A stretch of DNA of 64,000 nucleotides from Syntrophorhabdaceae bacterium (GCA_963665295.1 OY762209.1:3232001-3296000), one strand, 5' to 3'; numbered from the stretch's first letter, positions 1 through 64,000 are shown. Notes: a model not told the origin generated them from the sequence alone. Numbers and translations are program-made.

Positions 1-1165
1 GGTAAAGCTCTTCATGGGGGAGATGAACCAGAACGAGAAGACCCTCGTCTTCTGTGCCACCCAGGATCACGCCCTTGCGGTCCGGGACCTCATCAATCAG
101 ATGAAGGCGAGCAAAGACCCCGACTACTGTCACAGGGTTACTGCGAATGACGGCGAACTGGGGGAACAGTACCTGCGGGATTTTCAGGACAACGAGAAGA
201 CCGTCCCCACGATCCTCACGACCTCACAGAAGCTCTCTACCGGAGTGGATGCCCGCAACATCCGAAACATCGTGCTCATGCGGCCCATCAATTCCATGAT
301 CGAGTTCAAACAGATCATCGGTCGCGGCACCCGGCTTTATGACGGGAAGGATTATTTCACCATTTATGATTTTGTGAAGGCCCACCATCATTTTAACGAT
401 CCCGAATGGGACGGCGAACCGATGGAGCCTGAAACCTGTCCTAAGTGCGGCTGTTACCCCTGCCGATGCGAGAAGAAGCCGCCGGAGCCCTGTCCTGTAT
501 GCGGCAAGCTCCCGTGTGAGTGCGAGAAAGAGCCCTGCCCCACCTGCGGACAGCGTCCCTGTGTATGCAAGAAAAGGGCGAAGGTGAAACTCGCCGACGG
601 CAAGGAAAGGAATATTCAACATATGATGTCCACCACCTTCTGGCACCCCGACGGCACGCCCATGTCCGCGCAGCAGTTCATGGAAATGCTCTTCGGCAAG
701 CTGCCCGGGTTTTTCAAGGACGAAGCAGAACTCCGGGCCATCTGGAGCGCCCCGGATACCCGCAAGAAGCTCCTGCAAGGCTTGACGGAAAAAGGGTTTG
801 GTCGCGAGCAACTGACAGAAATGCAAAAGATCATCGATGCCGAGAAGAGCGACCTCTTTGACGTGCTTGCGTATGTAGCATACGCCATGCCTCCACTGAC
901 CCGGGAAGAACGGGCAGGAAGGGCAAAGGTCATAATCAGCACCCACTTCAACACGAAGGAACAGGTCTTCCTCGACTTTGTTCTGTCTCATTATGTAAGC
1001 GTCGGAGTAGAAGAACTGGATCAGGAAAAGTTGACGCCCTTGTTAAAACTCAAGTATCATAACTCGATCACCGATGCTGTAGCTGACTTAGGTAGACCGG
1101 AGGAGATCAACAAGGTCTTCCTGGGATTCCAGAAATACCTGTACCAGCAGGTGGTGGCTGCATGA
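1..1165 (+). CDS. hsdR: Type I restriction enzyme R subunit (EcoAI/EcoEI-like), 3' part, open at the window edge
   Basis: Helicase motifs KTLVFC, LSTGVDA and QIIGRGTR, followed by an EcoEI_R_C-like tail; the linker contains three CPxCGxxPCxC repeats. Confidence 0.9.
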   Translation, partial: VKLFMGEMNQNEKTLVFCATQDHALAVRDLINQMKASKDPDYCHRVTANDGELGEQYLRDFQDNEKTVPTILTTSQKLSTGVDARNIRNIVLMRPINSMIEFKQIIGRGTRLYDGKDYFTIYDFVKAHHHFNDPEWDGEPMEPETCPKCGCYPCRCEKKPPEPCPVCGKLPCECEKEPCPTCGQRPCVCKKRAKVKLADGKERNIQHMMSTTFWHPDGTPMSAQQFMEMLFGKLPGFFKDEAELRAIWSAPDTRKKLLQGLTEKGFGREQLTEMQKIIDAEKSDLFDVLAYVAYAMPPLTREERAGRAKVIISTHFNTKEQVFLDFVLSHYVSVGVEELDQEKLTPLLKLKYHNSITDAVADLGRPEEINKVFLGFQKYLYQQVVAA

Positions 1166-1231
1166 GAAGAGGCAGGAGAACTTGACCGTTGAACTTACGC
1201 AGATGAGGCGGAGGCAATCATTGGGGGTGCC

Positions 1232-1474
1232 ATGAAAAGGACCCCCGTAAGAAACATGGTGCGAGCGGGGATTCCTGAGAAGGTCGCCACGAAGATATCA
1301 GGACACAAGACCAGGTCCGTCTTTGACAGGTACAACATAATGAACGAAGACGATCTGAAGCATGCCTGTGAGAGCGTGTCACGGCTTCACGAGGAGAGAA
1401 GGGAAGCAACCGAGCCGGCACAAGATGAGCACAACCCCGGTAACAACATGGTTATAGGAAATGTAGTCACATGA
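1232..1474 (+). pseudogene. Tyrosine recombinase/integrase C-terminal remnant
   Basis: [31 protein letters not shown] matches the box-II/catalytic Tyr end of phage-type integrases; the N-terminal domains are absent. Confidence 0.8.
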
Positions 1475-1513
1475 GGTGCTGAAAGATGTTACAGAAACTT
1501 CAATGATTTTAAT

Positions 1514-1555
1514 TGCGCCCAGCAGGAATCGAACCTGCAACCTTTGGATTCGTAG
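1514..1555 (-). mobile_element. att-like site: 3' half of tRNA-Arg(ACG)
   Basis: The minus strand reads CTACGAA TCCAA AGGTT GCAGG TTCGATT CCTGC TGGGCGC A (anticodon loop, T-arm, 3' acceptor strand); the 5' half is missing and the site lies next to the integrase remnant. Confidence 0.85.
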
Positions 1556-1858
1556 AGCAAAAAAGACAAATACCCAAGTCCTTGATATCAGGTCTGATTT
1601 CCCACAACATACTGATATCAGGAATATTGCCGCTTTTCATATAATCCATTCTATTCCATCTAATCCGATCTTTTCCATTCTTTTTTATCACAATTCTATC
1701 ACAATGTTGTTGTCAGCACCTCCAACCCACGACTTCATTTTTTAGCGTAAAATCTATTATCGTGTGATGATGGATGGGAGCGGGCAGGTCACAGTTCGAC
1801 AAACCGGAAAAGAGTGAACCATAAACCCGGAAAAGCTTTCTCGAAGACATACTGCCAC

Positions 1859-2161
1859 TTACGGCTGCGAAAGGCTAGACCGCGTAAGCGGCTTTACATG
1901 AATCGGATTAGCCGATTTGCGGACTTGGGCAAGATCGTATACTCCCTGAAGCTGTAGCCAGCTTTCAGGGCTGCGGCCGAATGCCTGCGACAGTCTGAGG
2001 GCCATTTCGGGAGAAATGCCCGCATGCCCGTTCAGCAGCATCGAAAGGGTCTTGCGGGTCACGCCAAGGCCCTCGGCGGCCTTCGTAACGGTCAAGCCAA
2101 GAGGTGCGACGCGCAAGACCCCTATGATTTCTCCTGGATGTGGAGGATTCTTCATAGGCAT
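1859..2161 (-). CDS. higA: HigA family antitoxin (HTH)
   Basis: MKNPPHPGE...[18 protein letters not shown]...[23 protein letters not shown]. Confidence 0.9.
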
Positions 2162-2232
2162 AATTTCTAACTCCTTAGGTCGTAGTCAATCAAATCAACA
2201 ATGTTCCCCAAAAAAGCTTTCTTTATAAGCCC

Positions 2233-2622
2233 CTAAAGTTTAATGACCTGGACGCCCCTTTTCACGTACCTTTCCATATGAGAGTCGGTCGTGTAGATTG
2301 TTTGTGAACCATTTGAAAGGAATCCTGCCAGGATTAGCGAATCAACAGCGGGTATTCCCAGTCCGTGAGAGAGACCGGCAGCGACCTTATGTATCTCCAC
2401 GTTGTCGAGCCAGGAAATGCGAGAAAGGGACACTATATTATCGATCAGTTCAGTTACCGCGTCTTCCTCTAAAGCTCCCTTGAAGGACAGTCTTTTAAGC
2501 TCAAAGATCGTGAGACACGAAACACACAAATCGATATCATCGTCGATTTTTTCGAAAAACTCGGTGGCTTTGCGATCCCCTTTTAATAGCTTAACGAAGA
2601 ATCCGGTATCAAGTCCGGTCAT
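2233..2622 (-). CDS. vapC: PIN-domain toxin (VapC family)
   Basis: LDTGFFV, acidic PIN residues, DSLILA, YTTD; 129 aa. Confidence 0.85.
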   Translation of the reverse strand: MTGLDTGFFVKLLKGDRKATEFFEKIDDDIDLCVSCLTIFELKRLSFKGALEEDAVTELIDNIVSLSRISWLDNVEIHKVAAGLSHGLGIPAVDSLILAGFLSNGSQTIYTTDSHMERYVKRGVQVIKL

Positions 2623-2842
2623 CCTCGGACCTTATCTCATCGAGCATCTTGAGGGCGTTTTTGTCTACTTTTACCCGGCCGACCATTTGTAATATGGCGT
2701 CCCTCGCAGCCCTTTTCTTCTTGTCTTTTATGCCGTGCTCAATAAATTCTGTGACTAGGGATGACACCGACTTTCGTTCTTTGTCGGCGTGTATTTTTAG
2801 ATCATGAACTACCCCATCAGGAACATTTACCGTGACTCTCAT
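2609..2842 (-). CDS. Ribbon-helix-helix antitoxin (VapB-like)
   Basis: MRVTVNVPD...SVSSLVTEFIE RHH pattern; overlaps the start of the PIN gene. Confidence 0.75.
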   Translation of the reverse strand: MRVTVNVPDGVVHDLKIHADKERKSVSSLVTEFIEHGIKDKKKRAARDAILQMVGRVKVDKNALKMLDEIRSEDDRT

Positions 2843-3111
2843 GATTACTTTCTCCTTTGATACGCATAACAATTAACATAATTATAGCTCATAATGAAGT
2901 TAAGTCAAGAAATATTTATGAGACCGTGTCTGGTCGTTTAAGATTTATTATCGTAGGGCCTTGAGGACGGATAAACCGGCGCTAGCCGGCGAGCGCTCAT
3001 GACCTCGCTAAAGCGCTCAGTGCATACCACCTTGAGTGCCCTTCCTTTTTTTACCGGATTCAACGGCTAAGGAAGGGAAGGGGGACCCCAAAGGCCCCCT
3101 GGGATTTGGGG

Positions 3112-3960
3112 TCATGAATCCGATATGTTTAAGATATAATTCGCTGCCTTCTGCGCCTGTGCAGCGGCGAGAATGACAAGCTTTTTGTCATTCCTGAGTT
3201 TTGAGAGCCATCCCTGTATGTAGCTCGCTGAATTATCAATCGTGGCGTATTCAATGCCGGTGAAACCGCAGAGGAAAGCGGCACCCATTTCGGCCACAAG
3301 CTCTTCCTTCGAATAGCAGGGTGTTCCGAAGGGAGCAATTTCTGTGATCCCTTGCCGGTTCAATCTCTTTTCATGACCTGTGGCGTGGGTTGCTTCATGA
3401 AATAAGGTAGAATAGAATTCTTCAGAGCTTATAAAGGTTTCTATCTGAGGCATGTTGATAAAGTCGGCGCTTGGGCGGTAATATGCCTGCTGCTGGGTGT
3501 GCCTGATCTCGGGCTTGTCTTTCCAGTTGTCTATAATAGCCTCACACCGCGTGATTCTGTCGATCTGGCTGGTTGCTATCTCCGGGACCGGCGGTACCTT
3601 CTCTGCGGGCATATTCTCACACTGGGCCACATTAAAGACCGTGTAATAGCGCAAGAAGGGAACTTTCTTGTCTATCTCGCCGTCTTTTTCGATCTCCAGC
3701 CAGTTCCAGTACACGACGGGTGTTCCCCTGGAGCCCTTTCTGACGGTTCCGCTCAAGTCGCTGCACTGCTTGAAGGTAAGCCAGTACGGGGACGCATATT
3801 GCTGACAGCCAAGGATAAAGGCATTGATGCCCTGGTACTCTTTCTTTGAAACAAGGTTCCTGGGCATTGAGCCCTGAGTGTTCCATGGTTTCTGCCAGGG
3901 GATAACCCCCTCTTCCAGTTTCTTCATGATAAGGTTGGTGATGATCTCATACACTTTCAT
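3112..3960 (-). CDS. ardC: ArdC family ssDNA-binding antirestriction protein (zincin-like domain)
   Basis: IPWQKPW, Y.GIN, WLTFKQ, YTVFNVAQ, TLFHEATHATGH..RL.R, YSKEELVAEMGAAFL. Confidence 0.9.
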   Translation of the reverse strand: MKVYEIITNLIMKKLEEGVIPWQKPWNTQGSMPRNLVSKKEYQGINAFILGCQQYASPYWLTFKQCSDLSGTVRKGSRGTPVVYWNWLEIEKDGEIDKKVPFLRYYTVFNVAQCENMPAEKVPPVPEIATSQIDRITRCEAIIDNWKDKPEIRHTQQQAYYRPSADFINMPQIETFISSEEFYSTLFHEATHATGHEKRLNRQGITEIAPFGTPCYSKEELVAEMGAAFLCGFTGIEYATIDNSASYIQGWLSKLRNDKKLVILAAAQAQKAANYILNISDS

Positions 3961-4370
3961 ATTGCCCCCTCTTCCTTGAAGGAATAGAAGGCGTCGCCGC
4001 TTCCGATGATGATGTGGTCGAGTACCTCGATGCCGACAATCTTTCCTGCATCGACGAGCTTTCTTGTAACCGTCACATCCTCCTTGGAGGGCTTTGCATC
4101 TCCTGAGGGGTGGTTATGGGCGAGGATTAAAGATGATACCGCCTTGAAGATGGAAAACCGGAAGACTTCACGGGGATGGACAAGGGATGAGTTGAGAATG
4201 CCGAGGCTCACAAGATCGATATACTGTATGGCATTGTGTGTATTAAGCCCAATGACCCAGAAATGCTCTTTCATCCGGTCAACCTCATTCTCGGACTCCA
4301 GCACCTTCGAGAGGATCGCATACACTGACTTAGGACCATCTACCTTCTGACTACTTGCTTTCACTATCAT
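3957..4370 (-). CDS. radC: RadC-like JAB-domain protein (short, mobile-element type)
   Basis: VHPREVF, LAHNHPSGD..PS.ED, VLDHIIIG; probable start ATG 4370 after a GGAGG SD. Confidence 0.9.
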   Translation of the reverse strand: MIVKASSQKVDGPKSVYAILSKVLESENEVDRMKEHFWVIGLNTHNAIQYIDLVSLGILNSSLVHPREVFRFSIFKAVSSLILAHNHPSGDAKPSKEDVTVTRKLVDAGKIVGIEVLDHIIIGSGDAFYSFKEEGAI

Positions 4371-4404
4371 CGTTCCCTCCTCCTTTGTGATTTGGGGCCT
4401 ATTA

Positions 4405-4679
4405 CCCCTTAAAAAACTTTTTTTCCCTTCACAAAGCCTGAGGGAAAAAAGAAGAAGGAAAGACCGGAATTCGATAGCTGCCTCCCCTGCACGCGGACAT
4501 GACGGATACCTCCGGCGTGCCGTGTGCAAAGAGGCAAACCACAAAAGGAGCGACAGAAGTACGCTGTGATGAGATGGGGCGGGTTGAGCGCAGGAGAAAA
4601 GTACCCCTTGGTCTGGAAGGACGGGGATATTTTCCACCGTAAGTGCGGATTGGTGACATACGCTCAAAGAGTGACCGCT
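4405..4679. repeat. Structured ~275-bp upstream repeat, copy 1
   Basis: 4405-4555 matches 50324-50474 at 149/151 nt by eye; the distal part diverges but keeps its pairing. Confidence 0.9.
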
Positions 4680-5056
4680 GCAAATCCTTGACACGTAACG
4701 ATAGTATACACCATGTGTGCAGATCTTGCTTCCATAGGGGTTCGCACAACGGGCAGGCTATCTGCCTGATAAGTATATATCCACCATATATTCCCGAGGA
4801 GGTATTTAATCCGGTTGCATTCGAGTACATCATACTTCCCAAAACGAATTCAAAATGGGAAATTTGCGACCCCGTTCACCTCTGCAAAATGGGAATTTTA
4901 GCCCTTTCACTCCCTCTGACGGCCCATTTCCTTCGATAACGTACAATATTCTTCCCACTTTGCTCCTTTGAGCAGAAGCAAAAAGATTGCAAAACACTCC
5001 CGTGTTGTGACACTATAAGCAAGTAAGAAAGCTGCATCATAGGAGAAGGAGAGCCC

Positions 5057-5650
5057 ATGGCCCACAAGTTTGACGCCCGCAACATGGAGAAGCTGGATGA
5101 CGCAAGGAGGGCCGAGATTCTGCCCCCTCGGGACGCGCTCCTGGAGACCGGCCTGAAGCCCGGCCAGACGTTTCTGGATGTCGGCGCCGGTACGGGAAAC
5201 TTCGCCTTTTCCGCGTGTGAGATAGTCGGAGAAAAGGGACGGGTAATCGCGGTCGATATCTCGGACAAAATGGTCGCGGAGCTTAAGAGAAGGGCATCTC
5301 TCAGGGGTTTCCGTAACATAGAAATCAGGGAATCAGGGGAATATGATTCTCCGGTCGAAGACGGAACGATAGATATGGCGCTTTTGTCCCTGGTCCTCCA
5401 CGAGATCGACGACAAGGCCCGCTTTCTTGGCATATTGGAAAAGACCCTCGCCCGCGGAGGGAGACTCTGTGTGATAGAATGGGAGAAGAAGGCCATGAAC
5501 ATGGGGCCTCCTGTGGAAGAGCGGCTCGACCCCGGGGAGATAACGGAGCTGCTCGCAAAGGTCGGTCTTACAACTGTTATGGAGAGGAAATATGGCGATC
5601 TCTTCTACTGTGTCACGGCGGTAAAGGGCAAAGATGGGGGCTTGGCGTAG
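5057..5650 (+). CDS. Class I SAM-dependent methyltransferase
   Basis: FLDVGAGTG motif I, AVDIS. Confidence 0.85.
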   Translation: MAHKFDARNMEKLDDARRAEILPPRDALLETGLKPGQTFLDVGAGTGNFAFSACEIVGEKGRVIAVDISDKMVAELKRRASLRGFRNIEIRESGEYDSPVEDGTIDMALLSLVLHEIDDKARFLGILEKTLARGGRLCVIEWEKKAMNMGPPVEERLDPGEITELLAKVGLTTVMERKYGDLFYCVTAVKGKDGGLA

Positions 5651-5698
5651 AATACCGGCGCCCGCGGAGGGCGGCATTCCGATGAGCCCCACGGCAGC

Positions 5699-5986
5699 GT
5701 GATGGAAATCAGGCTTGAGCCGGACCTTTCCCATTGCGTGGAAACCCGCGCAAAAGAGCGATACGAAAAAGTGTTGAGCGCGCTCCTTAAGGCAAGCGAG
5801 GAGGATGCCGGGCTTGCTGACGAACTGGAGCTGCTGAGGCTCTTCCTGGAATCTGCCGATTTCGGCCGGCTGAGGAACTGGTGCGATGAATTTTTCCTTG
5901 CCGGCAGACCGGTCGAGTGCATCCTGAGAAGCGCTCATGACCCCCCCGGCTATGAGATAGAGATTACACCCCAAGACGATGGGTGA
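5699..5986 (+). CDS. Hypothetical protein
   Basis: 95-aa ORF co-oriented between the methyltransferase and the radical SAM gene. Confidence 0.55.
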   Translation: MMEIRLEPDLSHCVETRAKERYEKVLSALLKASEEDAGLADELELLRLFLESADFGRLRNWCDEFFLAGRPVECILRSAHDPPGYEIEITPQDDG

Positions 5987-6098
5987 AGATTACAGGAAAT
6001 GAACAGATTGCCTGGTCCGCCGGGGTCTCGATAAAGAACACAGCTGCAGACGACGTTCGGGAACAGCCGGTGTATAATCTGAAAATGAAAGGGTTCAT

Positions 6099-7100
6099 AT
6101 GGAAATTCATGATCTGATGAAGAAATCACGAAACGGGGAGCAATTGAGCCGGGAGGACCTGATATGGTCTCTCTCTTTGCCGCCTGATTCCCCCGAAACC
6201 TACTTGCTCATGGCCGAAGCCAACCGTATATCGAAGGAACTGACAGGGAACAGGGCGGAGGTGCATGCACAGTTGGCCCTCAACCTGGCCCCGTGCTCGT
6301 GCAACTGCCTCTTCTGTTCCTTTGCGCAGAAGAACGGCGTCTTTACCGAAGAAACGCGCCTGACGCCGGAGGAGGCGGTGGCTTATGCGCTTCAGTTCGA
6401 AAGAGATGGCGCCAATGCTGTATTTGTGATGACGACGGCCCAATACCCCTTTGGGCTGTTCCTGGAGATATCTCAGGATATCCGCAGGAACCTCAAAAGC
6501 GAGACGGTTCTTATCGCCAACGTGGGTGACCAGGCCCCGGGCAATGCGAAGAAAATAAAGGAGGCGGGGTACACGGGCGTGTACCACGCGCTCAGGCTCA
6601 GGGAAGGCGTTGACTCAGGGCTGGACCCGAAGAAGAGGAAGGAGAGCATCCGCAATTTTGAAGAAGCGGGATTAAGGATAGGAACCTGTGTGGAGCCCGT
6701 CGGCCCGGAACATACCAACGAAGAATTGGCTGACCTCATTCTCTTCACGGCCTCCCTCAATCCCGCCTATAGCGGCGCAGCGCGGCGCATTCCGATTCCG
6801 GGGACCGCCATCGCAGCGAGGGGGACAATCATTGAGCTGCGCATGGCCCAGATCGCGGCGGTCACGCGGCTCGCGATGCCGGGAACGGTTCCCGGCAATT
6901 GCACTCATGAGCCCTGCACGCTGGGAGGCCTTGCCGGAGCGAACCTTTTCTGGGCGGAAGTCGGCGCTAACCCGAGAGACACAAAGGAGAAAACGGAAGA
7001 GGGCAGGGGAGAGACCGTGGGGTCATGCCGTAAGATATTCTCGGAGTGCGGCTGGGGTGTCTACGAGGGACCTTCCCGCTATTACGGCGGGCATTCATGA
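6099..7100 (+). CDS. Radical SAM protein, biotin-synthase-like fold
   Basis: CSCNCLFC (CxxxCxxC), IPIPGT. Confidence 0.85.
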   Translation: MEIHDLMKKSRNGEQLSREDLIWSLSLPPDSPETYLLMAEANRISKELTGNRAEVHAQLALNLAPCSCNCLFCSFAQKNGVFTEETRLTPEEAVAYALQFERDGANAVFVMTTAQYPFGLFLEISQDIRRNLKSETVLIANVGDQAPGNAKKIKEAGYTGVYHALRLREGVDSGLDPKKRKESIRNFEEAGLRIGTCVEPVGPEHTNEELADLILFTASLNPAYSGAARRIPIPGTAIAARGTIIELRMAQIAAVTRLAMPGTVPGNCTHEPCTLGGLAGANLFWAEVGANPRDTKEKTEEGRGETVGSCRKIFSECGWGVYEGPSRYYGGHS

Positions 7101-7136
7101 CGGGATATCGGGCACGAACAGAAAGTCACCAGTTTG

Positions 7137-7601
7137 TCATTCACTGCCTTCCGGTTTGGGTCTTTCCTCCTTGCCTTCGAACCACCCTTCCGTTGCATCG
7201 GGGAAGCAATCAAAGCGGGTGACATATGGTTTGATATCGATGATGGGCGTTAAGTCCAGGGTGTCTATCCCACTCACGTGCAGGATGGCCTTTTCCCGTC
7301 CCAGCAGGCGAACGATCGTGAGACCTACACCGTTTGGCCTGCCGGGATGGCGCGACGCGAATATTCCATGAGGAGTATCGTCGAGAAGGGTCGGACGGAC
7401 AAGTTGAATAGGCCCTGGCCGATCAAAAATGTAGATGAGAATGATATGTGAAAACCCTTCGATATCCTTCAGACCTTCTTCGTATTCAGGGAATACTTCG
7501 ATCCACCCCACCCCTTCCGGCCGAAACGCGCCCTGGATAGGGGCTTCCGCCTTTTTGGCGTATGGGGAATGGATGAGACCTATAGGTTTTATTTCAATCA
7601 T
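7137..7601 (-). CDS. tsaA: TrmO/TsaA family tRNA m6t6A37 methyltransferase
   Basis: IKPIGLIHSPY, GLKDIEGFSH, GIFASRHP.RPN, TPIIDIKPY; start ATG 7601. Confidence 0.85.
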   Translation of the reverse strand: MIEIKPIGLIHSPYAKKAEAPIQGAFRPEGVGWIEVFPEYEEGLKDIEGFSHIILIYIFDRPGPIQLVRPTLLDDTPHGIFASRHPGRPNGVGLTIVRLLGREKAILHVSGIDTLDLTPIIDIKPYVTRFDCFPDATEGWFEGKEERPKPEGSE

Positions 7602-7843
7602 TCTTAAGTTCTGTCTCTGATCGGTCAGGAGCCCGGGAACTTTTCGTAGCGGTAGTTCCGATGCTGCCTGCCCCCGACTACATTGAATATCATCCGCCAT
7701 ACCGCGAAGTCAAGCTCTGCTTTCACTCGACTTTCCTTAAACCCTGATCTCTACCCCGCTTCCCTCCGGAAAGGAAAGGATAACAAAATACCTCCTTTGG
7801 ATGATCTGCTCAACTGCGAATTTCATTTTTTGTTTTTTTCTGC

Positions 7844-7900
7844 TTGACAATTGATAGAAGTGAATATATATTCATAAGAGTGAAGTGAATATATATTCAC
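7844..7900 (+). promoter_or_regulatory. Sigma70-type -35 element with two tandem palindromic operators
   Basis: TTGACA at 7844; TGAATATATATTCA at 7861-7874 and 7886-7899. Confidence 0.65.
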
Positions 7901-7944
7901 TATAGAGTCCCGCAGGAAGAAAGAAGGAGATTGGTGAGCGCATA

Positions 7945-8706
7945 ATGACGAGGCCTAACAATCCCAGAAGAGTAGGGTTTCTCGCACAAGTGATATATTT
8001 CAAGCCCGCCGGCGTCAAGATGACGGATTTGGAAGAAATAGTGCTAGGAAATGATGAACTTGAAGCTGTGCGTTTAAAGGACCTACTTGGCATGCCCCAG
8101 GAGGAGGCTGCCAAGGAGATGGGCATCTCTCAGCCCACGTTCCATCGCCTCATTCTCATGGCAAGGCAGAAAATCGCGGATGCCTTCGTAAATGGAAAGG
8201 CAATCCGGATAGACGGCGGCAATATCCATGTGGATGACGACTTCTCTCAGCCCTGTCATTGGAGAAAGCGATGGGGGTGCAAAGCAAAAGCAGGGTCCGA
8301 CGATGAGGTAGATGATACCCCTACAAGAACAAAAGGAGGCAAGATTATGAATATAGCGATTACAAGCACGGATGGAACCCTCGACGGAATGGTGGACGAA
8401 CGCTTCGGGCGAAGCAAGAAAATAGTCCTTTTCAACAACGGAAAACAGTCCTTCGAGGTCGTTGACAATATGGTGAACATGAATGCAGCTCAGGGTGCGG
8501 GTATCCAGACTGCGCAGAATGTGGCGAAAACAGAGGCTCAGGTCGTAATCAGCGGCCATCTCGGGCCAAATGCCTTCCGCGTCTTACAAGCGGCAGGCAT
8601 AGAGGCCTACACGGCGTCGAACATGACGGTGAAGGAAGCCCTGGCGAAACTTGGGGAAGGGACGCTTGCGAAACTCTCCGGCGCCGACGTAGAGGGGCAC
8701 TGGTAA
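7945..8706 (+). CDS. DUF134 HTH domain fused to a NifB/NifX-like (ORP-type) domain
   Basis: YFKPAG..ELEAVRL.D..GM.QEEAA..MGISQPTF, then IAITS..RFGRS..GAGIQTAQ..GHLGPNAF. Confidence 0.85.
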   Translation: MTRPNNPRRVGFLAQVIYFKPAGVKMTDLEEIVLGNDELEAVRLKDLLGMPQEEAAKEMGISQPTFHRLILMARQKIADAFVNGKAIRIDGGNIHVDDDFSQPCHWRKRWGCKAKAGSDDEVDDTPTRTKGGKIMNIAITSTDGTLDGMVDERFGRSKKIVLFNNGKQSFEVVDNMVNMNAAQGAGIQTAQNVAKTEAQVVISGHLGPNAFRVLQAAGIEAYTASNMTVKEALAKLGEGTLAKLSGADVEGHW

Positions 8707-8723
8707 AAAAGGAGGTATTAATC

Positions 8724-8999
8724 ATGCCAAGAGGTGACGGAACGGGACCAACAGGGGTCGGACCTAAAGTGGCTCGAAATGAAGGAGAGAACAAAGGGGC
8801 AAAGCAGAAAGGCCTCCGAGGTACAGGGGCAGGCCCATGTGCAGGTGCGGGAAACAGAGGGAGAATGGCGGGCAGGAGCTGCGGTCAGCCGGGAGAGTGC
8901 GTATGCCCTCAATGTGGAACAAAAGCGCCTCATGAGCAGGGCATTCCTTGCCTGCAGATGAAATGTCCTCAATGCGGTACGTCCATGGTACGGGCGTAA
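8724..8999 (+). CDS. Small Gly-rich (DUF5320-like) protein with Cys-rich zinc ribbon
   Basis: MPRGDGTGP.G; CVCPQCG...PC...CPQCG. Confidence 0.75.
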   Translation: MPRGDGTGPTGVGPKVARNEGENKGAKQKGLRGTGAGPCAGAGNRGRMAGRSCGQPGECVCPQCGTKAPHEQGIPCLQMKCPQCGTSMVRA

Positions 9000-9014
9000 G
9001 ATGAAGGCGAGTTT

Positions 9015-9893
9015 ATGAAAATAGCGTTTACAAGCGGCAAAGGAGGGACAGGAAAAACGACGGTCGCAGTTAATCTAGCCTATTTCCTTGCCAATTCAGG
9101 TCAACAGGTCCAGTATCTCGACTGCGACGTGGAGGAACCCAACGGCCATATCTTCCTGAAGCCGGAGATCCGTATAAAACGGTCCGCAAAAGTCATGGTG
9201 CCCGTGATTGACCAGGATAAATGTACCTCATGTGGAGACTGCAGCGCCAAGTGCCAGTTTAACGCAATGGTGACGCTCCCGGGAAACACGCTCATTTTTC
9301 CTGAACTTTGTCATAGCTGCGGTCTTTGTGTAAGAATCTGTCCCCAGGGCGCCCTTAGCGAAGGCGAGCGGGAGATCGGGCATATAGAGGAAGGAAAATC
9401 CTTTACCACTATAGATTTCGTCAGCGGAGTGCTTCACGTAGGTGAACCGATGGCGGGGCCGCTTATTCAGCAGGTCAAAAAGGAGTGCGGGCAGGGTTGC
9501 ACCCAGATTATTGACGCGCCGCCGGGAACCTCGTGTCCCGTCGTGAAAACCATCTCAGACGCGGACTACGTGGTGATGGTCACGGAGCCCACGCCCTTCG
9601 GCCTCCACGACCTGAGAATAGCCGTGTCCGTGGCGCGAAACCTGTCCAAGCCGGTCGGCGTCGTGATTAACAGGGCCAACGGCAAGTTCTCCCCTCTCGA
9701 CGACTACTTGTCGGAAGAAGGCCTGCCTGTACTGATGATCCTGCCTGAAGACCGCGAGATTTCAGTCAGCTACTCGACGGGCAACCTCATTCTTCAGACC
9801 CTGCCTGCCTATATGAAACAATTCATGGAATTGATCGTCAATATCGGGAGAATATCGGGTAGCGCGCGAAGGGGGCAGGGGACATGGAACTGA
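9015..9893 (+). CDS. MinD-like P-loop ATPase with 2x[4Fe-4S] insertion (ORP-complex type)
   Basis: SGKGGTGKTT, DCDVEEPN, two CxxCxxCxxxC-like motifs, DAPPGTSCP. Confidence 0.9.
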   Translation: MKIAFTSGKGGTGKTTVAVNLAYFLANSGQQVQYLDCDVEEPNGHIFLKPEIRIKRSAKVMVPVIDQDKCTSCGDCSAKCQFNAMVTLPGNTLIFPELCHSCGLCVRICPQGALSEGEREIGHIEEGKSFTTIDFVSGVLHVGEPMAGPLIQQVKKECGQGCTQIIDAPPGTSCPVVKTISDADYVVMVTEPTPFGLHDLRIAVSVARNLSKPVGVVINRANGKFSPLDDYLSEEGLPVLMILPEDREISVSYSTGNLILQTLPAYMKQFMELIVNIGRISGSARRGQGTWN

Positions 9894-10768
9894 TAAAGGA
9901 AGTGGTTGTGGTGAGTGGAAAGGGCGGGACGGGCAAAACCTCTCTTTCGGGCGCCCTCGCGACCTTGTTCCAAAACAGGGTAATAGCGGATTGCGACGTG
10001 GATGCGGCAAATCTTCATCTCATTCTCAATCCCGAAGAGGCTTCTCGAAGTATGGTGTTTATGGGAGGAAAGAAGGCAAAGATCAACCCGGAGTCCTGCG
10101 TACGGTGTGGGACATGCAAAGAGGTATGCCGTTCCATGGCTATATCCGAGAATTTTATGGTAGACCCGTTCCTGTGCGAGGGCTGCGGAGCATGCTATTT
10201 TCTCTGCCCGGCAGAGGCAGTCAGTTTCTCCTCCCATCTGGCGGGGCATTGCTATGCAAGCCGTATTGCAGATGACGGTCGGTTTGTCCATGCTGAAATC
10301 TTTCCGGGAGAGGAGAACTCAGGGAAACTCGTTGCCATGGTGAGAGATGAGGCACGCAAAGAGGCGGAAGAGGCCGGTCACAGGCTTATCCTTATCGACG
10401 GCCCACCCGGCATAGGGTGCCAGGTGATTTCTTCTCTCACCGGGACCAATCTGGCCGTGGTGGTGACGGAGCCGACGCCCTCGGGCATCCACGACCTGAA
10501 ACGGGTGGTCGAATTAATCAAACACTTCCGGATCAAGGCCGCGCTGGTAGTGAATAAGGGTGATATTAACCCTCAATACACCGGGGAAATGAGGTCGTAC
10601 TGCGATGCGCAAGACCTTCTTTATCTCGGTGAAATCCCCTACGAACCGAAGATTACGGCGGCGCAAAAACAGGCGATGACAATTCTCGAATTTGACCCCC
10701 ACTGCGAGGCAAGTGAGGCAATACGAGCTATCTACACAAAACTACAATCAGCTTTGGAGGAATTATGA
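9884..10768 (+). CDS. Second MinD-like P-loop ATPase with ferredoxin domain
   Basis: SGKGGTGKTS, DCDVDAANL, CVRCGTC, CEGCGAC, DGPPGIGC. Confidence 0.9.
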   Translation: MELIKEVVVVSGKGGTGKTSLSGALATLFQNRVIADCDVDAANLHLILNPEEASRSMVFMGGKKAKINPESCVRCGTCKEVCRSMAISENFMVDPFLCEGCGACYFLCPAEAVSFSSHLAGHCYASRIADDGRFVHAEIFPGEENSGKLVAMVRDEARKEAEEAGHRLILIDGPPGIGCQVISSLTGTNLAVVVTEPTPSGIHDLKRVVELIKHFRIKAALVVNKGDINPQYTGEMRSYCDAQDLLYLGEIPYEPKITAAQKQAMTILEFDPHCEASEAIRAIYTKLQSALEEL

Positions 10769-12024
10769 ACTGCAACGAAACAACTGATGATGCAATAAGC
10801 GACGAGGCTCTCAAGGCAAGACTTGACCGGATCGGTCATGTCTTTATCGTTCTTTCCGGCAAGGGAGGTGTAGGAAAGAGCACGGTGGCGGTAAATCTGG
10901 CCATGAGCCTCTCTTTAAGGGGATTGAGGACGGGAATACTTGACGTTGATATCCACGGCCCGAGCATACCGAAACTGCTCGGACTTTCGGGTCAAAGGAT
11001 CGGAGTTAAGAATGAAGAGATTGTCCCCTTGGAGGCGTATGGCAATCTTAAAGCGGTTTCCATGGGATTCTTCCTCGACGGAAATGAGCTTCCGGTCATA
11101 TGGAGAGGGCCGATGAAAGCGAAAATGATACGTGAATTTGTTGAGCACGTTGCGTGGGGAGACCTTGACTGTCTCGTGGTGGATTGTCCTCCGGGAACGG
11201 GCGATGAGCCTCTTTCGGTCGCACAGATCTTTGGCGCGAAAAGCAGCGGGATCATCGTCACCACCCCCCAGCAGATCGCCACTATCGATGTGGAGAAGTG
11301 CATTACCTTCTGCGGGCAACTGGGCATCCCGGTTGCGGGAATCGTGGAAAATATGAGCGGATTCGTCTGCCCTGAGTGCGGCAAAGAGGTGGATATCTTT
11401 TCTTCCGGAGGGGGGCAAAAGCTGGCGGACAAATTTGACCTTCCCTTCCTCGGAAAAATCCCTCTCGATCCGGACATCGTGAAGAGCGGCGACGAGGAAC
11501 AACCCTACATCTACTTTTACTCAAAGACCAAAACAGCGGAGAGGTTTGGTGAGATCATCGAGCAGATAGTCTCTTTCGGAAAAGAAGTAGAGGCTGATAG
11601 CCAGGAAGGCGCGTGCTGTTCCGGTCCGTCCTCTTGTCAACAGGATGAGAAAAATGCACCACAGATTATGAATAACAAGGAGGATACCATGAGATTTGCA
11701 GTCCCGACAAATGAAGGAAAGTTGTGCGCTCACTTTGGCCACTGTGAAAAATTTGCCCTTATCGATACCGATGCAAACGGCGCCATAGTGAATGAGAGCT
11801 ATATCACCCCGCCTCCCCACGAACCCGGACTTCTGCCTCCATGGCTTTCCGAGCAGGGCGTCAACTGCATTATAGCCGGTGGAATGGGCAGCCGCGCACA
11901 GCAGCTTTTTGCTCAGCAGAGCGTGAAGGTGGTTACCGGTGCGCAGGGCGAAATCCCGAGAGAGATCGTCGAGAATTACCTCAAGGGGGCACTCCTCACC
12001 GGAACGAACACCTGCGACCATTAG
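10765..12024 (+). CDS. mrp: Mrp/ApbC Fe-S carrier ATPase fused to a NifX-like domain (MrpORP type)
   Basis: SGKGGVGKST, VIWRGP, DCPPGTGDE, ENMSGFVCPECG; C-terminal HFGHC..PPHEPG..GGMG..NTCDH. Confidence 0.9.
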   Translation: MNCNETTDDAISDEALKARLDRIGHVFIVLSGKGGVGKSTVAVNLAMSLSLRGLRTGILDVDIHGPSIPKLLGLSGQRIGVKNEEIVPLEAYGNLKAVSMGFFLDGNELPVIWRGPMKAKMIREFVEHVAWGDLDCLVVDCPPGTGDEPLSVAQIFGAKSSGIIVTTPQQIATIDVEKCITFCGQLGIPVAGIVENMSGFVCPECGKEVDIFSSGGGQKLADKFDLPFLGKIPLDPDIVKSGDEEQPYIYFYSKTKTAERFGEIIEQIVSFGKEVEADSQEGACCSGPSSCQQDEKNAPQIMNNKEDTMRFAVPTNEGKLCAHFGHCEKFALIDTDANGAIVNESYITPPPHEPGLLPPWLSEQGVNCIIAGGMGSRAQQLFAQQSVKVVTGAQGEIPREIVENYLKGALLTGTNTCDH

Positions 12025-12079
12025 GCAGCGGTATGTGCGGAAGGAGTCGGTGAGGAAGACCAAAACATAGGGGGCAGCG

Positions 12080-13033
12080 ATGGTGAAAATTCCTGAAGTG
12101 GACAAACTGAGTCTCACGGTCATTACCGACAACTACTATGATTCGCTCAGGCCGGCTCCCGCTTTTGCAGAAAGGTACCGTGCAGCCCCGAACGCATCTC
12201 TCTACGCCGAGCACGGCCTCTCCTGCTATATGGAGGTTGTGATCGACGGCAGGGCGCGGGGGTTCATGTTCGATTACGGGTCTGACTCGCCTGGAATCGT
12301 AAGGAACATGGACTTCCTGAAGATAGATGTGGGCAGGGTACTGGCCTTCGGCTTAAGCCATGGTCATTTTGACCATTGGGGAGGCCTTATAGGTCTCCTA
12401 AGGCATAATGCATCAAAAATCACGAAAGGCACCCCGCTGTATGTGGGAGAGGAGGCCTTTGCCCACAGATATTCTCTCCGCCCTTCGGACGCTGAACCGC
12501 AGGACATCGGTCAGTTGACCAATTACATTGACAGGCTCGGCATTGTAAAAATAGTTGAAATAAAGGATCCCACAGAGGTGATTCCCGGAGGGTATCTTAC
12601 GGGGAATATAGAGAGGGTCACGGATTACGAAAAGGGGTCGTCGTCCCTGCTCGTGGAACGGAGCGGGAAGCTGGAGCATGACGAATTTCCCGGCGAACAA
12701 GCTGTTGTGTGGAATATAAAGGACAAGGGGCTTGTTATACTCTCGGGATGTGCCCACGCGGGCATCGTAAACACGGTAAAACATGCGCGGAAAATGTCAG
12801 GTGTCGAGAAAGTCCATGCCGTAGTAGGAGGGTTCCATCTGGTCAATGCGGAATTTGCGACAATTGAGAGGACCCTGGCTGATCTTAAAAAGATCGGCCC
12901 CGACCATGTCATCCCTGCGCACTGCACCGGGTTCGAGGCGATTCAAGTCTTTGCAAAGGAGATGGCGAAACAGTTTACCCTCAATACTGTGGGTACAAAA
13001 TATACGTTCGGAGCGGGGAGAGATGATGGGTAA
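12080..13033 (+). CDS. MBL-fold metallo-hydrolase
   Basis: AEHGLS, LSHGHFDHWGG, SGCAHAG, GGFHL, PAHCTG. Confidence 0.85.
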   Translation: MVKIPEVDKLSLTVITDNYYDSLRPAPAFAERYRAAPNASLYAEHGLSCYMEVVIDGRARGFMFDYGSDSPGIVRNMDFLKIDVGRVLAFGLSHGHFDHWGGLIGLLRHNASKITKGTPLYVGEEAFAHRYSLRPSDAEPQDIGQLTNYIDRLGIVKIVEIKDPTEVIPGGYLTGNIERVTDYEKGSSSLLVERSGKLEHDEFPGEQAVVWNIKDKGLVILSGCAHAGIVNTVKHARKMSGVEKVHAVVGGFHLVNAEFATIERTLADLKKIGPDHVIPAHCTGFEAIQVFAKEMAKQFTLNTVGTKYTFGAGRDDG

Positions 13034-13793
13034 GGAAAAGGACTCCATGTTACAGAGTGCACATGACGCGTTCGAAGGAATGGTGAGAGAATACGGTCTT
13101 CTGGACAGGGAGGTATCCGTTCTCGTGAAGACCCTTTCTGCCGAAGAGGCGATCGGCACCCCGGGAAGAAGAGATTTTCCTATTACCCTTGGCCGTGAGA
13201 GGGTAGTAGAGGCAGAGTTTCTCGGTGTCAAGGCCCACGCCTTCACGGATTCACCGTGTGAATTTGTGGGGACATTACAGGGAATAATAGATTTGCCTCT
13301 TCTTACGAACGGACAGCGAGCCATGTACATTGCAGTCATGAACGCAGTCCTTCGCCACCTCGACATTATTGAATCCACGCTTCATTGCAGGGACGAGGAA
13401 CCTGAAAAGTGCGCAGCGGAAGTATCTTCCTTCATAAAGACAAAATTTGGCTCGATCAGGATCGGTCTCGTCGGTTTGAACCCTGCGATCGCCGAGAGGC
13501 TGAGTCAGGACTTCGGCAGCGGGAATATGAGAATAACTGACCTTAATAGTCTCAATATCGGCTCAACAAAATTCGGGGTGGAGATATGGGATGGCGGGTC
13601 GGAGACGGAGCGTCTGGTCAAGGACTCCGATCTTGTGATTCTCACGGGAACTACATTCGTAAATGACACGTTTGACGCCATCTGGAGCCTCATAGACAAA
13701 TATGAAAAGGAGTATCTTGTCTTTGGAGTGACGGCGGCGGGCATCTCGGAAACTATGAGTTTGCACAGGATATGTCCTTATGGGAGAAAATGA
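13023..13793 (+). CDS. DUF364-like Rossmann-fold protein
   Basis: LTGTTFVNDT, FGVTAAG, terminal RICP; start ~13023 (the ORF-track extension overlaps the previous gene). Confidence 0.7.
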   Translation: MMGKEKDSMLQSAHDAFEGMVREYGLLDREVSVLVKTLSAEEAIGTPGRRDFPITLGRERVVEAEFLGVKAHAFTDSPCEFVGTLQGIIDLPLLTNGQRAMYIAVMNAVLRHLDIIESTLHCRDEEPEKCAAEVSSFIKTKFGSIRIGLVGLNPAIAERLSQDFGSGNMRITDLNSLNIGSTKFGVEIWDGGSETERLVKDSDLVILTGTTFVNDTFDAIWSLIDKYEKEYLVFGVTAAGISETMSLHRICPYGRK

Positions 13794-13869
13794 CCGGATT
13801 GGAGACCCCGACTGCCCTAACCGGGACAGGGCATGGAACGCAAATATATTGAATGAGGAGTTTTTGGTT

Positions 13870-14661
13870 ATGCAAAATGTAAAAATAGTCATAAAGGGAG
13901 CGGGAGAAATGGCCACAGGAATAGCCCACCGGTTGTTTATGGCCAACCTCACGTCTATCGTGATGACCGAAATACCTGAGCCGGTCTGCGTTCGACGCAC
14001 CGTTGCGTTTTCTGAAGCCGTTTACGAGTGGCAGGCGAAAGTCGAAGGTATCGAAGCGAAGCTCATCAAAGACCGGAATGAGCTTGACAGTGTGTGGGAG
14101 TCCGAAAAAATAGCCGTCATCGTTGATCCTGAATGGAAGATAGTAAACGATCTCAGGCCCGATGTAGTGGTGGATGCAACAATGGTCAAGCGCTATACGG
14201 GAACGAAAAAGGAAGAGGCTCCCCTGGTTATCGGCGTGGGGCCGGGCTTTCTCGCATCCCACGACGTCCATGCAGTGGTGGAAAGCAACAGGGGCCACTA
14301 CCTGGGGAGAGTGCTTTGGAACGGCTCCGCAGAGCCGCGCAACGGTGTCCCCGGCGCCGTCATGGGATACGCGAGGGAGAGGGTGCTCAGGGCGCCTCGG
14401 GCTGGAATTGTGAAGCATGCCAAAGCATTAGGGGATTCGGTCAACAAGGGGAACCTTATTCTCCATATAGGCGAGACGCCTGTATATGCCACGATTGCCG
14501 GAGTCTTGCGTGGGCTGATTCGTGAGATATCCGTTCCAAAGGGCGAGAAAATAGGGGACATCGATCCTCGAGAGAAAATAGAGTATTGCTACACCATCAC
14601 GGACAAGGCGCGCGCTATCGCGGGCGGCGTACTGGAAGCGATAATGCACTTTTACAATTGA
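13870..14661 (+). CDS. yqeB: Selenium-dependent molybdenum hydroxylase system protein YqeB
   Basis: KGAGEMATGIAHRL, VRRTVAFSEAV, VESNRGH.LG, KIGDIDPR, TDKARAIAGGVLEA. Confidence 0.9.
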   Translation: MQNVKIVIKGAGEMATGIAHRLFMANLTSIVMTEIPEPVCVRRTVAFSEAVYEWQAKVEGIEAKLIKDRNELDSVWESEKIAVIVDPEWKIVNDLRPDVVVDATMVKRYTGTKKEEAPLVIGVGPGFLASHDVHAVVESNRGHYLGRVLWNGSAEPRNGVPGAVMGYARERVLRAPRAGIVKHAKALGDSVNKGNLILHIGETPVYATIAGVLRGLIREISVPKGEKIGDIDPREKIEYCYTITDKARAIAGGVLEAIMHFYN

Positions 14662-14671
14662 GGGCAGGGAG

Positions 14672-15670
14672 ATGTACATTTACGGCATAATTAATGAATA
14701 TCTGAGAAATGGGCATGGCGGCATACTGGCCACGGTGATCAAAAGAACCGGCTCTGCCCCCAGAGACGTGGGCACCAAGATGTTTATGGGCGATGACGGC
14801 AAGGTATTCGGCACCATAGGCGGCGGCAGGGTTGAAGCCGAGGTCCGCGAGGAAACCCAATTGATCATGAATAAGGGCGTGACAAAAGTCCTTTGTGTCT
14901 ACACTGATACGCAAATAACAGAGGACCAGGAGATGACCTGCGGGGGTGACCTCGAAGTGCTTCTGGAACCCGTGACCAGGGGGCAGCTTGACGTCTACCA
15001 AGGGATAGAGGCTTTTGGAAAATCGAGGAGAAGGGGTCTCGTTATCACCAAGTTCCGCAACCACGGCCTGACCAAAAGCCTCGTAGACAGGGATATGAAA
15101 ACCATTGGCGATACGCTCGCTGAAGAGATGATGGAGTTTTCTGAGACTCTCTTCCATGAGAAGAAGCTTACGGTGATGGACGGTGTGCTGATAGACCCCA
15201 TCCAGCTTGCATTCCCCCTGTATCTTTTCGGCGCCGGCCATGTCTCCAGATATGTTTCCATGATCGCGAAGATCGCCGAGTTTGACGTCACCGTCATCGA
15301 TGACAGGGAGCAATATGCAAATAGGGAAAGGTTCCCTGATGCGGATGTGATCATTGCAGGGGATTTTCAGGACGCCTTTGGCTATCTTGATTTTACGGGC
15401 AACGAGTATGTGGTGATCGTGTCAAGGAGCCATGAGACGGATGAGGCTTACCTGCATAAAGCCCTTCTGAAGCCTTCGAAGTACATAGGGATGATCGGCA
15501 GCAAAAGAAAAGTGAAGGCCATTTTTGACCACCTGAAGGAAAAGGGGTTTACCGACACAGATATGGAGAGAGTTCACTCGCCCATAGGGATTCCTATTGA
15601 TGCAGAGACACCGCAGGAAATAGCGGTCAGTATTGTCGCGGAGCTTATTCAGGCCAGGGCGGGAACGTAG
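14672..15670 (+). CDS. xdhC: XdhC/CoxI Moco chaperone
   Basis: GSAPR, GTIGGG.VE, CGG, FGAGHVS, YIGMIGSKRK, AETPQEIAVSIVAE. Confidence 0.9.
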   Translation: MYIYGIINEYLRNGHGGILATVIKRTGSAPRDVGTKMFMGDDGKVFGTIGGGRVEAEVREETQLIMNKGVTKVLCVYTDTQITEDQEMTCGGDLEVLLEPVTRGQLDVYQGIEAFGKSRRRGLVITKFRNHGLTKSLVDRDMKTIGDTLAEEMMEFSETLFHEKKLTVMDGVLIDPIQLAFPLYLFGAGHVSRYVSMIAKIAEFDVTVIDDREQYANRERFPDADVIIAGDFQDAFGYLDFTGNEYVVIVSRSHETDEAYLHKALLKPSKYIGMIGSKRKVKAIFDHLKEKGFTDTDMERVHSPIGIPIDAETPQEIAVSIVAELIQARAGT

Positions 15671-15724
15671 CAGAGTTGTAAGCGGGACGTGGGCACACAG
15701 CGTTCCGGCAGGAAGGGAAAGCGG

Positions 15725-16348
15725 ATGGCGAAAGCGGAAGCCTTTGAGGGTTTCACGAGGGAATACGATGAATGGTTTGTCGTAAATGACAGCGCCTACG
15801 TATCCGAAATGAGGGCAATAAGGCGCCTCCTCCCCGAGAGCGGATCAGGGTTGGAAGTAGGGGTGGGAACCGGAAGATTCGGGGCGCTCCTGGGAGTGGG
15901 GGTCGGGGTCGATCCATCTCACAAAATGGCGTGCCTTTCAAAAGACCGCGGACTTAAGATGTGCGAAGCGGTGGCCGAAGATTTACCTTTCCCCGATGCA
16001 ACTTTTGATTTTGTTCTTATGGTGACCGCGATCTGTTTCTTTGACGATTTGGAGAGGGCTCTTTCGGAGGCTTACAGGGTGTTGATGCCGAGAGGGGCCA
16101 TCATCATCGGGTTCATAGACAGGGAGAGTGGTCTGGGACAGCAGTACCGGTTGAAAAAGGAGAGAAGCAGATTCTACCAAAATGCCATTTTCTACTCAGC
16201 GGAGGAAGTGGCAGCGTACCTGAAAAGGGCGGGATTCCATGTCTTTGGGTTTATGCAGACTTTGTTTCAAAGCGGCGTACTGGAAGAGGAGCAAGCGAGG
16301 AACGGTTTTGGCGAAGGTGGTTTCGTTGTGGTGAGGGCTGAAAGGTAG
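15725..16348 (+). CDS. Class I SAM-dependent methyltransferase
   Basis: LEVGVGTGRF, AEDLPF..FD. Confidence 0.85.
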   Translation: MAKAEAFEGFTREYDEWFVVNDSAYVSEMRAIRRLLPESGSGLEVGVGTGRFGALLGVGVGVDPSHKMACLSKDRGLKMCEAVAEDLPFPDATFDFVLMVTAICFFDDLERALSEAYRVLMPRGAIIIGFIDRESGLGQQYRLKKERSRFYQNAIFYSAEEVAAYLKRAGFHVFGFMQTLFQSGVLEEEQARNGFGEGGFVVVRAER

Positions 16349-16379
16349 AAAGAGAAATACAAAGAAATGAGGGGAAGAG

Positions 16380-17150
16380 ATGGAAATTCTGAATGATATT
16401 CTGCAGAACATAGCGACGGATGCAGCAGTAACGGAAGTGAGACGGGGTCTTCACTGGACAGCGGTGGTAAGCAGACATTGCGGTCTGGCATCGACTCTGG
16501 ATGCGGGCTCCTGCGCCCACGAGGATGACAACAAGACAGAGGGCTCCTTCACTGAAATGACTGCCCTGCAGCTTGCCCGATACTGCCTTTCCGAAGACAC
16601 AGGCATGGCGTCGCTCGGAATTGCCGCCCTAAACTCCCTTCTTGATGTGGATGTGGAAAAGTGCGCGGATCTGGACGGGCTGAAACTGGTCCATGACATA
16701 GGAAAAGGGAAGAACGTCTCAATCATAGGCCACTTCCCCTTCCTGGAAGACCTCGCAAAGACCGCGGCGAACCTCTGGATCATAGAAAAGCACCCGAGAC
16801 CCGGAGATATCCCCGAGGAGGGAGGAAAGGACTATATCGCCCGCTCCGATATCGTGGTGATCTCAGGCACCACCCTGATTAACCACACCCTGACCGGCAT
16901 TCTGGAATGGTGTAAGGAAAAAAGCGTCAAGATGCTCCTCGGTCCCTCTACCCCCATGTCGGAGACTCTCTTCGATTGCGGCATAGACATTCTGTCGGGG
17001 AGCATGGTGACAGACAAAGAGGCGCTGCTCAAGCTCGTCGGCGAGGGGGTGAGCTATATGAGGATCAAAAAATCAGGCGCCACGAGATTTGTTACCATGG
17101 TGAAAAACATGGGTGATATCAGGAAGAAAGCAAACAATGCTACACAATAG
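16380..17150 (+). CDS. DUF364 (putative heavy-metal chelation) protein
   Basis: GIAALNS, IIGHFP, SGTTLINHT, LGPSTP. Confidence 0.85.
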   Translation: MEILNDILQNIATDAAVTEVRRGLHWTAVVSRHCGLASTLDAGSCAHEDDNKTEGSFTEMTALQLARYCLSEDTGMASLGIAALNSLLDVDVEKCADLDGLKLVHDIGKGKNVSIIGHFPFLEDLAKTAANLWIIEKHPRPGDIPEEGGKDYIARSDIVVISGTTLINHTLTGILEWCKEKSVKMLLGPSTPMSETLFDCGIDILSGSMVTDKEALLKLVGEGVSYMRIKKSGATRFVTMVKNMGDIRKKANNATQ

Positions 17151-17182
17151 ACGGTGACTGAGAAATAAGGAGGAATCAGGGA

Positions 17183-17575
17183 ATGAACATTTACAGTGAT
17201 AAGGTGCTTGACCACTTTCAGCGACCCAGGAACTCGGGGATTCTTGAAGACGCGAACGGAGTCGGCGAATTCGGCGATCCGGGTTGCGGGGACTTTCTTA
17301 AGGTCTTTCTCAAGGTGGAAGGTGATACCATCGCGGACGTAAAGTATCAGATAAGGGGTTGCCCGGCCTCCATCGCCTGTGCCAGTGCCATGAGCGAGCT
17401 TGCCATGGGCAAGAACCTTGACGATGCCATGATGATCATGGATGAGGACATCGTGGAGGCCCTCGACGGACTGCCTGAGCATAAACTTCACTGCTCGAAC
17501 CTGGGAGCGGTGGGGCTTAAGAAGGCCATCACCGACTATTTTGAGAAATACGTGGCTCAAGGAGGGGCAGCATAG
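17183..17575 (+). CDS. iscU: NifU/IscU-type Fe-S scaffold
   Basis: YSDKVLDHF..PRN, CGD, GCPASIA, LPEHKLHCS. Confidence 0.85.
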   Translation: MNIYSDKVLDHFQRPRNSGILEDANGVGEFGDPGCGDFLKVFLKVEGDTIADVKYQIRGCPASIACASAMSELAMGKNLDDAMMIMDEDIVEALDGLPEHKLHCSNLGAVGLKKAITDYFEKYVAQGGAA

Positions 17576-17646
17576 AGATATGCCGGGCTTCAGTGTGTAC
17601 TGCTGAAAAGGTTTTGTCCTGAACCGGGCATAATAAGGGGGTACAT

Positions 17647-18180
17647 ATGTTTTTCAAGTTCGACGGGAAGCAGCCGCAGGTGGGAAAGACGGGTACCTAT
17701 GTGAGCGAAACAGCCCAGGTCATCGGGGATGTGCGGATCGGCAATCTCTGTTATATCGGTCATGGGGCCATCCTGCGCGGCGATTACGGGACCATCGAGA
17801 TAGGGGATGGAACGGCGATTGAAGAAGGGGTTATGGTCCACGCCCCTCCCGAGGACCGTTGCTCCATAGGCCAGGGAGTGACTATAGGTCATGGGGCCAT
17901 AGTCCATGCAAAGCGGATAGGCGACTTCGTGGGAATTGGGATGGGCGCAATATTGAGTATCCGCTCGGAAGTAGGAGATGGTTCCATTATTGCGGAAGGG
18001 GCGGTAGTCAAAAGGGAACAGAAGATACCCGAATCCATCGTGGCGGCAGGCAATCCGGCGAGGAAGATTAAGGATGTGACCGAAAGGGAACGGGACTTCT
18101 GGAATTGGGGACGACAGGTTTACAGAGATCTGGCGCAGAAGTACTTGGACATCGGCATGGAGAGGATCAACATATATTGA
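17647..18180 (+). CDS. Gamma carbonic anhydrase family (hexapeptide repeat) protein
   Basis: AQVIGDV.IG, LRGD, TIGHGAIVH, GNPAR. Confidence 0.85.
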   Translation: MFFKFDGKQPQVGKTGTYVSETAQVIGDVRIGNLCYIGHGAILRGDYGTIEIGDGTAIEEGVMVHAPPEDRCSIGQGVTIGHGAIVHAKRIGDFVGIGMGAILSIRSEVGDGSIIAEGAVVKREQKIPESIVAAGNPARKIKDVTERERDFWNWGRQVYRDLAQKYLDIGMERINIY

Positions 18181-18269
18181 CAACGCGTTTTGGCTCGGAT
18201 ACTAAAGGAAGCCTGCCAGAGGTGACTCAGGTTTCCTTTTCAAATGAGCCCGGCGTAAAGGAGGTTGTC

Positions 18270-19190
18270 ATGAAAGGATGCATTTGCTCATGTATCGCGG
18301 CAATCGGGTGGTCTCTTCTCGCGGTGATCTGTTCCGCGGCGCCTCATGACCCCGTGGTATCCACCGGGTGGCTTCAGAAGCACATCGATAACGGGTCACT
18401 GATCGTATTGGATATAAGAAAGGTGGAGGAATACAGAGAGAGCCACATCCCCGGCTCCATTTCTCTCACCTTCAACGCCTGGAGGACGACGGACGAGAAC
18501 ATGGGGTGCCAACTCCCCATGAAGGATGAGCTTGAAGACAAAGTCTGCTCCATGGGAGCAGACGTGAACTCCCACGTGGTTATCGTAGGAAAGACCGACA
18601 CGGACGTGGCTTGCGTGAGCGCGACACGGGTTGCATGGACTTTGAGGTACGCGGGAATCCGTAACCTCTCCATACTCGACGGCGGTTTCGGCAAATGGGT
18701 CAGGGAAGGCAGGCCGCTCGCGGAGAAAGTAACCAAAAGAGCCAAGAGCGATTTCCGGTGCGGATGGAACGAGAGCGTCCTTGCCACCAAGAAAGACGTG
18801 ATGGATTCCTGCGCCTGCAAAGGGCAGGATGCGATTGTCGATACGAGACCGGTGGCCCAATTTACGGGGAAGGTCGCGTGCCCGTCCGTAAAGAGGAAGG
18901 GCCATATCCCCGGGGCTGTAAATCTCCCCTATTCTCTCGTGTATACGAAAGACGGGATGTTCGAGTCCAGGGAATCACTCCAGGCTTTGGCCTCCCGGCA
19001 CATAGGGAAAAACAAGGAAAGGAAGACCATCGTGGTGTGTTCAAACGGCCAGTTTGCCTCAGCCTGGTGGTTTGCCTTGAGTGAGATCCTTGGGTACAGG
19101 GACGTGAAAATCTACGATGGCTCCATGGAAGAGTGGTGCTGCGATCAGGCGGCTCCGCTTGCCGTGAATCCGTCAGGACAGAAACGCTGA
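18270..19190 (+). CDS. Double-domain rhodanese/sulfurtransferase, possibly exported
   Basis: HIPG twice, LDGG..KW, CSNG, YDGSMEEW; hydrophobic N-terminus; SD GGAGG before ATG 18270. Confidence 0.85.
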   Translation: MKGCICSCIAAIGWSLLAVICSAAPHDPVVSTGWLQKHIDNGSLIVLDIRKVEEYRESHIPGSISLTFNAWRTTDENMGCQLPMKDELEDKVCSMGADVNSHVVIVGKTDTDVACVSATRVAWTLRYAGIRNLSILDGGFGKWVREGRPLAEKVTKRAKSDFRCGWNESVLATKKDVMDSCACKGQDAIVDTRPVAQFTGKVACPSVKRKGHIPGAVNLPYSLVYTKDGMFESRESLQALASRHIGKNKERKTIVVCSNGQFASAWWFALSEILGYRDVKIYDGSMEEWCCDQAAPLAVNPSGQKR

Positions 19191-19243
19191 GAGGCAAATT
19201 GAAAGGTTTCCGCAGGCTTACTTTGCAAGGGAATGGTGGTGAA

Positions 19244-20032
19244 TTGATCGCCTCGTCAGCGGGAAGATTTCAATACATTTACGGACCTGTCCCCTCGTGG
19301 AGGTTGGGAAGCTCACTGGGAATAGACTTGTTGTCCCAAAAAGAGAAGATATGCAGTTATGACTGTGTCTATTGCCAGTTGGGGAAAACGAAGACTTTCT
19401 CCGTGACCCGGCAGCTCTACATTCCGGGAGATAAGGTTTTGAAAGAATTGGAAGGGTTCCCGACCGATCCTGCCATAGATTACATTACCTTGTCGGGAAG
19501 GGGCGAACCGACTCTCGCGATAAACCTGGGGGAAGTGATCGATGCGTTGAGAGGGGTCCGGCAGGAGTCGATTGCCGTAATTACCAACGCATCTCTGATG
19601 AGTAGACAGGATGTGAGAGGGGATTTGGCCCGCGCTGATTTGGTCATAGCTAAATTGGATGCCTGTTCACCGGAATTATTTGTAAAAGTGAATCGTCCAT
19701 CTCACGAATTAAGATTTGACGCAATCCTTGAGGGAATAAAGGAATTCAGAAAACACTTCCGGGGAAAACTGGCGCTTCAGGCTATGTTCATGAAAGAAAA
19801 TGAAAGGCTTGCTCACGAAATAGCAGCTATTGCAAAAGAAATCCTTCCCGACGAGGTGCAAATCAATACCCCGTTGAGACCATGCGGAATTGGGCCGTTA
19901 GGGGAGAAAACAGTACGCGAGATTAGAAGTTATTTCACTGGCCTCAATCCCATTTCGGTCTATGAGAGCCGAAAGAAACCCGTAAAGCCTGTCAGTGATG
20001 CGGATACGCTCAAAAGAAGAGGGAAAACCTGA
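19244..20032 (+). CDS. Radical SAM protein
   Basis: IYGPVPSWRLG.SLGIDL, CSYDCVYC, GEPTL; the start (TTG 19244) is uncertain. Confidence 0.8.
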   Translation: MIASSAGRFQYIYGPVPSWRLGSSLGIDLLSQKEKICSYDCVYCQLGKTKTFSVTRQLYIPGDKVLKELEGFPTDPAIDYITLSGRGEPTLAINLGEVIDALRGVRQESIAVITNASLMSRQDVRGDLARADLVIAKLDACSPELFVKVNRPSHELRFDAILEGIKEFRKHFRGKLALQAMFMKENERLAHEIAAIAKEILPDEVQINTPLRPCGIGPLGEKTVREIRSYFTGLNPISVYESRKKPVKPVSDADTLKRRGKT

Positions 20033-20132
20033 GAAGGTTGCGATTGCATGGAGATTGGAATATTCCATGAGCCTTCGAGCCGGGAAAACGGCATTGAATT
20101 GAGAGTAAAGAGAACGCGAATACGGAGGGATT

Positions 20133-20360
20133 ATGCCCCTTGGTTTTAAGAGGAAAAGAGGTCGTAATGGAATCAGTGGACAAGGTGGGGCCACCCCGGC
20201 AAGAGGGAAGGGCGGTTTCGGTCCTGGGGGACCTCCCACGGACTGTATCTGTCCGCGCTGCGGTACGGTTGCGCCTCGCGAACCGGGCGTGCCCTGTTTT
20301 CAGAAGAAATGTCCCCAATGCGCGTCTCCGATGATGCGTCAATTTGTGAAAAGTGATTGA
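20133..20360 (+). CDS. Small Gly-rich/Cys-rich zinc-ribbon protein
   Basis: CICPRCG...GVPC...CPQC, the same pattern as 8724-8999. Confidence 0.65.
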   Translation: MPLGFKRKRGRNGISGQGGATPARGKGGFGPGGPPTDCICPRCGTVAPREPGVPCFQKKCPQCASPMMRQFVKSD

Positions 20361-20381
20361 CAGGACGTCTGCGCAGAGATC

Positions 20382-21704
20382 ATGGAAGCTATAGGGGAAT
20401 CCATGAGCAGTCACGTTGAATCCCTCAAACGGGGCCGGAAGGTAGCCCTTACCGCAACTGTTATCATACTCCTCCTGGCGAGTTCGAAATTGGTTACCGG
20501 CTACCTTTTTGACTCCAGGATACTCATTGCCGACGGCCTCCACAGCGGTGTCGACACTCTGGCAATCTTCGCTTCGTGGTTTGGCCTCTGGTTAGCCTCC
20601 CAAAAGAAAAGTAAGAAATTCCCTTATGGGCTCTATAGAGCCGAGACGTTTGTCACTCTTGTAATTGGAGTTTTCATCGCCTTGGCCGGTCTGGAGAACG
20701 TGTTCGCGGGATACAGGAAACTTTTCCTTTCGCCAACTCCGCAAGAGTTCCCGATCCTGCCCGTTGTCGTGAGCGTGCTTTCGCTCGCAGTATCCTGCTA
20801 TATCGCCAGAAAGGAAAGAGAAACGGGTACTGCGATCAATTCGCGAGCCCTTCTGGCGAATGCCTCAGAGGCTTTTCTCGACATAGGCACGTCCTTTGTT
20901 GTTTTGATGGGGATTCTGCTCGCCTATGCCGCGGTGCCCCATGTGGAAGGTATAACCATAATACTCATTGCCCTCCTCATCGTCCGGCTGGGCATAAAGA
21001 ATGTGTGGACTCCCGTTATGGTTCTTATGGATGCAAATCTCGACCCGGAACTGCAGGAAGAAATTGAGGAGAAGGTGTACGGCGTTACCGGCGTCAAGGG
21101 GGTGACGGGCGTGAAAATACGTCAATCCGGGCCCTTCAGAATGGTGGAGTGCAGTATCGCAGCAAGCCCGAGTCTCTCTGTCTACAAGGCGCATGAGATC
21201 GCAGACCGGGTAGAAGACCTTATCGCCCATAACTACCGGCAAATAGAGTCGGTCTTCGTGCACATCGAACCATCGAGACAAGACGTCGTATCGGCAATAA
21301 TGCCCGTTCAAGACATTCACGGATTGGATTCAAAGCTTCACGGTCATTTTGGGAGAGCGCCCTATTTCATGATTCTCAGGATGGACAAAGAGAGTGTGGA
21401 GATAGAGGATTTTTACTACAACGAGTTTCTCAGCGAGAAAGAACGTATCCACGTGGGGGTCAAGGTGATAAGGGCCGTCATCACGCATGGTCTCGACATT
21501 GTTTTCACCCCCAAAATCGGGGAGATTTCTTTCCACATGCTGAGAGACAATTTTGTAGAGATTTACAAGGCGGAAGAAGGGTTGAGTGTGCGGGAAGCTA
21601 TAAGCAGATATCGGGACAATTTGCTTGAGCCTATTGTGGCTCCCCACCCGGCAGAGGAATCCCAGGTGGAAAAAGAACAAATGGTTGACCGGAAAGAATC
21701 CTAG
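20382..21704 (+). CDS. Cation diffusion facilitator fused to a NifX-like domain
   Basis: ADGLHS..D, FPYGLYRAE, AHEIAD..VHIEP, then HFGRAPYF. Confidence 0.85.
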   Translation: MEAIGESMSSHVESLKRGRKVALTATVIILLLASSKLVTGYLFDSRILIADGLHSGVDTLAIFASWFGLWLASQKKSKKFPYGLYRAETFVTLVIGVFIALAGLENVFAGYRKLFLSPTPQEFPILPVVVSVLSLAVSCYIARKERETGTAINSRALLANASEAFLDIGTSFVVLMGILLAYAAVPHVEGITIILIALLIVRLGIKNVWTPVMVLMDANLDPELQEEIEEKVYGVTGVKGVTGVKIRQSGPFRMVECSIAASPSLSVYKAHEIADRVEDLIAHNYRQIESVFVHIEPSRQDVVSAIMPVQDIHGLDSKLHGHFGRAPYFMILRMDKESVEIEDFYYNEFLSEKERIHVGVKVIRAVITHGLDIVFTPKIGEISFHMLRDNFVEIYKAEEGLSVREAISRYRDNLLEPIVAPHPAEESQVEKEQMVDRKES

Positions 21705-21777
21705 CGGATTATCGACGGCGACCCGGGCAGGATTTCGGTAAATGCAGCAATACGCCATGATATCGAGAGGAGAGCAA

Positions 21778-22209
21778 ATGGAAAGGTTTGAGCCTGAGAT
21801 TATAGCTTTTTGTTGCGAATTCTGAGGGTATACCGCAGCGGACCTGGCAGGTTCGATGAGACTCTCATATCCAACAAATATAAAGATCGTGAAGGTTCCC
21901 TGCACTGGCAGGGTTGACATAATTCACATATTGAAGGCCTTTGAAAGCGGAACGGACGGGGTGTGCCTTGTGGGATGTCTCGAGGGCGACTGTCATTTCC
22001 TGGTGGGCAACATAAGGGCTCGAAAACGTGTAGGGTGCGTGAAACATCTCCTCGATGAATGCGGCATAGGAGGGGAACGGGCTGTCATGTATAATTTGTC
22101 GTCTGCCGAGGGTCAACGCTTCGCAGAGGTGGCTCGGGAGATGACGGAGAAAATCAGAGCCCTTGGGCCGAATCCGGCGAAAAAATCACCGGCCCTCCTT
22201 CCACGGTAG
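21778..22209 (+). CDS. mvhD: MvhD/FlpD hydrogenase Fe-S subunit, selenoprotein (UGA at 21823-21825)
   Basis: SD GAGAGGAG, then MERFEPEIIAFCCEF-TGA-GYTAADLAGSMRLSYP..VPCTGRV..GCLEGDCHF; the TGA aligns with the conserved Cys of the paralog at 25502-25933. Confidence 0.85.
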
Positions 22210-22295
22210 CGCTCGAACCGAGGCCCTGTCCCGCGAGAAAGCTCCAGAAGCCGGAAACGGAATGTGAGCGAAGATAAGGGAACGTTCTGAGGCCA

Positions 22296-22646
22296 GGGAA
22301 GGAGGGGCGAGACGCGGGATGCATGGACGACGATGCCCCATGCGGTTCCCTGTATCATCTCAAAGGCGTGGCCCAGAAGGCCGAATCCGGTTACATCGGT
22401 ATAGACGTCCGCTCTTAGAAGTCGTCGGCGATGGGGGTAAAAAAGTCAACCGTCTGAATCAGGGCGAGGTCTTCGGAGAGCTTGTCGCCCCGGCATCACT
22501 AACCCTTTCCATTCATGCAATCAAATTGCGGTCATTCGCCAACGAAAAACCGCACAGGGCCCTGTCCAGGTCCCCCGGACCCTGCTTGGGCGCTCAGCCG
22601 CCCCCCTCGCTGTTCCCGTCAATCGCCGCATATCCTTGTGCGTCAT
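22296..22646 (-). pseudogene. selD: Decayed selenophosphate synthetase (Sec-type)
   Basis: Across frameshifts reads MTHKDMRRLTGTARG / G-TGA-APKQGPGDLDRALCG / LALIQTVDFFTPIADD and, after a large deletion, TDVTGFGLLGHAFEM. Confidence 0.85.
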
Positions 22647-23506
22647 TCGTTACCTCTCATGCAGAAGTTCAGCGCTTCAGGTATGTATCGGATTATCTCC
22701 ATTACCTGTGACGCCGGGGTTGGGTGCGCATATGAGCCCGCCAATCGATTTGTTCGGGCCGCCAGCACTGCTGCCTCTCTAACGTTCATCCCGAATGCAC
22801 AAAGGGCGGCGACGATACCAGTCAAGGTGTCCCCGGTCCCTCCGATCGCTTCCATTGATTCTTCGACAGGGCTATCGATGATGTCCTGCACCCCGTCCCG
22901 GTTGACTATGTAGTCCTTGCTGCCCTTGACGAGAAGATACTTTGAGGCATTCCCGTGGGCATAGGCCCTGGCAATTAAGTCGGGCACGCGGTTTTCCTCG
23001 TGTAAGATAAATCCCCGTGTGTAAAACGGATGGGGGGCAGCCTCGTCCGCAAGGAAGGCAAGCTCTCCGGTATCCGGGGTAAACAGGTCGTAAAACCCGG
23101 ACTGCCCGCTCATCTTGGCCACGTACATGGAGCCGGCATCCGCGATGAGGATGGGCTTGGGGATTATTCCCTTGATTACGGTGAGGAGTCGGTTGTGCCA
23201 TTCCACAAAGGGCTGGAGATAATGAAAAGCAATGGTACGAAAGCCACTCTTCGTGAGATGGTCCAGGAGAAACTGATAGAGTTTCTTGCTGCCCTCGCCG
23301 GAGCCGATATCTCCGGCCAGATAGGCGAAAGTCGGTTCCCCGCCCAGAGCCTCTTCGGCTTTGGCAGCGGCAGCGAGCAGAGCCGGGGTCCCCCGATTTA
23401 CGGTTATGGCTCTCCCCTCGATCGTAATGTGTTCATTTTCCAAAAGGACTCTTCCCGCGAGTAACGGAAAGTCGCGCTCCGGAACGGTTCCTACGACTGC
23501 GAGCAT
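22643..23506 (-). CDS. Carbohydrate-kinase/NAD(P)HX-dehydratase-fold protein in the selenium operon
   Basis: LIADAG, FTPD.GELAFLAD, LVKG..D, GGTGDTLTG. Confidence 0.75.
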   Translation of the reverse strand: MLAVVGTVPERDFPLLAGRVLLENEHITIEGRAITVNRGTPALLAAAAKAEEALGGEPTFAYLAGDIGSGEGSKKLYQFLLDHLTKSGFRTIAFHYLQPFVEWHNRLLTVIKGIIPKPILIADAGSMYVAKMSGQSGFYDLFTPDTGELAFLADEAAPHPFYTRGFILHEENRVPDLIARAYAHGNASKYLLVKGSKDYIVNRDGVQDIIDSPVEESMEAIGGTGDTLTGIVAALCAFGMNVREAAVLAARTNRLAGSYAHPTPASQVMEIIRYIPEALNFCMRGNE

Positions 23507-24045
23507 CTTTTTTTCACCTCTTCATACGCCAACTGAAGGGCGTAGCCGCAAAGGGTATATCCGATTTCCCGGGGGCTTGGGGCCTCATCCAGACGCCTGC
23601 CCACCATCTCCGCGGCGAGGAAAGGCACATCCGGACAGCCGCCTCCGGAAATATTGACGATGTACAGGGACTCCTTGTCGATGGTTAGTTTCATGTTGGC
23701 TGCCTGTACCATCAGATATTTGCCAAAATCCTTGATCCTGAAAAGATTGACCGGTTGCAGCAAAGGACCTGTGACAGGCACCGCCTGGAGAGGCGGGATT
23801 CCGCCATCCTGCAGGACCTTCGTGATCTTCAGTTCCTCGATCAGAGGGAACTCAATGACAAGATCGCACCCCGTTCGGATCTCAGGGGGAGGCCCCATCA
23901 CACGGATATCCCATCCGTTCTTCCTCAACAGGTTTTCTGCCTGAATGACCTCGCCGGTGCTTTCGAAAACAAGAAAACCGCGGTCTGTGCGGCCCTTCTT
24001 CGAGATCCCCGGTTGACCCCCTTTCAAAAACTGCAGCAGCGCCAA
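23491..24045 (-). CDS. DUF3343-domain protein
   Basis: LVFESTGEVIQAE..L, PPPEIRTGCDL, SGGGCPDVP. Confidence 0.7.
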   Translation of the reverse strand: MALLQFLKGGQPGISKKGRTDRGFLVFESTGEVIQAENLLRKNGWDIRVMGPPPEIRTGCDLVIEFPLIEELKITKVLQDGGIPPLQAVPVTGPLLQPVNLFRIKDFGKYLMVQAANMKLTIDKESLYIVNISGGGCPDVPFLAAEMVGRRLDEAPSPREIGYTLCGYALQLAYEEVKKRCSQS

Positions 24046-24048
24046 GGA

Positions 24049-24267
24049 TCAGTCCTTTGAAATGCTAATACGGTAACCGGTCCCTTCCTGTTCGACACTT
24101 CTCAGGGTCCACCCCTGCGAGACGGCGGCACGGGAAACGTTCTCCTTGGATGTGTCCGTATCCACGAGAATGACAATCTCGCCTTTCTTCAACTTCTTTA
24201 TCTCGTTCATGGTCAAAAGAACGGGTTGCGGGCACGAAAGCCCTTTTGCATCGACGACTGCGCTCAT
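24049..24267 (-). CDS. TusA/SirA-like sulfur/selenium carrier (YedF-like)
   Basis: VDAKGLSCPQPV. Confidence 0.85.
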   Translation of the reverse strand: MSAVVDAKGLSCPQPVLLTMNEIKKLKKGEIVILVDTDTSKENVSRAAVSQGWTLRSVEQEGTGYRISISKD

Positions 24268-24293
24268 TATGTCCCTCCTTCCTTAAACTGCCT

Positions 24294-25388
24294 TCAGGCC
24301 ACCCGTTTTTTCATCGTGAAACCGATGAAAAGGCAAACCAGAAGACCTGTGATCACAGCGGCAATCCCATACGGCCCCACGCCTTCCGGCGAACTGGCCA
24401 ATCCGAAGTTGTGTGCGATGCCCGCTCCGACAATCATTCCGAATACAAAGACCGCCGCATCCCCGTCACCCTCGCCCGCAAGAAAGAGCTGTCTTCCCGG
24501 GCACCCTCCGGCCAGGGCGAAGGCCAGTCCCGCCAGGACCATACCCCCGAAGTTCCAGAGACCCATCGTGTGAGCTACGGGTTGCTTCGCGAAGCCGGGG
24601 TGAAACTGTCCCAAAACCAGGTTGGTTGCAAAGGCAAACACGACGAGTGCGATAAACCCCGAAAGGAGATGGGCTTGTTTGAACAGGATAATATCCCGGA
24701 TCGCTCCCATAGTGCAAAATCGGCTTCTCTGGGCCAGGAATCCGATGAAGAGACCTATTGCGAGCGATACGTAAAGCGGAGCATGCATGGAGCCGGGTCC
24801 TTTAACGCTGTAAAACAATATTCCGCTCTTCTCCTGGCCGCTCACCTGTGGGAAAACGAACATGAGAACAAGAAAACCCGCCATTGTCAATGGCAGCAGC
24901 CATCCGACCGAGGTATGAGTGGGCTGAGAGCGTCCGAGGTTGAACCCCCCTTTCATAAAAAGGACGCCCACCCATATCCCTCCGACAAGTCCGAGGAGAC
25001 CGAAAATCGCGTTTCCATCTCCGCCTGCCAAACGGAGGACGGCCCGCCACGGGCATCCTAAGAAGACCAGGGCTCCGATCATTGCAAAGGCGCCGAGCAC
25101 GAACCGGACGATGGGGGCAGACCCGGCGCGGGAGCGGAATTCCTTGAATGCGTACGCGGCGATCAGGGAACCGAGGACAAAGCCGATGATTTCGGGCCGC
25201 ATATATTGAACGACGGCAGCCCGATGAAGCCCCAGCGTTCCGGCAATGTCCCGCTCGAAACAGGCCACGCAGATACCCATGTTCGCCGGGTTCCCCCACT
25301 TCTGCAAAAGGGCGGCAAGAATTCCAATAACGGCTCCCACTGATATAATTCCCCAACGGCTTGAAAAAAACTGTGCGAATTTGGGCAT
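24294..25388 (-). CDS. yedE: YedE family putative selenium transporter
   Basis: GNPANMGICVACFERDIAG, FLGCPWR, QRSRFC, GGCPGRQ. Confidence 0.9.
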   Translation of the reverse strand: MPKFAQFFSSRWGIISVGAVIGILAALLQKWGNPANMGICVACFERDIAGTLGLHRAAVVQYMRPEIIGFVLGSLIAAYAFKEFRSRAGSAPIVRFVLGAFAMIGALVFLGCPWRAVLRLAGGDGNAIFGLLGLVGGIWVGVLFMKGGFNLGRSQPTHTSVGWLLPLTMAGFLVLMFVFPQVSGQEKSGILFYSVKGPGSMHAPLYVSLAIGLFIGFLAQRSRFCTMGAIRDIILFKQAHLLSGFIALVVFAFATNLVLGQFHPGFAKQPVAHTMGLWNFGGMVLAGLAFALAGGCPGRQLFLAGEGDGDAAVFVFGMIVGAGIAHNFGLASSPEGVGPYGIAAVITGLLVCLFIGFTMKKRVA

Positions 25389-25501
25389 AGGCTCTCCTTC
25401 TCCTAGTCTCTTGTAAATCTATTTTCTAGTCTCCATTAACACAGACTATAAGTCAAATAGATATTCTCTATCTCAATTCAATTAATCATTTAGCGCCGCT
25501 A

Positions 25502-25933
25502 TTAGCCGGGGTTTGCCTTATTTTTCTTTTCCCTTATCTCATCACGCATTCCTGTAACCTTTTCCACAAAACGCCGCGCCTCGGCGGCACTCACCCAGAA
25601 AAGACGCAACTTGTCCTTCATCGAAAAGGCATCGAACATCTCTTTCAGAGCAGCGATCTTTCTCCTCGTAAAGTAATTTCCTTTGATAAAGTGGCAGTCT
25701 CCCGGGTGACACCCGGCCACGAACACCCCGTCGGCCCCTTCGAGAATCGCCTTGATGACAAAGGCTGGGTCAACGCGGCTCGAACAGGGGACCTGAACCA
25801 TTTTTACCCCGGTCGGGTACTTCATTCTTAAAGTGCCCGCCATTTCAGAGGCCTTGAAGGTGCAATAGGTACAGGCAAAACCGATGATTTCAGGTTCTTC
25901 ATTATGATTATTTTCGTTCTTGTATTCAGACAT
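25502..25933 (-). CDS. mvhD: MvhD/FlpD subunit, Cys form
   Basis: IIGFACTYC, VPCSSRV, GADGV.VAGCHPGDCHF..GN, WVSAAE. Confidence 0.85.
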   Translation of the reverse strand: MSEYKNENNHNEEPEIIGFACTYCTFKASEMAGTLRMKYPTGVKMVQVPCSSRVDPAFVIKAILEGADGVFVAGCHPGDCHFIKGNYFTRRKIAALKEMFDAFSMKDKLRLFWVSAAEARRFVEKVTGMRDEIREKKNKANPG

Positions 25934-25999
25934 CTTCCCTCCCAAGAATGCGGCCCTCAGAAATGGCCGTCGATCGTAGATAGTGGAATAGGCTGCCTC

Positions 26000-26323
26000 T
26001 CACGCCCTTCCAAGGATCAGTGCGTCCTGGGGGCACTCGGCCACGCATGTCCCGCACCCTTTGCATCGGGAGGCATCGACGACAGCTATCTCGTGTACGA
26101 GAATTGCCGCGACAGGACACACCTGCGCGCATATCCCGCAGCCGATGCAGTCCTCCTGAATGACGGTAACAGGGGAAGAAATGCCTCCGCCCTGTCCTGC
26201 CCTCGATTCCATGCTGTCCGTCGATATCCCTTCCGTGACAGATTCGTCTTCACTTTTGGGGCGGTTGGCGACCTCTATTCCCGCAACATGACGGTTTTGA
26301 CGTTTGCTTGGGGGCGAAAGCAT
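26000..26323 (-). CDS. 2x[4Fe-4S] ferredoxin; start uncertain, possibly frameshifted from a Gly-rich N-terminus near 26466
   Basis: CIGCGICAQVCP, CKGCGTCVAECP. Confidence 0.7.
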   Translation of the reverse strand: MLSPPSKRQNRHVAGIEVANRPKSEDESVTEGISTDSMESRAGQGGGISSPVTVIQEDCIGCGICAQVCPVAAILVHEIAVVDASRCKGCGTCVAECPQDALILGRA

Positions 26324-26506
26324 ATAACCGAGAAATCCCGCGACAGAAGCAGCCGCACCCCGGAGAACCCGTCCACTGTAGGCCCTGTTGTCTCCTGGCC
26401 TGCCCGGCGGGCGAGGCCCCGTTTTTTGCCTGCTCCCCGCCCGCCCTTGCCGTTGCCCATGCTCATCTCCGGCGTCTCTTCTCCGCGTTCAGCCGAAACC
26501 GCCGCG

Positions 26507-26857
26507 CTATCCTGGGTTTTTTGCCCCCTGGGTCTCCAATGTTTCAATCTGTTTCCTGATGTTGTCGAGTGTGCGGGCAATGTTCTCGGCCTGAGCCTTT
26601 AGTATCGCGAGATCGAGTCCCCGGTTTGCGGACGTTCCTGCAGGCGCTCCGGTCTCGGCCCAGCCTGCGCCTGAGCGCTGTCGGCCCGTGAGTCCGGTTG
26701 CATAGTATCGGTTCCGCCGGCCCCGACCTGGGCCTCCGAAAGTGCAACGGTACGGAACGTTCGCGTATCCAGGGATGTCATATCCCGCGCAGAATCCCTC
26801 CCCACGGCCCGTCACTGGTCCAAATCCTCGTGGTCCGGTTCCATCTCCAAATGGCAT
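26507..26857 (-). CDS. DUF5320 family protein
   Basis: MPFGDGTGP.G.GP.TGRG.GFCAG; C-terminal coiled coil. Confidence 0.8.
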   Translation of the reverse strand: MPFGDGTGPRGFGPVTGRGEGFCAGYDIPGYANVPYRCTFGGPGRGRRNRYYATGLTGRQRSGAGWAETGAPAGTSANRGLDLAILKAQAENIARTLDNIRKQIETLETQGAKNPG

Positions 26858-26942
26858 AGCTGCCACCTCCTTATGTTTTTTTCTCGTTTCTCCCGACCTC
26901 AGTCGGTTCGGGGAAGCGTCTTATTGCCTTGATCTCCATTTG

Positions 26943-27323
26943 CTACTCCCTCCGGCCACGCCTTCCTCTGTGGCGCCGCGGTCCCGAAGAACCGGGCATG
27001 AGGAATTGTCCCTCCTCAAGCTGTCCTTTTAGCAGGGCCAGGATTACATCGTCTAAAGCCCCGCAGACAAAGGCAACGGCCGTGATACTCTTTGCCGACA
27101 GCGCTCTTTCGTAGGGTTGAGAAATCGCCCCGCACACTACGGCGTCAAGTCCTATGTTTTTCAGTTCTTGAGCGCGGAGGAAGGGATCCGTTGAGTCAAG
27201 AACAAACTCCTCTCGGCCTTGTTCCAGCCCGTCTCTGATGGAAACAGCCAGAAGGTGCCGGGCTACGTCGAAAACAGGGGAAACATGCCCCTGATAGTGG
27301 GTGATGCCTACTTTTTCCAGCAT
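26943..27323 (-). CDS. NifB/NifX-like (ORP-type) protein
   Basis: VSPVFDVA, VCGAIS, FLMPG, Arg/Gly tail. Confidence 0.8.
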   Translation of the reverse strand: MLEKVGITHYQGHVSPVFDVARHLLAVSIRDGLEQGREEFVLDSTDPFLRAQELKNIGLDAVVCGAISQPYERALSAKSITAVAFVCGALDDVILALLKGQLEEGQFLMPGSSGPRRHRGRRGRRE

Positions 27324-27540
27324 GCTTTAGGGACCTTCAAGAAGTGTGCCAAATCGCGTGGACATTCAAATTTCTTGAAAGAAGCGTCTTTTGGCAAGGC
27401 CCAAAGTCGTTACTAAGAATGCAGTATGCACTGTTGTGCTATGCTGCCGTGATGCATTTTGCCCATTAAGGAAGGTCGGCCCTTTGTCTTATTATGGCGT
27501 AAGGCCTCTAAAACGTTCGCAAAATCCATCATTAAAGTTT

Positions 27541-27557
27541 CTGGCGCGCATTATGCT
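27541..27557 (+). promoter_or_regulatory. Sigma54 (-24/-12) promoter candidate
   Basis: CTGGCGCGCATTATGCT = GG-N10-GC, upstream of the nifU-like remnant. Confidence 0.55.
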
Positions 27558-27594
27558 TATGAATTGATGGAGACACCACTGAGGGGACCCCTCC

Positions 27595-27899
27595 ATGTAC
27601 GACAGGCTCGAAGATATGGTTGACGTTCTGCAGGGGATAATCCTCAAAGAGGCAGAGGAGACATGCCGCCCGGAAGTAATTGAACAGTGGGATAATTCAA
27701 GAAACCGGGGTCAGTGGAGAAGCCGGATGGGCTTTCGAAAATATCGGGCCCATGTGGTGATACCATGGAGATAATCATCAAGGTTGACAGCGACCGCATC
27801 GTTGAAGTCGGCTACATTTCCGACGGGTTCGCCGCCGGTGTCCCTTCCGGGAACGTGGCAACGTTCTTTTGTATGCGACGTGAAGAAGAAACCTCATGA
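27595..27899 (+). pseudogene. NifU/IscU-like scaffold pseudogene
   Basis: MYDRLED..EVIEQWDNSRNRG, then a frameshift to EKPDG..ISGPCGDTMEI; later Cys residues lost and truncated. Confidence 0.65.
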
Positions 27900-28344
27900 G
27901 AGAAAGGGATATTACCGAAACCCTATCGGGAGATCTCTGAAGGAATGAAGTGGGTAACGGATTAGTTGGAGATGGGTGCTCAAAAGCCAATCGCTTCCTT
28001 TCCATAACGGCTATGGATACTGCACCCGCTGTTGTCTCCTGTCGCCTTCGGCTGCCAAAACCGGAGACAAACCACGGCAGCCGAAGGTTTTTTGCGCTCT
28101 CTTCAGAACTGGGCGGGCCGGATTTTCCGTGTAATCCCAATCTTCCAGCCGGAAGCCTGGCCGCGCTGGCGTTCGGGCCTTTCCCGCGGTATTGCGCCCC
28201 CGTTTATTGTGCCCGGGGCTGCGGAAAAACCTTGTTTCAGTAGCCGACCGCGAGGGTCGAGGAGAAAACGGCGTATGGAGCGCCGATTTTATAGATCAGG
28301 TTTGAGTTGACCTAAACAAAGAATGAAGCCGAAGGAGGTGAAAA

Positions 28345-28605
28345 ATGGTTAAAGGTTCCAGTGTCTGCCCATTTTCAGGCATGTCGTGCCGGGAGTGCCC
28401 GATATACCGGGGAAGGCATTCACAGCTGTGTATTGCGGCACGGTATCGGAACGGGGTGAAGCCAGAACCAACGTACGGGTGCACCCACCTGAAATTTGAG
28501 TTTCCCGATGAGCTCGTCTACAGCGAAAACCGTTTTAAGAATCTCGAGGACAGGGAAGAGCACATCAACGCAGCAGAGATAGTATGGAGACGCGAACAAA
28601 GGTAA
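28345..28605 (+). CDS. Small Cys-rich hypothetical protein
   Basis: CPFSG..CRECPIYRGRH..LC; strong SD AAGGAGGTG. Confidence 0.7.
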   Translation: MVKGSSVCPFSGMSCRECPIYRGRHSQLCIAARYRNGVKPEPTYGCTHLKFEFPDELVYSENRFKNLEDREEHINAAEIVWRREQR

Positions 28606-28711
28606 AGCACAGGCAACAGTTCCCGGACATTCCGGATTGTCCGCGGGGCCAATCAACAGAATACGGAAACACAGGCAACAACGAAGAAAGTACGATTGAA
28701 AGGAGATAAGC

Positions 28712-29584
28712 ATGATACATGATTTTACGTACCTTAAACCCGGCACGGTTCAGGAAGCCCTGGCCATGCTTTCCGACCACGTGGATGACTGTAAGATTAT
28801 CTGCGGCGGCCAGTCACTACTTATCGTCATGCGGCAGGGCCTTATCGTCGTCAACTACCTGATCGACATCAAGGGATTGAAAGAACTTGATTATATCAAG
28901 TACGATGACAAGGAAGGACTCAAGATCGGCGCAACGACCACCCACAGAGCAATCGAGATGTCCAAGCTTTTGAAAGAGAAGATACCTATTCTGCCGAAAA
29001 TGGAAGAACGGCTCGCCTCAGTGCAGACCCGTAACTGGGGAACCATCGGCGGCAACCTTGCTCACGCTGATGCAGCAGGCGACCCGGCTCCCGTACTTAT
29101 CACTCTTGGCGCGAAGATAAAAGTAGGCGGCAAGAAGGGTGAGAAAGTGTATGACCTTGAAGAGTTCTACACCGACCTTTTCGAGACCGCAATGGAACAC
29201 GATGAGATGGTCCTTGAGATTCAGGTTCCTCCCATGGCTCCCAAGACTGCGTGTGCGTACAAGAAGTTCAACCTCCTCCAGAACGACATGGGCGTGATCG
29301 GCGTAGCCACGAAAGTGACCGTAGATGCGAGCGGAACTATCACCGATGCGCGAATCGTCCTCGGCAACGCGGGCGTGACTCCGATCCGTGCAAAGAGCGC
29401 AGAGCAGATCCTTATCGGCAAGAAGCCTGATGACGCATTATTTGCGGCAGCCGGAGAAGCAGCCGGTGGCGATGCAGACCCTGTGTCCGATATCCATGCT
29501 TCCGACGATTTCAGGCGTCACCTGATCAAAGTCTTCGCGAAGCGTTTGACAAAGCAGGCCTATGACCAGGCTGTGAAACTGTAA
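28712..29584 (+). CDS. Xanthine-dehydrogenase-family FAD subunit (CoxM/HcrB-like)
   Basis: CGGQSLL, IGATT, TRNWGTIGGNLAHAD. Confidence 0.9.
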   Translation: MIHDFTYLKPGTVQEALAMLSDHVDDCKIICGGQSLLIVMRQGLIVVNYLIDIKGLKELDYIKYDDKEGLKIGATTTHRAIEMSKLLKEKIPILPKMEERLASVQTRNWGTIGGNLAHADAAGDPAPVLITLGAKIKVGGKKGEKVYDLEEFYTDLFETAMEHDEMVLEIQVPPMAPKTACAYKKFNLLQNDMGVIGVATKVTVDASGTITDARIVLGNAGVTPIRAKSAEQILIGKKPDDALFAAAGEAAGGDADPVSDIHASDDFRRHLIKVFAKRLTKQAYDQAVKL

Positions 29585-29598
29585 GGAGGGCTACGGAT

Positions 29599-30084
29599 AT
29601 GCAAAAATATGAGATAAAACTATCAGTCAATAAGGTGGAGTACGAGCTTTATATAAACCCCAAGACTCTTCTTGTTGAGGCAATCAGGGATCACGTAGGC
29701 CTCACGGGAACAAAGAGGGGCTGCGAGACAGTATCGTGCGGCGCATGTACGGTTCTGGTCGACGGCGCTGCGGTAAAATCGTGCTCAGTGCTCGCCATGC
29801 AGTGCGCTGGAAAAGAGATCACGACTTCCGAGGGTCTTGAGACCAACGGCAAGCTGGCCCCGATCCAGAAGGCCTTTCTTGACGAAGGTTCCTACCAGTG
29901 CGGATTCTGCACCTCCGGTATGCTCATGGCTACCACGGGACTCCTGAACGAGACCGCGAAGCCGACCGTAGATGAAATCAAAGAAGCGATAGAAGGAAAT
30001 ATTTGCCGCTGCACAGGTTACAATAGCATAGTCCGGGCTGTCGAGCGCGTGGCAGACGGTCAGTACAAGGAGGATTCACTATGA
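29599..30084 (+). CDS. Xanthine-dehydrogenase-family 2x[2Fe-2S] subunit
   Basis: GTKRGCETVSCGACTV, QCGFCTSG, GNICRCTGY. Confidence 0.92.
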   Translation: MQKYEIKLSVNKVEYELYINPKTLLVEAIRDHVGLTGTKRGCETVSCGACTVLVDGAAVKSCSVLAMQCAGKEITTSEGLETNGKLAPIQKAFLDEGSYQCGFCTSGMLMATTGLLNETAKPTVDEIKEAIEGNICRCTGYNSIVRAVERVADGQYKEDSL

Positions 30085-32393
30085 CAACCACGAGTCTGGC
30101 AAAAGAAAAACTGCATGTTATTAACACCCACGTTCACAATGTCGACGGGTGGGCGAAAGTAACAGGCCGTGCAACATACACCTTTGACGTTACCATGCCC
30201 GGCATGCTTTACGGGAGAATTCTCCGGAGTCCCCATCCTCACGCGAAGATATTGAAGATAGACGCAAGCAAGGCCCTCGCGCTGAACGGGGTAAAAGCCG
30301 TAGTGAACGGCAAGGACGACACATTAGGCATCAAACAGGGTATCTGGCGTCGTTTCAACGAGCTTTGTGATGAGCAGATCCTTCCCGTCGAAAAAGTACG
30401 TTACATTGGCGAGCCCGTATGTGCAGTCGCTGCAACAACCGAGGAAATCGCAGAAAAAGCCCTTGACCTTATCGAAGTTGAGTATGAGGTACTTGAGGGC
30501 GTATATGAGCCTTATGAGGCGATGAAGAAGGGCGCGCCAGAGCTTTTCGACGGTGTAGAGAGAAACATCAACGTTACCCGTCATATAGAGTGGGGCGATG
30601 TGGATGCCGGTTTTGAAAAGGCCGATTATATCAGAGAGGACCACTTCTTCTGCGGCGGTCAGGCCCATATGTGTATGGAGACGAGAGCGGCGGTGTCCAG
30701 CTATACGCCGGATAAGAAGCTCACCATCTGGCACTCGAACCAGTCCGCATACTATTTGCAGGGACTCATGGCAGGCGTGCTCGGCATGAGGGAAGGCGAC
30801 ATCCGCGTGATCTCACAGTACGTGGGCGGCGGGTTCGGCGGGAAGTTCGAGCTCGACGGCGCGATCTTCTGCTCGGCGATCCTCAGCATGAAGACATCCA
30901 AGCCCGTGAAGATTATCTACTCAAGAGAGGAGGACTTCATTGCCTCCAAGCGCAGGACCCCGATGCACTACTGGGTCAGGACAGGCGTATCCAAGGACGG
31001 CATGTTCCTCGCTCGTGAGGCCAGGGTCGTGAGCAACGGCGGCGCATACACAGGTATGGGCGCAACAGCTCTCTATTTGACCGGTTTCTTCCACTCTTTT
31101 CCGTACAGGTGGGGCGGATACCGGTATGACGGATACAGAGTCGCCACAAACACCCTTCCGTCAACCTCAATGCGTGGGTTCGGGGCGCCTCAGGCGATGT
31201 TCTGCTCCGAGCAGCAGCTTGAGTGGATAGCAAAAGACCTGGGTCTCGACCCGATCGAAATGAGGAGAAAAAACGGCCACTACGCCGGTTACGAAGTCCC
31301 GGGTCAGGCATTTATCGCGAGCTGCGGTCTTGACGAAGCATTCACGATCATGCAGGATTGGATCGACAAGAAAAAAGCAGCCGGCCTGCCTCCTAACAGG
31401 GGAGTTGGTTTCTCGGCGGCCGGTTTCATGACGGGCGGCATCTTTAACTGGTTCGATACCCCCTACTCATTTTCGTCAGCAGTAATCACCATCAACCAAG
31501 ATGCTACTGTGGAACTGCACATAGGGGCCATCGACATGGGCCAGGGTTCCAACACCACGATGGCCATCATCGCCGCAGAGACCCTCGGAGTAAAGGTTGA
31601 GGACATAAAAGTACATTCAGGCGACACAGACCATTGCCCGGCTGACCTCGGCGCATGGGGTTCAAGACAGACCCTCATGACCGGCAATGCTACCAAGATG
31701 GCCTGCGAGGACGCAAAACATCAGCTTCTCGAGTTCGCATACGCAAAAATGGGTCTCAACATCGTGTACGACCTTGACATCAAGGATCGGTGGGTGCATA
31801 TCGTAGCACGTCCGGAGAGAGGCATGCCATTCCAGGAAGTGGTAACGATGGCGCTTCGCGGTAAAGACGGACAGAGAATCGTGGGCCGTGGCTTCTATAC
31901 TCCTCACCGCAAAGGCATGATCTCCCCCGCATACAGCTACATGCTGCAGGGCGTGGAGGTTGAGATTGATCCCGAGACGGGCAAGATCGACCTCCTCGAC
32001 AGCCTTACCGCCCACGACTGCGGAACGCCGATCAACCACCTGGGCCTTATCGGCCAGTTGGAAGGAGCATTCTCCATGGCAGCCGGCTACGGCTACCTTG
32101 AGTATATGCCCTACGAAGACGGCAAGCTTATGAATCCGAACCTGGTTGACTACAAGATGATCAGGGCAACGGAGATGCCGCATACCCCGATCGCCGAGAT
32201 CGATGTCTACGAGCCGGAGGGACCGTACGGCGCGAAGGAAGCAGGCGAAGGTCTGACCAACCCGACGGCAGCCGCGATCGGAAATGCAATTTTCAACACC
32301 CTCGGCATTCAGATGAAGGAGTGCCCGATCAGGCCGCACATGATCGTGGAAGCCCTTGCAGAAAAGGCAGCGAAAGAGAAAGCGGGAAAGTGA
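30081..32393 (+). CDS. Xanthine-dehydrogenase-family molybdopterin subunit (HcrA-like)
   Basis: LRSPHPHA, GGGFGGK, MRGFG.PQ, DMGQG, GPYGAKEAGEG. Confidence 0.92.
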   Translation: MTTTSLAKEKLHVINTHVHNVDGWAKVTGRATYTFDVTMPGMLYGRILRSPHPHAKILKIDASKALALNGVKAVVNGKDDTLGIKQGIWRRFNELCDEQILPVEKVRYIGEPVCAVAATTEEIAEKALDLIEVEYEVLEGVYEPYEAMKKGAPELFDGVERNINVTRHIEWGDVDAGFEKADYIREDHFFCGGQAHMCMETRAAVSSYTPDKKLTIWHSNQSAYYLQGLMAGVLGMREGDIRVISQYVGGGFGGKFELDGAIFCSAILSMKTSKPVKIIYSREEDFIASKRRTPMHYWVRTGVSKDGMFLAREARVVSNGGAYTGMGATALYLTGFFHSFPYRWGGYRYDGYRVATNTLPSTSMRGFGAPQAMFCSEQQLEWIAKDLGLDPIEMRRKNGHYAGYEVPGQAFIASCGLDEAFTIMQDWIDKKKAAGLPPNRGVGFSAAGFMTGGIFNWFDTPYSFSSAVITINQDATVELHIGAIDMGQGSNTTMAIIAAETLGVKVEDIKVHSGDTDHCPADLGAWGSRQTLMTGNATKMACEDAKHQLLEFAYAKMGLNIVYDLDIKDRWVHIVARPERGMPFQEVVTMALRGKDGQRIVGRGFYTPHRKGMISPAYSYMLQGVEVEIDPETGKIDLLDSLTAHDCGTPINHLGLIGQLEGAFSMAAGYGYLEYMPYEDGKLMNPNLVDYKMIRATEMPHTPIAEIDVYEPEGPYGAKEAGEGLTNPTAAAIGNAIFNTLGIQMKECPIRPHMIVEALAEKAAKEKAGK

Positions 32394-32425
32394 GAAAATA
32401 CCCAATTGCGTAAAGGAGGTATACA

Positions 32426-32659
32426 ATGGCAATAGAATTAAGATTTAAGTGCCCCGTATGTGGCAAGCAGTACGAAGTGAGCTTGCAGGTGGCACGGCAT
32501 ATATTCGGAACCGGCGACAAGAAACATCGTGACTGGGTTGATTCTCAGGGCGTGAACTTCAAAGACCTTCTGGTTAACCAGGCCTTGAATCCCGGCAATG
32601 AGAGCTATCAGGTCGTGGCCGACCTTGTAGAGAAGGCACAGGCAAGCCTGAAGAAGTGA
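32426..32659 (+). CDS. Small protein with a C2H2-like motif
   Basis: CPVC-x12-H-x8-H; SD AAGGAGGT. Confidence 0.7.
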   Translation: MAIELRFKCPVCGKQYEVSLQVARHIFGTGDKKHRDWVDSQGVNFKDLLVNQALNPGNESYQVVADLVEKAQASLKK

Positions 32660-32685
32660 GTATTCTTTGAATAGAGGAGGCTTTC

Positions 32686-33138
32686 ATGATAATTGAAGGT
32701 GGATTCACACTCAAAGCGCCGATCGACAAGCTGTATGATTTCCTTATGCAGCCTGAGACCGTCATGACGTGCATACCGGGCACTGAGTCGGTCAAAATTA
32801 TCGATGACAAGAGCTTTGAGAGCGTGGTGAAACAGCGCGTGGGTATCATCTCCGTGAAGTTGAAGTTCGTAACGAAGGTGGTCAAGGTCGAGAGACCGAC
32901 ACATGCAGAGTTTGAGGGCGAAGGCGAGGACATGACGAAGCTTGGACACTTCAAGCAGAAGACCGAGCTTAACCTGAAAGAAGTGGCTCCCGGCGAAGTC
33001 GAGTTCTCCTACAAAGTAGATGTGGCAATCGTGGGAAAACTGGCAATGTTCGGCGACCGCGTTATGAAGCAGAAAGCGAAAGACACAGAGAAGGCGTTCA
33101 CCGCTAACCTCCAGGAAAAACTGAAGGGTATGGCGTAA
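32686..33138 (+). CDS. coxG: CoxG/SRPBCC family protein
   Basis: CIPG.E, VGKLAMFG.RVM; lies in the Mo-hydroxylase operon. Confidence 0.8.
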   Translation: MIIEGGFTLKAPIDKLYDFLMQPETVMTCIPGTESVKIIDDKSFESVVKQRVGIISVKLKFVTKVVKVERPTHAEFEGEGEDMTKLGHFKQKTELNLKEVAPGEVEFSYKVDVAIVGKLAMFGDRVMKQKAKDTEKAFTANLQEKLKGMA

Positions 33139-33164
33139 GAAACCTTTTCTACGAAGGGTAGCGA

Positions 33165-33198
33165 GCAAGAGGGTTTCCCAAAAGGGAAACCCTCTTGC
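33165..33198. terminator. Perfect 15-bp stem-loop after the Mo-enzyme operon
   Basis: GCAAGAGGGTTTCCC-AAAA-GGGAAACCCTCTTGC; there is no U-tract. Confidence 0.55.
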
Positions 33199-33375
33199 AC
33201 AGATTGTCCAGTCCTGCAGGGGTAACCTGTGGGCGTTCGTGTTTTGCGTGCTGGAAGGCCCTTGCCCTATGGTTGTCGGGTCTTGCATCCGTGACCATAG
33301 ACCGTGGACACACGAATAGTGCATTATGCAATGGTAGCATTGACTGGAACAGTGGAACGGCGGTAGACTGAGTGT

Positions 33376-34737
33376 ATGAGCGGCATGAAGGATAGGGACA
33401 TCATCCTCGATTCGATCAACGAGGGCGTTTTTACCGTCGATGAAGAGTGGCGGATTACCTCTTTTAACGCAGCGGCCGAGATCATTACGGGAATACCTCG
33501 TGGTGAGGCGATAGGCCGACGGTGCATGGATGTCTTTCATGCCAACATTTGCGAGAATGCCTGTGCTTTGCGACGCACCATGTCAGACGGGGAACCCGTG
33601 GCGAATGCCCTGGCCCATATAATAAATAACGGTGGTCGCCGTGTGCCCGTCCGGATATCTACTGCTTTGTTGAAAGATGACGAAGACCGCGTGATCGGCG
33701 GAGTCGAAACCTTTCACGATCTGAGCCAGGTGGAGGAACTGAAGAAGGAACTCCGGGGGCGCCACAGCTTTCAGGACATTATCGGTCGGAGCCAACCCAT
33801 GGCACGCCTTTTCGATCTGGTGCCGAGGATAGCCGAAAGCGTCAGCACCGTTCTGATCGAGGGGGCAAGCGGGACGGGAAAGGAGCTTTTTGCACGGGCA
33901 GTCCACAATCTCTCGAATAGAAAACAGACGCGGTTCGTGGCGGTTAACTGCGGCGCCCTGCCGGACACGCTTCTTGAGAGCGAGTTGTTCGGATATAAAG
34001 CGGGGGCGTTTACCGATGCCCGCCGGGACAAGGCCGGCCGCTTTGCCCTAGCGGAGGGGGGGACCATTTTTCTCGACGAGATCGGTGATATTTCGTCTGC
34101 GATGCAGGTGCGCCTGCTGCGGGTCCTTCAGGAAAGGGTGATAGAGCCTCTCGGGGGGGTGGAGCCGGTTAAGGTGAATGTCAGGATAGTGGCGGCGACC
34201 AACAGAAACCTGGCCGATCTCGTGAAGGCCGGTTTGTTCCGTGAAGACCTGTACTACCGCATCCGGGTGATCCACCTCGTGCTGCCGAGCCTGAGAGAGA
34301 GGCGCGAAGATATTCCCCTCCTCGTGGATTATCTCGTGACAAAGCTCAACCACCTCCAGGGGAAGGATGTCGCAGGGGTTTCCGCCGAGGTAATGGCAAG
34401 GCTGATGGAACACGATTTTCCGGGCAACGTGCGGGAACTGGAAAACATCATCGAACAGGCTTTCGTGTTGTGCCGCGGCGGGTTGATCGAAATGAACCAT
34501 TTACCCCCGGAACTTCGGCCTCCAGGAGTGCTTGGCCCTGATGACCACATGTCGATGACCATTGCCTCGATGGAGAGGCAGCTCATAGCGTCCACCCTCG
34601 GTCGCAATCATGGTAACCGCAGGAAAACGGCTACCGATCTTGGCATCAATACGAGCACACTTTTTCGCAAGATCAGGTCATACGGCCTGGATGCCCCGCC
34701 TTTTGACGGCCGCAGGAGAGGGGATGCGAGCCGGTAG
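33376..34737 (+). CDS. PAS-AAA+-Fis sigma54-dependent activator, OrpR-like
   Basis: GASGTGKE, ESELFG..GAFTDA, FREDLYYR; PAS domain with C-x8-C-x3-C (CMDVFHANICENAC). Confidence 0.9.
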   Translation: MSGMKDRDIILDSINEGVFTVDEEWRITSFNAAAEIITGIPRGEAIGRRCMDVFHANICENACALRRTMSDGEPVANALAHIINNGGRRVPVRISTALLKDDEDRVIGGVETFHDLSQVEELKKELRGRHSFQDIIGRSQPMARLFDLVPRIAESVSTVLIEGASGTGKELFARAVHNLSNRKQTRFVAVNCGALPDTLLESELFGYKAGAFTDARRDKAGRFALAEGGTIFLDEIGDISSAMQVRLLRVLQERVIEPLGGVEPVKVNVRIVAATNRNLADLVKAGLFREDLYYRIRVIHLVLPSLRERREDIPLLVDYLVTKLNHLQGKDVAGVSAEVMARLMEHDFPGNVRELENIIEQAFVLCRGGLIEMNHLPPELRPPGVLGPDDHMSMTIASMERQLIASTLGRNHGNRRKTATDLGINTSTLFRKIRSYGLDAPPFDGRRRGDASR

Positions 34738-34852
34738 ATCGGAAATGCTTGATCCTGCACCCCAACCTTTCGAAAACGATTGCCGACCCGCAGGGGCGCC
34801 GTTCACTTGGATCTCTGCAGTACTAAAGGTTTGGGAACAGGGGGCAAATTAG

Positions 34853-35827
34853 ATGTTGGTGGATCGTTTTGACCGGGCAATAAATTACATAAGAATTTCC
34901 GTGACCGACAGGTGCAACCTGAGGTGCAGGTATTGCGTGGACGGTCAGTTTCCCTTTATCGCTCACGGTGAGATACTGAGGTACGAGGAGATTATCAGGT
35001 TCGTGCGTATATGCGCGGGCCTGGGCGTCAATAAGGTGCGGATTACCGGTGGCGAGCCTCTCGTGAGAAAGGGCATCCCTTATCTCATAAAAGAGATAGG
35101 GTCTATCCCCGGAATCACGGACATGGGCCTTACCACGAACGGGGTGTTTCTCGGTGTCCAGATGGCCGCCCTTCAAGAGGCAGGCTTAAAGAGGGTCAAT
35201 GTAAGTCTCGACACCATGAAGAAAGACAGGTTCGCCTTCATTACCGGGGTCGACGCCTTCGACGAAGTGCTGAAAAGCATTAAAATGTCCGTTAATTCGG
35301 GTCTGAGCCCTGTGAAGATCAACGCGGTGATTATCCAGGGCTTTAACGACGACGAAATTTTCGACTTCGCAAGGCTTGCCAAAACCAGGAATGTGGAGAT
35401 CCGTTTTATCGAGTTTATGCCGTTTGGGGAGATGGACCTCTGGCAAAGCGCAAAAATAATTACCTCCCGGGAGATAGAAACACTCGTGCGCACCAGGTAC
35501 GAGCTTTCCCCCTCCGCCGCTTCACAGGACGGTCCCGCAAAAATGTTCGATATAAAGGGCGGCGTGGGCAAGATCGGCTTCATCAGCCCCGTCTCGACCC
35601 ACATCTGTAGTCAATGCAACCGGATGAGGCTCACCTCCCATGGTACTATAAAGCCGTGTCTTTTCGGGGACGAGGAGTATGATGCGAGGACCATGCTCCG
35701 GGAGGGTGCGCCGGATGAGGAGATCCGCGCCTTTGTGAGGGAAACGGTAAGGGCTAAGCCGGAACGGAAGGCGGAGATGGGCCGGATAAGGAAGTGTCAG
35801 GGGAGCCTTCGCCATATCGGGGGATAG
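34853..35827 (+). CDS. moaA: GTP 3',8-cyclase
   Basis: RISVTDRCNLRCRYC, RITGGEPL, CSQCNR.RLT, terminal IGG. Confidence 0.95.
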   Translation: MLVDRFDRAINYIRISVTDRCNLRCRYCVDGQFPFIAHGEILRYEEIIRFVRICAGLGVNKVRITGGEPLVRKGIPYLIKEIGSIPGITDMGLTTNGVFLGVQMAALQEAGLKRVNVSLDTMKKDRFAFITGVDAFDEVLKSIKMSVNSGLSPVKINAVIIQGFNDDEIFDFARLAKTRNVEIRFIEFMPFGEMDLWQSAKIITSREIETLVRTRYELSPSAASQDGPAKMFDIKGGVGKIGFISPVSTHICSQCNRMRLTSHGTIKPCLFGDEEYDARTMLREGAPDEEIRAFVRETVRAKPERKAEMGRIRKCQGSLRHIGG

Positions 35828-35878
35828 CACAAAAGAGAGCCCGGGAACGGGCGATTTCGAGTAAGGAGCGCATAATAT

Positions 35879-36349
35879 ATGGAACTTACCCACATAGATA
35901 AGGACGGCAAGGCGCGCATGGTCGACGTCTCGGGGAAGCAGGAAACCGAGAGGGAGGCGAAGGCGGCAGGCAAGGTAAGGATGGCCAGGGCCACCTATGA
36001 CCTCGTAAGAACGGGTCGGGGTCCGAAGGGCGACATCTTTACCGTGGCCAAGATAGCGGGCATCATGGGCGCCAAGAGGACCCACGAGATGATCCCCTTA
36101 TGCCACCCCCTTCCGCTGACCCATATAGACGTGAGTTTCGACTTCGATGATCCGGAAGGGGTCGTGAACATAACCGCCACAGCAAAAACAAAAGGCCAGA
36201 CCGGAGTGGAGATGGAGGCCCTCACCTGCGCCATGGTGACCGCCCTCACTTTTTATGATATGTGTAAAGCCGTGGACAAAGGCATCGAGCTGGGGCCTTT
36301 TTTTCTCCTTGAAAAGAGCGGGGGAAAGAGCGGAAAATATACGAGATAG
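35879..36349 (+). CDS. moaC: Cyclic pyranopterin monophosphate synthase
   Basis: LTHID..G.ARMVDVS.K, IPLCHP, TGVEMEAL, EKSGGKSG. Confidence 0.95.
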   Translation: MELTHIDKDGKARMVDVSGKQETEREAKAAGKVRMARATYDLVRTGRGPKGDIFTVAKIAGIMGAKRTHEMIPLCHPLPLTHIDVSFDFDDPEGVVNITATAKTKGQTGVEMEALTCAMVTALTFYDMCKAVDKGIELGPFFLLEKSGGKSGKYTR

Positions 36350-36450
36350 GAAGCGATCATGAGTTTTGGCCCTGCCGCTTAGCCATATGGCTGAAGTGGT
36401 GGAACTGCCCTGTCCCGCTGGGCCGTTCCACCACATAAGATATCAGGAGG

Positions 36451-37287
36451 ATGACCCATTTGAATGTCGAATTGTTAAGATGCGTATATTTTTCTCCCAC
36501 GGGAACGACCGGGGCAATCGTAAAAGCAATAGCACCGGGCCTTGGAAGTCTCAGGACAACAATGGTGAACCGCACAAGAAAAGCTGCAAGGGACGGGGAG
36601 ACCCGGGCTTTTCGAAATGAAGTTGTCATCCTTGCATCTCCCGTCTACTATGGGCGACTGCCGGAGACCGTGGCCCGCTACTACTCTACGCTCTCGGCCG
36701 AAAATACCCCCGCCCTGATCGTGGTTGTGTACGGGAACCGGGCCTACGATGACGCCTTGAGGGAATTATACGACATAGCGACGGCAAGGGGATTCATTCC
36801 CGTTGCAGGGGCTGCCTTTATCGGAGAGCATTCCTATTCTTCGGCGGACCAGCCCATCGCCGCAGGCAGACCGGACGGAGAAGACCTCATGAAGGCCCGG
36901 AAATTCGGCGCCCTGGTCCGGAAGAAGCTGGATGGCCTTGATTCTCTGAAGGCTATGGAACGCCTCGTTGTTCCCGGAAACGTCCCGTACAGGGAACCGG
37001 ACGGCCTTTATCAAGTGAAGAAATTGAGGCAAACCGCCGCTTTCACGCCCGAAACCGACGCATCCCTCTGCACCCGGTGCGACCTGTGCGCTCAGGTCTG
37101 TCCCACGGCGGCCCTCGACCCCGACAACCTCGCAAAGACGAATAAGGAGGAATGCATCCTCTGTTTCCAGTGTGTCAAGGTGTGTCCCGTAGGGGTACGA
37201 AGGATGGAGGACATGTCTTCCAGCCCCGTGGTGAAGCGCATTTATGAGACCTGCCGGGAGAGAAAAGAGCCCGAATACTATCTCTGA
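36451..37287 (+). CDS. Flavodoxin-ferredoxin fusion (EFR1-like)
   Basis: YFSPTGTT, PVYYG, YGNRAYDDAL; two CxxCxxCxxxCP motifs. Confidence 0.85.
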   Translation: MTHLNVELLRCVYFSPTGTTGAIVKAIAPGLGSLRTTMVNRTRKAARDGETRAFRNEVVILASPVYYGRLPETVARYYSTLSAENTPALIVVVYGNRAYDDALRELYDIATARGFIPVAGAAFIGEHSYSSADQPIAAGRPDGEDLMKARKFGALVRKKLDGLDSLKAMERLVVPGNVPYREPDGLYQVKKLRQTAAFTPETDASLCTRCDLCAQVCPTAALDPDNLAKTNKEECILCFQCVKVCPVGVRRMEDMSSSPVVKRIYETCRERKEPEYYL

Positions 37288-37314
37288 AAAGGAGCTACGA
37301 CGGAGGATAAACCT

Positions 37315-39030
37315 ATGGCAAGACAAAACAAAGCAGAACGGAAAAAAATCATCGTAATCGGCGGTTCGGCCGCGGGGCCCAAGGCAGCGGCACGAGCAAG
37401 GCGCATGGACCAGGAGGCGGAGATCGTACTGATCCAGAAGGAGCCGGATCTCTCCATGGCCTCGTGCGGTTACCCCTACTACGTGGGTGGCTTTTTTGAT
37501 GACCGGAACCAGCTTCTCTCCACTTCCGCCGGGGTGATCAGGAACCCCGTATACTACCTCAATGCGAAAGGGATAGACGCGAGGACCCATACCGAGGCCA
37601 CGGAAATAGACAAGGGCGAAAAGACCGTGACGTGCAGAAGCCTCACCAGCGGTGAGACCGAGGTCCTCGAATACGACAAACTCATTATAGCCACGGGATC
37701 GCTCGCGAACATCCCGAATGTTCCCGGCAAGGACCTCAAGGGAATTACAACCCTTAAATCCATGGCGGACGCAGATTTCCTGAGACGGATACGGGACGAA
37801 GGCAGGGTAAAGCGGGCGGTTGTCGTCGGCGGAGGGCTCATCGGCATCGAAACATGTGAGGCCCTGCGTCTGGCGGGCATCGAGATTACCGTTATAGAGC
37901 TTCTTCCCCAGATACTCATGTTCCTTGACTGGCAGCTCGCAAAAATACTGGAGAACCACGTCAAAACCAAGGCCGCGAATGTGATTACCGGGAACGGCAT
38001 CGCACAGTTTCTCAGCGAAGACGGCGTTTTATCGGCGGTCAAGCTGGCGAACGGCACCGAACTGCCCTGTGAGCTTGCCGTGATCGCCGTGGGCGTGAGA
38101 CCGAACGCGGACCTGGCGCGCCGGGCCGGTCTCAGTTTGGGCGAAACCGGCGGCATAGTCGTGGACCCCTATATGCAAACGTCCGATTCCCACATATACG
38201 CGGCAGGTGACTGCACCGAGCAGTCTCATCTTATCACCGGGGGAGGGACCTACGCGCCCCTCGGGGACCTTGCAAACCTTGAGGGAAGAGTGGCGGGCGA
38301 GAATGCGGCGTTGGGCAACGTAGTAACTTTCCCGGGTACGGTCCAGTCCGGAATCTGCAAAATCTTCGACTATGCCGCGGGGTCCACAGGGTTATCGGAG
38401 GCCAAGGCCCGCGAGCTAGGCTATCAGGATATAACGAGCGTCGTGATCGCGGGCACGGATAAGCCGGGATTCATGAAGGGGAGGATGCTCATATCCAAGA
38501 TGGTGGTGGATAACAAATCTGAAAAGATAATCGGATTTCAGTGTATAGGCCAGGGCGACGTGAGCAAACAGGTGGCACAGGCCGCCATTGCAATACAGGC
38601 AAACATGGCCGTCAAGGACCTTGTGAACCTTGACCTCCCCTACGCCCCTCCCTTCACCCTTGCCATAGACAATTTCATTGTCTGCGCTCACGTGATTGAA
38701 AACAAGCTCAAGGGTCGCCTCAAGGGCATATCGGCCGAAGAGGTCAAGGGAAAGTACGACCGTCACGAAGGCATGTACCTTCTCGACGTGCGGGGCCCTG
38801 ATGAATTCGAGGCGACACGGCTGGGCATGGGAGAGACGCTTATCCCTCTTGGGGCTTTGAGAAAGAGGTTTGACGAGCTTCCTTCGGATAAGAACGAAGA
38901 GATAATAGTCTACTGCAAGATTTCTTTAAGGGGCTATGAAGCGGCACTCGTTTTGGAGGCTCACGGGTGGAGAAACGTGAAGGTGATGGAAGGCGGCATT
39001 GTGGCATGGCCCTATCCAAGAGAGAAGTAG
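37315..39030 (+). CDS. CoA-disulfide/persulfide reductase with C-terminal rhodanese domain
   Basis: GGSAAG, SMASCGYPYY, GGGLIG.E, YAPPF, LDVR..E, YCKISLRG. Confidence 0.88.
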   Translation: MARQNKAERKKIIVIGGSAAGPKAAARARRMDQEAEIVLIQKEPDLSMASCGYPYYVGGFFDDRNQLLSTSAGVIRNPVYYLNAKGIDARTHTEATEIDKGEKTVTCRSLTSGETEVLEYDKLIIATGSLANIPNVPGKDLKGITTLKSMADADFLRRIRDEGRVKRAVVVGGGLIGIETCEALRLAGIEITVIELLPQILMFLDWQLAKILENHVKTKAANVITGNGIAQFLSEDGVLSAVKLANGTELPCELAVIAVGVRPNADLARRAGLSLGETGGIVVDPYMQTSDSHIYAAGDCTEQSHLITGGGTYAPLGDLANLEGRVAGENAALGNVVTFPGTVQSGICKIFDYAAGSTGLSEAKARELGYQDITSVVIAGTDKPGFMKGRMLISKMVVDNKSEKIIGFQCIGQGDVSKQVAQAAIAIQANMAVKDLVNLDLPYAPPFTLAIDNFIVCAHVIENKLKGRLKGISAEEVKGKYDRHEGMYLLDVRGPDEFEATRLGMGETLIPLGALRKRFDELPSDKNEEIIVYCKISLRGYEAALVLEAHGWRNVKVMEGGIVAWPYPREK

Positions 39031-39056
39031 CCGATCCTACGAAAAGAGGAGGGATT

Positions 39057-39521
39057 ATGAAAAAGATTATTTGTGTCCTGTCGGTCTTCTTTGTTTTTGG
39101 TCTCACGCTGGTTTCTGTATCTTTTGCCCAAAGGGGGCAGATGGGCAAATGGCAGGGAAGCGGCGGCTGGGGTCCGGACGCACCCTACCAGCGGCTGTAT
39201 GACCCGGCCAAGGTGGAAACAATCACGGGAACGGTTGAGTCCGTGGAGAGGATAAAGCCAGATAAAGGCATGTATCCGGCGGTAACTCTCACGGTGAAGA
39301 CGGAGAAGGAGACGATACTCGTTCATCTGGGGCCGGCGTGGTATATCGGACGGCTGGATACCAAGATTGAAAAGGGAGATAAGCTGGAGATAAAAGGATC
39401 ACGGGTGACCTTCAACGGAAAGCCCGTCATCATAGCGGCGGAGATAAAGAAGGGCGAGAGCACCCTTGTCCTCCGGGACAGTGACGGCATTCCCGTGTGG
39501 GCAGGCTGGAGAAGAAAGTAA
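39057..39521 (+). CDS. Exported small beta-rich (OB-fold-like) protein
   Basis: Signal peptide; YDP..VETI.GTV, VHLGPAWY, LRD..GIP.W. Confidence 0.7.
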   Translation: MKKIICVLSVFFVFGLTLVSVSFAQRGQMGKWQGSGGWGPDAPYQRLYDPAKVETITGTVESVERIKPDKGMYPAVTLTVKTEKETILVHLGPAWYIGRLDTKIEKGDKLEIKGSRVTFNGKPVIIAAEIKKGESTLVLRDSDGIPVWAGWRRK

Positions 39522-39675
39522 CCGGGACAAGCCCGGGCGGCCCCACCTCGATGCGGTGTAGGGTCATCCGGGCTTAGAACAAAGCCCGGTTCACGGGCTG
39601 CTATGGTCCGCAAGGAGACAATTCGTTTATCAGACCAACCGGCATTCTGCAATGGTGCCGCCCCTGCCCGCCGGC

Positions 39676-40413
39676 TTACTTGCTTTCAAAGCCGTATTTT
39701 GCAATGATCCCCTTGGCCTTACCCGACTGCAGGAAGGAAGAGAAGCGCCCTACGTCGGGGTTTGCGGCACCCGAAGGGGTGACTCCCATCAAATATACGA
39801 TCCGGGAATGGTACGCGCGGGGCACGGAGAAAAGGATAACTACACGCGTTGCGAGCAAAGCATCAGTTCTGTAAACAAACGCACCGTCTACCTCGCCCCG
39901 TTCGGCATAGGTAAGGCATTCGCGGACATCGCGGGCCATGACGAGTTTTTTCTCCAGTTGTTTTTCTATTCCAGCTTTCCTGAGCGTCTCCATGGCATAT
40001 TCTCCCGCAGGCACGCTCCCGGGGCTGCCGATGGCAATCTTGTCCAGCCGCACGAGGTCTTCAACGCCCGCCGCCTTCGTGGTACGGGGCCCGATGAAAA
40101 CCAGCGTGCTGTATGCCACGGGGACGATGCTCCGTGGGTTCACATGCTTCTTTTCCTTGAGATACTCCATCCATTTCACGTCCGGAAAAATGACCATGTC
40201 AAGAGCTGCGCCACTGTCGAGCTGTTTTGCAAGCACCCCAGCCGCCGCATAGTTTTTTACGACGTTGATCGACGGGTTTTCCTCCACGAAGGCGACGGAA
40301 AGCTCATTGACGACTTCCCTTAGACCGACCCCGGCCCCCACCTTTATCTCTCCCGCCAATGCGGAAAAAGGGAGGAAGAGGAGCATTGCTGCGGATAAAA
40401 TGTGTTTCATCAT
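39676..40413 (-). CDS. modA: Molybdate ABC transporter substrate-binding protein
   Basis: SVPAGEYA, DVRECL.YAERGEVD..FVY.TDA, YGF; signal peptide. Confidence 0.85.
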   Translation of the reverse strand: MMKHILSAAMLLFLPFSALAGEIKVGAGVGLREVVNELSVAFVEENPSINVVKNYAAAGVLAKQLDSGAALDMVIFPDVKWMEYLKEKKHVNPRSIVPVAYSTLVFIGPRTTKAAGVEDLVRLDKIAIGSPGSVPAGEYAMETLRKAGIEKQLEKKLVMARDVRECLTYAERGEVDGAFVYRTDALLATRVVILFSVPRAYHSRIVYLMGVTPSGAANPDVGRFSSFLQSGKAKGIIAKYGFESK

Positions 40414-40512
40414 AGAGCCTCCCCTAAGCCGGCCAACATGAGGTCGAGCATGCTCTCTGACCGCTACCCAGAGATCGCGTTCGTCACGGGGACCTGCCTT
40501 CCTACGGTAACT

Positions 40513-40788
40513 TCAGTGGCAGCGAACACACGGCAGATCGTAGCAGTCGTCTTCGCACATCCATGACCCGCCCTCTGCATCTTCCGGCCTGAAGGGCAGG
40601 ACTACATACCTGAGCTTATCCGTCTGTTCAACAACCTCCACATTAAGGCCTGCCGGCACAGTGATCCCGTATTCCTCCAATACCGCCTTGGGGTCTGCAA
40701 GGAACCTCTCCCGGAAGGACTCATCGCTGCAGGCCTTTTCAATTACCTTCGCCATTTTGCTTCTGTGTTCTCCTATTTCTTCTTTCAT
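40513..40788 (-). CDS. NHLP (nitrile-hydratase-leader) RiPP-precursor-like peptide
   Basis: VIEKA.SDESFRERFLADPKAVLEEYG..VP.GL.VEVVE......VLP leader, then GG and the core SWMCEDDCYDLPCVRCH. Confidence 0.75.
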   Translation of the reverse strand: MKEEIGEHRSKMAKVIEKACSDESFRERFLADPKAVLEEYGITVPAGLNVEVVEQTDKLRYVVLPFRPEDAEGGSWMCEDDCYDLPCVRCH

Positions 40789-41062
40789 CTTGCTCCTTTA
40801 TGAAATTCATCAAGAGTCTAAGGAAAAGTCGGTTCAACATGTGGTCTGCCCATTTCTATTGATATGCGTAATTCACGCAGGGAAAGATTCCTTGCTTCAG
40901 CAATATCTCGCTGCATTTGGTGCGTCACGGCACGATCCTCCACCTCCATCATGTCCGTTCAGGCCGGTCGGGACTTATGGCAAGCCCCGGCCTTAGCTCT
41001 TTACTTGAACACCCGCGGAGACGGTGTATGGGCTGTGAATGTAGTAATGGGGCGAGACTGTC

Positions 41063-41296
41063 CTAACCCCCGCAGCAGTGTCCAGGGCTGTCACACGAGC
41101 CTGGTGCACCACAGCATCCCCCCGAAGGAGGACCGAACGAAGAGGACGGCCCGCCCATGGAGATATTCGGCGCAGACATGAGCTTCGAAAGCTCCGGGCT
41201 GCCGCAGCTCTTGCATGACAGGCCCTCTTCCTTCCCCAACACCAGAATTTCGTTCACCGCGCCACACTTCTCGCAACGGTATTCATAGATCGGCAT
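41063..41296 (-). CDS. FmdB family zinc-ribbon protein
   Basis: MPIYEYRCEKCG...CKSCGS. Confidence 0.85.
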   Translation of the reverse strand: MPIYEYRCEKCGAVNEILVLGKEEGLSCKSCGSPELSKLMSAPNISMGGPSSSFGPPSGGCCGAPGSCDSPGHCCGG

Positions 41297-41334
41297 TTTC
41301 GCCTCCTTTGTGAGTCTTTTCGGCCATTGAAGCC

Positions 41335-41715
41335 TTAATGAGCGCAGCCGCCATCCTGGCTATGTCCTGCGCAGGCGTGCTGCATGGTGAGTTCCGGGAG
41401 CCCGGTGGTCGTGAGCAGGTCCAGGTTCTCTTTGACCGTGGGGGCCATTGCCCTGTAGACCGTAATGCCCTTCGAGTTGAGCCCTCTTATTGCTCCGGCT
41501 CCTATTCCGCCGACAACGACCGCATCCACATCCTGACCACCCATGGCCATAATGGGGTTGCATGCGCCATGGACATGGTCCATATCCGCATTGTTCACGG
41601 TCCGCGACTCGTCCGCGGCGGTATCGATAACGATGAATGCCGGCGCTGAACCGAAATGGTTGTAGACCATACTCTGAATGCCCTCATCCTTCTGCACTGC
41701 AAAACATACTTTCAT
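41335..41715 (-). CDS. NifB/NifX-like protein
   Basis: HFGSAPAF, HGAC.P, VGGIG.GA; terminal GCAH. Confidence 0.85.
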   Translation of the reverse strand: MKVCFAVQKDEGIQSMVYNHFGSAPAFIVIDTAADESRTVNNADMDHVHGACNPIMAMGGQDVDAVVVGGIGAGAIRGLNSKGITVYRAMAPTVKENLDLLTTTGLPELTMQHACAGHSQDGGCAH

Positions 41716-42011
41716 ATTGTGACCTCCGGTTCGTTTGTTATTTCTATTTTCAAGGCCTTGCCTTCGACAAGGGCCTCTGCCACCTTGCGCCGTGCTTCTC
41801 CTAAAATCCTGCTGAACGTTGGTCTTGATACGCTCATTTTCATAGCGGCCTGCTCATGATACAAACCTTCGTGATCGGCAAGCCTTACCGCTTCCAGCTC
41901 ATCAGCGTTGATGCATACCACTTCCAGATCCACAAGACGTATGCCCCTTGGCTTAAAGTAGGGCACATTGGATCGGCACTCCACACATCTATGTTTCTTG
42001 GGTCTCGGCAT
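41712..42011 (-). CDS. DUF134 HTH protein
   Basis: MPRPKK.R, YFKPRG, ELEAVRLAD, MSVSRPTF. Confidence 0.88.
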   Translation of the reverse strand: MPRPKKHRCVECRSNVPYFKPRGIRLVDLEVVCINADELEAVRLADHEGLYHEQAAMKMSVSRPTFSRILGEARRKVAEALVEGKALKIEITNEPEVTI

Positions 42012-42017
42012 GTGTAT

Positions 42018-42047
42018 ATTATAGACATATGTTCATAATCATGTCAA
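42018..42047 (-). promoter_or_regulatory. Sigma70 promoter with overlapping palindromic operator; leaderless transcript likely
   Basis: Minus strand TTGACA-N18-TATAAT-N6-ATG; the imperfect palindrome TTATGAACATATGTCTATAA overlaps it. Confidence 0.7.
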
Positions 42048-42120
42048 CGCCCGAAGAATCATTTTCACCGTTGTGCCCATCAATTCCAGGTGAGGTCGTA
42101 GACGAGGGGAGGACTTCACG

Positions 42121-42981
42121 TCAGTAAAGATAGGGGTCTTTAGGGACGGGGATGCCGGTCATTGACGCTTTTCTCACTATGACGCCTGTTCGCCCGCCCA
42201 CCTTTATGGTATCTACGAGTCCCTCCACTCGCACCCATGCGTTTTGGCGGGGTCTCTCCGTCTCCCCATTTTCGACCAGGATGGCAGCGGGCTGGGCGTC
42301 CGCCACGCAGCACACTACCACAAAACGGAACAGGTAAAACCTGTTTATGCTTCTTTCGTCCCATGCCACCACTCCTTCGGTTATTACTCGGGACCCACGG
42401 AAGCGATCACTAAATTCATTCAAATCATAGAGATCTGCTTCCACGGCACCCTTTCTTGCCCCGGTGGCAGGGGAGGGTTCTTTCGCTGAGGGTGCCATGC
42501 CCAGCATTTTCCGGAGGCCCCTCGGTACTTGCGGCGGGCCAGAATTCCGGTAATTCTCCACTAATTGTTGGTAATCATCATCTTCTGTTTCTGCCATATC
42601 GGAAGTATTGTCCTGGAGGCCCTTCCTTTGGGGCTGGGCGATGTTCAATTGCGCACCTGCCGATCGCTTGGCAAACGCCTGGCAGTCAAGCACTGCGCCG
42701 CTTGTCATGGCTGCATAGACCAAGGGAAGGATCAGAATAAGCGCCCTTACCATCGAAGTAGTCCTGGAGATGTTCGTTCCGGCTGATTTGCGTCTTGCCA
42801 GGGCAACACACATGACCACTAAGAGGACCAGCCCTGCCATGAGACTCACTCCAAAGGTGGGCCCGAGAAAGTACCGGTACCTTCCCCCATTTATCAAAAA
42901 AAGGAACGCCCCCGCCCATATGCTCAGGACCAGAATGTCCGCGATTCCTCCCGGTCCCGGAAATGGCCTCGCCTTACCCAC
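42121..42981 (-). CDS. DUF1980/TIGR03943-type permease partner
   Basis: Three TM segments, RFVVVCCVADA, WVRVEG, P.PKDPYLY. Confidence 0.8.
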   Translation of the reverse strand: MGKARPFPGPGGIADILVLSIWAGAFLFLINGGRYRYFLGPTFGVSLMAGLVLLVVMCVALARRKSAGTNISRTTSMVRALILILPLVYAAMTSGAVLDCQAFAKRSAGAQLNIAQPQRKGLQDNTSDMAETEDDDYQQLVENYRNSGPPQVPRGLRKMLGMAPSAKEPSPATGARKGAVEADLYDLNEFSDRFRGSRVITEGVVAWDERSINRFYLFRFVVVCCVADAQPAAILVENGETERPRQNAWVRVEGLVDTIKVGGRTGVIVRKASMTGIPVPKDPYLY

Positions 42982-44077
42982 CGTTCTCTCCTTTGAAAAA
43001 GAAGTGCATATCAAAAGCCACGAGAAATACAAAGACTGCGACAATGGTGGCCAGAACCGCGACGAACCGACCCCTGAACAGACCCCGGTACATGAAAAGA
43101 AGTTTTATGTCGAGCATGGGGCCAAGGAGCATGAAAGCCATCTGAGCCGCGAAGGGCCAGACGTACCTCATTGAGGCGGCGACAAAGGCATCGGCTTCCG
43201 AGCACAGGTTCAAGCCGACGGCCATAGCCATGGCAGATACAATGGATAGAACAGGTGAGCCGGTAAGACCGGCAAGCAGTCCCCGTGGAAGCACGGTGTG
43301 AATCAAAGCTGCCGCAAAAGCACCCATCACCAGGAATCTGCCGGCGTCGAGAAAGTCGTCGGCCCCGTGGGCAAGTGCGTCCCATACCGGCGACTTCTGC
43401 GCCTTTGGGTCTGTTCCATGAACCGATCCATGAGGGCCGTGGTCTGATCCGCACCCGCACGAGGCGGCTCCCTCTTCCTCCAAAGTGTTTTCGCGAAGCA
43501 TAATCTTCGCAAATTTTTCCTGGAACAACCATTGTAAGAGAAGACTTATGGAAACGCCCAAACCGTATCCGCAGGCGACACGGATGAGCGCCGTGGACCA
43601 TTGAAAGGAATAAGCGGTTCCGGTGGACAAAAACACTATCGGGTTCGCAATCGGGCCAGAGAGGAGGTAGGCAAGGGCCGCGGCAGGAGATACCCCCTTG
43701 CCGATCAGACGCCTGACGACAGGAACTACCGCACATTCACAGATGGGAAAAACAAGTCCGAGGCCTGCCGCGCAAAACACACCCCTTTTCCCCACGGGGA
43801 TAAGCTTCGTCATCCGTTCCCGTGAAACAAAGACCTCCACCAGACCACCCGCAAGGCTGCCGAGCAACATGAAGGGGAGTGCCTCCAACACGATCGCCGA
43901 GAAGGTTACGGACAGCGTCCTGAAAAGGGAGTCTTTCCTCCAAAGAAGGAGCGCAGCGAGAGCGCAAACCACGAAAACTCCCTCTGCCGCTGTTCCGGCT
44001 CCCGGCCATGTGGCACGCCGCGAACCGGAACAGCACACGGAGTCCTCCGTCCTATGGTGATGGCGGTCGCCGCTCAT
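42974..44077 (-). CDS. DUF318/ArsP-type permease
   Basis: LEALPF, FPICECAVVP, LCSEADAFVA, GPMLDIK. Confidence 0.85.
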   Translation of the reverse strand: MSGDRHHHRTEDSVCCSGSRRATWPGAGTAAEGVFVVCALAALLLWRKDSLFRTLSVTFSAIVLEALPFMLLGSLAGGLVEVFVSRERMTKLIPVGKRGVFCAAGLGLVFPICECAVVPVVRRLIGKGVSPAAALAYLLSGPIANPIVFLSTGTAYSFQWSTALIRVACGYGLGVSISLLLQWLFQEKFAKIMLRENTLEEEGAASCGCGSDHGPHGSVHGTDPKAQKSPVWDALAHGADDFLDAGRFLVMGAFAAALIHTVLPRGLLAGLTGSPVLSIVSAMAMAVGLNLCSEADAFVAASMRYVWPFAAQMAFMLLGPMLDIKLLFMYRGLFRGRFVAVLATIVAVFVFLVAFDMHFFFKGENGG

Positions 44078-44093
44078 CGGGCCACCAGTCTTG

Positions 44094-45092
44094 CTATTCC
44101 CCCTTGCATTTCAGCCCTGCTCTCAGACTCGTGAGATTCTGCTCCATGAGATGTATGAATGTTACGCCCTGGTTCATCTCGTCTTTGGTGATGTTATGGG
44201 CGCCATGGAGCTTAAGTAGTTTCGACTTCGTATCCTTTGCTAACACGTCTGCTGTCCGGGGTTCAATCAGCTCTTCGTAGAAAACCGTGTCTACACCGTG
44301 CATCTTGAGCTTTTTCCTCAGTTCCATTAATCGTTTGGCGGTCGGCTCCGCATCAGGCGAGCCGGAATAGGCCGACTCATAAACGAGTCCATATCGGCTG
44401 GCAAGGTAGTTGAATGCAAAATGACCCCCATGAATTATGATTCTTTTCTCGCACGTTGCGAGAGTTTCCCGGTATGTCCGGTCAAGATACGCCAGCCTTG
44501 CTTTATATTCGGACGCATTCTTCAAGTAAATGTCTTTATGAGCGGGGTCTTTTGCTGCAAAACCGACGGCAATCGTGTCCACCATGTTCTGAGCGTTGGC
44601 GAAGTCAAGCCAGATGTGAGGGTCAAGGTTGCCGTGATGATGATGGGATTGCTCTCCTTCGTGGTGACCCTCGGCGTGGCCACGCGCCTCCTTCTCATGG
44701 TGGTCTTCCTTTATTTTCATGAGCGTGATACCCTCACTCGCGTCAACCACCCGGAGCCGTTCCGATCTTACTCCGGTGAGAAACCTTTGAACCCATGGTT
44801 CCATGGCATCTCCGGTGTAGACAAACAGGTCGGCCTCCTTCACCTTCATCACATCGCCCGGCTTGGGTTCAAAACTATGCACTTCAATGCCGGGCGGGAT
44901 AAGCATCGACACCCGTGCCTTGTCCCCTCCCACATTCTTCGCAAAATCAAAGAGCGGGAACAGAGTCGTAATGACCGTTATCTTCCCTGTAGAGGGCTGT
45001 TCGGCTCTCCTTTCACAACCACCGGCCATAATCACAAGGCCGAGAGCAATCACAATAATCGAGAATTGTTTTATTCTTTTTATGCCCAACAC
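44094..45092 (-). CDS. znuA: Zn/Mn ABC transporter substrate-binding lipoprotein
   Basis: Lipobox MAGGC, EVHSFEP, His-rich loop, DPHIWL, H.AFNY. Confidence 0.85.
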   Translation of the reverse strand: MLGIKRIKQFSIIVIALGLVIMAGGCERRAEQPSTGKITVITTLFPLFDFAKNVGGDKARVSMLIPPGIEVHSFEPKPGDVMKVKEADLFVYTGDAMEPWVQRFLTGVRSERLRVVDASEGITLMKIKEDHHEKEARGHAEGHHEGEQSHHHHGNLDPHIWLDFANAQNMVDTIAVGFAAKDPAHKDIYLKNASEYKARLAYLDRTYRETLATCEKRIIIHGGHFAFNYLASRYGLVYESAYSGSPDAEPTAKRLMELRKKLKMHGVDTVFYEELIEPRTADVLAKDTKSKLLKLHGAHNITKDEMNQGVTFIHLMEQNLTSLRAGLKCKGE

Positions 45093-45262
45093 AAAGCCCT
45101 CCTCATTTGTAAGTGAGATAAAAACTTAAGCAGTGGACAGGAGCCATTGGTCTGTTTTAGAGGTCGTCCTTATCCAAGCAAACCGCAAGGCCCCTCTCGA
45201 CGACCGTAACGTTGCTTTTAGAAGTGTTCCTGCCTGAAAGAAATCAAAAAAGGATTAACCGA

Positions 45263-45541
45263 TCAGATGATGCGATGCGGCGGAGCGCGACTACAGGGTT
45301 TAGCCCGGAAACCGAAGGAATCCGGCAAATATGATGGGGAGACGGGTTTTTCAGGGAAAAGAGGGAGGGCGAAGGCGACTGCATGCTCGCCCAGACCCGG
45401 AACTACAGAGTGGCTAAGAAAAAAGCAGAGTGCGCAGTCAGTATGAGCGGAGTCGCCATCATTATGATGATGAAGACAACCTACCCCAAGGGCAAATAGG
45501 AATAGCACAATAATTGCAACTATTCCAAACCGCTTACACAT
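45263..45541 (-). CDS. DUF2946/CutF-like leader protein (His-rich, CxxC, RAPP)
   Basis: Hydrophobic N-terminus, HHH..H.DCALC, terminal SRAPPHRII. Confidence 0.7.
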   Translation of the reverse strand: MCKRFGIVAIIVLFLFALGVGCLHHHNDGDSAHTDCALCFFLSHSVVPGLGEHAVAFALPLFPEKPVSPSYLPDSFGFRAKPCSRAPPHRII

Positions 45542-45826
45542 ACTGCCTTAACCTCCGACTCGCAAGAAAACTGACAATCAAGACGAGTTAACAATCATCT
45601 ATCATGAGGCATAGAGAGAAGTCAACCCCGGTGGCTTGATATTTCCCGCTCTTAAGGGCACCCTGAGATCGTGGCATATGGGAGTTGCAGCCGGACGAGA
45701 ATAATAATAGGCATCCTCGGGGGGGGGCGGATGACCTTTCCTTGTCGGCTGGAAAGAAGGAATGGGCCTGCTTTACAAGGCTTTCCCGTAGCGATATTAT
45801 CAAGAAAAACATAAGGGGTGTTTATT

Positions 45827-46378
45827 ATGAAAGAGGAGATGGATCGGAGAGAGTTTTTAAAAACGACTGCCGCTGCGGGAGCGGTCTTAATGGCGGGAGG
45901 TATTATGGGCGGAACGAAGAGCGCGTGGGGATTGGTGAAAATCCCAGAGGTAGACAGGGTAGCCATTACGATCATCACGGATAACTATTATGACGCGCTG
46001 AGACCTGACGTAGCGGTGACAAAAAGGTTCCGCACTCAGCCCGGCAAATGGATGCATGCGGAACATGGCCTGTCCTACTTCGTTGAAACGGCATCGAAGG
46101 GCAAAACGAGCGCTTTCATGTTCGACTATGGCCTCGATGCTCTGGGGGTCAACAGGAATATGGAAGTCCTTGGCATCGATGTGGGAAAGGCGGATGCCTT
46201 CGGCTTAAGCCATGGCCACTTCGACCACTGGGGCGCGCTCGTTGAGACCCTTACCATGAACAAGTCTAAGATATGGAAGGGAGCGCCCCTGTACCTGGGT
46301 GAAGAGGCTTTCGAGAGAAGATGCTCCCTCGTGCCGGGCACCACGAACAGGCTGGATATCGGCCAACTGTCGAAGTAG
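45827..46378 (+). pseudogene. Truncated Tat-exported MBL-fold hydrolase (paralog of 12080-13033)
   Basis: DRREFLK, VKIPEVD..ITDNYYD.LRP, SHGHFDHW; stops at DIGQLSK, before the C-terminal metal ligands. Confidence 0.75.
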
Positions 46379-46502
46379 GCCGGCCTGACATGAAAGCATT
46401 CTCCCCGAGCAAGAGGGCGGTGAAAAAGTGAAAGGACCGACCCGATCGGGGTTGGGCCGGCCCTGAAGCGTGATGCCTGGTTCCGGGAAAACTTGTCTCC
46501 CT

Positions 46503-46946
46503 TTAGATATATGTGCCCATGATGTACTTGTTGAGGTAGTCGATTTCTATCCTCTGTTCCCGGACAATCGCCTTGACTACATCGCCTATCGAGACGAGTC
46601 CGACCAACTTTCCTTTGTCAAGAACCGGAAGGTGTCTGATGCGTTTCTCGGTCATAAGGGAAATACATTCGTCAACCGTGGTAGAGGATGATACAACGTA
46701 GAGGTCTTTGGTCATGATGTCCCTCGTAAAGGTCTCTTTTGAAGATTTTCCTTCGAGTATAACTTTCCGCGCATAGTCACGCTCCGATATTATCCCCGCT
46801 ACATTGCCTCCTTCGTCAAGCACGACCGTTGCTCCTACGCCCTTTTCCTGCATCAACTGGAGTGCCCTGTAAACCAGGGTATCGGTTGAGATGGTCCATA
46901 CCTCGCTTCCCTTGCGTTCCAGAATCTGACTTACTGTGGTCTTCAT
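46503..46946 (-). CDS. CBS-domain protein
   Basis: GIISERDYARK, RIRHLPV, GLVSIGDVVK. Confidence 0.9.
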   Translation of the reverse strand: MKTTVSQILERKGSEVWTISTDTLVYRALQLMQEKGVGATVVLDEGGNVAGIISERDYARKVILEGKSSKETFTRDIMTKDLYVVSSSTTVDECISLMTEKRIRHLPVLDKGKLVGLVSIGDVVKAIVREQRIEIDYLNKYIMGTYI

Positions 46947-47418
46947 AACTACCCCCTTATAGATTTATTGGCTCCGGGCAACCCCCGGATTCACTCGTAT
47001 AAGACTTGACTGGTACGCCAATCCCTCCTTTACCTGCAGGGACAGAACGGCACAAAGCCTCCCCCTCTCACGTGGCTGCTGACCCCTGTTGTATACTGGT
47101 TTCCTGTTTTAGTACTACGGCAACAAATAAGAAGTCAAGAGTTAAAATATCAATAGATATACTATCAAAACATATAATTTGGGAAAAGATTATTTTGCAT
47201 ATCTTCCTCGGTTTCTATAATCAAGACCTACGGAGAAAACCATGGATAAAAACAGGATTTGGAAATAGAAATTTCTCCCATGTTGCCGGTTGTTCAATAA
47301 AAATAACATTGTTACGATGAGGATCAGATCAAATACTATCGGGTCCCTATTTCTGCCCACAAGGCTGGCGCCCCGGGGCGCCAGCCTTGTGGATTCTTAC
47401 CGCCCTTTACCACATGGG

Positions 47419-47853
47419 TCAGTTGCTGCCGCCAAAGCCCTGACCACCCCATCCTCGACCACCGCACCCGACCATCCGTGCACCATAACCGCGCCCCCCT
47501 GTGCCAGGGCCGAAACCTGCGGCAGGCAGCCCCTGCTTCTCGGCTGCGGTCTGTATTCTTGCCCTAATGTCGATCATCTCTTTCTGAAGAGTGGCTATAC
47601 GATCCTGATTGGGTTTCTCTTTCGTGTACTCGTTTCTGAGTTCGAGCCGTTTTGCCATCATCTCGTCCCTGAACGGAAGTGTCTCCTTCTGAAAGGCCCT
47701 GAATGCGTTAATGTCTACCTGTTTGCCCGCCGTTGGCCCGTACGCGTACCCGGGACAATAGGCGCATCCCATACCCCACCCTGCATGGACCGAGGTGCCG
47801 AGGAGAGCCAATCCGACGGCTGCCACTAAAGCCACTACCCACATCTTTTTCAT
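47419..47853 (-). CDS. Periplasmic Spy/CpxP/ZraP-like protein
   Basis: Signal peptide, F.KET.P.R..M..KR.EL..E, P...I..LQKE; Gly-rich tail; SD AAGGAGG. Confidence 0.75.
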   Translation of the reverse strand: MKKMWVVALVAAVGLALLGTSVHAGWGMGCAYCPGYAYGPTAGKQVDINAFRAFQKETLPFRDEMMAKRLELRNEYTKEKPNQDRIATLQKEMIDIRARIQTAAEKQGLPAAGFGPGTGGRGYGARMVGCGGRGWGGQGFGGSN

Positions 47854-48297
47854 TGCCTTTTTCCTCCTTCTTGGATTTCTTATGATAACAGTATAGGAAA
47901 ACAATGTGAATGGACGGCGAAGAGATTGTGAAATATTGTGAAGGCCGCATCCGCGATGGGGAATTGGTCCTGGTCCGGTAGTAAGAAGCGGTTTGTCCTT
48001 AAACAGGATATCGGAGATCATCTTCTGATGCACATTGCAACAAATCTATAAGCATGGGATGCTGCCCCATTACGATGAATATATATTGGTAGAAGGACTG
48101 AGTGGTGATTGCTGCAATGGAAATACTGGGAAGACATAGATGCCTTCAGGTAGGAGTACATTGAGGTTCACAGGCCTGCCAGTTCCTAACCGTATGTTTC
48201 TGCGCGCTCGCCCCCGGTGGTCCCTCTGGCCTGAAAGGATGGGTGTTTTCCACCGTCAGCGGAATGGTTACATAGAACTTTCCTATCGTCGGTGTTC

Positions 48298-49113
48298 CTA
48301 TCTCATGAACCAGTTTGAACATCGCTGTGAAGCATATCGTGAAGGCAACAGACACACATAGGGTTTGGCTGATACAGGGCTTTCGAGGACAACCACAGGG
48401 GTTTTGTAGACACCCTCGATAGTCGCCCGCGTCAACACCTCGCCGGGAGCGCCGTCTTTGACTATGGTTCCGTCCTTCAGGAGAAGGAGTCTGTCGCGGT
48501 ATTGCCCCGCGAGGTTGAGGTCGTGGAGGATGGTGATTATGGTTAGACCTTGTTCGCTATTCATTTTCCCAATCAAATCCAAGACCCTGACCTGATGGGT
48601 GATATCCAGATGACTGGTCGGCTCATCAAGGAGAAGAAGGCGTGGTTCCTGGGCCAAGGCGCGACTGATAAAGACCATTTGCTTTTCACCGCTACTTAGC
48701 TTATCCACGCGCCTTTCCCTGAGCCCTGCGGTGCCGGTAAGGGCCATGGCATTATGAGCATGCTCAACGTCCCGCGTGCTCTCCCCTAATCCCATCCCTG
48801 CCCGGTGAGGTATTCTTCCCAGCAGCACGAACTCTTCAACCGACATGGGGAGATCGGTATCCCGGATGTTGCCCACCACCGCAACTTTCCGGGCAAATTC
48901 TCCAATACCTAAACCCTTGATGTCCCGGCTTTCGAGAAGGATTGCCCCCTTGGCAGGCTTTATTACCCGAGAGATCGCCCTGAGAAGCGTTGTCTTTCCG
49001 GAACCGTTGGGTCCTATGACTGCGACAAATTCTCCTGCCCCTACGCTTATGGTCACATCTCGGAGTACCGGGTCCTTTCCATACCCACACGTAAGATTGC
49101 GTATATCGAGCAT
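48298..49113 (-). CDS. Cobalamin/Fe-siderophore ABC transporter ATPase
   Basis: GPNGSGKTT, LSSGEKQ, LLLDEPTSHLD, LHDLNLA. Confidence 0.85.
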   Translation of the reverse strand: MLDIRNLTCGYGKDPVLRDVTISVGAGEFVAVIGPNGSGKTTLLRAISRVIKPAKGAILLESRDIKGLGIGEFARKVAVVGNIRDTDLPMSVEEFVLLGRIPHRAGMGLGESTRDVEHAHNAMALTGTAGLRERRVDKLSSGEKQMVFISRALAQEPRLLLLDEPTSHLDITHQVRVLDLIGKMNSEQGLTIITILHDLNLAGQYRDRLLLLKDGTIVKDGAPGEVLTRATIEGVYKTPVVVLESPVSAKPYVCLLPSRYASQRCSNWFMR

Positions 49114-49645
49114 CACCGCCCTCCAAGAGACAGTTCTCTTTTCGTGAGTGCATATATGAAAAGAATCCCACCAAGAATCCCCGTTATTACGCCCACCGGC
49201 AATTCCATGGGCAGGGCCACAGTCTTGGCCACCGTGTCGCAGAGGATCAGAAAGATCGCTCCTGACAGGAAGGAACCGATCAGGACGATCCTGTGATCCA
49301 CACCCACCCACATGCGGACAAAATGGGGCACGACGAGCCCCACAAACCCTATAGCCCCCGAGACGGAGACCGCGACCCCGGTCAGCGGGGACGCGATGAT
49401 GAGGATCGTCCGCTTCGTCCTTTCCGCGTCGATGCCGAGATGGTGCGCCTCCTCTTCACCCAAGGCCATGGCATTAAGATTGAAGCAAAAGAAATAGGAG
49501 GCCACCAACCCCGCGAGGGCGGCGCATAGAGCAAGTTTCACGAGAATCCAGTCTGTTTCACCGAGAGAACCTATGATCCAGAAAAGGATGTCATGGAGGT
49601 CTTCAGCCCGGGAGATGGACATAATAAGAATGACAAAGCTTACTA
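49113..49645 (-). pseudogene. FecCD/BtuC permease, C-terminal fragment
   Basis: FWIIGSL, LGEEEA..LG, GAIGFVGLVVPH, ELPVGVIT; the N-terminus is absent here. Confidence 0.8.
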
Positions 49646-49686
49646 TAAGGGAGAGAACCGAAAAGCATTCTCCCCCTGATCGGCTC

Positions 49687-50085
49687 TTACCATGCGTCTG
49701 ACTGCTGATATTCGGGCAATTCCGATATGTACTCCGCCATGAGACAATTGATGAGCCTCTCCAGCCTCTCAGCGCACCCGTTCACGTCCTGGTCGTCAAT
49801 GTTGTAGCTGATAGACCGGAGCGCCTTTATAAGATCGATAGGGTTATAGGGATGCGCTCCGTTGAAAGAGAGGATTCGGACGGGTTCGTTCTCTTCGTAA
49901 CGCTCGTTGTAGGCGTGTATGTTTGCGATTCTCAAGGCCTGGACAAATGGCTTGAAGTGAGTATCAAGGCCTTCCGCCCACCCTTCCGGGTAGTCCCATA
50001 CGTGCGCCAGGGTGCCGGGGTCCATACGGCAAAGACTGTTGCGCACGCGGACAAACTTTTCATCCTCGAAACAGATGGTGCTCAT
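49687..50085 (-). CDS. Hypothetical protein, mobile-element-like
   Basis: 132 aa, N..AYNERY, LIKAL.SI.YN, LPEY...AW; translationally coupled to the 69-aa ORF. Confidence 0.7.
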   Translation of the reverse strand: MSTICFEDEKFVRVRNSLCRMDPGTLAHVWDYPEGWAEGLDTHFKPFVQALRIANIHAYNERYEENEPVRILSFNGAHPYNPIDLIKALRSISYNIDDQDVNGCAERLERLINCLMAEYISELPEYQQSDAW

Positions 50086-50291
50086 AACACCTCCTTTACC
50101 CCGAGGGTCTTTGCTTCTTCTTCAAGCTTCAGGTAGTATTCGTATTCTTCCCTTGCGCCCGGGTCGTCCTTTGCACATCCCATGTTGTCATAGTCCAGGG
50201 CATCGATACTGATGTTGCGGGAATCGGAATGAATCGACTGAACAACTCCTCCCGAGACTTCCACGATTATGCGGATGGGTCTCTCACTCAT
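50082..50291 (-). CDS. Small acidic hypothetical protein
   Basis: IIVEVSGGVVQ..D.D; SD AAGGAGG directly downstream of repeat copy 2. Confidence 0.7.
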   Translation of the reverse strand: MSERPIRIIVEVSGGVVQSIHSDSRNISIDALDYDNMGCAKDDPGAREEYEYYLKLEEEAKTLGVKEVL

Positions 50292-50323
50292 AAGGTCCTC
50301 CTTCTTGTGGTTTAGGGGTATTC

Positions 50324-50597
50324 CCCCTTAAAAAACTTTTTTTCCCTTCACAAAGCCTGAGGGAAAAAAGAAGAAGGAAAGACCGGAATTCCATAGCTGC
50401 CTCCCCTGCACGCGGACATGACTGATACCTCCGGCGTGCCGTGTGCAAAGAGGCAAACCACAAAAGGAGCGACACTGTATTGGAAAAAATAATAGGGCGG
50501 GTATGAGCGCAGGTGAAACTTGCGCCTGTTCTGCAAGAGCGGGGGCATCTTTCACCGTAAGCGCGGATTGCCGACATACGCTCAAAGAGTGGCCGCT
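50324..50597. repeat. Structured ~275-bp upstream repeat, copy 2
   Basis: Direct repeat of 4405-4679. Confidence 0.9.
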
Positions 50598-51075
50598 CCG
50601 ATCTGCGAAGCAGTCCGGGAAGCGGACACTGTGTGACGGTGGCGAACCTCAGAAGAAACTGGGCGGGGAAGAAGGGGTGAAATTTGGCCTTGAACGCATC
50701 CTATTGCCCTATCCCTATACACATTTATATAGGGGAAGACCTCGAAAATCGATTGTGGGGCATTTTTGAGAAGCGCTTTTGGTCCATCTCGGGAACCGAC
50801 ACAAGATTATTGTACTGTGGGGCGGTCCGTGACAGCCATGCCACTGGTAGGTGTATCGAGCATCAAGTTATCTCAGATCATGAGCGCAATTCGCCTCCGG
50901 CTTCTTGCACCTGGTCCTTCTATCCGGCGATCAGCATGTCGCTACCATGACGTCTTACGTGACTCAGAGCAATGGAAATGGATTCGATCCACCCAAGATC
51001 GACAACCCAGTGTCCTGCCTGTCCGAGCGGAAACGCCTAAACTACAGGTCAACACGCCAAAATTCATTGCCCCTC

Positions 51076-52410
51076 CTATAAATCAGGCCGCATACCCACG
51101 CTTAGTTGCAGTTTCACCGTAGCATTGGCCAAATCGGCCAAGGCTTGAAGGTACGTCAGGTAGACATCGTCGGCAGTCCGTTGCGCATTCAGAAGTTCAA
51201 GAAGTGTTGCTGCGCCCATACGATAGCTCTTTCGCATCCCATCAAGCACGTGATCGGCGTCATTCAACACGTGATCCGTATAGCTTTGGACATTCCGGGT
51301 GGCCGCCTGATACTGGACATAAGTCGAGCGTACCTCTGTCTCGGCCTTGAGCATGGTAGAGGACAACTGAAGCCGGGCCTGATTCAATGCCGTTTCCGCC
51401 TGGACCAGTTCACCCCGCTGTAGCCGGGAAAACGGGATGGGGATGGTAAGGGTCAGACCGAGGGCCAAAGAGCGCTCCGCCGGAGAGTTGGCCACGCTGC
51501 CCGCACTGTCGAAAACGGGTGGCACCCTCGGAGTATTTACGAGACCCATGTTAACCGTCGGATCGACCCAGCGGTTTGCGCGTGCGAGCCGAAGACTGTC
51601 GTCCGAGTTTTCCACTGCTGCTTTGGCGACGCGTATATCATTGCGGTTTTCCTGTGCCTGCCTAATCAAACCTTCGAGATCGGTCTTAAGGGGTTCCCGC
51701 TTGAGTGCGGTATCAACAACGCTATCGGGGAAGACCTCATCAAACCGTTTGCCGAGGAGACTCGAAAGATTGACCTCGGCCGTTTTTGCGTCTGCGCTGG
51801 CCGACGTCACGTCGACCGCGAACCGGTCCGTCTCGACCCGGGACTGGCGAAGCTCCAGCATACCGATATCGCCGGCCTTTAACCGAACTTCGTTGGAACG
51901 AACCAGTTCCTGGAATGATTTGAGACTTGATTGCTTGCGTGCTAAGGCCTCCCGGGTCCGGCACGCTTCGACAAACGAGGATGCTGATTGGGCCTCAAGG
52001 TCATGCAAGAAACTCGCGACATTGGCTTCAGTCAGCTTCACATTGCTCTGCGCAGCCCGTATCCGCTTGCTCCGTTTCCCTGCGGTCTCAACGGTAACCG
52101 CGAGCCCCACGGTAGTGGCGGTAGAAGCGCTCGGTTTGTTGGCGGCGCTAAGTTCCTTGGAGGCGATCCCGAATGTCAGTTGCGGGTCCGGGCGTACCCC
52201 TGCTATGGAAATACCCGCTTTGGCGCTCGTCACGTTCTCGCGCTGGCTCGCGAAGTCCAGACTATGCTTTTCCACGGCCGAGAGGTATTCCCGAAAGGTA
52301 ACCTTCCGTGGGACGGATTCGGCAGTCCGCTCTGCCAGCCCTTTTGACGGCCCGAGCAGAAAACATATCATAACACCTATGGCGATACCCCGATATATCA
52401 TGCGTTGCAT
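51076..52410 (-). CDS. czcC: TolC-family outer membrane efflux protein (CzcC-like)
   Basis: RPDP.L, VETAGKR..R, Y.MG..LLELLNAQR; third gene of the RND operon. Confidence 0.8.
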   Translation of the reverse strand: MQRMIYRGIAIGVMICFLLGPSKGLAERTAESVPRKVTFREYLSAVEKHSLDFASQRENVTSAKAGISIAGVRPDPQLTFGIASKELSAANKPSASTATTVGLAVTVETAGKRSKRIRAAQSNVKLTEANVASFLHDLEAQSASSFVEACRTREALARKQSSLKSFQELVRSNEVRLKAGDIGMLELRQSRVETDRFAVDVTSASADAKTAEVNLSSLLGKRFDEVFPDSVVDTALKREPLKTDLEGLIRQAQENRNDIRVAKAAVENSDDSLRLARANRWVDPTVNMGLVNTPRVPPVFDSAGSVANSPAERSLALGLTLTIPIPFSRLQRGELVQAETALNQARLQLSSTMLKAETEVRSTYVQYQAATRNVQSYTDHVLNDADHVLDGMRKSYRMGAATLLELLNAQRTADDVYLTYLQALADLANATVKLQLSVGMRPDL

Positions 52411-52432
52411 TATTTCCTCCTCATTCACAGTC

Positions 52433-55400
52433 TCATATTTGTACTTCACTATCAGTGTCCTGACCCTCCCGCTTCTTTGCGGCATTATCGAGCCACCGCT
52501 CGATCACGTAATAGAGTGCCGGAAGGAGGAGTAGGGTCAGCGCGGTTGCGCTCATTAACCCGCCCACCACGACGGTCGCCAGCGGACGCTGCACGTCGCT
52601 CCCGAGACCGCGGGCCAGGGCAGCAGGGGTGAGCCCCATGGCCGCGACGGCTGCGGTCATGAGTACCGGGCGCATCCGCTCTCTCGCTCCCTTGATCACG
52701 GCGTCTTTGAGCGATACGCCCGCCTCCAGCCTTACGCGGTTCAGGTTTGCAATCATAATGATCGCATTTAGCACCGCAACGCCGAAGAGAGCGATGAACC
52801 CCACCGCGCTTGAGACATTGAGCGTGAGTCCACGCAGATGGAGCGCTATGAAACCCCCCAGCGCCGCCAGGGGCACGGCAAGGAGAATGAGCACCGGCTG
52901 GTGCAGGTTGCGGAATTCCCAGAAAAGGAGCAGGAACATGAGGCCGAGTACCATGGGAACAATGAGCGCCAGGCGGGCCTGAGCGCGCTGCTGGTTCTCG
53001 AACTGACCGCCCCAGGCGATCTGGAACCTGGAATGATCATATTTTACGCCTGAATCGACCTTCGACTTCGCCTCATTGAGGAAACTCGACAGGTCCCGGT
53101 CCCGCACGTTCACCCGTACGGTCAGGTGGCGTTTGGCCATTTCTCGCGTGATGGTGCTTTCGCCGTCGTCGAGACGGATCGTAGCGACCTGCGCCAGCGC
53201 AATGCGTGCGCCGGTTGACGAGGTCAGGACGAGGTTACCGATTGCCTCAGGATCGTTACGGGTCTCACCGGTAAAGCGGACTGCAATGTCATAGTGCCGC
53301 TCTTCAACGAAAAGCTGGGCCACTGGCTTGCCTCCAATGCCCGTGCCCACCAGGTCCGCAATATCAGCCACATTGATGCCGAACCGGGCAGCAACGCCTC
53401 TATCGACTTTGATGCGCACCTGAGGCAGCGGTGGCTGCTGGTCAATGATTACGTCCTGAGCCCCCGGCACGGCCTTGAGCACGTCCTCCACATGGGACGC
53501 GATGCGGCGCGATTCCTTTGAGTCATTGCCGTACACCTTTACCACCAGGTCGCTGTGAGCGCCCGCCACCTTATCGAGAACCATATCCGAGATGGGTTGA
53601 GCAAAGCTCACGTGTACACCGGGCATCCCGGCATAGCGCTGGGACATCCGGTTGATAAGTTCCTGCTTGGTGAGACGCGATTTCCAGGTATTATAGGGAT
53701 GAAGCCCGACCATGGCTTCAATATGCGAGGGCGTCCAGGGGTCCATGCCGTCATCCGTGCGCCCGAGTTGGGTGACGATGAAAGATACTTCTTCAAACTC
53801 TCGTGTTACGCGGCGCAGATCATTAGACATCTCCGCCGCCTTGTCGAGGGAAATACCCGGCGGCAGGGTCACCTGAAGCCAGATGGACCCCTCATCGAGG
53901 TAGGGCAGGAAATCCCGACCGATGGTGAGGCCCAGAGCTATGACCGTGACGAGGGTAGCGAGGAATGCGATGATTGCTGTCCTCGGGCGGTCTATGATGC
54001 GCCGCAGCAGCTTTTCATAGCGTGGAGTCAGCTTTTTGAGGAACGGATTATGAAAGACACGCCGGGGCTTGCGGTAGGCCCGGTAGGTGAGTCCGGGAAT
54101 CAGAGCCAGGGCTACAGCCAGGGCTCCGAGCAGCGCAAACCCCACCGCATAGGCCATGGGTGAGAATAACTTATATTCGATACGCTGCAAGGCGAATAAG
54201 GGCAGGTATGCGGTAATGATGACAAGCATGCCGAAGAAGATCGGACGGGCCACCTCTAGCGAGGCGGTCAGGATGTCCTTGGTGGTGAGAGCCCTGCCCT
54301 CGTCCTCTTCTCTTTTCCGCAGGATGTTTTCAAGGATGACGATGCTCCCGTCAACAAGGATGCCGAAGTCGATGGCTCCGAGAGACAGGAGATTCGCCGG
54401 AATCTTGAAATGGTGCATGAAGATAAATGCCGTGAGGAGAGAAAGCGGGATCGTGAGCGCCACGATGAGCGCGGCGCGCGGGCTGCCCAGGAAAACAAGG
54501 AGCACGAGCGCGACCAGCACCATGCCTTCGAGTAGCGTTTTGCCGACGGTCCTTACCGTGGCGCTTACCAGGTTCGTGCGATCAAGGTATGGGACGACTT
54601 TCACGTCCTTGGGCAGGATGTTTTCATTCAAATCGCGCACCGCCTCATGCACCCTTTCCAGCGTGCGTGACGGGTTTTCGCCTCTCAGCAGTAGCGTGAT
54701 GCCTTCAATGGTGTCCGGGTTCCCGTCCTTGCCGAGAATACCCTTCCGTTGTGGATGACCGAGCTTCACCTCGCCCAGGTCCTTGATGAGTACGGGTACG
54801 CCGCTCTTTTGGGTAACGACGATGTTGCCGAGATCGTCGAGGCCGCTTATGAGGCCCACGCCCCGCACCACAAAACCCTGCTGGCCCCGGTCCATGATGC
54901 TGCCGCCTGCGTTGGCGTTGTTGGCGTTAATCGCCTGGGTAATCTGAGCGAGAGAGATGTTGTACTTGGTCAGCCTGGCGGGGTCGAACTCCAGGAGGAA
55001 CTGTGTGGTGAGGCCGCCGAAGTTGGATACGTCGATCACGCCGGGGACCTTCTTGAGGCGGGGGATCACCTTCCAGAACTGAAGCTCCGACAGCGCCCTG
55101 AGATCGTGGGTCTTCGATTCGAGCGTATAACGGTAGATCTCGCCCACTGCCGAGGTCATCGGGTCAAGGCCCGGTTCGGCGCCATAAGGCAGATTGACGC
55201 CGCCGATACGCTCCCGGAGGCGCTGGCGCGCCCAATAGTCCTCCACCCCGTCCCGGAACACGACCGTAATGAGGGACAGGCCAAAGGTACTATTGGAGCG
55301 CATGACGTGCATGCCCGGTATACCGATTATTTCCCTCTCAAGGGGTATGGTGATCTGCTGCTCCACCTCTTCGGCGGCAAGCCCCGGAACCTGGGTGATC

Positions 55401-55546
55401 ACCTGGGCGCTCGTGTCGGAGATGTCGGGGTAGGCTTCAAGAGGCAACTGGTTCCAACTGTACCAGCCATAAAGCGCAGCGAAGGCGAACACGAGGACCA
55501 CGATGCCGCGCCGGTTGAAACATAAGGTGACAAGACGTTCAATCAT
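52433..55546 (-). CDS. czcA: CzcA/CusA heavy-metal RND permease
   Basis: 1037 aa; ANLLSLGAIDFGILVDG, RMRPVLMTA, QRPLATVVVGG. Confidence 0.9.
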   Translation of the reverse strand: MIERLVTLCFNRRGIVVLVFAFAALYGWYSWNQLPLEAYPDISDTSAQVITQVPGLAAEEVEQQITIPLEREIIGIPGMHVMRSNSTFGLSLITVVFRDGVEDYWARQRLRERIGGVNLPYGAEPGLDPMTSAVGEIYRYTLESKTHDLRALSELQFWKVIPRLKKVPGVIDVSNFGGLTTQFLLEFDPARLTKYNISLAQITQAINANNANAGGSIMDRGQQGFVVRGVGLISGLDDLGNIVVTQKSGVPVLIKDLGEVKLGHPQRKGILGKDGNPDTIEGITLLLRGENPSRTLERVHEAVRDLNENILPKDVKVVPYLDRTNLVSATVRTVGKTLLEGMVLVALVLLVFLGSPRAALIVALTIPLSLLTAFIFMHHFKIPANLLSLGAIDFGILVDGSIVILENILRKREEDEGRALTTKDILTASLEVARPIFFGMLVIITAYLPLFALQRIEYKLFSPMAYAVGFALLGALAVALALIPGLTYRAYRKPRRVFHNPFLKKLTPRYEKLLRRIIDRPRTAIIAFLATLVTVIALGLTIGRDFLPYLDEGSIWLQVTLPPGISLDKAAEMSNDLRRVTREFEEVSFIVTQLGRTDDGMDPWTPSHIEAMVGLHPYNTWKSRLTKQELINRMSQRYAGMPGVHVSFAQPISDMVLDKVAGAHSDLVVKVYGNDSKESRRIASHVEDVLKAVPGAQDVIIDQQPPLPQVRIKVDRGVAARFGINVADIADLVGTGIGGKPVAQLFVEERHYDIAVRFTGETRNDPEAIGNLVLTSSTGARIALAQVATIRLDDGESTITREMAKRHLTVRVNVRDRDLSSFLNEAKSKVDSGVKYDHSRFQIAWGGQFENQQRAQARLALIVPMVLGLMFLLLFWEFRNLHQPVLILLAVPLAALGGFIALHLRGLTLNVSSAVGFIALFGVAVLNAIIMIANLNRVRLEAGVSLKDAVIKGARERMRPVLMTAAVAAMGLTPAALARGLGSDVQRPLATVVVGGLMSATALTLLLLPALYYVIERWLDNAAKKREGQDTDSEVQI

Positions 55547-56672
55547 TGAGAAGCACCCCTTCCTTTACCACGATGCGCTCCTTGGCCTTAAGGCCTGTTA
55601 CGACCTCGACCTTGTCTCCCAACTGAGCGCCGGTCTTGCAGACCCTGGGCTCAAATTTCCAGGGAGACGTTTCGACGAAAATCCGGGTATTGAAGCCGCT
55701 CTGAATAAGAGCGGTCGCGGGAACGACGATGGCGTTGCGGGCCTTGCCGGAAAAAATCACTTTGGCAAACATACCGGGACGGAACCGGCCCGATGAATTG
55801 TCGATGGCGATGCGCACCTTCACGGTGCGGGTATCAGGGTCCAACACTTCTCCCACGTAACGCACCTTTCCCTTGGACGGCTCGCCATCATAGGCATTCA
55901 ATGTGATTTGAACCGTCTGACCCGGAAACATGGACGCAATGTCTTTCTCTTGTACGCTCGCAGCCAGCCAGACATTAGACAGGTCGGCCACCGTCATGAT
56001 CGGAGCATTCATGTCGTTCCAGAAGGCACCCCGGGCTCCAGTGAGCTCGATAACGTGCCCTGCAATAGGCGAGTGTAGGGTATACAAGCGGCCATAGCCG
56101 TGGCCGAGGGATGTGCCGAGTATCGCAAGCCTTGCCTTTGACCGCTCCGCCTCGCTCGCTGCCTGACCATAATCGCTCTCGGCCTGCTCCAGTTCCTTGC
56201 GCGCGGAGATTCCGGCGCTGTTGAGTTCTTTTTGGCGCTCCAGGGTACGCTTTGCCAGATTGAGAGCCGTCTGGGCCTTGGATGCATCGCTATACGCCTG
56301 GGCCAAGTCGGCGGAATCGAGGGTGAATAGAGCTTCTCCCTTCTTCACGGGATCGCCGAGGTGCTTGTAAAGCTGCACGATTCTTCCTGCCACCGGAGGC
56401 GCCACTTTTAGCAGTTTGGCCGGGTCCGCTTCCACCACACCCGGCACCATGATGGGCGGTTCGACCGATTGCAGATCGACCGCCGCAACCTGAAGCGATT
56501 TGCGGAGCGGCGACGCATCCGGAATGCGCACACAGCCCTCCTCGCGCACCAAGGGGGTCGTGTTCGCAGCCTCGGCCTTGGCTTTCGATGTCTCCGCTGA
56601 ACTATTGCACCCGGCTATGAGGGCGACCGAGAATACAAGAATAATCCACGCTTTATGGGACGACTGGTTCAT
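55539..56672 (-). CDS. czcB: RND periplasmic adaptor (CzcB-like lipoprotein)
   Basis: Lipobox IAGC, G..VKKG, ADLS.VW, DPDTRTVKVR, RPGMFA. Confidence 0.85.
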   Translation of the reverse strand: MNQSSHKAWIILVFSVALIAGCNSSAETSKAKAEAANTTPLVREEGCVRIPDASPLRKSLQVAAVDLQSVEPPIMVPGVVEADPAKLLKVAPPVAGRIVQLYKHLGDPVKKGEALFTLDSADLAQAYSDASKAQTALNLAKRTLERQKELNSAGISARKELEQAESDYGQAASEAERSKARLAILGTSLGHGYGRLYTLHSPIAGHVIELTGARGAFWNDMNAPIMTVADLSNVWLAASVQEKDIASMFPGQTVQITLNAYDGEPSKGKVRYVGEVLDPDTRTVKVRIAIDNSSGRFRPGMFAKVIFSGKARNAIVVPATALIQSGFNTRIFVETSPWKFEPRVCKTGAQLGDKVEVVTGLKAKERIVVKEGVLLND

Positions 56673-56788
56673 GTTGCTTCTCCTTTATAGTGTTCTTCTG
56701 AAATCTCCACTTCTGGAGGCAATGGTCTGAATCTCCGGTCTCTTACGAGCCCCGGAATTCTCGCGATAGTGACGTGTTTAAAAGGAAA

Positions 56789-57076
56789 CTACGGAAGAGG
56801 AGGCCCTCTGTACGAGAGACCTGAGGAAATGGCTGAACCATTAAAAGGCGATATCTCCTCGCCCAGGGACAGATATTCCTTCCTGAGATCGATTTCAGGA
56901 GTAACAGGCGTCTCGCTGACAGCCGAAGATAATGAGTTGTTCATGAAGCAGATTGCGCATGTCTTGCTGGGAGTGGCCCGATCGTAGTCAAACGCAACGG
57001 CAAACACGGAGCATAAGAGATATACAGCGAATAATAAGGAGAATAACCTCTTATATTCAGAGTTCATTTTAAACAT
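56789..57076 (-). CDS. DUF2946/CutF-like leader protein (CxxC, RGPP)
   Basis: Hydrophobic N-terminus, CAIC, terminal YRGPPLP. Confidence 0.65.
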   Translation of the reverse strand: MFKMNSEYKRLFSLLFAVYLLCSVFAVAFDYDRATPSKTCAICFMNNSLSSAVSETPVTPEIDLRKEYLSLGEEISPFNGSAISSGLSYRGPPLP

Positions 57077-57103
57077 TACTTCTTGTGCTCCCTAGTCTAT
57101 GTT

Positions 57104-57192
57104 ATGAGACTTTGTCTCAATTGAAATATAAATTATCCTTGGTGCCATGCGCTTGTCAAGAGAAAATGTGCGTTTATGAGACATTGTCTCAT
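57104..57192. promoter_or_regulatory. Two palindromic operators (TGAGAC-N3-GTCTCA) in a divergent promoter
   Basis: ATGAGACTTTGTCTCAA at 57104-57120 and ATGAGACATTGTCTCAT at 57176-57192. Confidence 0.7.
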
Positions 57193-57261
57193 TATTGTTG
57201 AAAAGTAATGTCATTAGCTATACAATAAGTGAAACCCTTTTGCATTATTGAGGAGGTTTGG

Positions 57262-57687
57262 ATGAAAAGGAAGAACTTGCAAGAGATGCCCGCTATCGAG
57301 GGCCGGAGGCGGACCTTGGTGAGACAGGAAATATTGACCGCAATAAATGCAATGGAGGGCCACTTCGACCCTCAGATGCTTTACGACCGGCTTAAATCCG
57401 AAGGGTCGAAGGTTTCGCGGGCATCCGTTTACCGGACCATTCCCATTCTTGTGGAGGGCGGTATCATCAATGAGGTAGAGAAGACGGAAAAGCACGCTCA
57501 TTATGAGAAAGTGACCGAAAACAAGCACCATGATCACCTCATATGCCTCCGTTGCGGCGGGACCATTGAGTTCTATTCCCCCACCCTTGAGATGCTTCAG
57601 GATGAGATATGCCAGAAAGAGTGTTTCCGGCGAGTACGCCACAGCTTGGAAATCCTAGGTCTCTGCCGGGAATGCACGGAAAAATAG
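57262..57687 (+). CDS. Fur-family metalloregulator
   Basis: VSRASVYRT, HHDHLICLRCG...EF, G.CREC. Confidence 0.9.
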   Translation: MKRKNLQEMPAIEGRRRTLVRQEILTAINAMEGHFDPQMLYDRLKSEGSKVSRASVYRTIPILVEGGIINEVEKTEKHAHYEKVTENKHHDHLICLRCGGTIEFYSPTLEMLQDEICQKECFRRVRHSLEILGLCRECTEK

Positions 57688-57699
57688 TCATAGAGGGGA

Positions 57700-57989
57700 G
57701 TGTTGGACTCAACAAGGCTATTGCGAAAAATGCCTTGAAGGATTACCCCGGCGAGGCTCAGCGCCCCACCCACTGCGAACCTGAGAATCAGTCTGGGCAG
57801 GCGGATATCAACGGGGACGCTGTAGGCCGCGCTGCCTTGGCCATTGAGCAGGAGAGGGATAATCTGGCCCGGAGGAATGGCTGTGGCTCCCGTGGAAAGG
57901 GAGAGAAGAGACACTCCGATAAGGATGAGAAGAAGAAAGAGAATTATGTCAATCCATCTGGTGCCCTTGAGCGAAAGAACTTGACACAA
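57700..57989 (-). pseudogene. FecCD/BtuC permease, N-terminal fragment
   Basis: IRLPRLIL..AVGGALSLAGVILQGIFRN.LVE; similarity ends there. Confidence 0.8.
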
Positions 57990-58019
57990 CTTCTCTTCCT
58001 GAAGTATTTTAGACCAACA

Positions 58020-58182
58020 GTATGCGAGATGCCGTTCAGGCCATAAAAGGGAAGACGGTGTGAAACCGTCACGGACCCGCCGCCGTAACCGGGGATGAAA
58101 GCCGCGATGAAGCCACTGTTTCGCTCAAGCGAGACGGGAAGGTGCGGCGAGTAAGTTGATCCGGAAGTCGGAAGACCTTCTC
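58020..58182 (+). ncRNA. Cobalamin riboswitch 1
   Basis: AAAAGGGAAgaCGGTGtgAAaCCG, CCCGCcgCCGTAA, GCCACTG...GGGAAGG, B12 box AGTCGGAAGACCT. Confidence 0.85.
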
Positions 58183-58252
58183 GCGAACCATATATGATTT
58201 ACCCTCCGTGGTACGAGGGGAACCACTTTATGCATCGAGGATGAAAAACGGC

Positions 58253-58291
58253 ATCCCCGGACCTGACAAGCTCAGGTTCGGGGATTTTTTT
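58253..58291 (+). terminator. Intrinsic terminator (riboswitch expression platform)
   Basis: ATCCCCGGACCTGA-caagc-TCAGGTTCGGGGAT followed by a T-tract. Confidence 0.75.
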
Positions 58292-58347
58292 GTGATCCGA
58301 CGGGGAGAGTAACGACATGGTCTATCGAAAGACATAGAGGTTTATTA

Positions 58348-59166
58348 ATGATATGGGCAGCGGTGAGGGGTTCTATTGTGTTTGTTGAACGTCAATGGAT
58401 CAGATATGTGGCAGGATCGGTCCTGTTCCATGCAGTAATACTCTTGATCCCCCTACATACCGAAAAGACTCGCAGGATTGACGCGATCGAGGTAGTCATG
58501 ACGGATGAAAGCCCTTTCGTCAAGAGCGGGCGGCAGGGAGGGTCGCCGGGAAGATCAGGGCGGCATGGAAGTACCGCGAATACGAGTCGCCCCGAAAGTG
58601 CTATCGGTTCCGGTTCGAAGGCCATGCCGGTGAAGGCAAAGGATGAGTCTTCTCCGACTCCGGTGTCGAGTGTCTCCCACAATGAGACCCTTGCCGGGAA
58701 TGAAGGTCAAAGGACAGCCAAGTCATCCGAAGACGGGGTAGCCGTTGCAGCCAAAGGATCTGGCGGTTCAGGGGGAGGCGATGGAACGGTTCACGGGGAC
58801 GCACAGGGAAAAGGCGGAAGGGGCTCCGGTACAGGGGGAGGAGGCCTCGGAGGCGGATATGGTCCTGGCATCGGGGAAGCCGGATTCAATAGCCCCGCCG
58901 GGCCTCGATTCTTACACCGTGAAATCCCCGAATATCCCCTTTTGGCAAGGAGGCGCAAGAAAGAAGGCAAAGTGGTGCTGATGGTGACTATCGATGAGCA
59001 TGGCAGGCTCGTGGACGTTGAGGTGGTCGAGGCCTCGCATCCATTGTTCGTGGAGCCCTCGATAGAGGCGGTGAAGAAGTCCACGTTTCTCCCTGCCACG
59101 CGGAATGGCACACCAATAGCGGTCAGGGCCATGTTGCCCATACGGTTCAGCCTGAGGGATTCATAA
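58348..59166 (+). CDS. tonB: Energy transducer TonB
   Basis: SVLFH anchor, Gly/Ser linker, PEYP..ARR...EG.V, F.PA.RNG, PIRF.L. Confidence 0.88.
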   Translation: MIWAAVRGSIVFVERQWIRYVAGSVLFHAVILLIPLHTEKTRRIDAIEVVMTDESPFVKSGRQGGSPGRSGRHGSTANTSRPESAIGSGSKAMPVKAKDESSPTPVSSVSHNETLAGNEGQRTAKSSEDGVAVAAKGSGGSGGGDGTVHGDAQGKGGRGSGTGGGGLGGGYGPGIGEAGFNSPAGPRFLHREIPEYPLLARRRKKEGKVVLMVTIDEHGRLVDVEVVEASHPLFVEPSIEAVKKSTFLPATRNGTPIAVRAMLPIRFSLRDS

Positions 59167-59269
59167 TGCCTTACCGGAGGAGAGCTGGCGCGGGTATTTG
59201 ACAGCGGTCTGGAACAGGAAAGGAGGTGATGGAGGGTAAGACAAACATAGATACGTAGTGAGCAGACAC

Positions 59270-59448
59270 ATATGTGCGACATCATGAATGGAAGTGAGGG
59301 AAGAGGAGTGAAAAGCTCCCGCTGCCCCGCAGCCGTGAAGGGAACGAAAGCCCATGTGGTAAGCCACTGTCCCGCAAAATGCGGGATGGGAAGGCGGGTG
59401 AGTAGGCCACAGCAACGACAAATGCCCGTAAGCCGGAAGACCTGTCTC
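59270..59448 (+). ncRNA. Cobalamin riboswitch 2
   Basis: AGGGAAgaGGAGTGAAAAGCTCC, CTGCCCCGCAgCCGTGA, GCCACTG...TGGGAAGG, AGCCGGAAGACCTG. Confidence 0.85.
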
Positions 59449-59488
59449 ATTCATGAGAAAATCCAAATCATTTCCCGAGGGAGGAAAG

Positions 59489-61750
59489 ATGAAAAGACAA
59501 CACGTTTTCGCATTATTTGTATTCTATTGCTCGTTCCTTGCCTGCGCTCTATTTATTCCTGTCGCTGCCTTTGGAGACGACAAAGTTATACAGGCAGACG
59601 ACACGAAAGATACGACAAAAGCAGACGACAGAAAGAAAGTGACAAAACTGGATGAGATCGTGGTTACGGCCACGAGAACGGAAAAGGTGTTGGACGACGC
59701 CCCTGGCAGCGTTGCGGTGATTACAAAGACGGACATGGAGAAAAGAAACATACAAAACGTCGATGACGCATTGAATACCACCGCCGGGGTATATTATAGC
59801 CGGGGCAAAGATATGCTTGACACGTCACCCCGCATTACGGTGGGAGGCATAACCGGTTATCAAAGAACGCTGGTCCTGATGGACGGAGTTACCATGAACA
59901 ACCCCTATACGGGCAATGTGCTGTGGAACCTGTTTACGCCGCAGAATGTGGAGCGGATAGAAGTGGTGAAGGGGCCGTTTTCCAGTCTCTATGGAGGCTA
60001 TGCCATGGGCGGCGTGGTCAACATTATCAGCAAGATGCCGGAAAAGAGAGAATTCACCGTAAAGAGCGGATATGGGAGCGCCTGGCAACGGGGGGAAGCG
60101 CTCAATGATCTGAGAACCTATTACGCTTCCTATGGCGACAAGATTGAAAAGCTCCGGATGTTTGTCAGTTATGACAACAAATCTACCAACGGATACGTTT
60201 CGGACTTTAACGTTCAGAGCACACAGCCAACGGCAGGCATTTCAGGGTGGTCGTACACAACGGATAGAACGGGAAAGGCCGCCTATCTCATCGGCGACAA
60301 AGGAAGCAACAACATGTGGGCCGACAACGTGACGGCAAAAGTGGGGTACGACTTCACCGACGTGTCAAAAATCAGGCTCTCCTATCAAAGGTCCCGGTAT
60401 GCCTACAGTTATGATACTCCCAATACCTACCTCACTAATGCTGCGGGAACCCCTGTCTTCTCCTACGGGACAGTGAAGGAAGCTTCTTTTGTCACCTCGG
60501 GCGGAGGAGCAACAACACAGGACGTGTACAATATTGCGTATGAGACCGAGTTTTCGACCGTCAACATGAAACTCAATCTCGGCGTTGCCGATACACCAAA
60601 TGATTATTACGTAACGCCGAACAGTTCGACCGCAAAGATTTACGGAGGTCCCGGCACGAATTATTATACGCCGGCCAGGGCTTACAATGCCGACTTGCAA
60701 TTCAGCGTTCCCCTCTTTAAGAGGCACATTCTTACCTTTGGCGGGTCTTTTCGGAGCACCTGGGTAGATCAACAACAGTATGCGCTTTCGAACTGGCAGG
60801 ATGACAGATCGAAAACCGCGCTGTCTTACGAGGCAAAAGGGAAAACCAGGACCTATGCACTATTCTTTCAGGACGAGATAGCGATCCTTCAGAACCTCAC
60901 CGCCTATATCGGCGGAAGACAGGATTTTTTCGAGAGCTATGACGGGTATGTATTCCAGCAAGGCACAAGCGGCTATCCCATAAGTTACGACTCACACCGT
61001 GCCTCTTCGTTTAGCCCGAAGGCGGCTATTGTCTATAAGCCGTTCGAAGGAACAACCGTGAGGGCCTCGGCGGGGAATGCGTTCAGGCCGCCCACGGTCT
61101 ATGAGCTTTACGTGACCACCACGTCCTCCGGCATTACCTATGCGGGAAATCCGAACCTGAAGCCCGAGACTGTCTCCTCATGGGACATCGGGGCGGAGCA
61201 GGCGCTCTGGAAAGGGGCAAAGGCCAAGGTCCGCTATTTTGAGAATTTCATATCCGACATGATTTATACGAGGACCCTCTCCGCCACCTCTCAGGACAAG
61301 GTTAACGCGGGGAGCGCTGAAAGTAAGGGTATAGAAATTGAGATGGAGCAAAAATTCGATAAGTGGCTCAAGCTCTTTTCCAACATCACCTGTACAGACG
61401 CAAAAATATTGAGAAATGCAGCCAATCCTGCCTCGGAAGGGAAGAAAATGATCGCCGTGCCCGACATAATGTTCAACGTGGGCGCAGATGTTGAGAAAGG
61501 ACCCTTGGGCCTCACGGTGATCGGCCGGTATGTGAGCGGCCGGTATAATACGGATAACAACTCCGATGCGGCAACACATGTTCCCGGTGCGTACGACGCC
61601 TATTTTACGGCTGATGCAAAGGTCCGTTACAAGTTTCTCCCCTGGGCGACCGCTTCCTTCTCAGTGAACAACATTTTCAATGAACAATACTACGCGTATT
61701 ACCTGATGCCGGGAAGATCATGGTTTGCTGACTTGACCCTGAATTTTTGA
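59489..61750 (+). CDS. TonB-dependent receptor (corrinoid/tetrapyrrole, BtuB/HmuR-like)
   Basis: Signal peptide, DEIVVTATR, ERIEVVKGPFSSLYG, NPNLKPE, terminal F; downstream of a B12 riboswitch. Confidence 0.9.
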   Translation: MKRQHVFALFVFYCSFLACALFIPVAAFGDDKVIQADDTKDTTKADDRKKVTKLDEIVVTATRTEKVLDDAPGSVAVITKTDMEKRNIQNVDDALNTTAGVYYSRGKDMLDTSPRITVGGITGYQRTLVLMDGVTMNNPYTGNVLWNLFTPQNVERIEVVKGPFSSLYGGYAMGGVVNIISKMPEKREFTVKSGYGSAWQRGEALNDLRTYYASYGDKIEKLRMFVSYDNKSTNGYVSDFNVQSTQPTAGISGWSYTTDRTGKAAYLIGDKGSNNMWADNVTAKVGYDFTDVSKIRLSYQRSRYAYSYDTPNTYLTNAAGTPVFSYGTVKEASFVTSGGGATTQDVYNIAYETEFSTVNMKLNLGVADTPNDYYVTPNSSTAKIYGGPGTNYYTPARAYNADLQFSVPLFKRHILTFGGSFRSTWVDQQQYALSNWQDDRSKTALSYEAKGKTRTYALFFQDEIAILQNLTAYIGGRQDFFESYDGYVFQQGTSGYPISYDSHRASSFSPKAAIVYKPFEGTTVRASAGNAFRPPTVYELYVTTTSSGITYAGNPNLKPETVSSWDIGAEQALWKGAKAKVRYFENFISDMIYTRTLSATSQDKVNAGSAESKGIEIEMEQKFDKWLKLFSNITCTDAKILRNAANPASEGKKMIAVPDIMFNVGADVEKGPLGLTVIGRYVSGRYNTDNNSDAATHVPGAYDAYFTADAKVRYKFLPWATASFSVNNIFNEQYYAYYLMPGRSWFADLTLNF

Positions 61751-61770
61751 ATGGCACCGGAGGTGATTGG

Positions 61771-62499
61771 ATGGATCTGAATATCTTATTATGGATGGGC
61801 GGCATGCTCTTCAGTCTCAGCATATTTGCCGTTAAAGTGGGCTTGGGTCTCAGTTACGGGGAGGTAAAGAGAAAAGGGGCGTGCGTTACCCTTGGGGGGT
61901 ATATTGCGCTATTTGTGGGCGTAGCACTTTTGTCGCAAACCCTGATGCGTGTTCTTGAACCTCTTCTGAGAAAAGGTCCTTACCTCCATATCCTCATCGC
62001 CACAGGCATGATTGCATGGGGTCTCATTACTATCGGGCGACTGGGCCATGAAGGCCGGACGACCCCGCAAGCCGGGTGTTGCGATGTCGCCCCCGTATCT
62101 TCACTCCTGCTTATCGTACCCTGCCCTGTCTGTATCGCTGCCATGACATTTTCTACATGGTCTGCCCTCAATGCTGTCAAACTACCGGCAGCCCTGGTCG
62201 GATTGGGACTGGGGCTTGCCTTTGCTGCAATGACGCTCGTGGTTATGGCCTTAGCAGGATTGAGGCGGTCGGAACACCCGGAAACGGCTCTTGGTCTCAC
62301 CATGATTACGGTGGGCCTCTATTTTATCGCATCCCTTTACCTTCCCGCGAAAATAGCCGAGGCAAAAGGGATGTACGCGTCGCTCGCCACGGAAAGCAAT
62401 GGAGTAAGCACGTATCATGGCGTGGCAATCGGGGCTATTCTGCTGGCCCTCATGGGCGTCGGTTTTTTTGCAGGCAAACGCCGGGAGGTAAAACAATGA
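61771..62499 (+). CDS. DUF2162 membrane protein
   Basis: FAVKVGLGL, PCPVC; multiple TM segments. Confidence 0.8.
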   Translation: MDLNILLWMGGMLFSLSIFAVKVGLGLSYGEVKRKGACVTLGGYIALFVGVALLSQTLMRVLEPLLRKGPYLHILIATGMIAWGLITIGRLGHEGRTTPQAGCCDVAPVSSLLLIVPCPVCIAAMTFSTWSALNAVKLPAALVGLGLGLAFAAMTLVVMALAGLRRSEHPETALGLTMITVGLYFIASLYLPAKIAEAKGMYASLATESNGVSTYHGVAIGAILLALMGVGFFAGKRREVKQ

Positions 62500-63092
62500 A
62501 TATTTTTGCCGGACTCGAAACCCTTCTCTACATCATATCTTCGGCCCTCTTATTCCCCGTCGTGGCGGCTCTCACGCTGCTCACGTTCTGGGTCGTTATC
62601 TTCTTCGGGACCTTTCTTCGGGAATACCTGGAGAGGAAACAAGGACGGTCACAGGTCCTGACCCGATACAGGGGAGCCATCAGCGAGGAACTGAATGCAC
62701 CGGGAGGCGCAGTCACCATGGACATACGGCTCGAAAGGCTCCTGCAGGAGGCCGAACTGGGGCTTATCAAATCGCTCGACAGGATACGGTTTGTGATACG
62801 GGTGGGTCCTGCGCTCGGGCTCATGGGGACCCTGATTCCCATGGGCATCTCCCTTTCCTCTCTTGCCCAGGGAGACCTGCCTAAAATGGCGGGCAGCATG
62901 GTGACTGCCTTCACCACCGTTATTGTCGGCCTGGCGTGCAGCATCGCCGCCTACCTTATGTCCCTGGTAAAAGAAAAATGGGTACGGGCCGATATGCGGG
63001 AGATGGAGTACATGACGGAACTCATGGCGCGCGATAAGACACCGCAAGGCCGCGCTGCCGGCAGGGAGGACATGGACCATGCGCTTTGTTAA
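62496..63092 (+). CDS. MotA/TolQ/ExbB proton channel protein
   Basis: GPALGLMGTLIPMG, AFTTVIVGL. Confidence 0.85.
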   Translation: MNIFAGLETLLYIISSALLFPVVAALTLLTFWVVIFFGTFLREYLERKQGRSQVLTRYRGAISEELNAPGGAVTMDIRLERLLQEAELGLIKSLDRIRFVIRVGPALGLMGTLIPMGISLSSLAQGDLPKMAGSMVTAFTTVIVGLACSIAAYLMSLVKEKWVRADMREMEYMTELMARDKTPQGRAAGREDMDHALC

Positions 63093-63417
63093 ACGAAGGA
63101 GGCGATTCGACAAATACGATGAGCCTCTGGAAGACCCTATATCAGGTGTGGCGAATCTTTTTGATGCAAGCATCGTTTTTATCGTCAGCATGATGGTGGC
63201 CCTCTTCATGGCCTACAACATGATCGATCTCCTGGACCCCAAATCGGAAGTGACCATTACCAAAAAGACCGCCGATGGCAGGGTTGAGATCATCACCAAA
63301 AAGGGCAAAGAGATAAAGGCTCGGAAGGTCACGGACAAGAATCTCTCCGGTGAAGGCAAACGGCTCGGAACAGCATACCAGCTAAAAGACGGGAGGATGA
63401 TCTATGTGCCTGAATAG
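63079..63417 (+). CDS. DUF2149 protein
   Basis: DPISGVANLFD, GEG.RLGTAYQLKDG.MIYVPE. Confidence 0.88.
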   Translation: MRFVKRRRRFDKYDEPLEDPISGVANLFDASIVFIVSMMVALFMAYNMIDLLDPKSEVTITKKTADGRVEIITKKGKEIKARKVTDKNLSGEGKRLGTAYQLKDGRMIYVPE

Positions 63418-64000
63418 GGCCTGGTTTCGCTATTCGAAGCTCACGTGGGCGGCAGTCTCCTCGTGCATCACGATATCCTTCTTTTTGTTTGCCCTTTCCG
63501 CACAAGCTGCGCCATTTAAAATAACCCTGTTTCCGGGCGACACCCATACCGTCACCTCTCTCGCGGCTGCCAAGTCTTTGAAAGAAGAGATGGACCGTCA
63601 AGGAATAAGGGCGATTTCCGGGCAGAAATATGATGGGATTTCCATTCATGCCTATCCCACCCAGGGTATTCAAAAAAGAGACCTTCAGCACCTCCGGGAA
63701 TCACGACTTGCCTTCATTCGCGTGGGAGAGCGGCAAGTTGTCGAGACGGTCAAATCGGAAATAGCCGGGATTATTGAGCGCGGCGGCAAAGTCTATGCGC
63801 TGGGAGGGGAATATACCGCGGAGCATCAGCAGATGGGTATCATTCAGGACGAAAAGATAAATGCCTATTTTCGGACAAGGACCCCGGAGAACCTCAAGAA
63901 TATGATCCTCTATGCCCTGAATAGAGAGTTTGCTTTCCAGATGTCTTACGGTGGACCCGTCGATCTTCCGGACTTCGGAATATACGAGCCCACGACCGGC
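63404..64000 (+). CDS. cobN: CobN-like chelatase with signal peptide, 5' part (runs off the window; not in the ORF track)
   Basis: Open frame from ATG 63404: MCLNRAW..FALSAQA..AYF....ENLKNMILYAL..P.DLPDFGIYEP; follows DUF2149. Confidence 0.7.
   Translation, partial: MCLNRAWFRYSKLTWAAVSSCITISFFLFALSAQAAPFKITLFPGDTHTVTSLAAAKSLKEEMDRQGIRAISGQKYDGISIHAYPTQGIQKRDLQHLRESRLAFIRVGERQVVETVKSEIAGIIERGGKVYALGGEYTAEHQQMGIIQDEKINAYFRTRTPENLKNMILYALNREFAFQMSYGGPVDLPDFGIYEPTTG

Follow-up and report, generated by a model that had tools for sequence, protein, structure and literature searches.

The window, by which we mean the whole stretch of 64,000 nucleotides analysed from a Syntrophorhabdaceae bacterium (GCA_963665295.1 OY762209.1:3232001-3296000), contains two copies of a structured non-coding element, each in front of a pair of minus-strand genes. 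Alignment shows that positions 4405-4679 and 50324-50597 are direct repeats and that, as an earlier note on this DNA had claimed, they differ at only 2 positions in the gene-proximal ~150 nt, the distal part being ~70-80% alike. Each repeat stops 33-35 nt short of a minus-strand ATG, which agrees with the placement given in that note: copy A precedes radC (ATG at 4370) and then ardC, and copy B precedes a 69-aa ORF (ATG at 50291) and then a 132-aa ORF. The features, counted from the first letter of the window, are as follows.

1514-1555, unstranded: left end of the host element ICE2, where 42 nt from the 3' part of tRNA-Arg recur as a direct repeat (repeat search)
2233-2872, minus: RHH antitoxin and PIN toxin pair, past ardC (Pfam)
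3112-3960, minus: ardC, 282 aa, ArdC N-terminal domain and zincin peptidase (Pfam)
3957-4370, minus: radC, 137 aa, RadC-like JAB domain, first gene past copy A (Pfam)
4388-4556, minus: core module of copy A, upstream of radC-ardC (covariance-model match, 163 model positions)
4394-4408, unstranded: mini-hairpin of copy A, just 5' of the Shine-Dalgarno sequence, 4-5 G-C pairs and a 5-nt A/T loop
4411-4416, minus: T-run directly 3' of hairpin 5 on the sense strand of the gene, copy A (read from the sequence)
4417-4451, unstranded: hairpin 5 of copy A, stem of ~10 bp and conserved 12-nt loop
4480-4535, plus: hairpin 2 of copy A, long and imperfect, folding better on plus, the radC template strand
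4557-4679, minus: accessory distal hairpin domain of copy A, common only to copy B, copy E of the same genome and one copy in the relative G053
49687-50085, minus: 132-aa gene without a Pfam family, conserved also in a second element, ICE1 (ORF)
50082-50291, minus: 69-aa gene without a Pfam family, with homologues behind 4 other modules (ORF)
50307-50475, minus: core module of copy B, upstream of the 69-aa and 132-aa genes (covariance model)
50399-50454, plus: hairpin 2 of copy B, template-strand fold (folding)
50476-50597, minus: accessory distal domain of copy B (alignment)

The element had been described as a unit of ~275 bp. The repeat is real, but the conserved unit is only the gene-proximal ~165 nt, the distal accessory domain of ~120 nt being present in only 4 of ~54 members. 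This core, the cassette, consists in order of a long hairpin (hairpin 2), a linker, a hairpin of A/T and G/C blocks (hairpin 5) with a T-run, and a mini-hairpin. Folding recovered all three hairpins named in the earlier note, and 4 sequences show the compensatory arm that it placed within a distal GAGCG/CGCTC domain. The G-T wobbles reported for the plus strand are likewise real: in copy A, hairpin 2 carries them together with an invariant A/G mismatch. The stem of hairpin 5 pairs a T-run and C's with G's and an A-run; among aligned members it has ~10 pairs, 3-4 of them G-C, and is followed by one base and then 4-8 T. Read in the sense direction, and in that direction only, hairpin 5 with its T-run looks like an intrinsic terminator, a resemblance noted from the sequence, since our terminator scan had a loop limit of 8 nt and the 12-nt loop falls outside its range. 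Three pairs of hairpin 5 covary on both sides family-wide, and this hairpin has no strand preference.

Copies A and B both lie within one 90-kb element, ICE2, bounded by the 42-nt tRNA-Arg repeat, and the matching tRNA-Arg gene adjoins the integrase at genome position 3323881-3323922. In the two elements taken together, 42-nt direct repeats bound 90.4 kb and 30-nt direct repeats bound 63.5 kb, the integrases are adjoined by tRNA-Arg and tmRNA genes, and Pfam matches include Phage_integrase, TrwC, TrwB_AAD_bind, VirB3/4/6/8/9/10-type families and TrbC. Both are integrative conjugative elements (ICEs) with a MOBF relaxase and a VirB-type T4SS; the proposal that the locus belongs to an integrative element thus holds, with integrase, T4SS, relaxase, coupling protein and att repeats all found.

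A covariance model built from the six copies in this genome, which stand before genes of the two ICEs, finds all six in full (E 1e-37 to 1e-41). Among 150 related genomes, taken from Syntrophorhabdus and Syntrophorhabdales records, the same model finds the cassette in 14, and it also occurs on ~30 metagenome contigs. The gene-proximal parts of copies that share a genome are 80-100% alike; upstream flanks are unrelated in most copies. In the model-fitted alignment there are 18 double-sided pair changes against 12.9 in shuffles, with 2 of 500 shuffles reaching 18, and the covariation score is 0.217 against 0.103 in shuffles (0 of 500 reach it), partners slid out of register scoring 0.045-0.072. 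No Rfam family matches the cassette in cmscan searches of the window at gathering score, of positions 4300-4800 at E<=10 and of six member loci at E<=1, in keeping with the suggestion that it is not a described family.

What follows the cassette is almost always a gene. A start codon preceded by a Shine-Dalgarno sequence and opening an ORF of at least 25 aa lies 6-20 nt past the model end in 53 of 57 modules. The genes found behind the core are radC, ardC, DUF932, DUF6876, the 69-aa gene and xis-int; Pfam confirmed representatives. The first gene, tallied over 52 modules, is an xis-type HTH gene in 14, a radC-type start in 13 (some of these being truncated radC remnants only), the 69-aa gene in 5, DUF6876 in 5, DUF932 in 3, ardC in 1 and another gene in 8, with none in 3. 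The claim that the element precedes anti-defence genes can be restated more broadly, as anti-defence and establishment genes lie downstream of it inside a conjugative element.

The evidence that carries our interpretation is the strand on which hairpin 2 is conserved. Folding with RNA parameters makes this hairpin more stable on the antisense strand, the template of the genes, for 42 of 52 modules, and DNA parameters do so for 49 of 52. When the modules are clustered at 85% identity, the antisense advantage holds for 12 of the 17 clusters (Wilcoxon p = 0.013). For the 15 distinct sequences of group 2, the divergent subgroup, RNAalifold gives a 20-pair hairpin in the antisense direction (-21.84 kcal/mol), and its sense-strand fold (-11.66 kcal/mol) contains no long hairpin. 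When those 20 pairs are scored on each strand, 96.3% of cells are standard antisense and 79.2% sense, a comparison in which the structure itself was derived on the antisense strand. Wobble cells number 52 antisense and 1 sense in group 2, and 13 antisense and 0 sense in the 4 sequences of group 3. The six copies of this genome give -43.05 antisense against -34.19 sense, and in group 1, to which they belong, wobble positions are roughly balanced between strands at the level of single pairs; the strong wobble asymmetry stems from groups 2 and 3. Covariation within group 2 is mostly one-sided (1 of 20 pairs is double-sided, and 22-29 of 500 shuffles do as well as the real alignment). The claim that the wobble side is the template strand of the genes thus stands, hairpin 2 being conserved there. 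A sense-strand non-coding RNA formed by hairpin 2 was considered for the divergent subgroup and rejected on the 79.2% pairing and the failure of RNAalifold to recover the fold; this exclusion concerns hairpin 2, and the gene-proximal half lies outside it.

Since hairpin 2 is conserved on the template strand, we tentatively favour the explanation that the cassette is a promoter that takes shape only while that strand lacks its partner, as it would when entering a new cell. On this view the folded hairpin 2 would be the binding site of RNA polymerase, which would start near the hairpin's base and go on through the ~95-nt linker, hairpin 5, the mini-hairpin and the Shine-Dalgarno sequence to reach the gene. 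Hairpin 2 would not form in double-stranded DNA, and hairpin 5 with its T-run would halt read-through from upstream. The outcome would be a burst of gene expression after transfer, followed by silence. How does the orientation of the modules within the ICEs bear on such a scheme? Genes co-oriented with the relaxase gene are those that can be transcribed from the T-strand if the relaxase enters last (PMC11541004). Orientation relative to the relaxase, which the earlier note had wished to see tabulated, speaks in part for the scheme: 6 of 6 modules without a following xis point the same way as the TrwC relaxase gene, but xis-int modules are opposite to it in 3 of 3 (copies C and D of this genome, and one module, G015:C23). 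The xis-type modules share the strand bias, the antisense fold being better in 12 of 14, so that one transferred strand cannot template both sets, and the reversed xis-int copies are not explained by a burst after transfer. In one relative (G079) two modules 3.4 kb apart are convergent.

Which polymerase would recognise the fold? Neither strand of the core contains a sigma-70 -35/-10 pair in any of the six copies of this genome. A sigma-54 promoter is marked by GG and GC doublets ten bases apart (-24/-12) within a flanking consensus. By eye, the alignments have GG/GC doublets at fixed columns in 15 of 15 distinct group-2 sequences, 25 of 25 in group 1 and 0 of 4 in group 3, and the flanks of the doublets fit the consensus well only in group 2; rpoN is present in the genome. 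Hairpin 2 might on these grounds be a sigma-54 promoter existing only in folded single-stranded DNA, which we regard as rather improbable. The 3' arm of the template hairpin would then bear the -24 GG and the -12 GC, with the direction from loop to base pointing towards the gene. The A/G mismatch and the G-T wobbles would leave double-stranded DNA, read towards the gene, without the GG, and the internal loop right after -12 would offer a ready fork junction, which might make the customary ATPase activator dispensable.

It is also conceivable, though in our view unlikely, that the cassette serves as an ordinary structured 5' leader of mRNAs that start at various promoters farther upstream, with hairpin 5 and its U-run as an attenuator, the mini-hairpin gating the ribosome-binding site and an ICE factor controlling both. 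Such a leader would explain the fixed spacing of 6-20 nt to the start codon, the terminator-like reading of hairpin 5 in the sense direction only, and the double-sided covariation of its three pairs without strand preference. It would work in either ICE orientation, so the xis-int copies would pose no problem, and at its base hairpin 2 does have two wobble pairs that favour the sense strand. Moreover, the sole sigma-70-like pair near the six copies lies on the minus (sense) strand of the copy B accessory domain, from 50517 to 50489, just upstream of the core, which could there be an ordinary 5' leader. The radC and STAXI motifs, which have like gene sets, were themselves filed as candidate RNAs (PMC2864571). 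A leader of this kind must, however, contend with the poor formation of hairpin 2 in sense RNA of the divergent subgroups, where 3-4 A/C mismatches per sequence accompany the pairing deficit noted above. Nor did comparison of the flanks find a conserved promoter upstream of the core, and the copying of the whole unit before unrelated genes suggests a built-in start signal.

A template-strand fold would also suit a different single-stranded DNA signal, such as a priming site or single-strand origin, or a relaxase or recombinase site spreading the cassette, its position before genes being secondary. ICEBs1, for example, carries a single-strand origin. There are several copies per element, and the cassette has moved before unrelated genes, at times with radC 5' remnants. 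Frpo, too, primes DNA synthesis (PMC12672017 and PMC11541004). Yet the constant spacing from ribosome-binding site and start codon points to gene expression, both orientations occur within one element, and annotation of the window and the two ICEs found no transposase or recombinase gene travelling with the cassette, and we think such a signal improbable. Still more doubtful is a FinP-like cis-antisense RNA, with hairpin 2 as its stable body, that silences cassette-bearing mRNAs after establishment: it would account for the antisense-strand fold (with, by eye, G-N-R-A-type four-base loops on that strand in many group-2 hairpins), would be indifferent to ICE orientation, could act on all of the closely alike copies in a genome and could have its promoter in the radC 5' remnants retained ahead of other genes in group 2, but no antisense sigma-70-like promoter lies in or beside the core of the six copies, no antisense T-run follows hairpin 2, and in group 1 the sequence past the start codon varies by gene family, leaving no seat for a conserved promoter.

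Returning to the single-strand-only promoter, what would it mean? A few enterobacterial plasmids are known to carry single-stranded DNA promoters, which allow anti-defence genes to be expressed while the incoming DNA still lacks its second strand, and which have been recognised via similarity to Frpo or via sigma-70 boxes in hairpins. Here a compact cassette unrelated to Frpo appears, by position and gene set, to fill the same role in the ICEs of a syntrophic anaerobe, and the evidence is of a new type, an evolutionary wobble asymmetry that singles out the template strand. If confirmed, this would extend early single-stranded expression to chromosomal ICEs of a distant phylum and would make the wobble-bearing strand a comparative-genomic test for such promoters in which the sigma factor need not be known. 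If the sigma-54 reading were true, this would be the first single-stranded DNA promoter for an enhancer-dependent sigma factor. The reversed xis-int copies raise the question whether hairpin promoters could fire from the donor's retained strand, or as extruded hairpins.

Frpo/ssi single-strand DNA promoters were reportedly described by Masai and Arai in 1997. Their defining feature is that -35/-10 boxes are rebuilt in the stem. They are reported for F, ColIb-P9 and pESBL in classes 1-3 (PMC11541004 and PMC12672017), and several unrelated classes of single-stranded DNA promoter lie upstream of ardA, klcA and methylase genes (PMC12672017). The cassette is consistent with a promoter of folded single-stranded DNA joined to a leader, which would form a new class beside Frpo/ssi. 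Like them it is a folded non-coding element directly upstream of putative leading-region and anti-defence genes (such as ard and ssb), present in several copies per element, folded on the template strand, with stem mismatches and with downstream genes that have no evident double-strand promoter. Unlike them it has no sigma-70 pair rebuilt in the stem, and copy A (303 nt) has no match at E<=1e-3 among 72,556 PLSDB plasmids (blastn, word size 11). Its hairpin is smaller and weaker, with ~25 pairs, the DNA fold of the 329-nt region being -57.2 kcal/mol against a pESBL-hairpin threshold of -75 kcal/mol (PMC12672017). The hairpin is followed by a conserved ~95-nt leader holding two more hairpins; the hosts are Syntrophorhabdales ICEs rather than enterobacterial plasmids; and the cassette is also found reversed, before xis-int. 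Of the proposal that this is a Frpo/CUP-like promoter, the template-strand fold, the ICE and the anti-defence genes agree, the sigma-70 pair and plasmid similarity do not, and the fold is weaker.

The radC motif (RF01754) and STAXI (RF01728) are also conserved structured elements situated next to radC, integrase, antirestriction and other DNA-handling genes, and for STAXI a role as single-stranded DNA was already suggested by those who described it (Weinberg et al. 2010; PMC2864571). STAXI, however, consists of tandem pseudoknots, and the two motifs come from Proteobacteria and Enterobacteriales (PMC2864571). Searches with their covariance models, run on copy A at E<=10 and on six further loci at E<=1, found neither motif. 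In phage N4, the promoter of the virion RNA polymerase is a template-strand DNA hairpin that supercoiled double-stranded DNA can extrude in the presence of SSB. Those hairpins have 5-7 pairs and need the single-subunit polymerase of the phage, a gene of which type was not seen in the annotation of the two ICEs. The likeness to N4 lies in the use of a template-strand hairpin as a promoter, and extrusion of hairpin 2 in the same manner would let the cassette work in either orientation.

Our analysis confirms that window positions 4405-4679 and 50324-50597 are direct repeats, as the earlier note had described, with 2 differences in the gene-proximal ~150 nt and far lower likeness in the distal portion. 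The minus-strand genes downstream are also as described there: radC and ardC follow copy A, and ORFs of 69 and 132 amino acids follow copy B. The conserved unit, which we call the cassette, or module, is however not the note's ~275-nt element but a core of ~165 nt; the distal ~120 nt are an accessory hairpin domain with just 4 members, namely copies A and B, copy E elsewhere in this genome, and one copy in the related genome G053. Compared with shuffled sequence, both strands of the copy region fold more stably (z -2.9 to -4.3).

Core modules and downstream genes in the window
3112-3960, minus strand: ardC, after copy A
3957-4370, minus strand: radC, after copy A
4388-4556: core module, copy A
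49687-50085, minus strand: ORF of 132 aa without a Pfam family, after copy B
50082-50291, minus strand: ORF of 69 aa without a Pfam family, after copy B
50307-50475: core module, copy B

Parts of the core, in the order of the gene's sense strand
Part 1: short conserved block
Part 2: hairpin 2, long and imperfect
Part 3: conserved 8-nt block, then a pyrimidine-rich linker
Part 4: hairpin 5, ~10 bp, a T-run and C's paired with G's and an A-run, with a conserved 12-nt loop
Part 5: T-run
Part 6: G/C mini-hairpin of 4-5 bp
Part 7: Shine-Dalgarno sequence

Copy E and one copy in the related genome G015 (L036, L022) carry an extra perfect hairpin of ~23 nt, ~40-60 nt upstream of the core; in copy E it sits between the core and the accessory domain.

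With BLAST and with a covariance model (R1) based on an alignment (A2) of the six copies of this genome, six full cassettes and one fragment emerge in its 5.5 Mb. The fragment (genome 861620-861717, L007/L015), which retains the 5' block and some of hairpin 2, lies outside both integrative conjugative elements, ICE1 and ICE2, with an IS200-like Y1 transposase gene on one side and a type I restriction-modification operon on the other. At E <=0.01, R1 matches 14 of the 150 other genomes searched. Seven of these are among the 68 genomes of the same family and six among the 22 of a second family in its order; the remaining match, a weak one, is elsewhere in the phylum, and the 3 genomes of the same genus have none at this threshold. 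A further search at the level of the order, whose genomes all belonged to this set, yielded no new member. By name, the records bearing the cassette are assemblies of Syntrophorhabdus, Syntrophorhabdaceae, Syntrophorhabdales or 'delta proteobacterium'. Pattern scans yielded ~30 more members among metagenome contigs and 38 loci among genome contigs, 20 of which latter were retained by the covariance model (E < 1e-4), all but two of them already known, the remainder being low-complexity chance matches in unrelated phyla. Removing 9 exact duplicates from 69 model matches left 60 distinct ones; 54 were kept once chance matches (L133, L112, L145) and partial ones (L040, L028, L118) were set aside, and 2 further modules were left out for having <45 nt of hairpin 2.

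A single MAFFT alignment of all subgroups yielded no RNAalifold structure on either strand, and we therefore analysed the subgroups separately: group 1, which includes this genome's copies (its alignment excludes L026, L032, L042 and L095), and the divergent groups 2 and 3. In the model-fitted alignment A3, which is biased towards the model's own structure, 87.8% of cells pair as against 79.0% in shuffles, both sides change at 18 pairs as against 12.9 (reached by 2 of 500 shuffles), and the covariation score is 0.217, compared with 0.103 in shuffles (0 of 500 reach it) and 0.045-0.072 with slid partners.

Which strand folds? Hairpin 2 is stabler on the antisense strand, that is, the template strand of the downstream gene and the window's + strand for copies A and B, which with RNA parameters applies to 42 of 52 modules and with DNA parameters to 49 of 52. 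Hairpin 5 has no antisense bias (sense better in 34 modules, antisense in 18), and whole-module energies with RNA parameters are barely strand-dependent (-54.4 vs -55.8, antisense lower in 34 of 54); the bias belongs to hairpin 2 specifically. It persists in 12 of the 14 xis-type modules and, among 85%-identity clusters, which are themselves mutually related, in 12 of 17 (Wilcoxon p = 0.013). For the accessory domain, the antisense strand gives the better fold in 3 of the 4 members, and for this genome's six copies the energies are -43.05 antisense and -34.19 sense. The 15 distinct sequences of group 2 give a 20-pair antisense hairpin at -21.84 kcal/mol, as against an unrelated local hairpin at -11.66 kcal/mol on the sense strand. 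These 20 pairs, in a structure selected on the antisense strand, are standard in 96.3% of cells there and in 79.2% on the sense strand, with 52 antisense G-T cells at eight pair positions, seven of them alternating with Watson-Crick pairs, to a single sense G-T cell; covariation is mostly one-sided, with 1 pair changed on both sides and the observed values reached by 22-29 of 500 shuffles. The 4 sequences of group 3 have 13 antisense and 0 sense G-T cells. At the level of single pairs, wobbles in group 1 are about balanced between strands, and the base of hairpin 2 has two wobble pairs that favour the sense strand. Hairpin 2, in the form seen in groups 2 and 3, speaks against the cassette being an mRNA leader, a reading that we consider unlikely.

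The position of the cassette relative to genes is nearly fixed: 53 of 57 modules are followed, 6-20 nt past the model end, by an ORF of at least 25 aa whose start is preceded by a Shine-Dalgarno sequence. Classified for 52 modules, the downstream gene is an xis-type HTH gene in 14, a radC-type start in 13 (some of these being truncated radC remnants only), a member of the 69-aa family in 5, DUF6876 in 5, DUF932 in 3, ardC in 1 and another gene in 8, with none in 3; Pfam confirmed HTH_17, RadC, DUF6876, DUF932 and ArdC on representative genes. A conserved divergent gene served by the cassette was considered and rejected, the five upstream candidate ORFs being unlike one another (15-23% identity). 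At several group-2 loci (L140, L134, L029, L041, L031, L147, L032, L077 and L095), remnants of the radC N-terminus, ~30-95 codons long, lie between the cassette and other genes, fused in frame with an xis-type HTH in L140 and L134; the cassette thus seems to have spread along with the first codons of radC. In the related genome G079, contig C63, convergent cassettes at 7641-7808 (+) and 11098-11265 (-) lie 3.4 kb apart, each followed by a truncated radC.

Both window copies lie within ICE2, which spans 90.4 kb (genome 3233514-3323922, from window 1514 to beyond the window's end). Its integrase gene (genome 3322657-3323865) adjoins a tRNA-Arg gene, whose 3' 42 nt are repeated at window 1514-1555, the far boundary. 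From the att repeat the element runs through HTH, PIN-RHH, ardC, radC and copy A to a 46-kb cargo of metal, molybdenum-cofactor and Fe-S genes. There follow the genes for the 132-aa and 69-aa proteins, copy B, genes for efflux and TonB, TrwB coupling protein, TrwC relaxase, VirB-type T4SS, copy C, xis, integrase and, last, tRNA-Arg. The cargo looks like housekeeping material (xanthine-dehydrogenase-type molybdoenzyme subunits, MoaA/MoaC, NUBPL-type Fe-S ATPases, DUF134, ZnuA) and includes a sigma-54 activator gene at window 33376-34737. Also within ICE2, two cobalamin riboswitches at window 58009-58198 (95.4 bits) and 59260-59463 (74.4 bits) precede the genes for TonB and a TonB-dependent receptor. 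Immediately following the 132-aa gene is a truncated FecCD permease ORF (window 49113-49622) that spans only profile positions 154-311 of 311, an arrangement suggestive of the copy-B operon having inserted into, or recombined beside, an ABC transporter operon. ICE1 (63.5 kb, at the tmRNA gene) shares the ICE core, with its order mirrored; cassette D goes with an xis remnant and integrase, E with a 66-aa gene and F with DUF932. A non-coding gap of ~590 nt, partly conserved between ICE1 and ICE2, separates the TrwC gene from a 117-aa gene before the coupling-protein gene (genome 3304094-3304687 and 776475-777488); by analogy with R388, this is the likeliest candidate site for oriT.

How might such a cassette work? 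We tentatively favour, at somewhat less than even chances, a folded ssDNA promoter that would be active while the template strand is single-stranded. Such a promoter predicts a template-strand fold just before the ribosome-binding sites of leading-region-type genes (PMC11541004, PMC12672017), and the template-strand fold and the fixed place of the cassette before such genes fit this. Polymerase would bind the folded hairpin 2 and initiate near its base, the ~95 nt beyond would form the leader, and hairpin 5 with the T-run may block upstream read-through in double-stranded DNA. Of the 5 sequencing-run entries that one search listed, none is recorded as RNA. No sigma-70-like box pair was found in the core of the six own copies. 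The only such pair near any of them lies in the accessory domain of copy B (window 50489-50517, minus strand; 9 of 12 matches, 17-nt spacer), its -10 box being kept in the G053 homologue; there it could reduce the core to an ordinary 5' leader of the 69-aa genes.

The main obstacle to an ssDNA promoter is orientation. In ICE1, ICE2 and G015 contig C23, non-xis modules run in the direction of the relaxase gene (6 of 6) and xis modules opposite to it (3 of 3), and a single transferred strand cannot template both the radC/ardC-type and the xis-int copies; the convergent pair in G079 adds to the problem. Speculatively, xis-int might be expressed from the donor's retained strand or from extruded hairpins, the form taken by phage N4 promoters. 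Exposure of the xis-int template strand as lagging-strand template was rejected, GC skew (origin ~1.08 Mb, terminus ~3.9 Mb) giving the opposite of what is required.

A bolder reading, quite unlikely in our view, is that template-strand hairpin 2 forms a sigma-54 promoter in folded ssDNA. Alignments inspected by eye have GG and GC doublets ten bases apart in its 3' arm, kept in 15 of 15 group-2, 25 of 25 group-1 and 0 of 4 group-3 sequences, in a geometry that would direct transcription gene-wards; the flanks in group 2 resemble the sigma-54 consensus. An invariant A/G mismatch falls at the second G of GG, so that GG is missing when double-stranded DNA is read gene-wards. An internal loop directly follows GC, the place at which the sigma-54 fork junction forms (PMC5095919). 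The genome has rpoN. This reading is weakened by bare doublets not being rare by chance and by the weak match in this genome's group 1. We give a still smaller chance to hairpin 2 being an ssDNA signal of another kind, to which its template-strand fold would apply equally. Least probable is a cis-antisense RNA encoded by the cassette, for which neither promoter nor terminator was seen.

Among known elements, Rfam gave no family match at any threshold used (up to E 10 on copy A and E 1 on six loci), and PLSDB (72,556 plasmids, blastn word size 11, E <=1e-3) gave none for copy A. Literature queries that named neither cassette nor host returned no paper on it. The radC and STAXI motifs have their gene set in common with the cassette, although neither model matched. 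The cassette departs from Frpo/ssi promoters in the features that define them, being unlike them in sequence, lacking sigma-70 boxes in the core and apparently having too small a hairpin, yet it is these promoters that offer its closest functional likeness.
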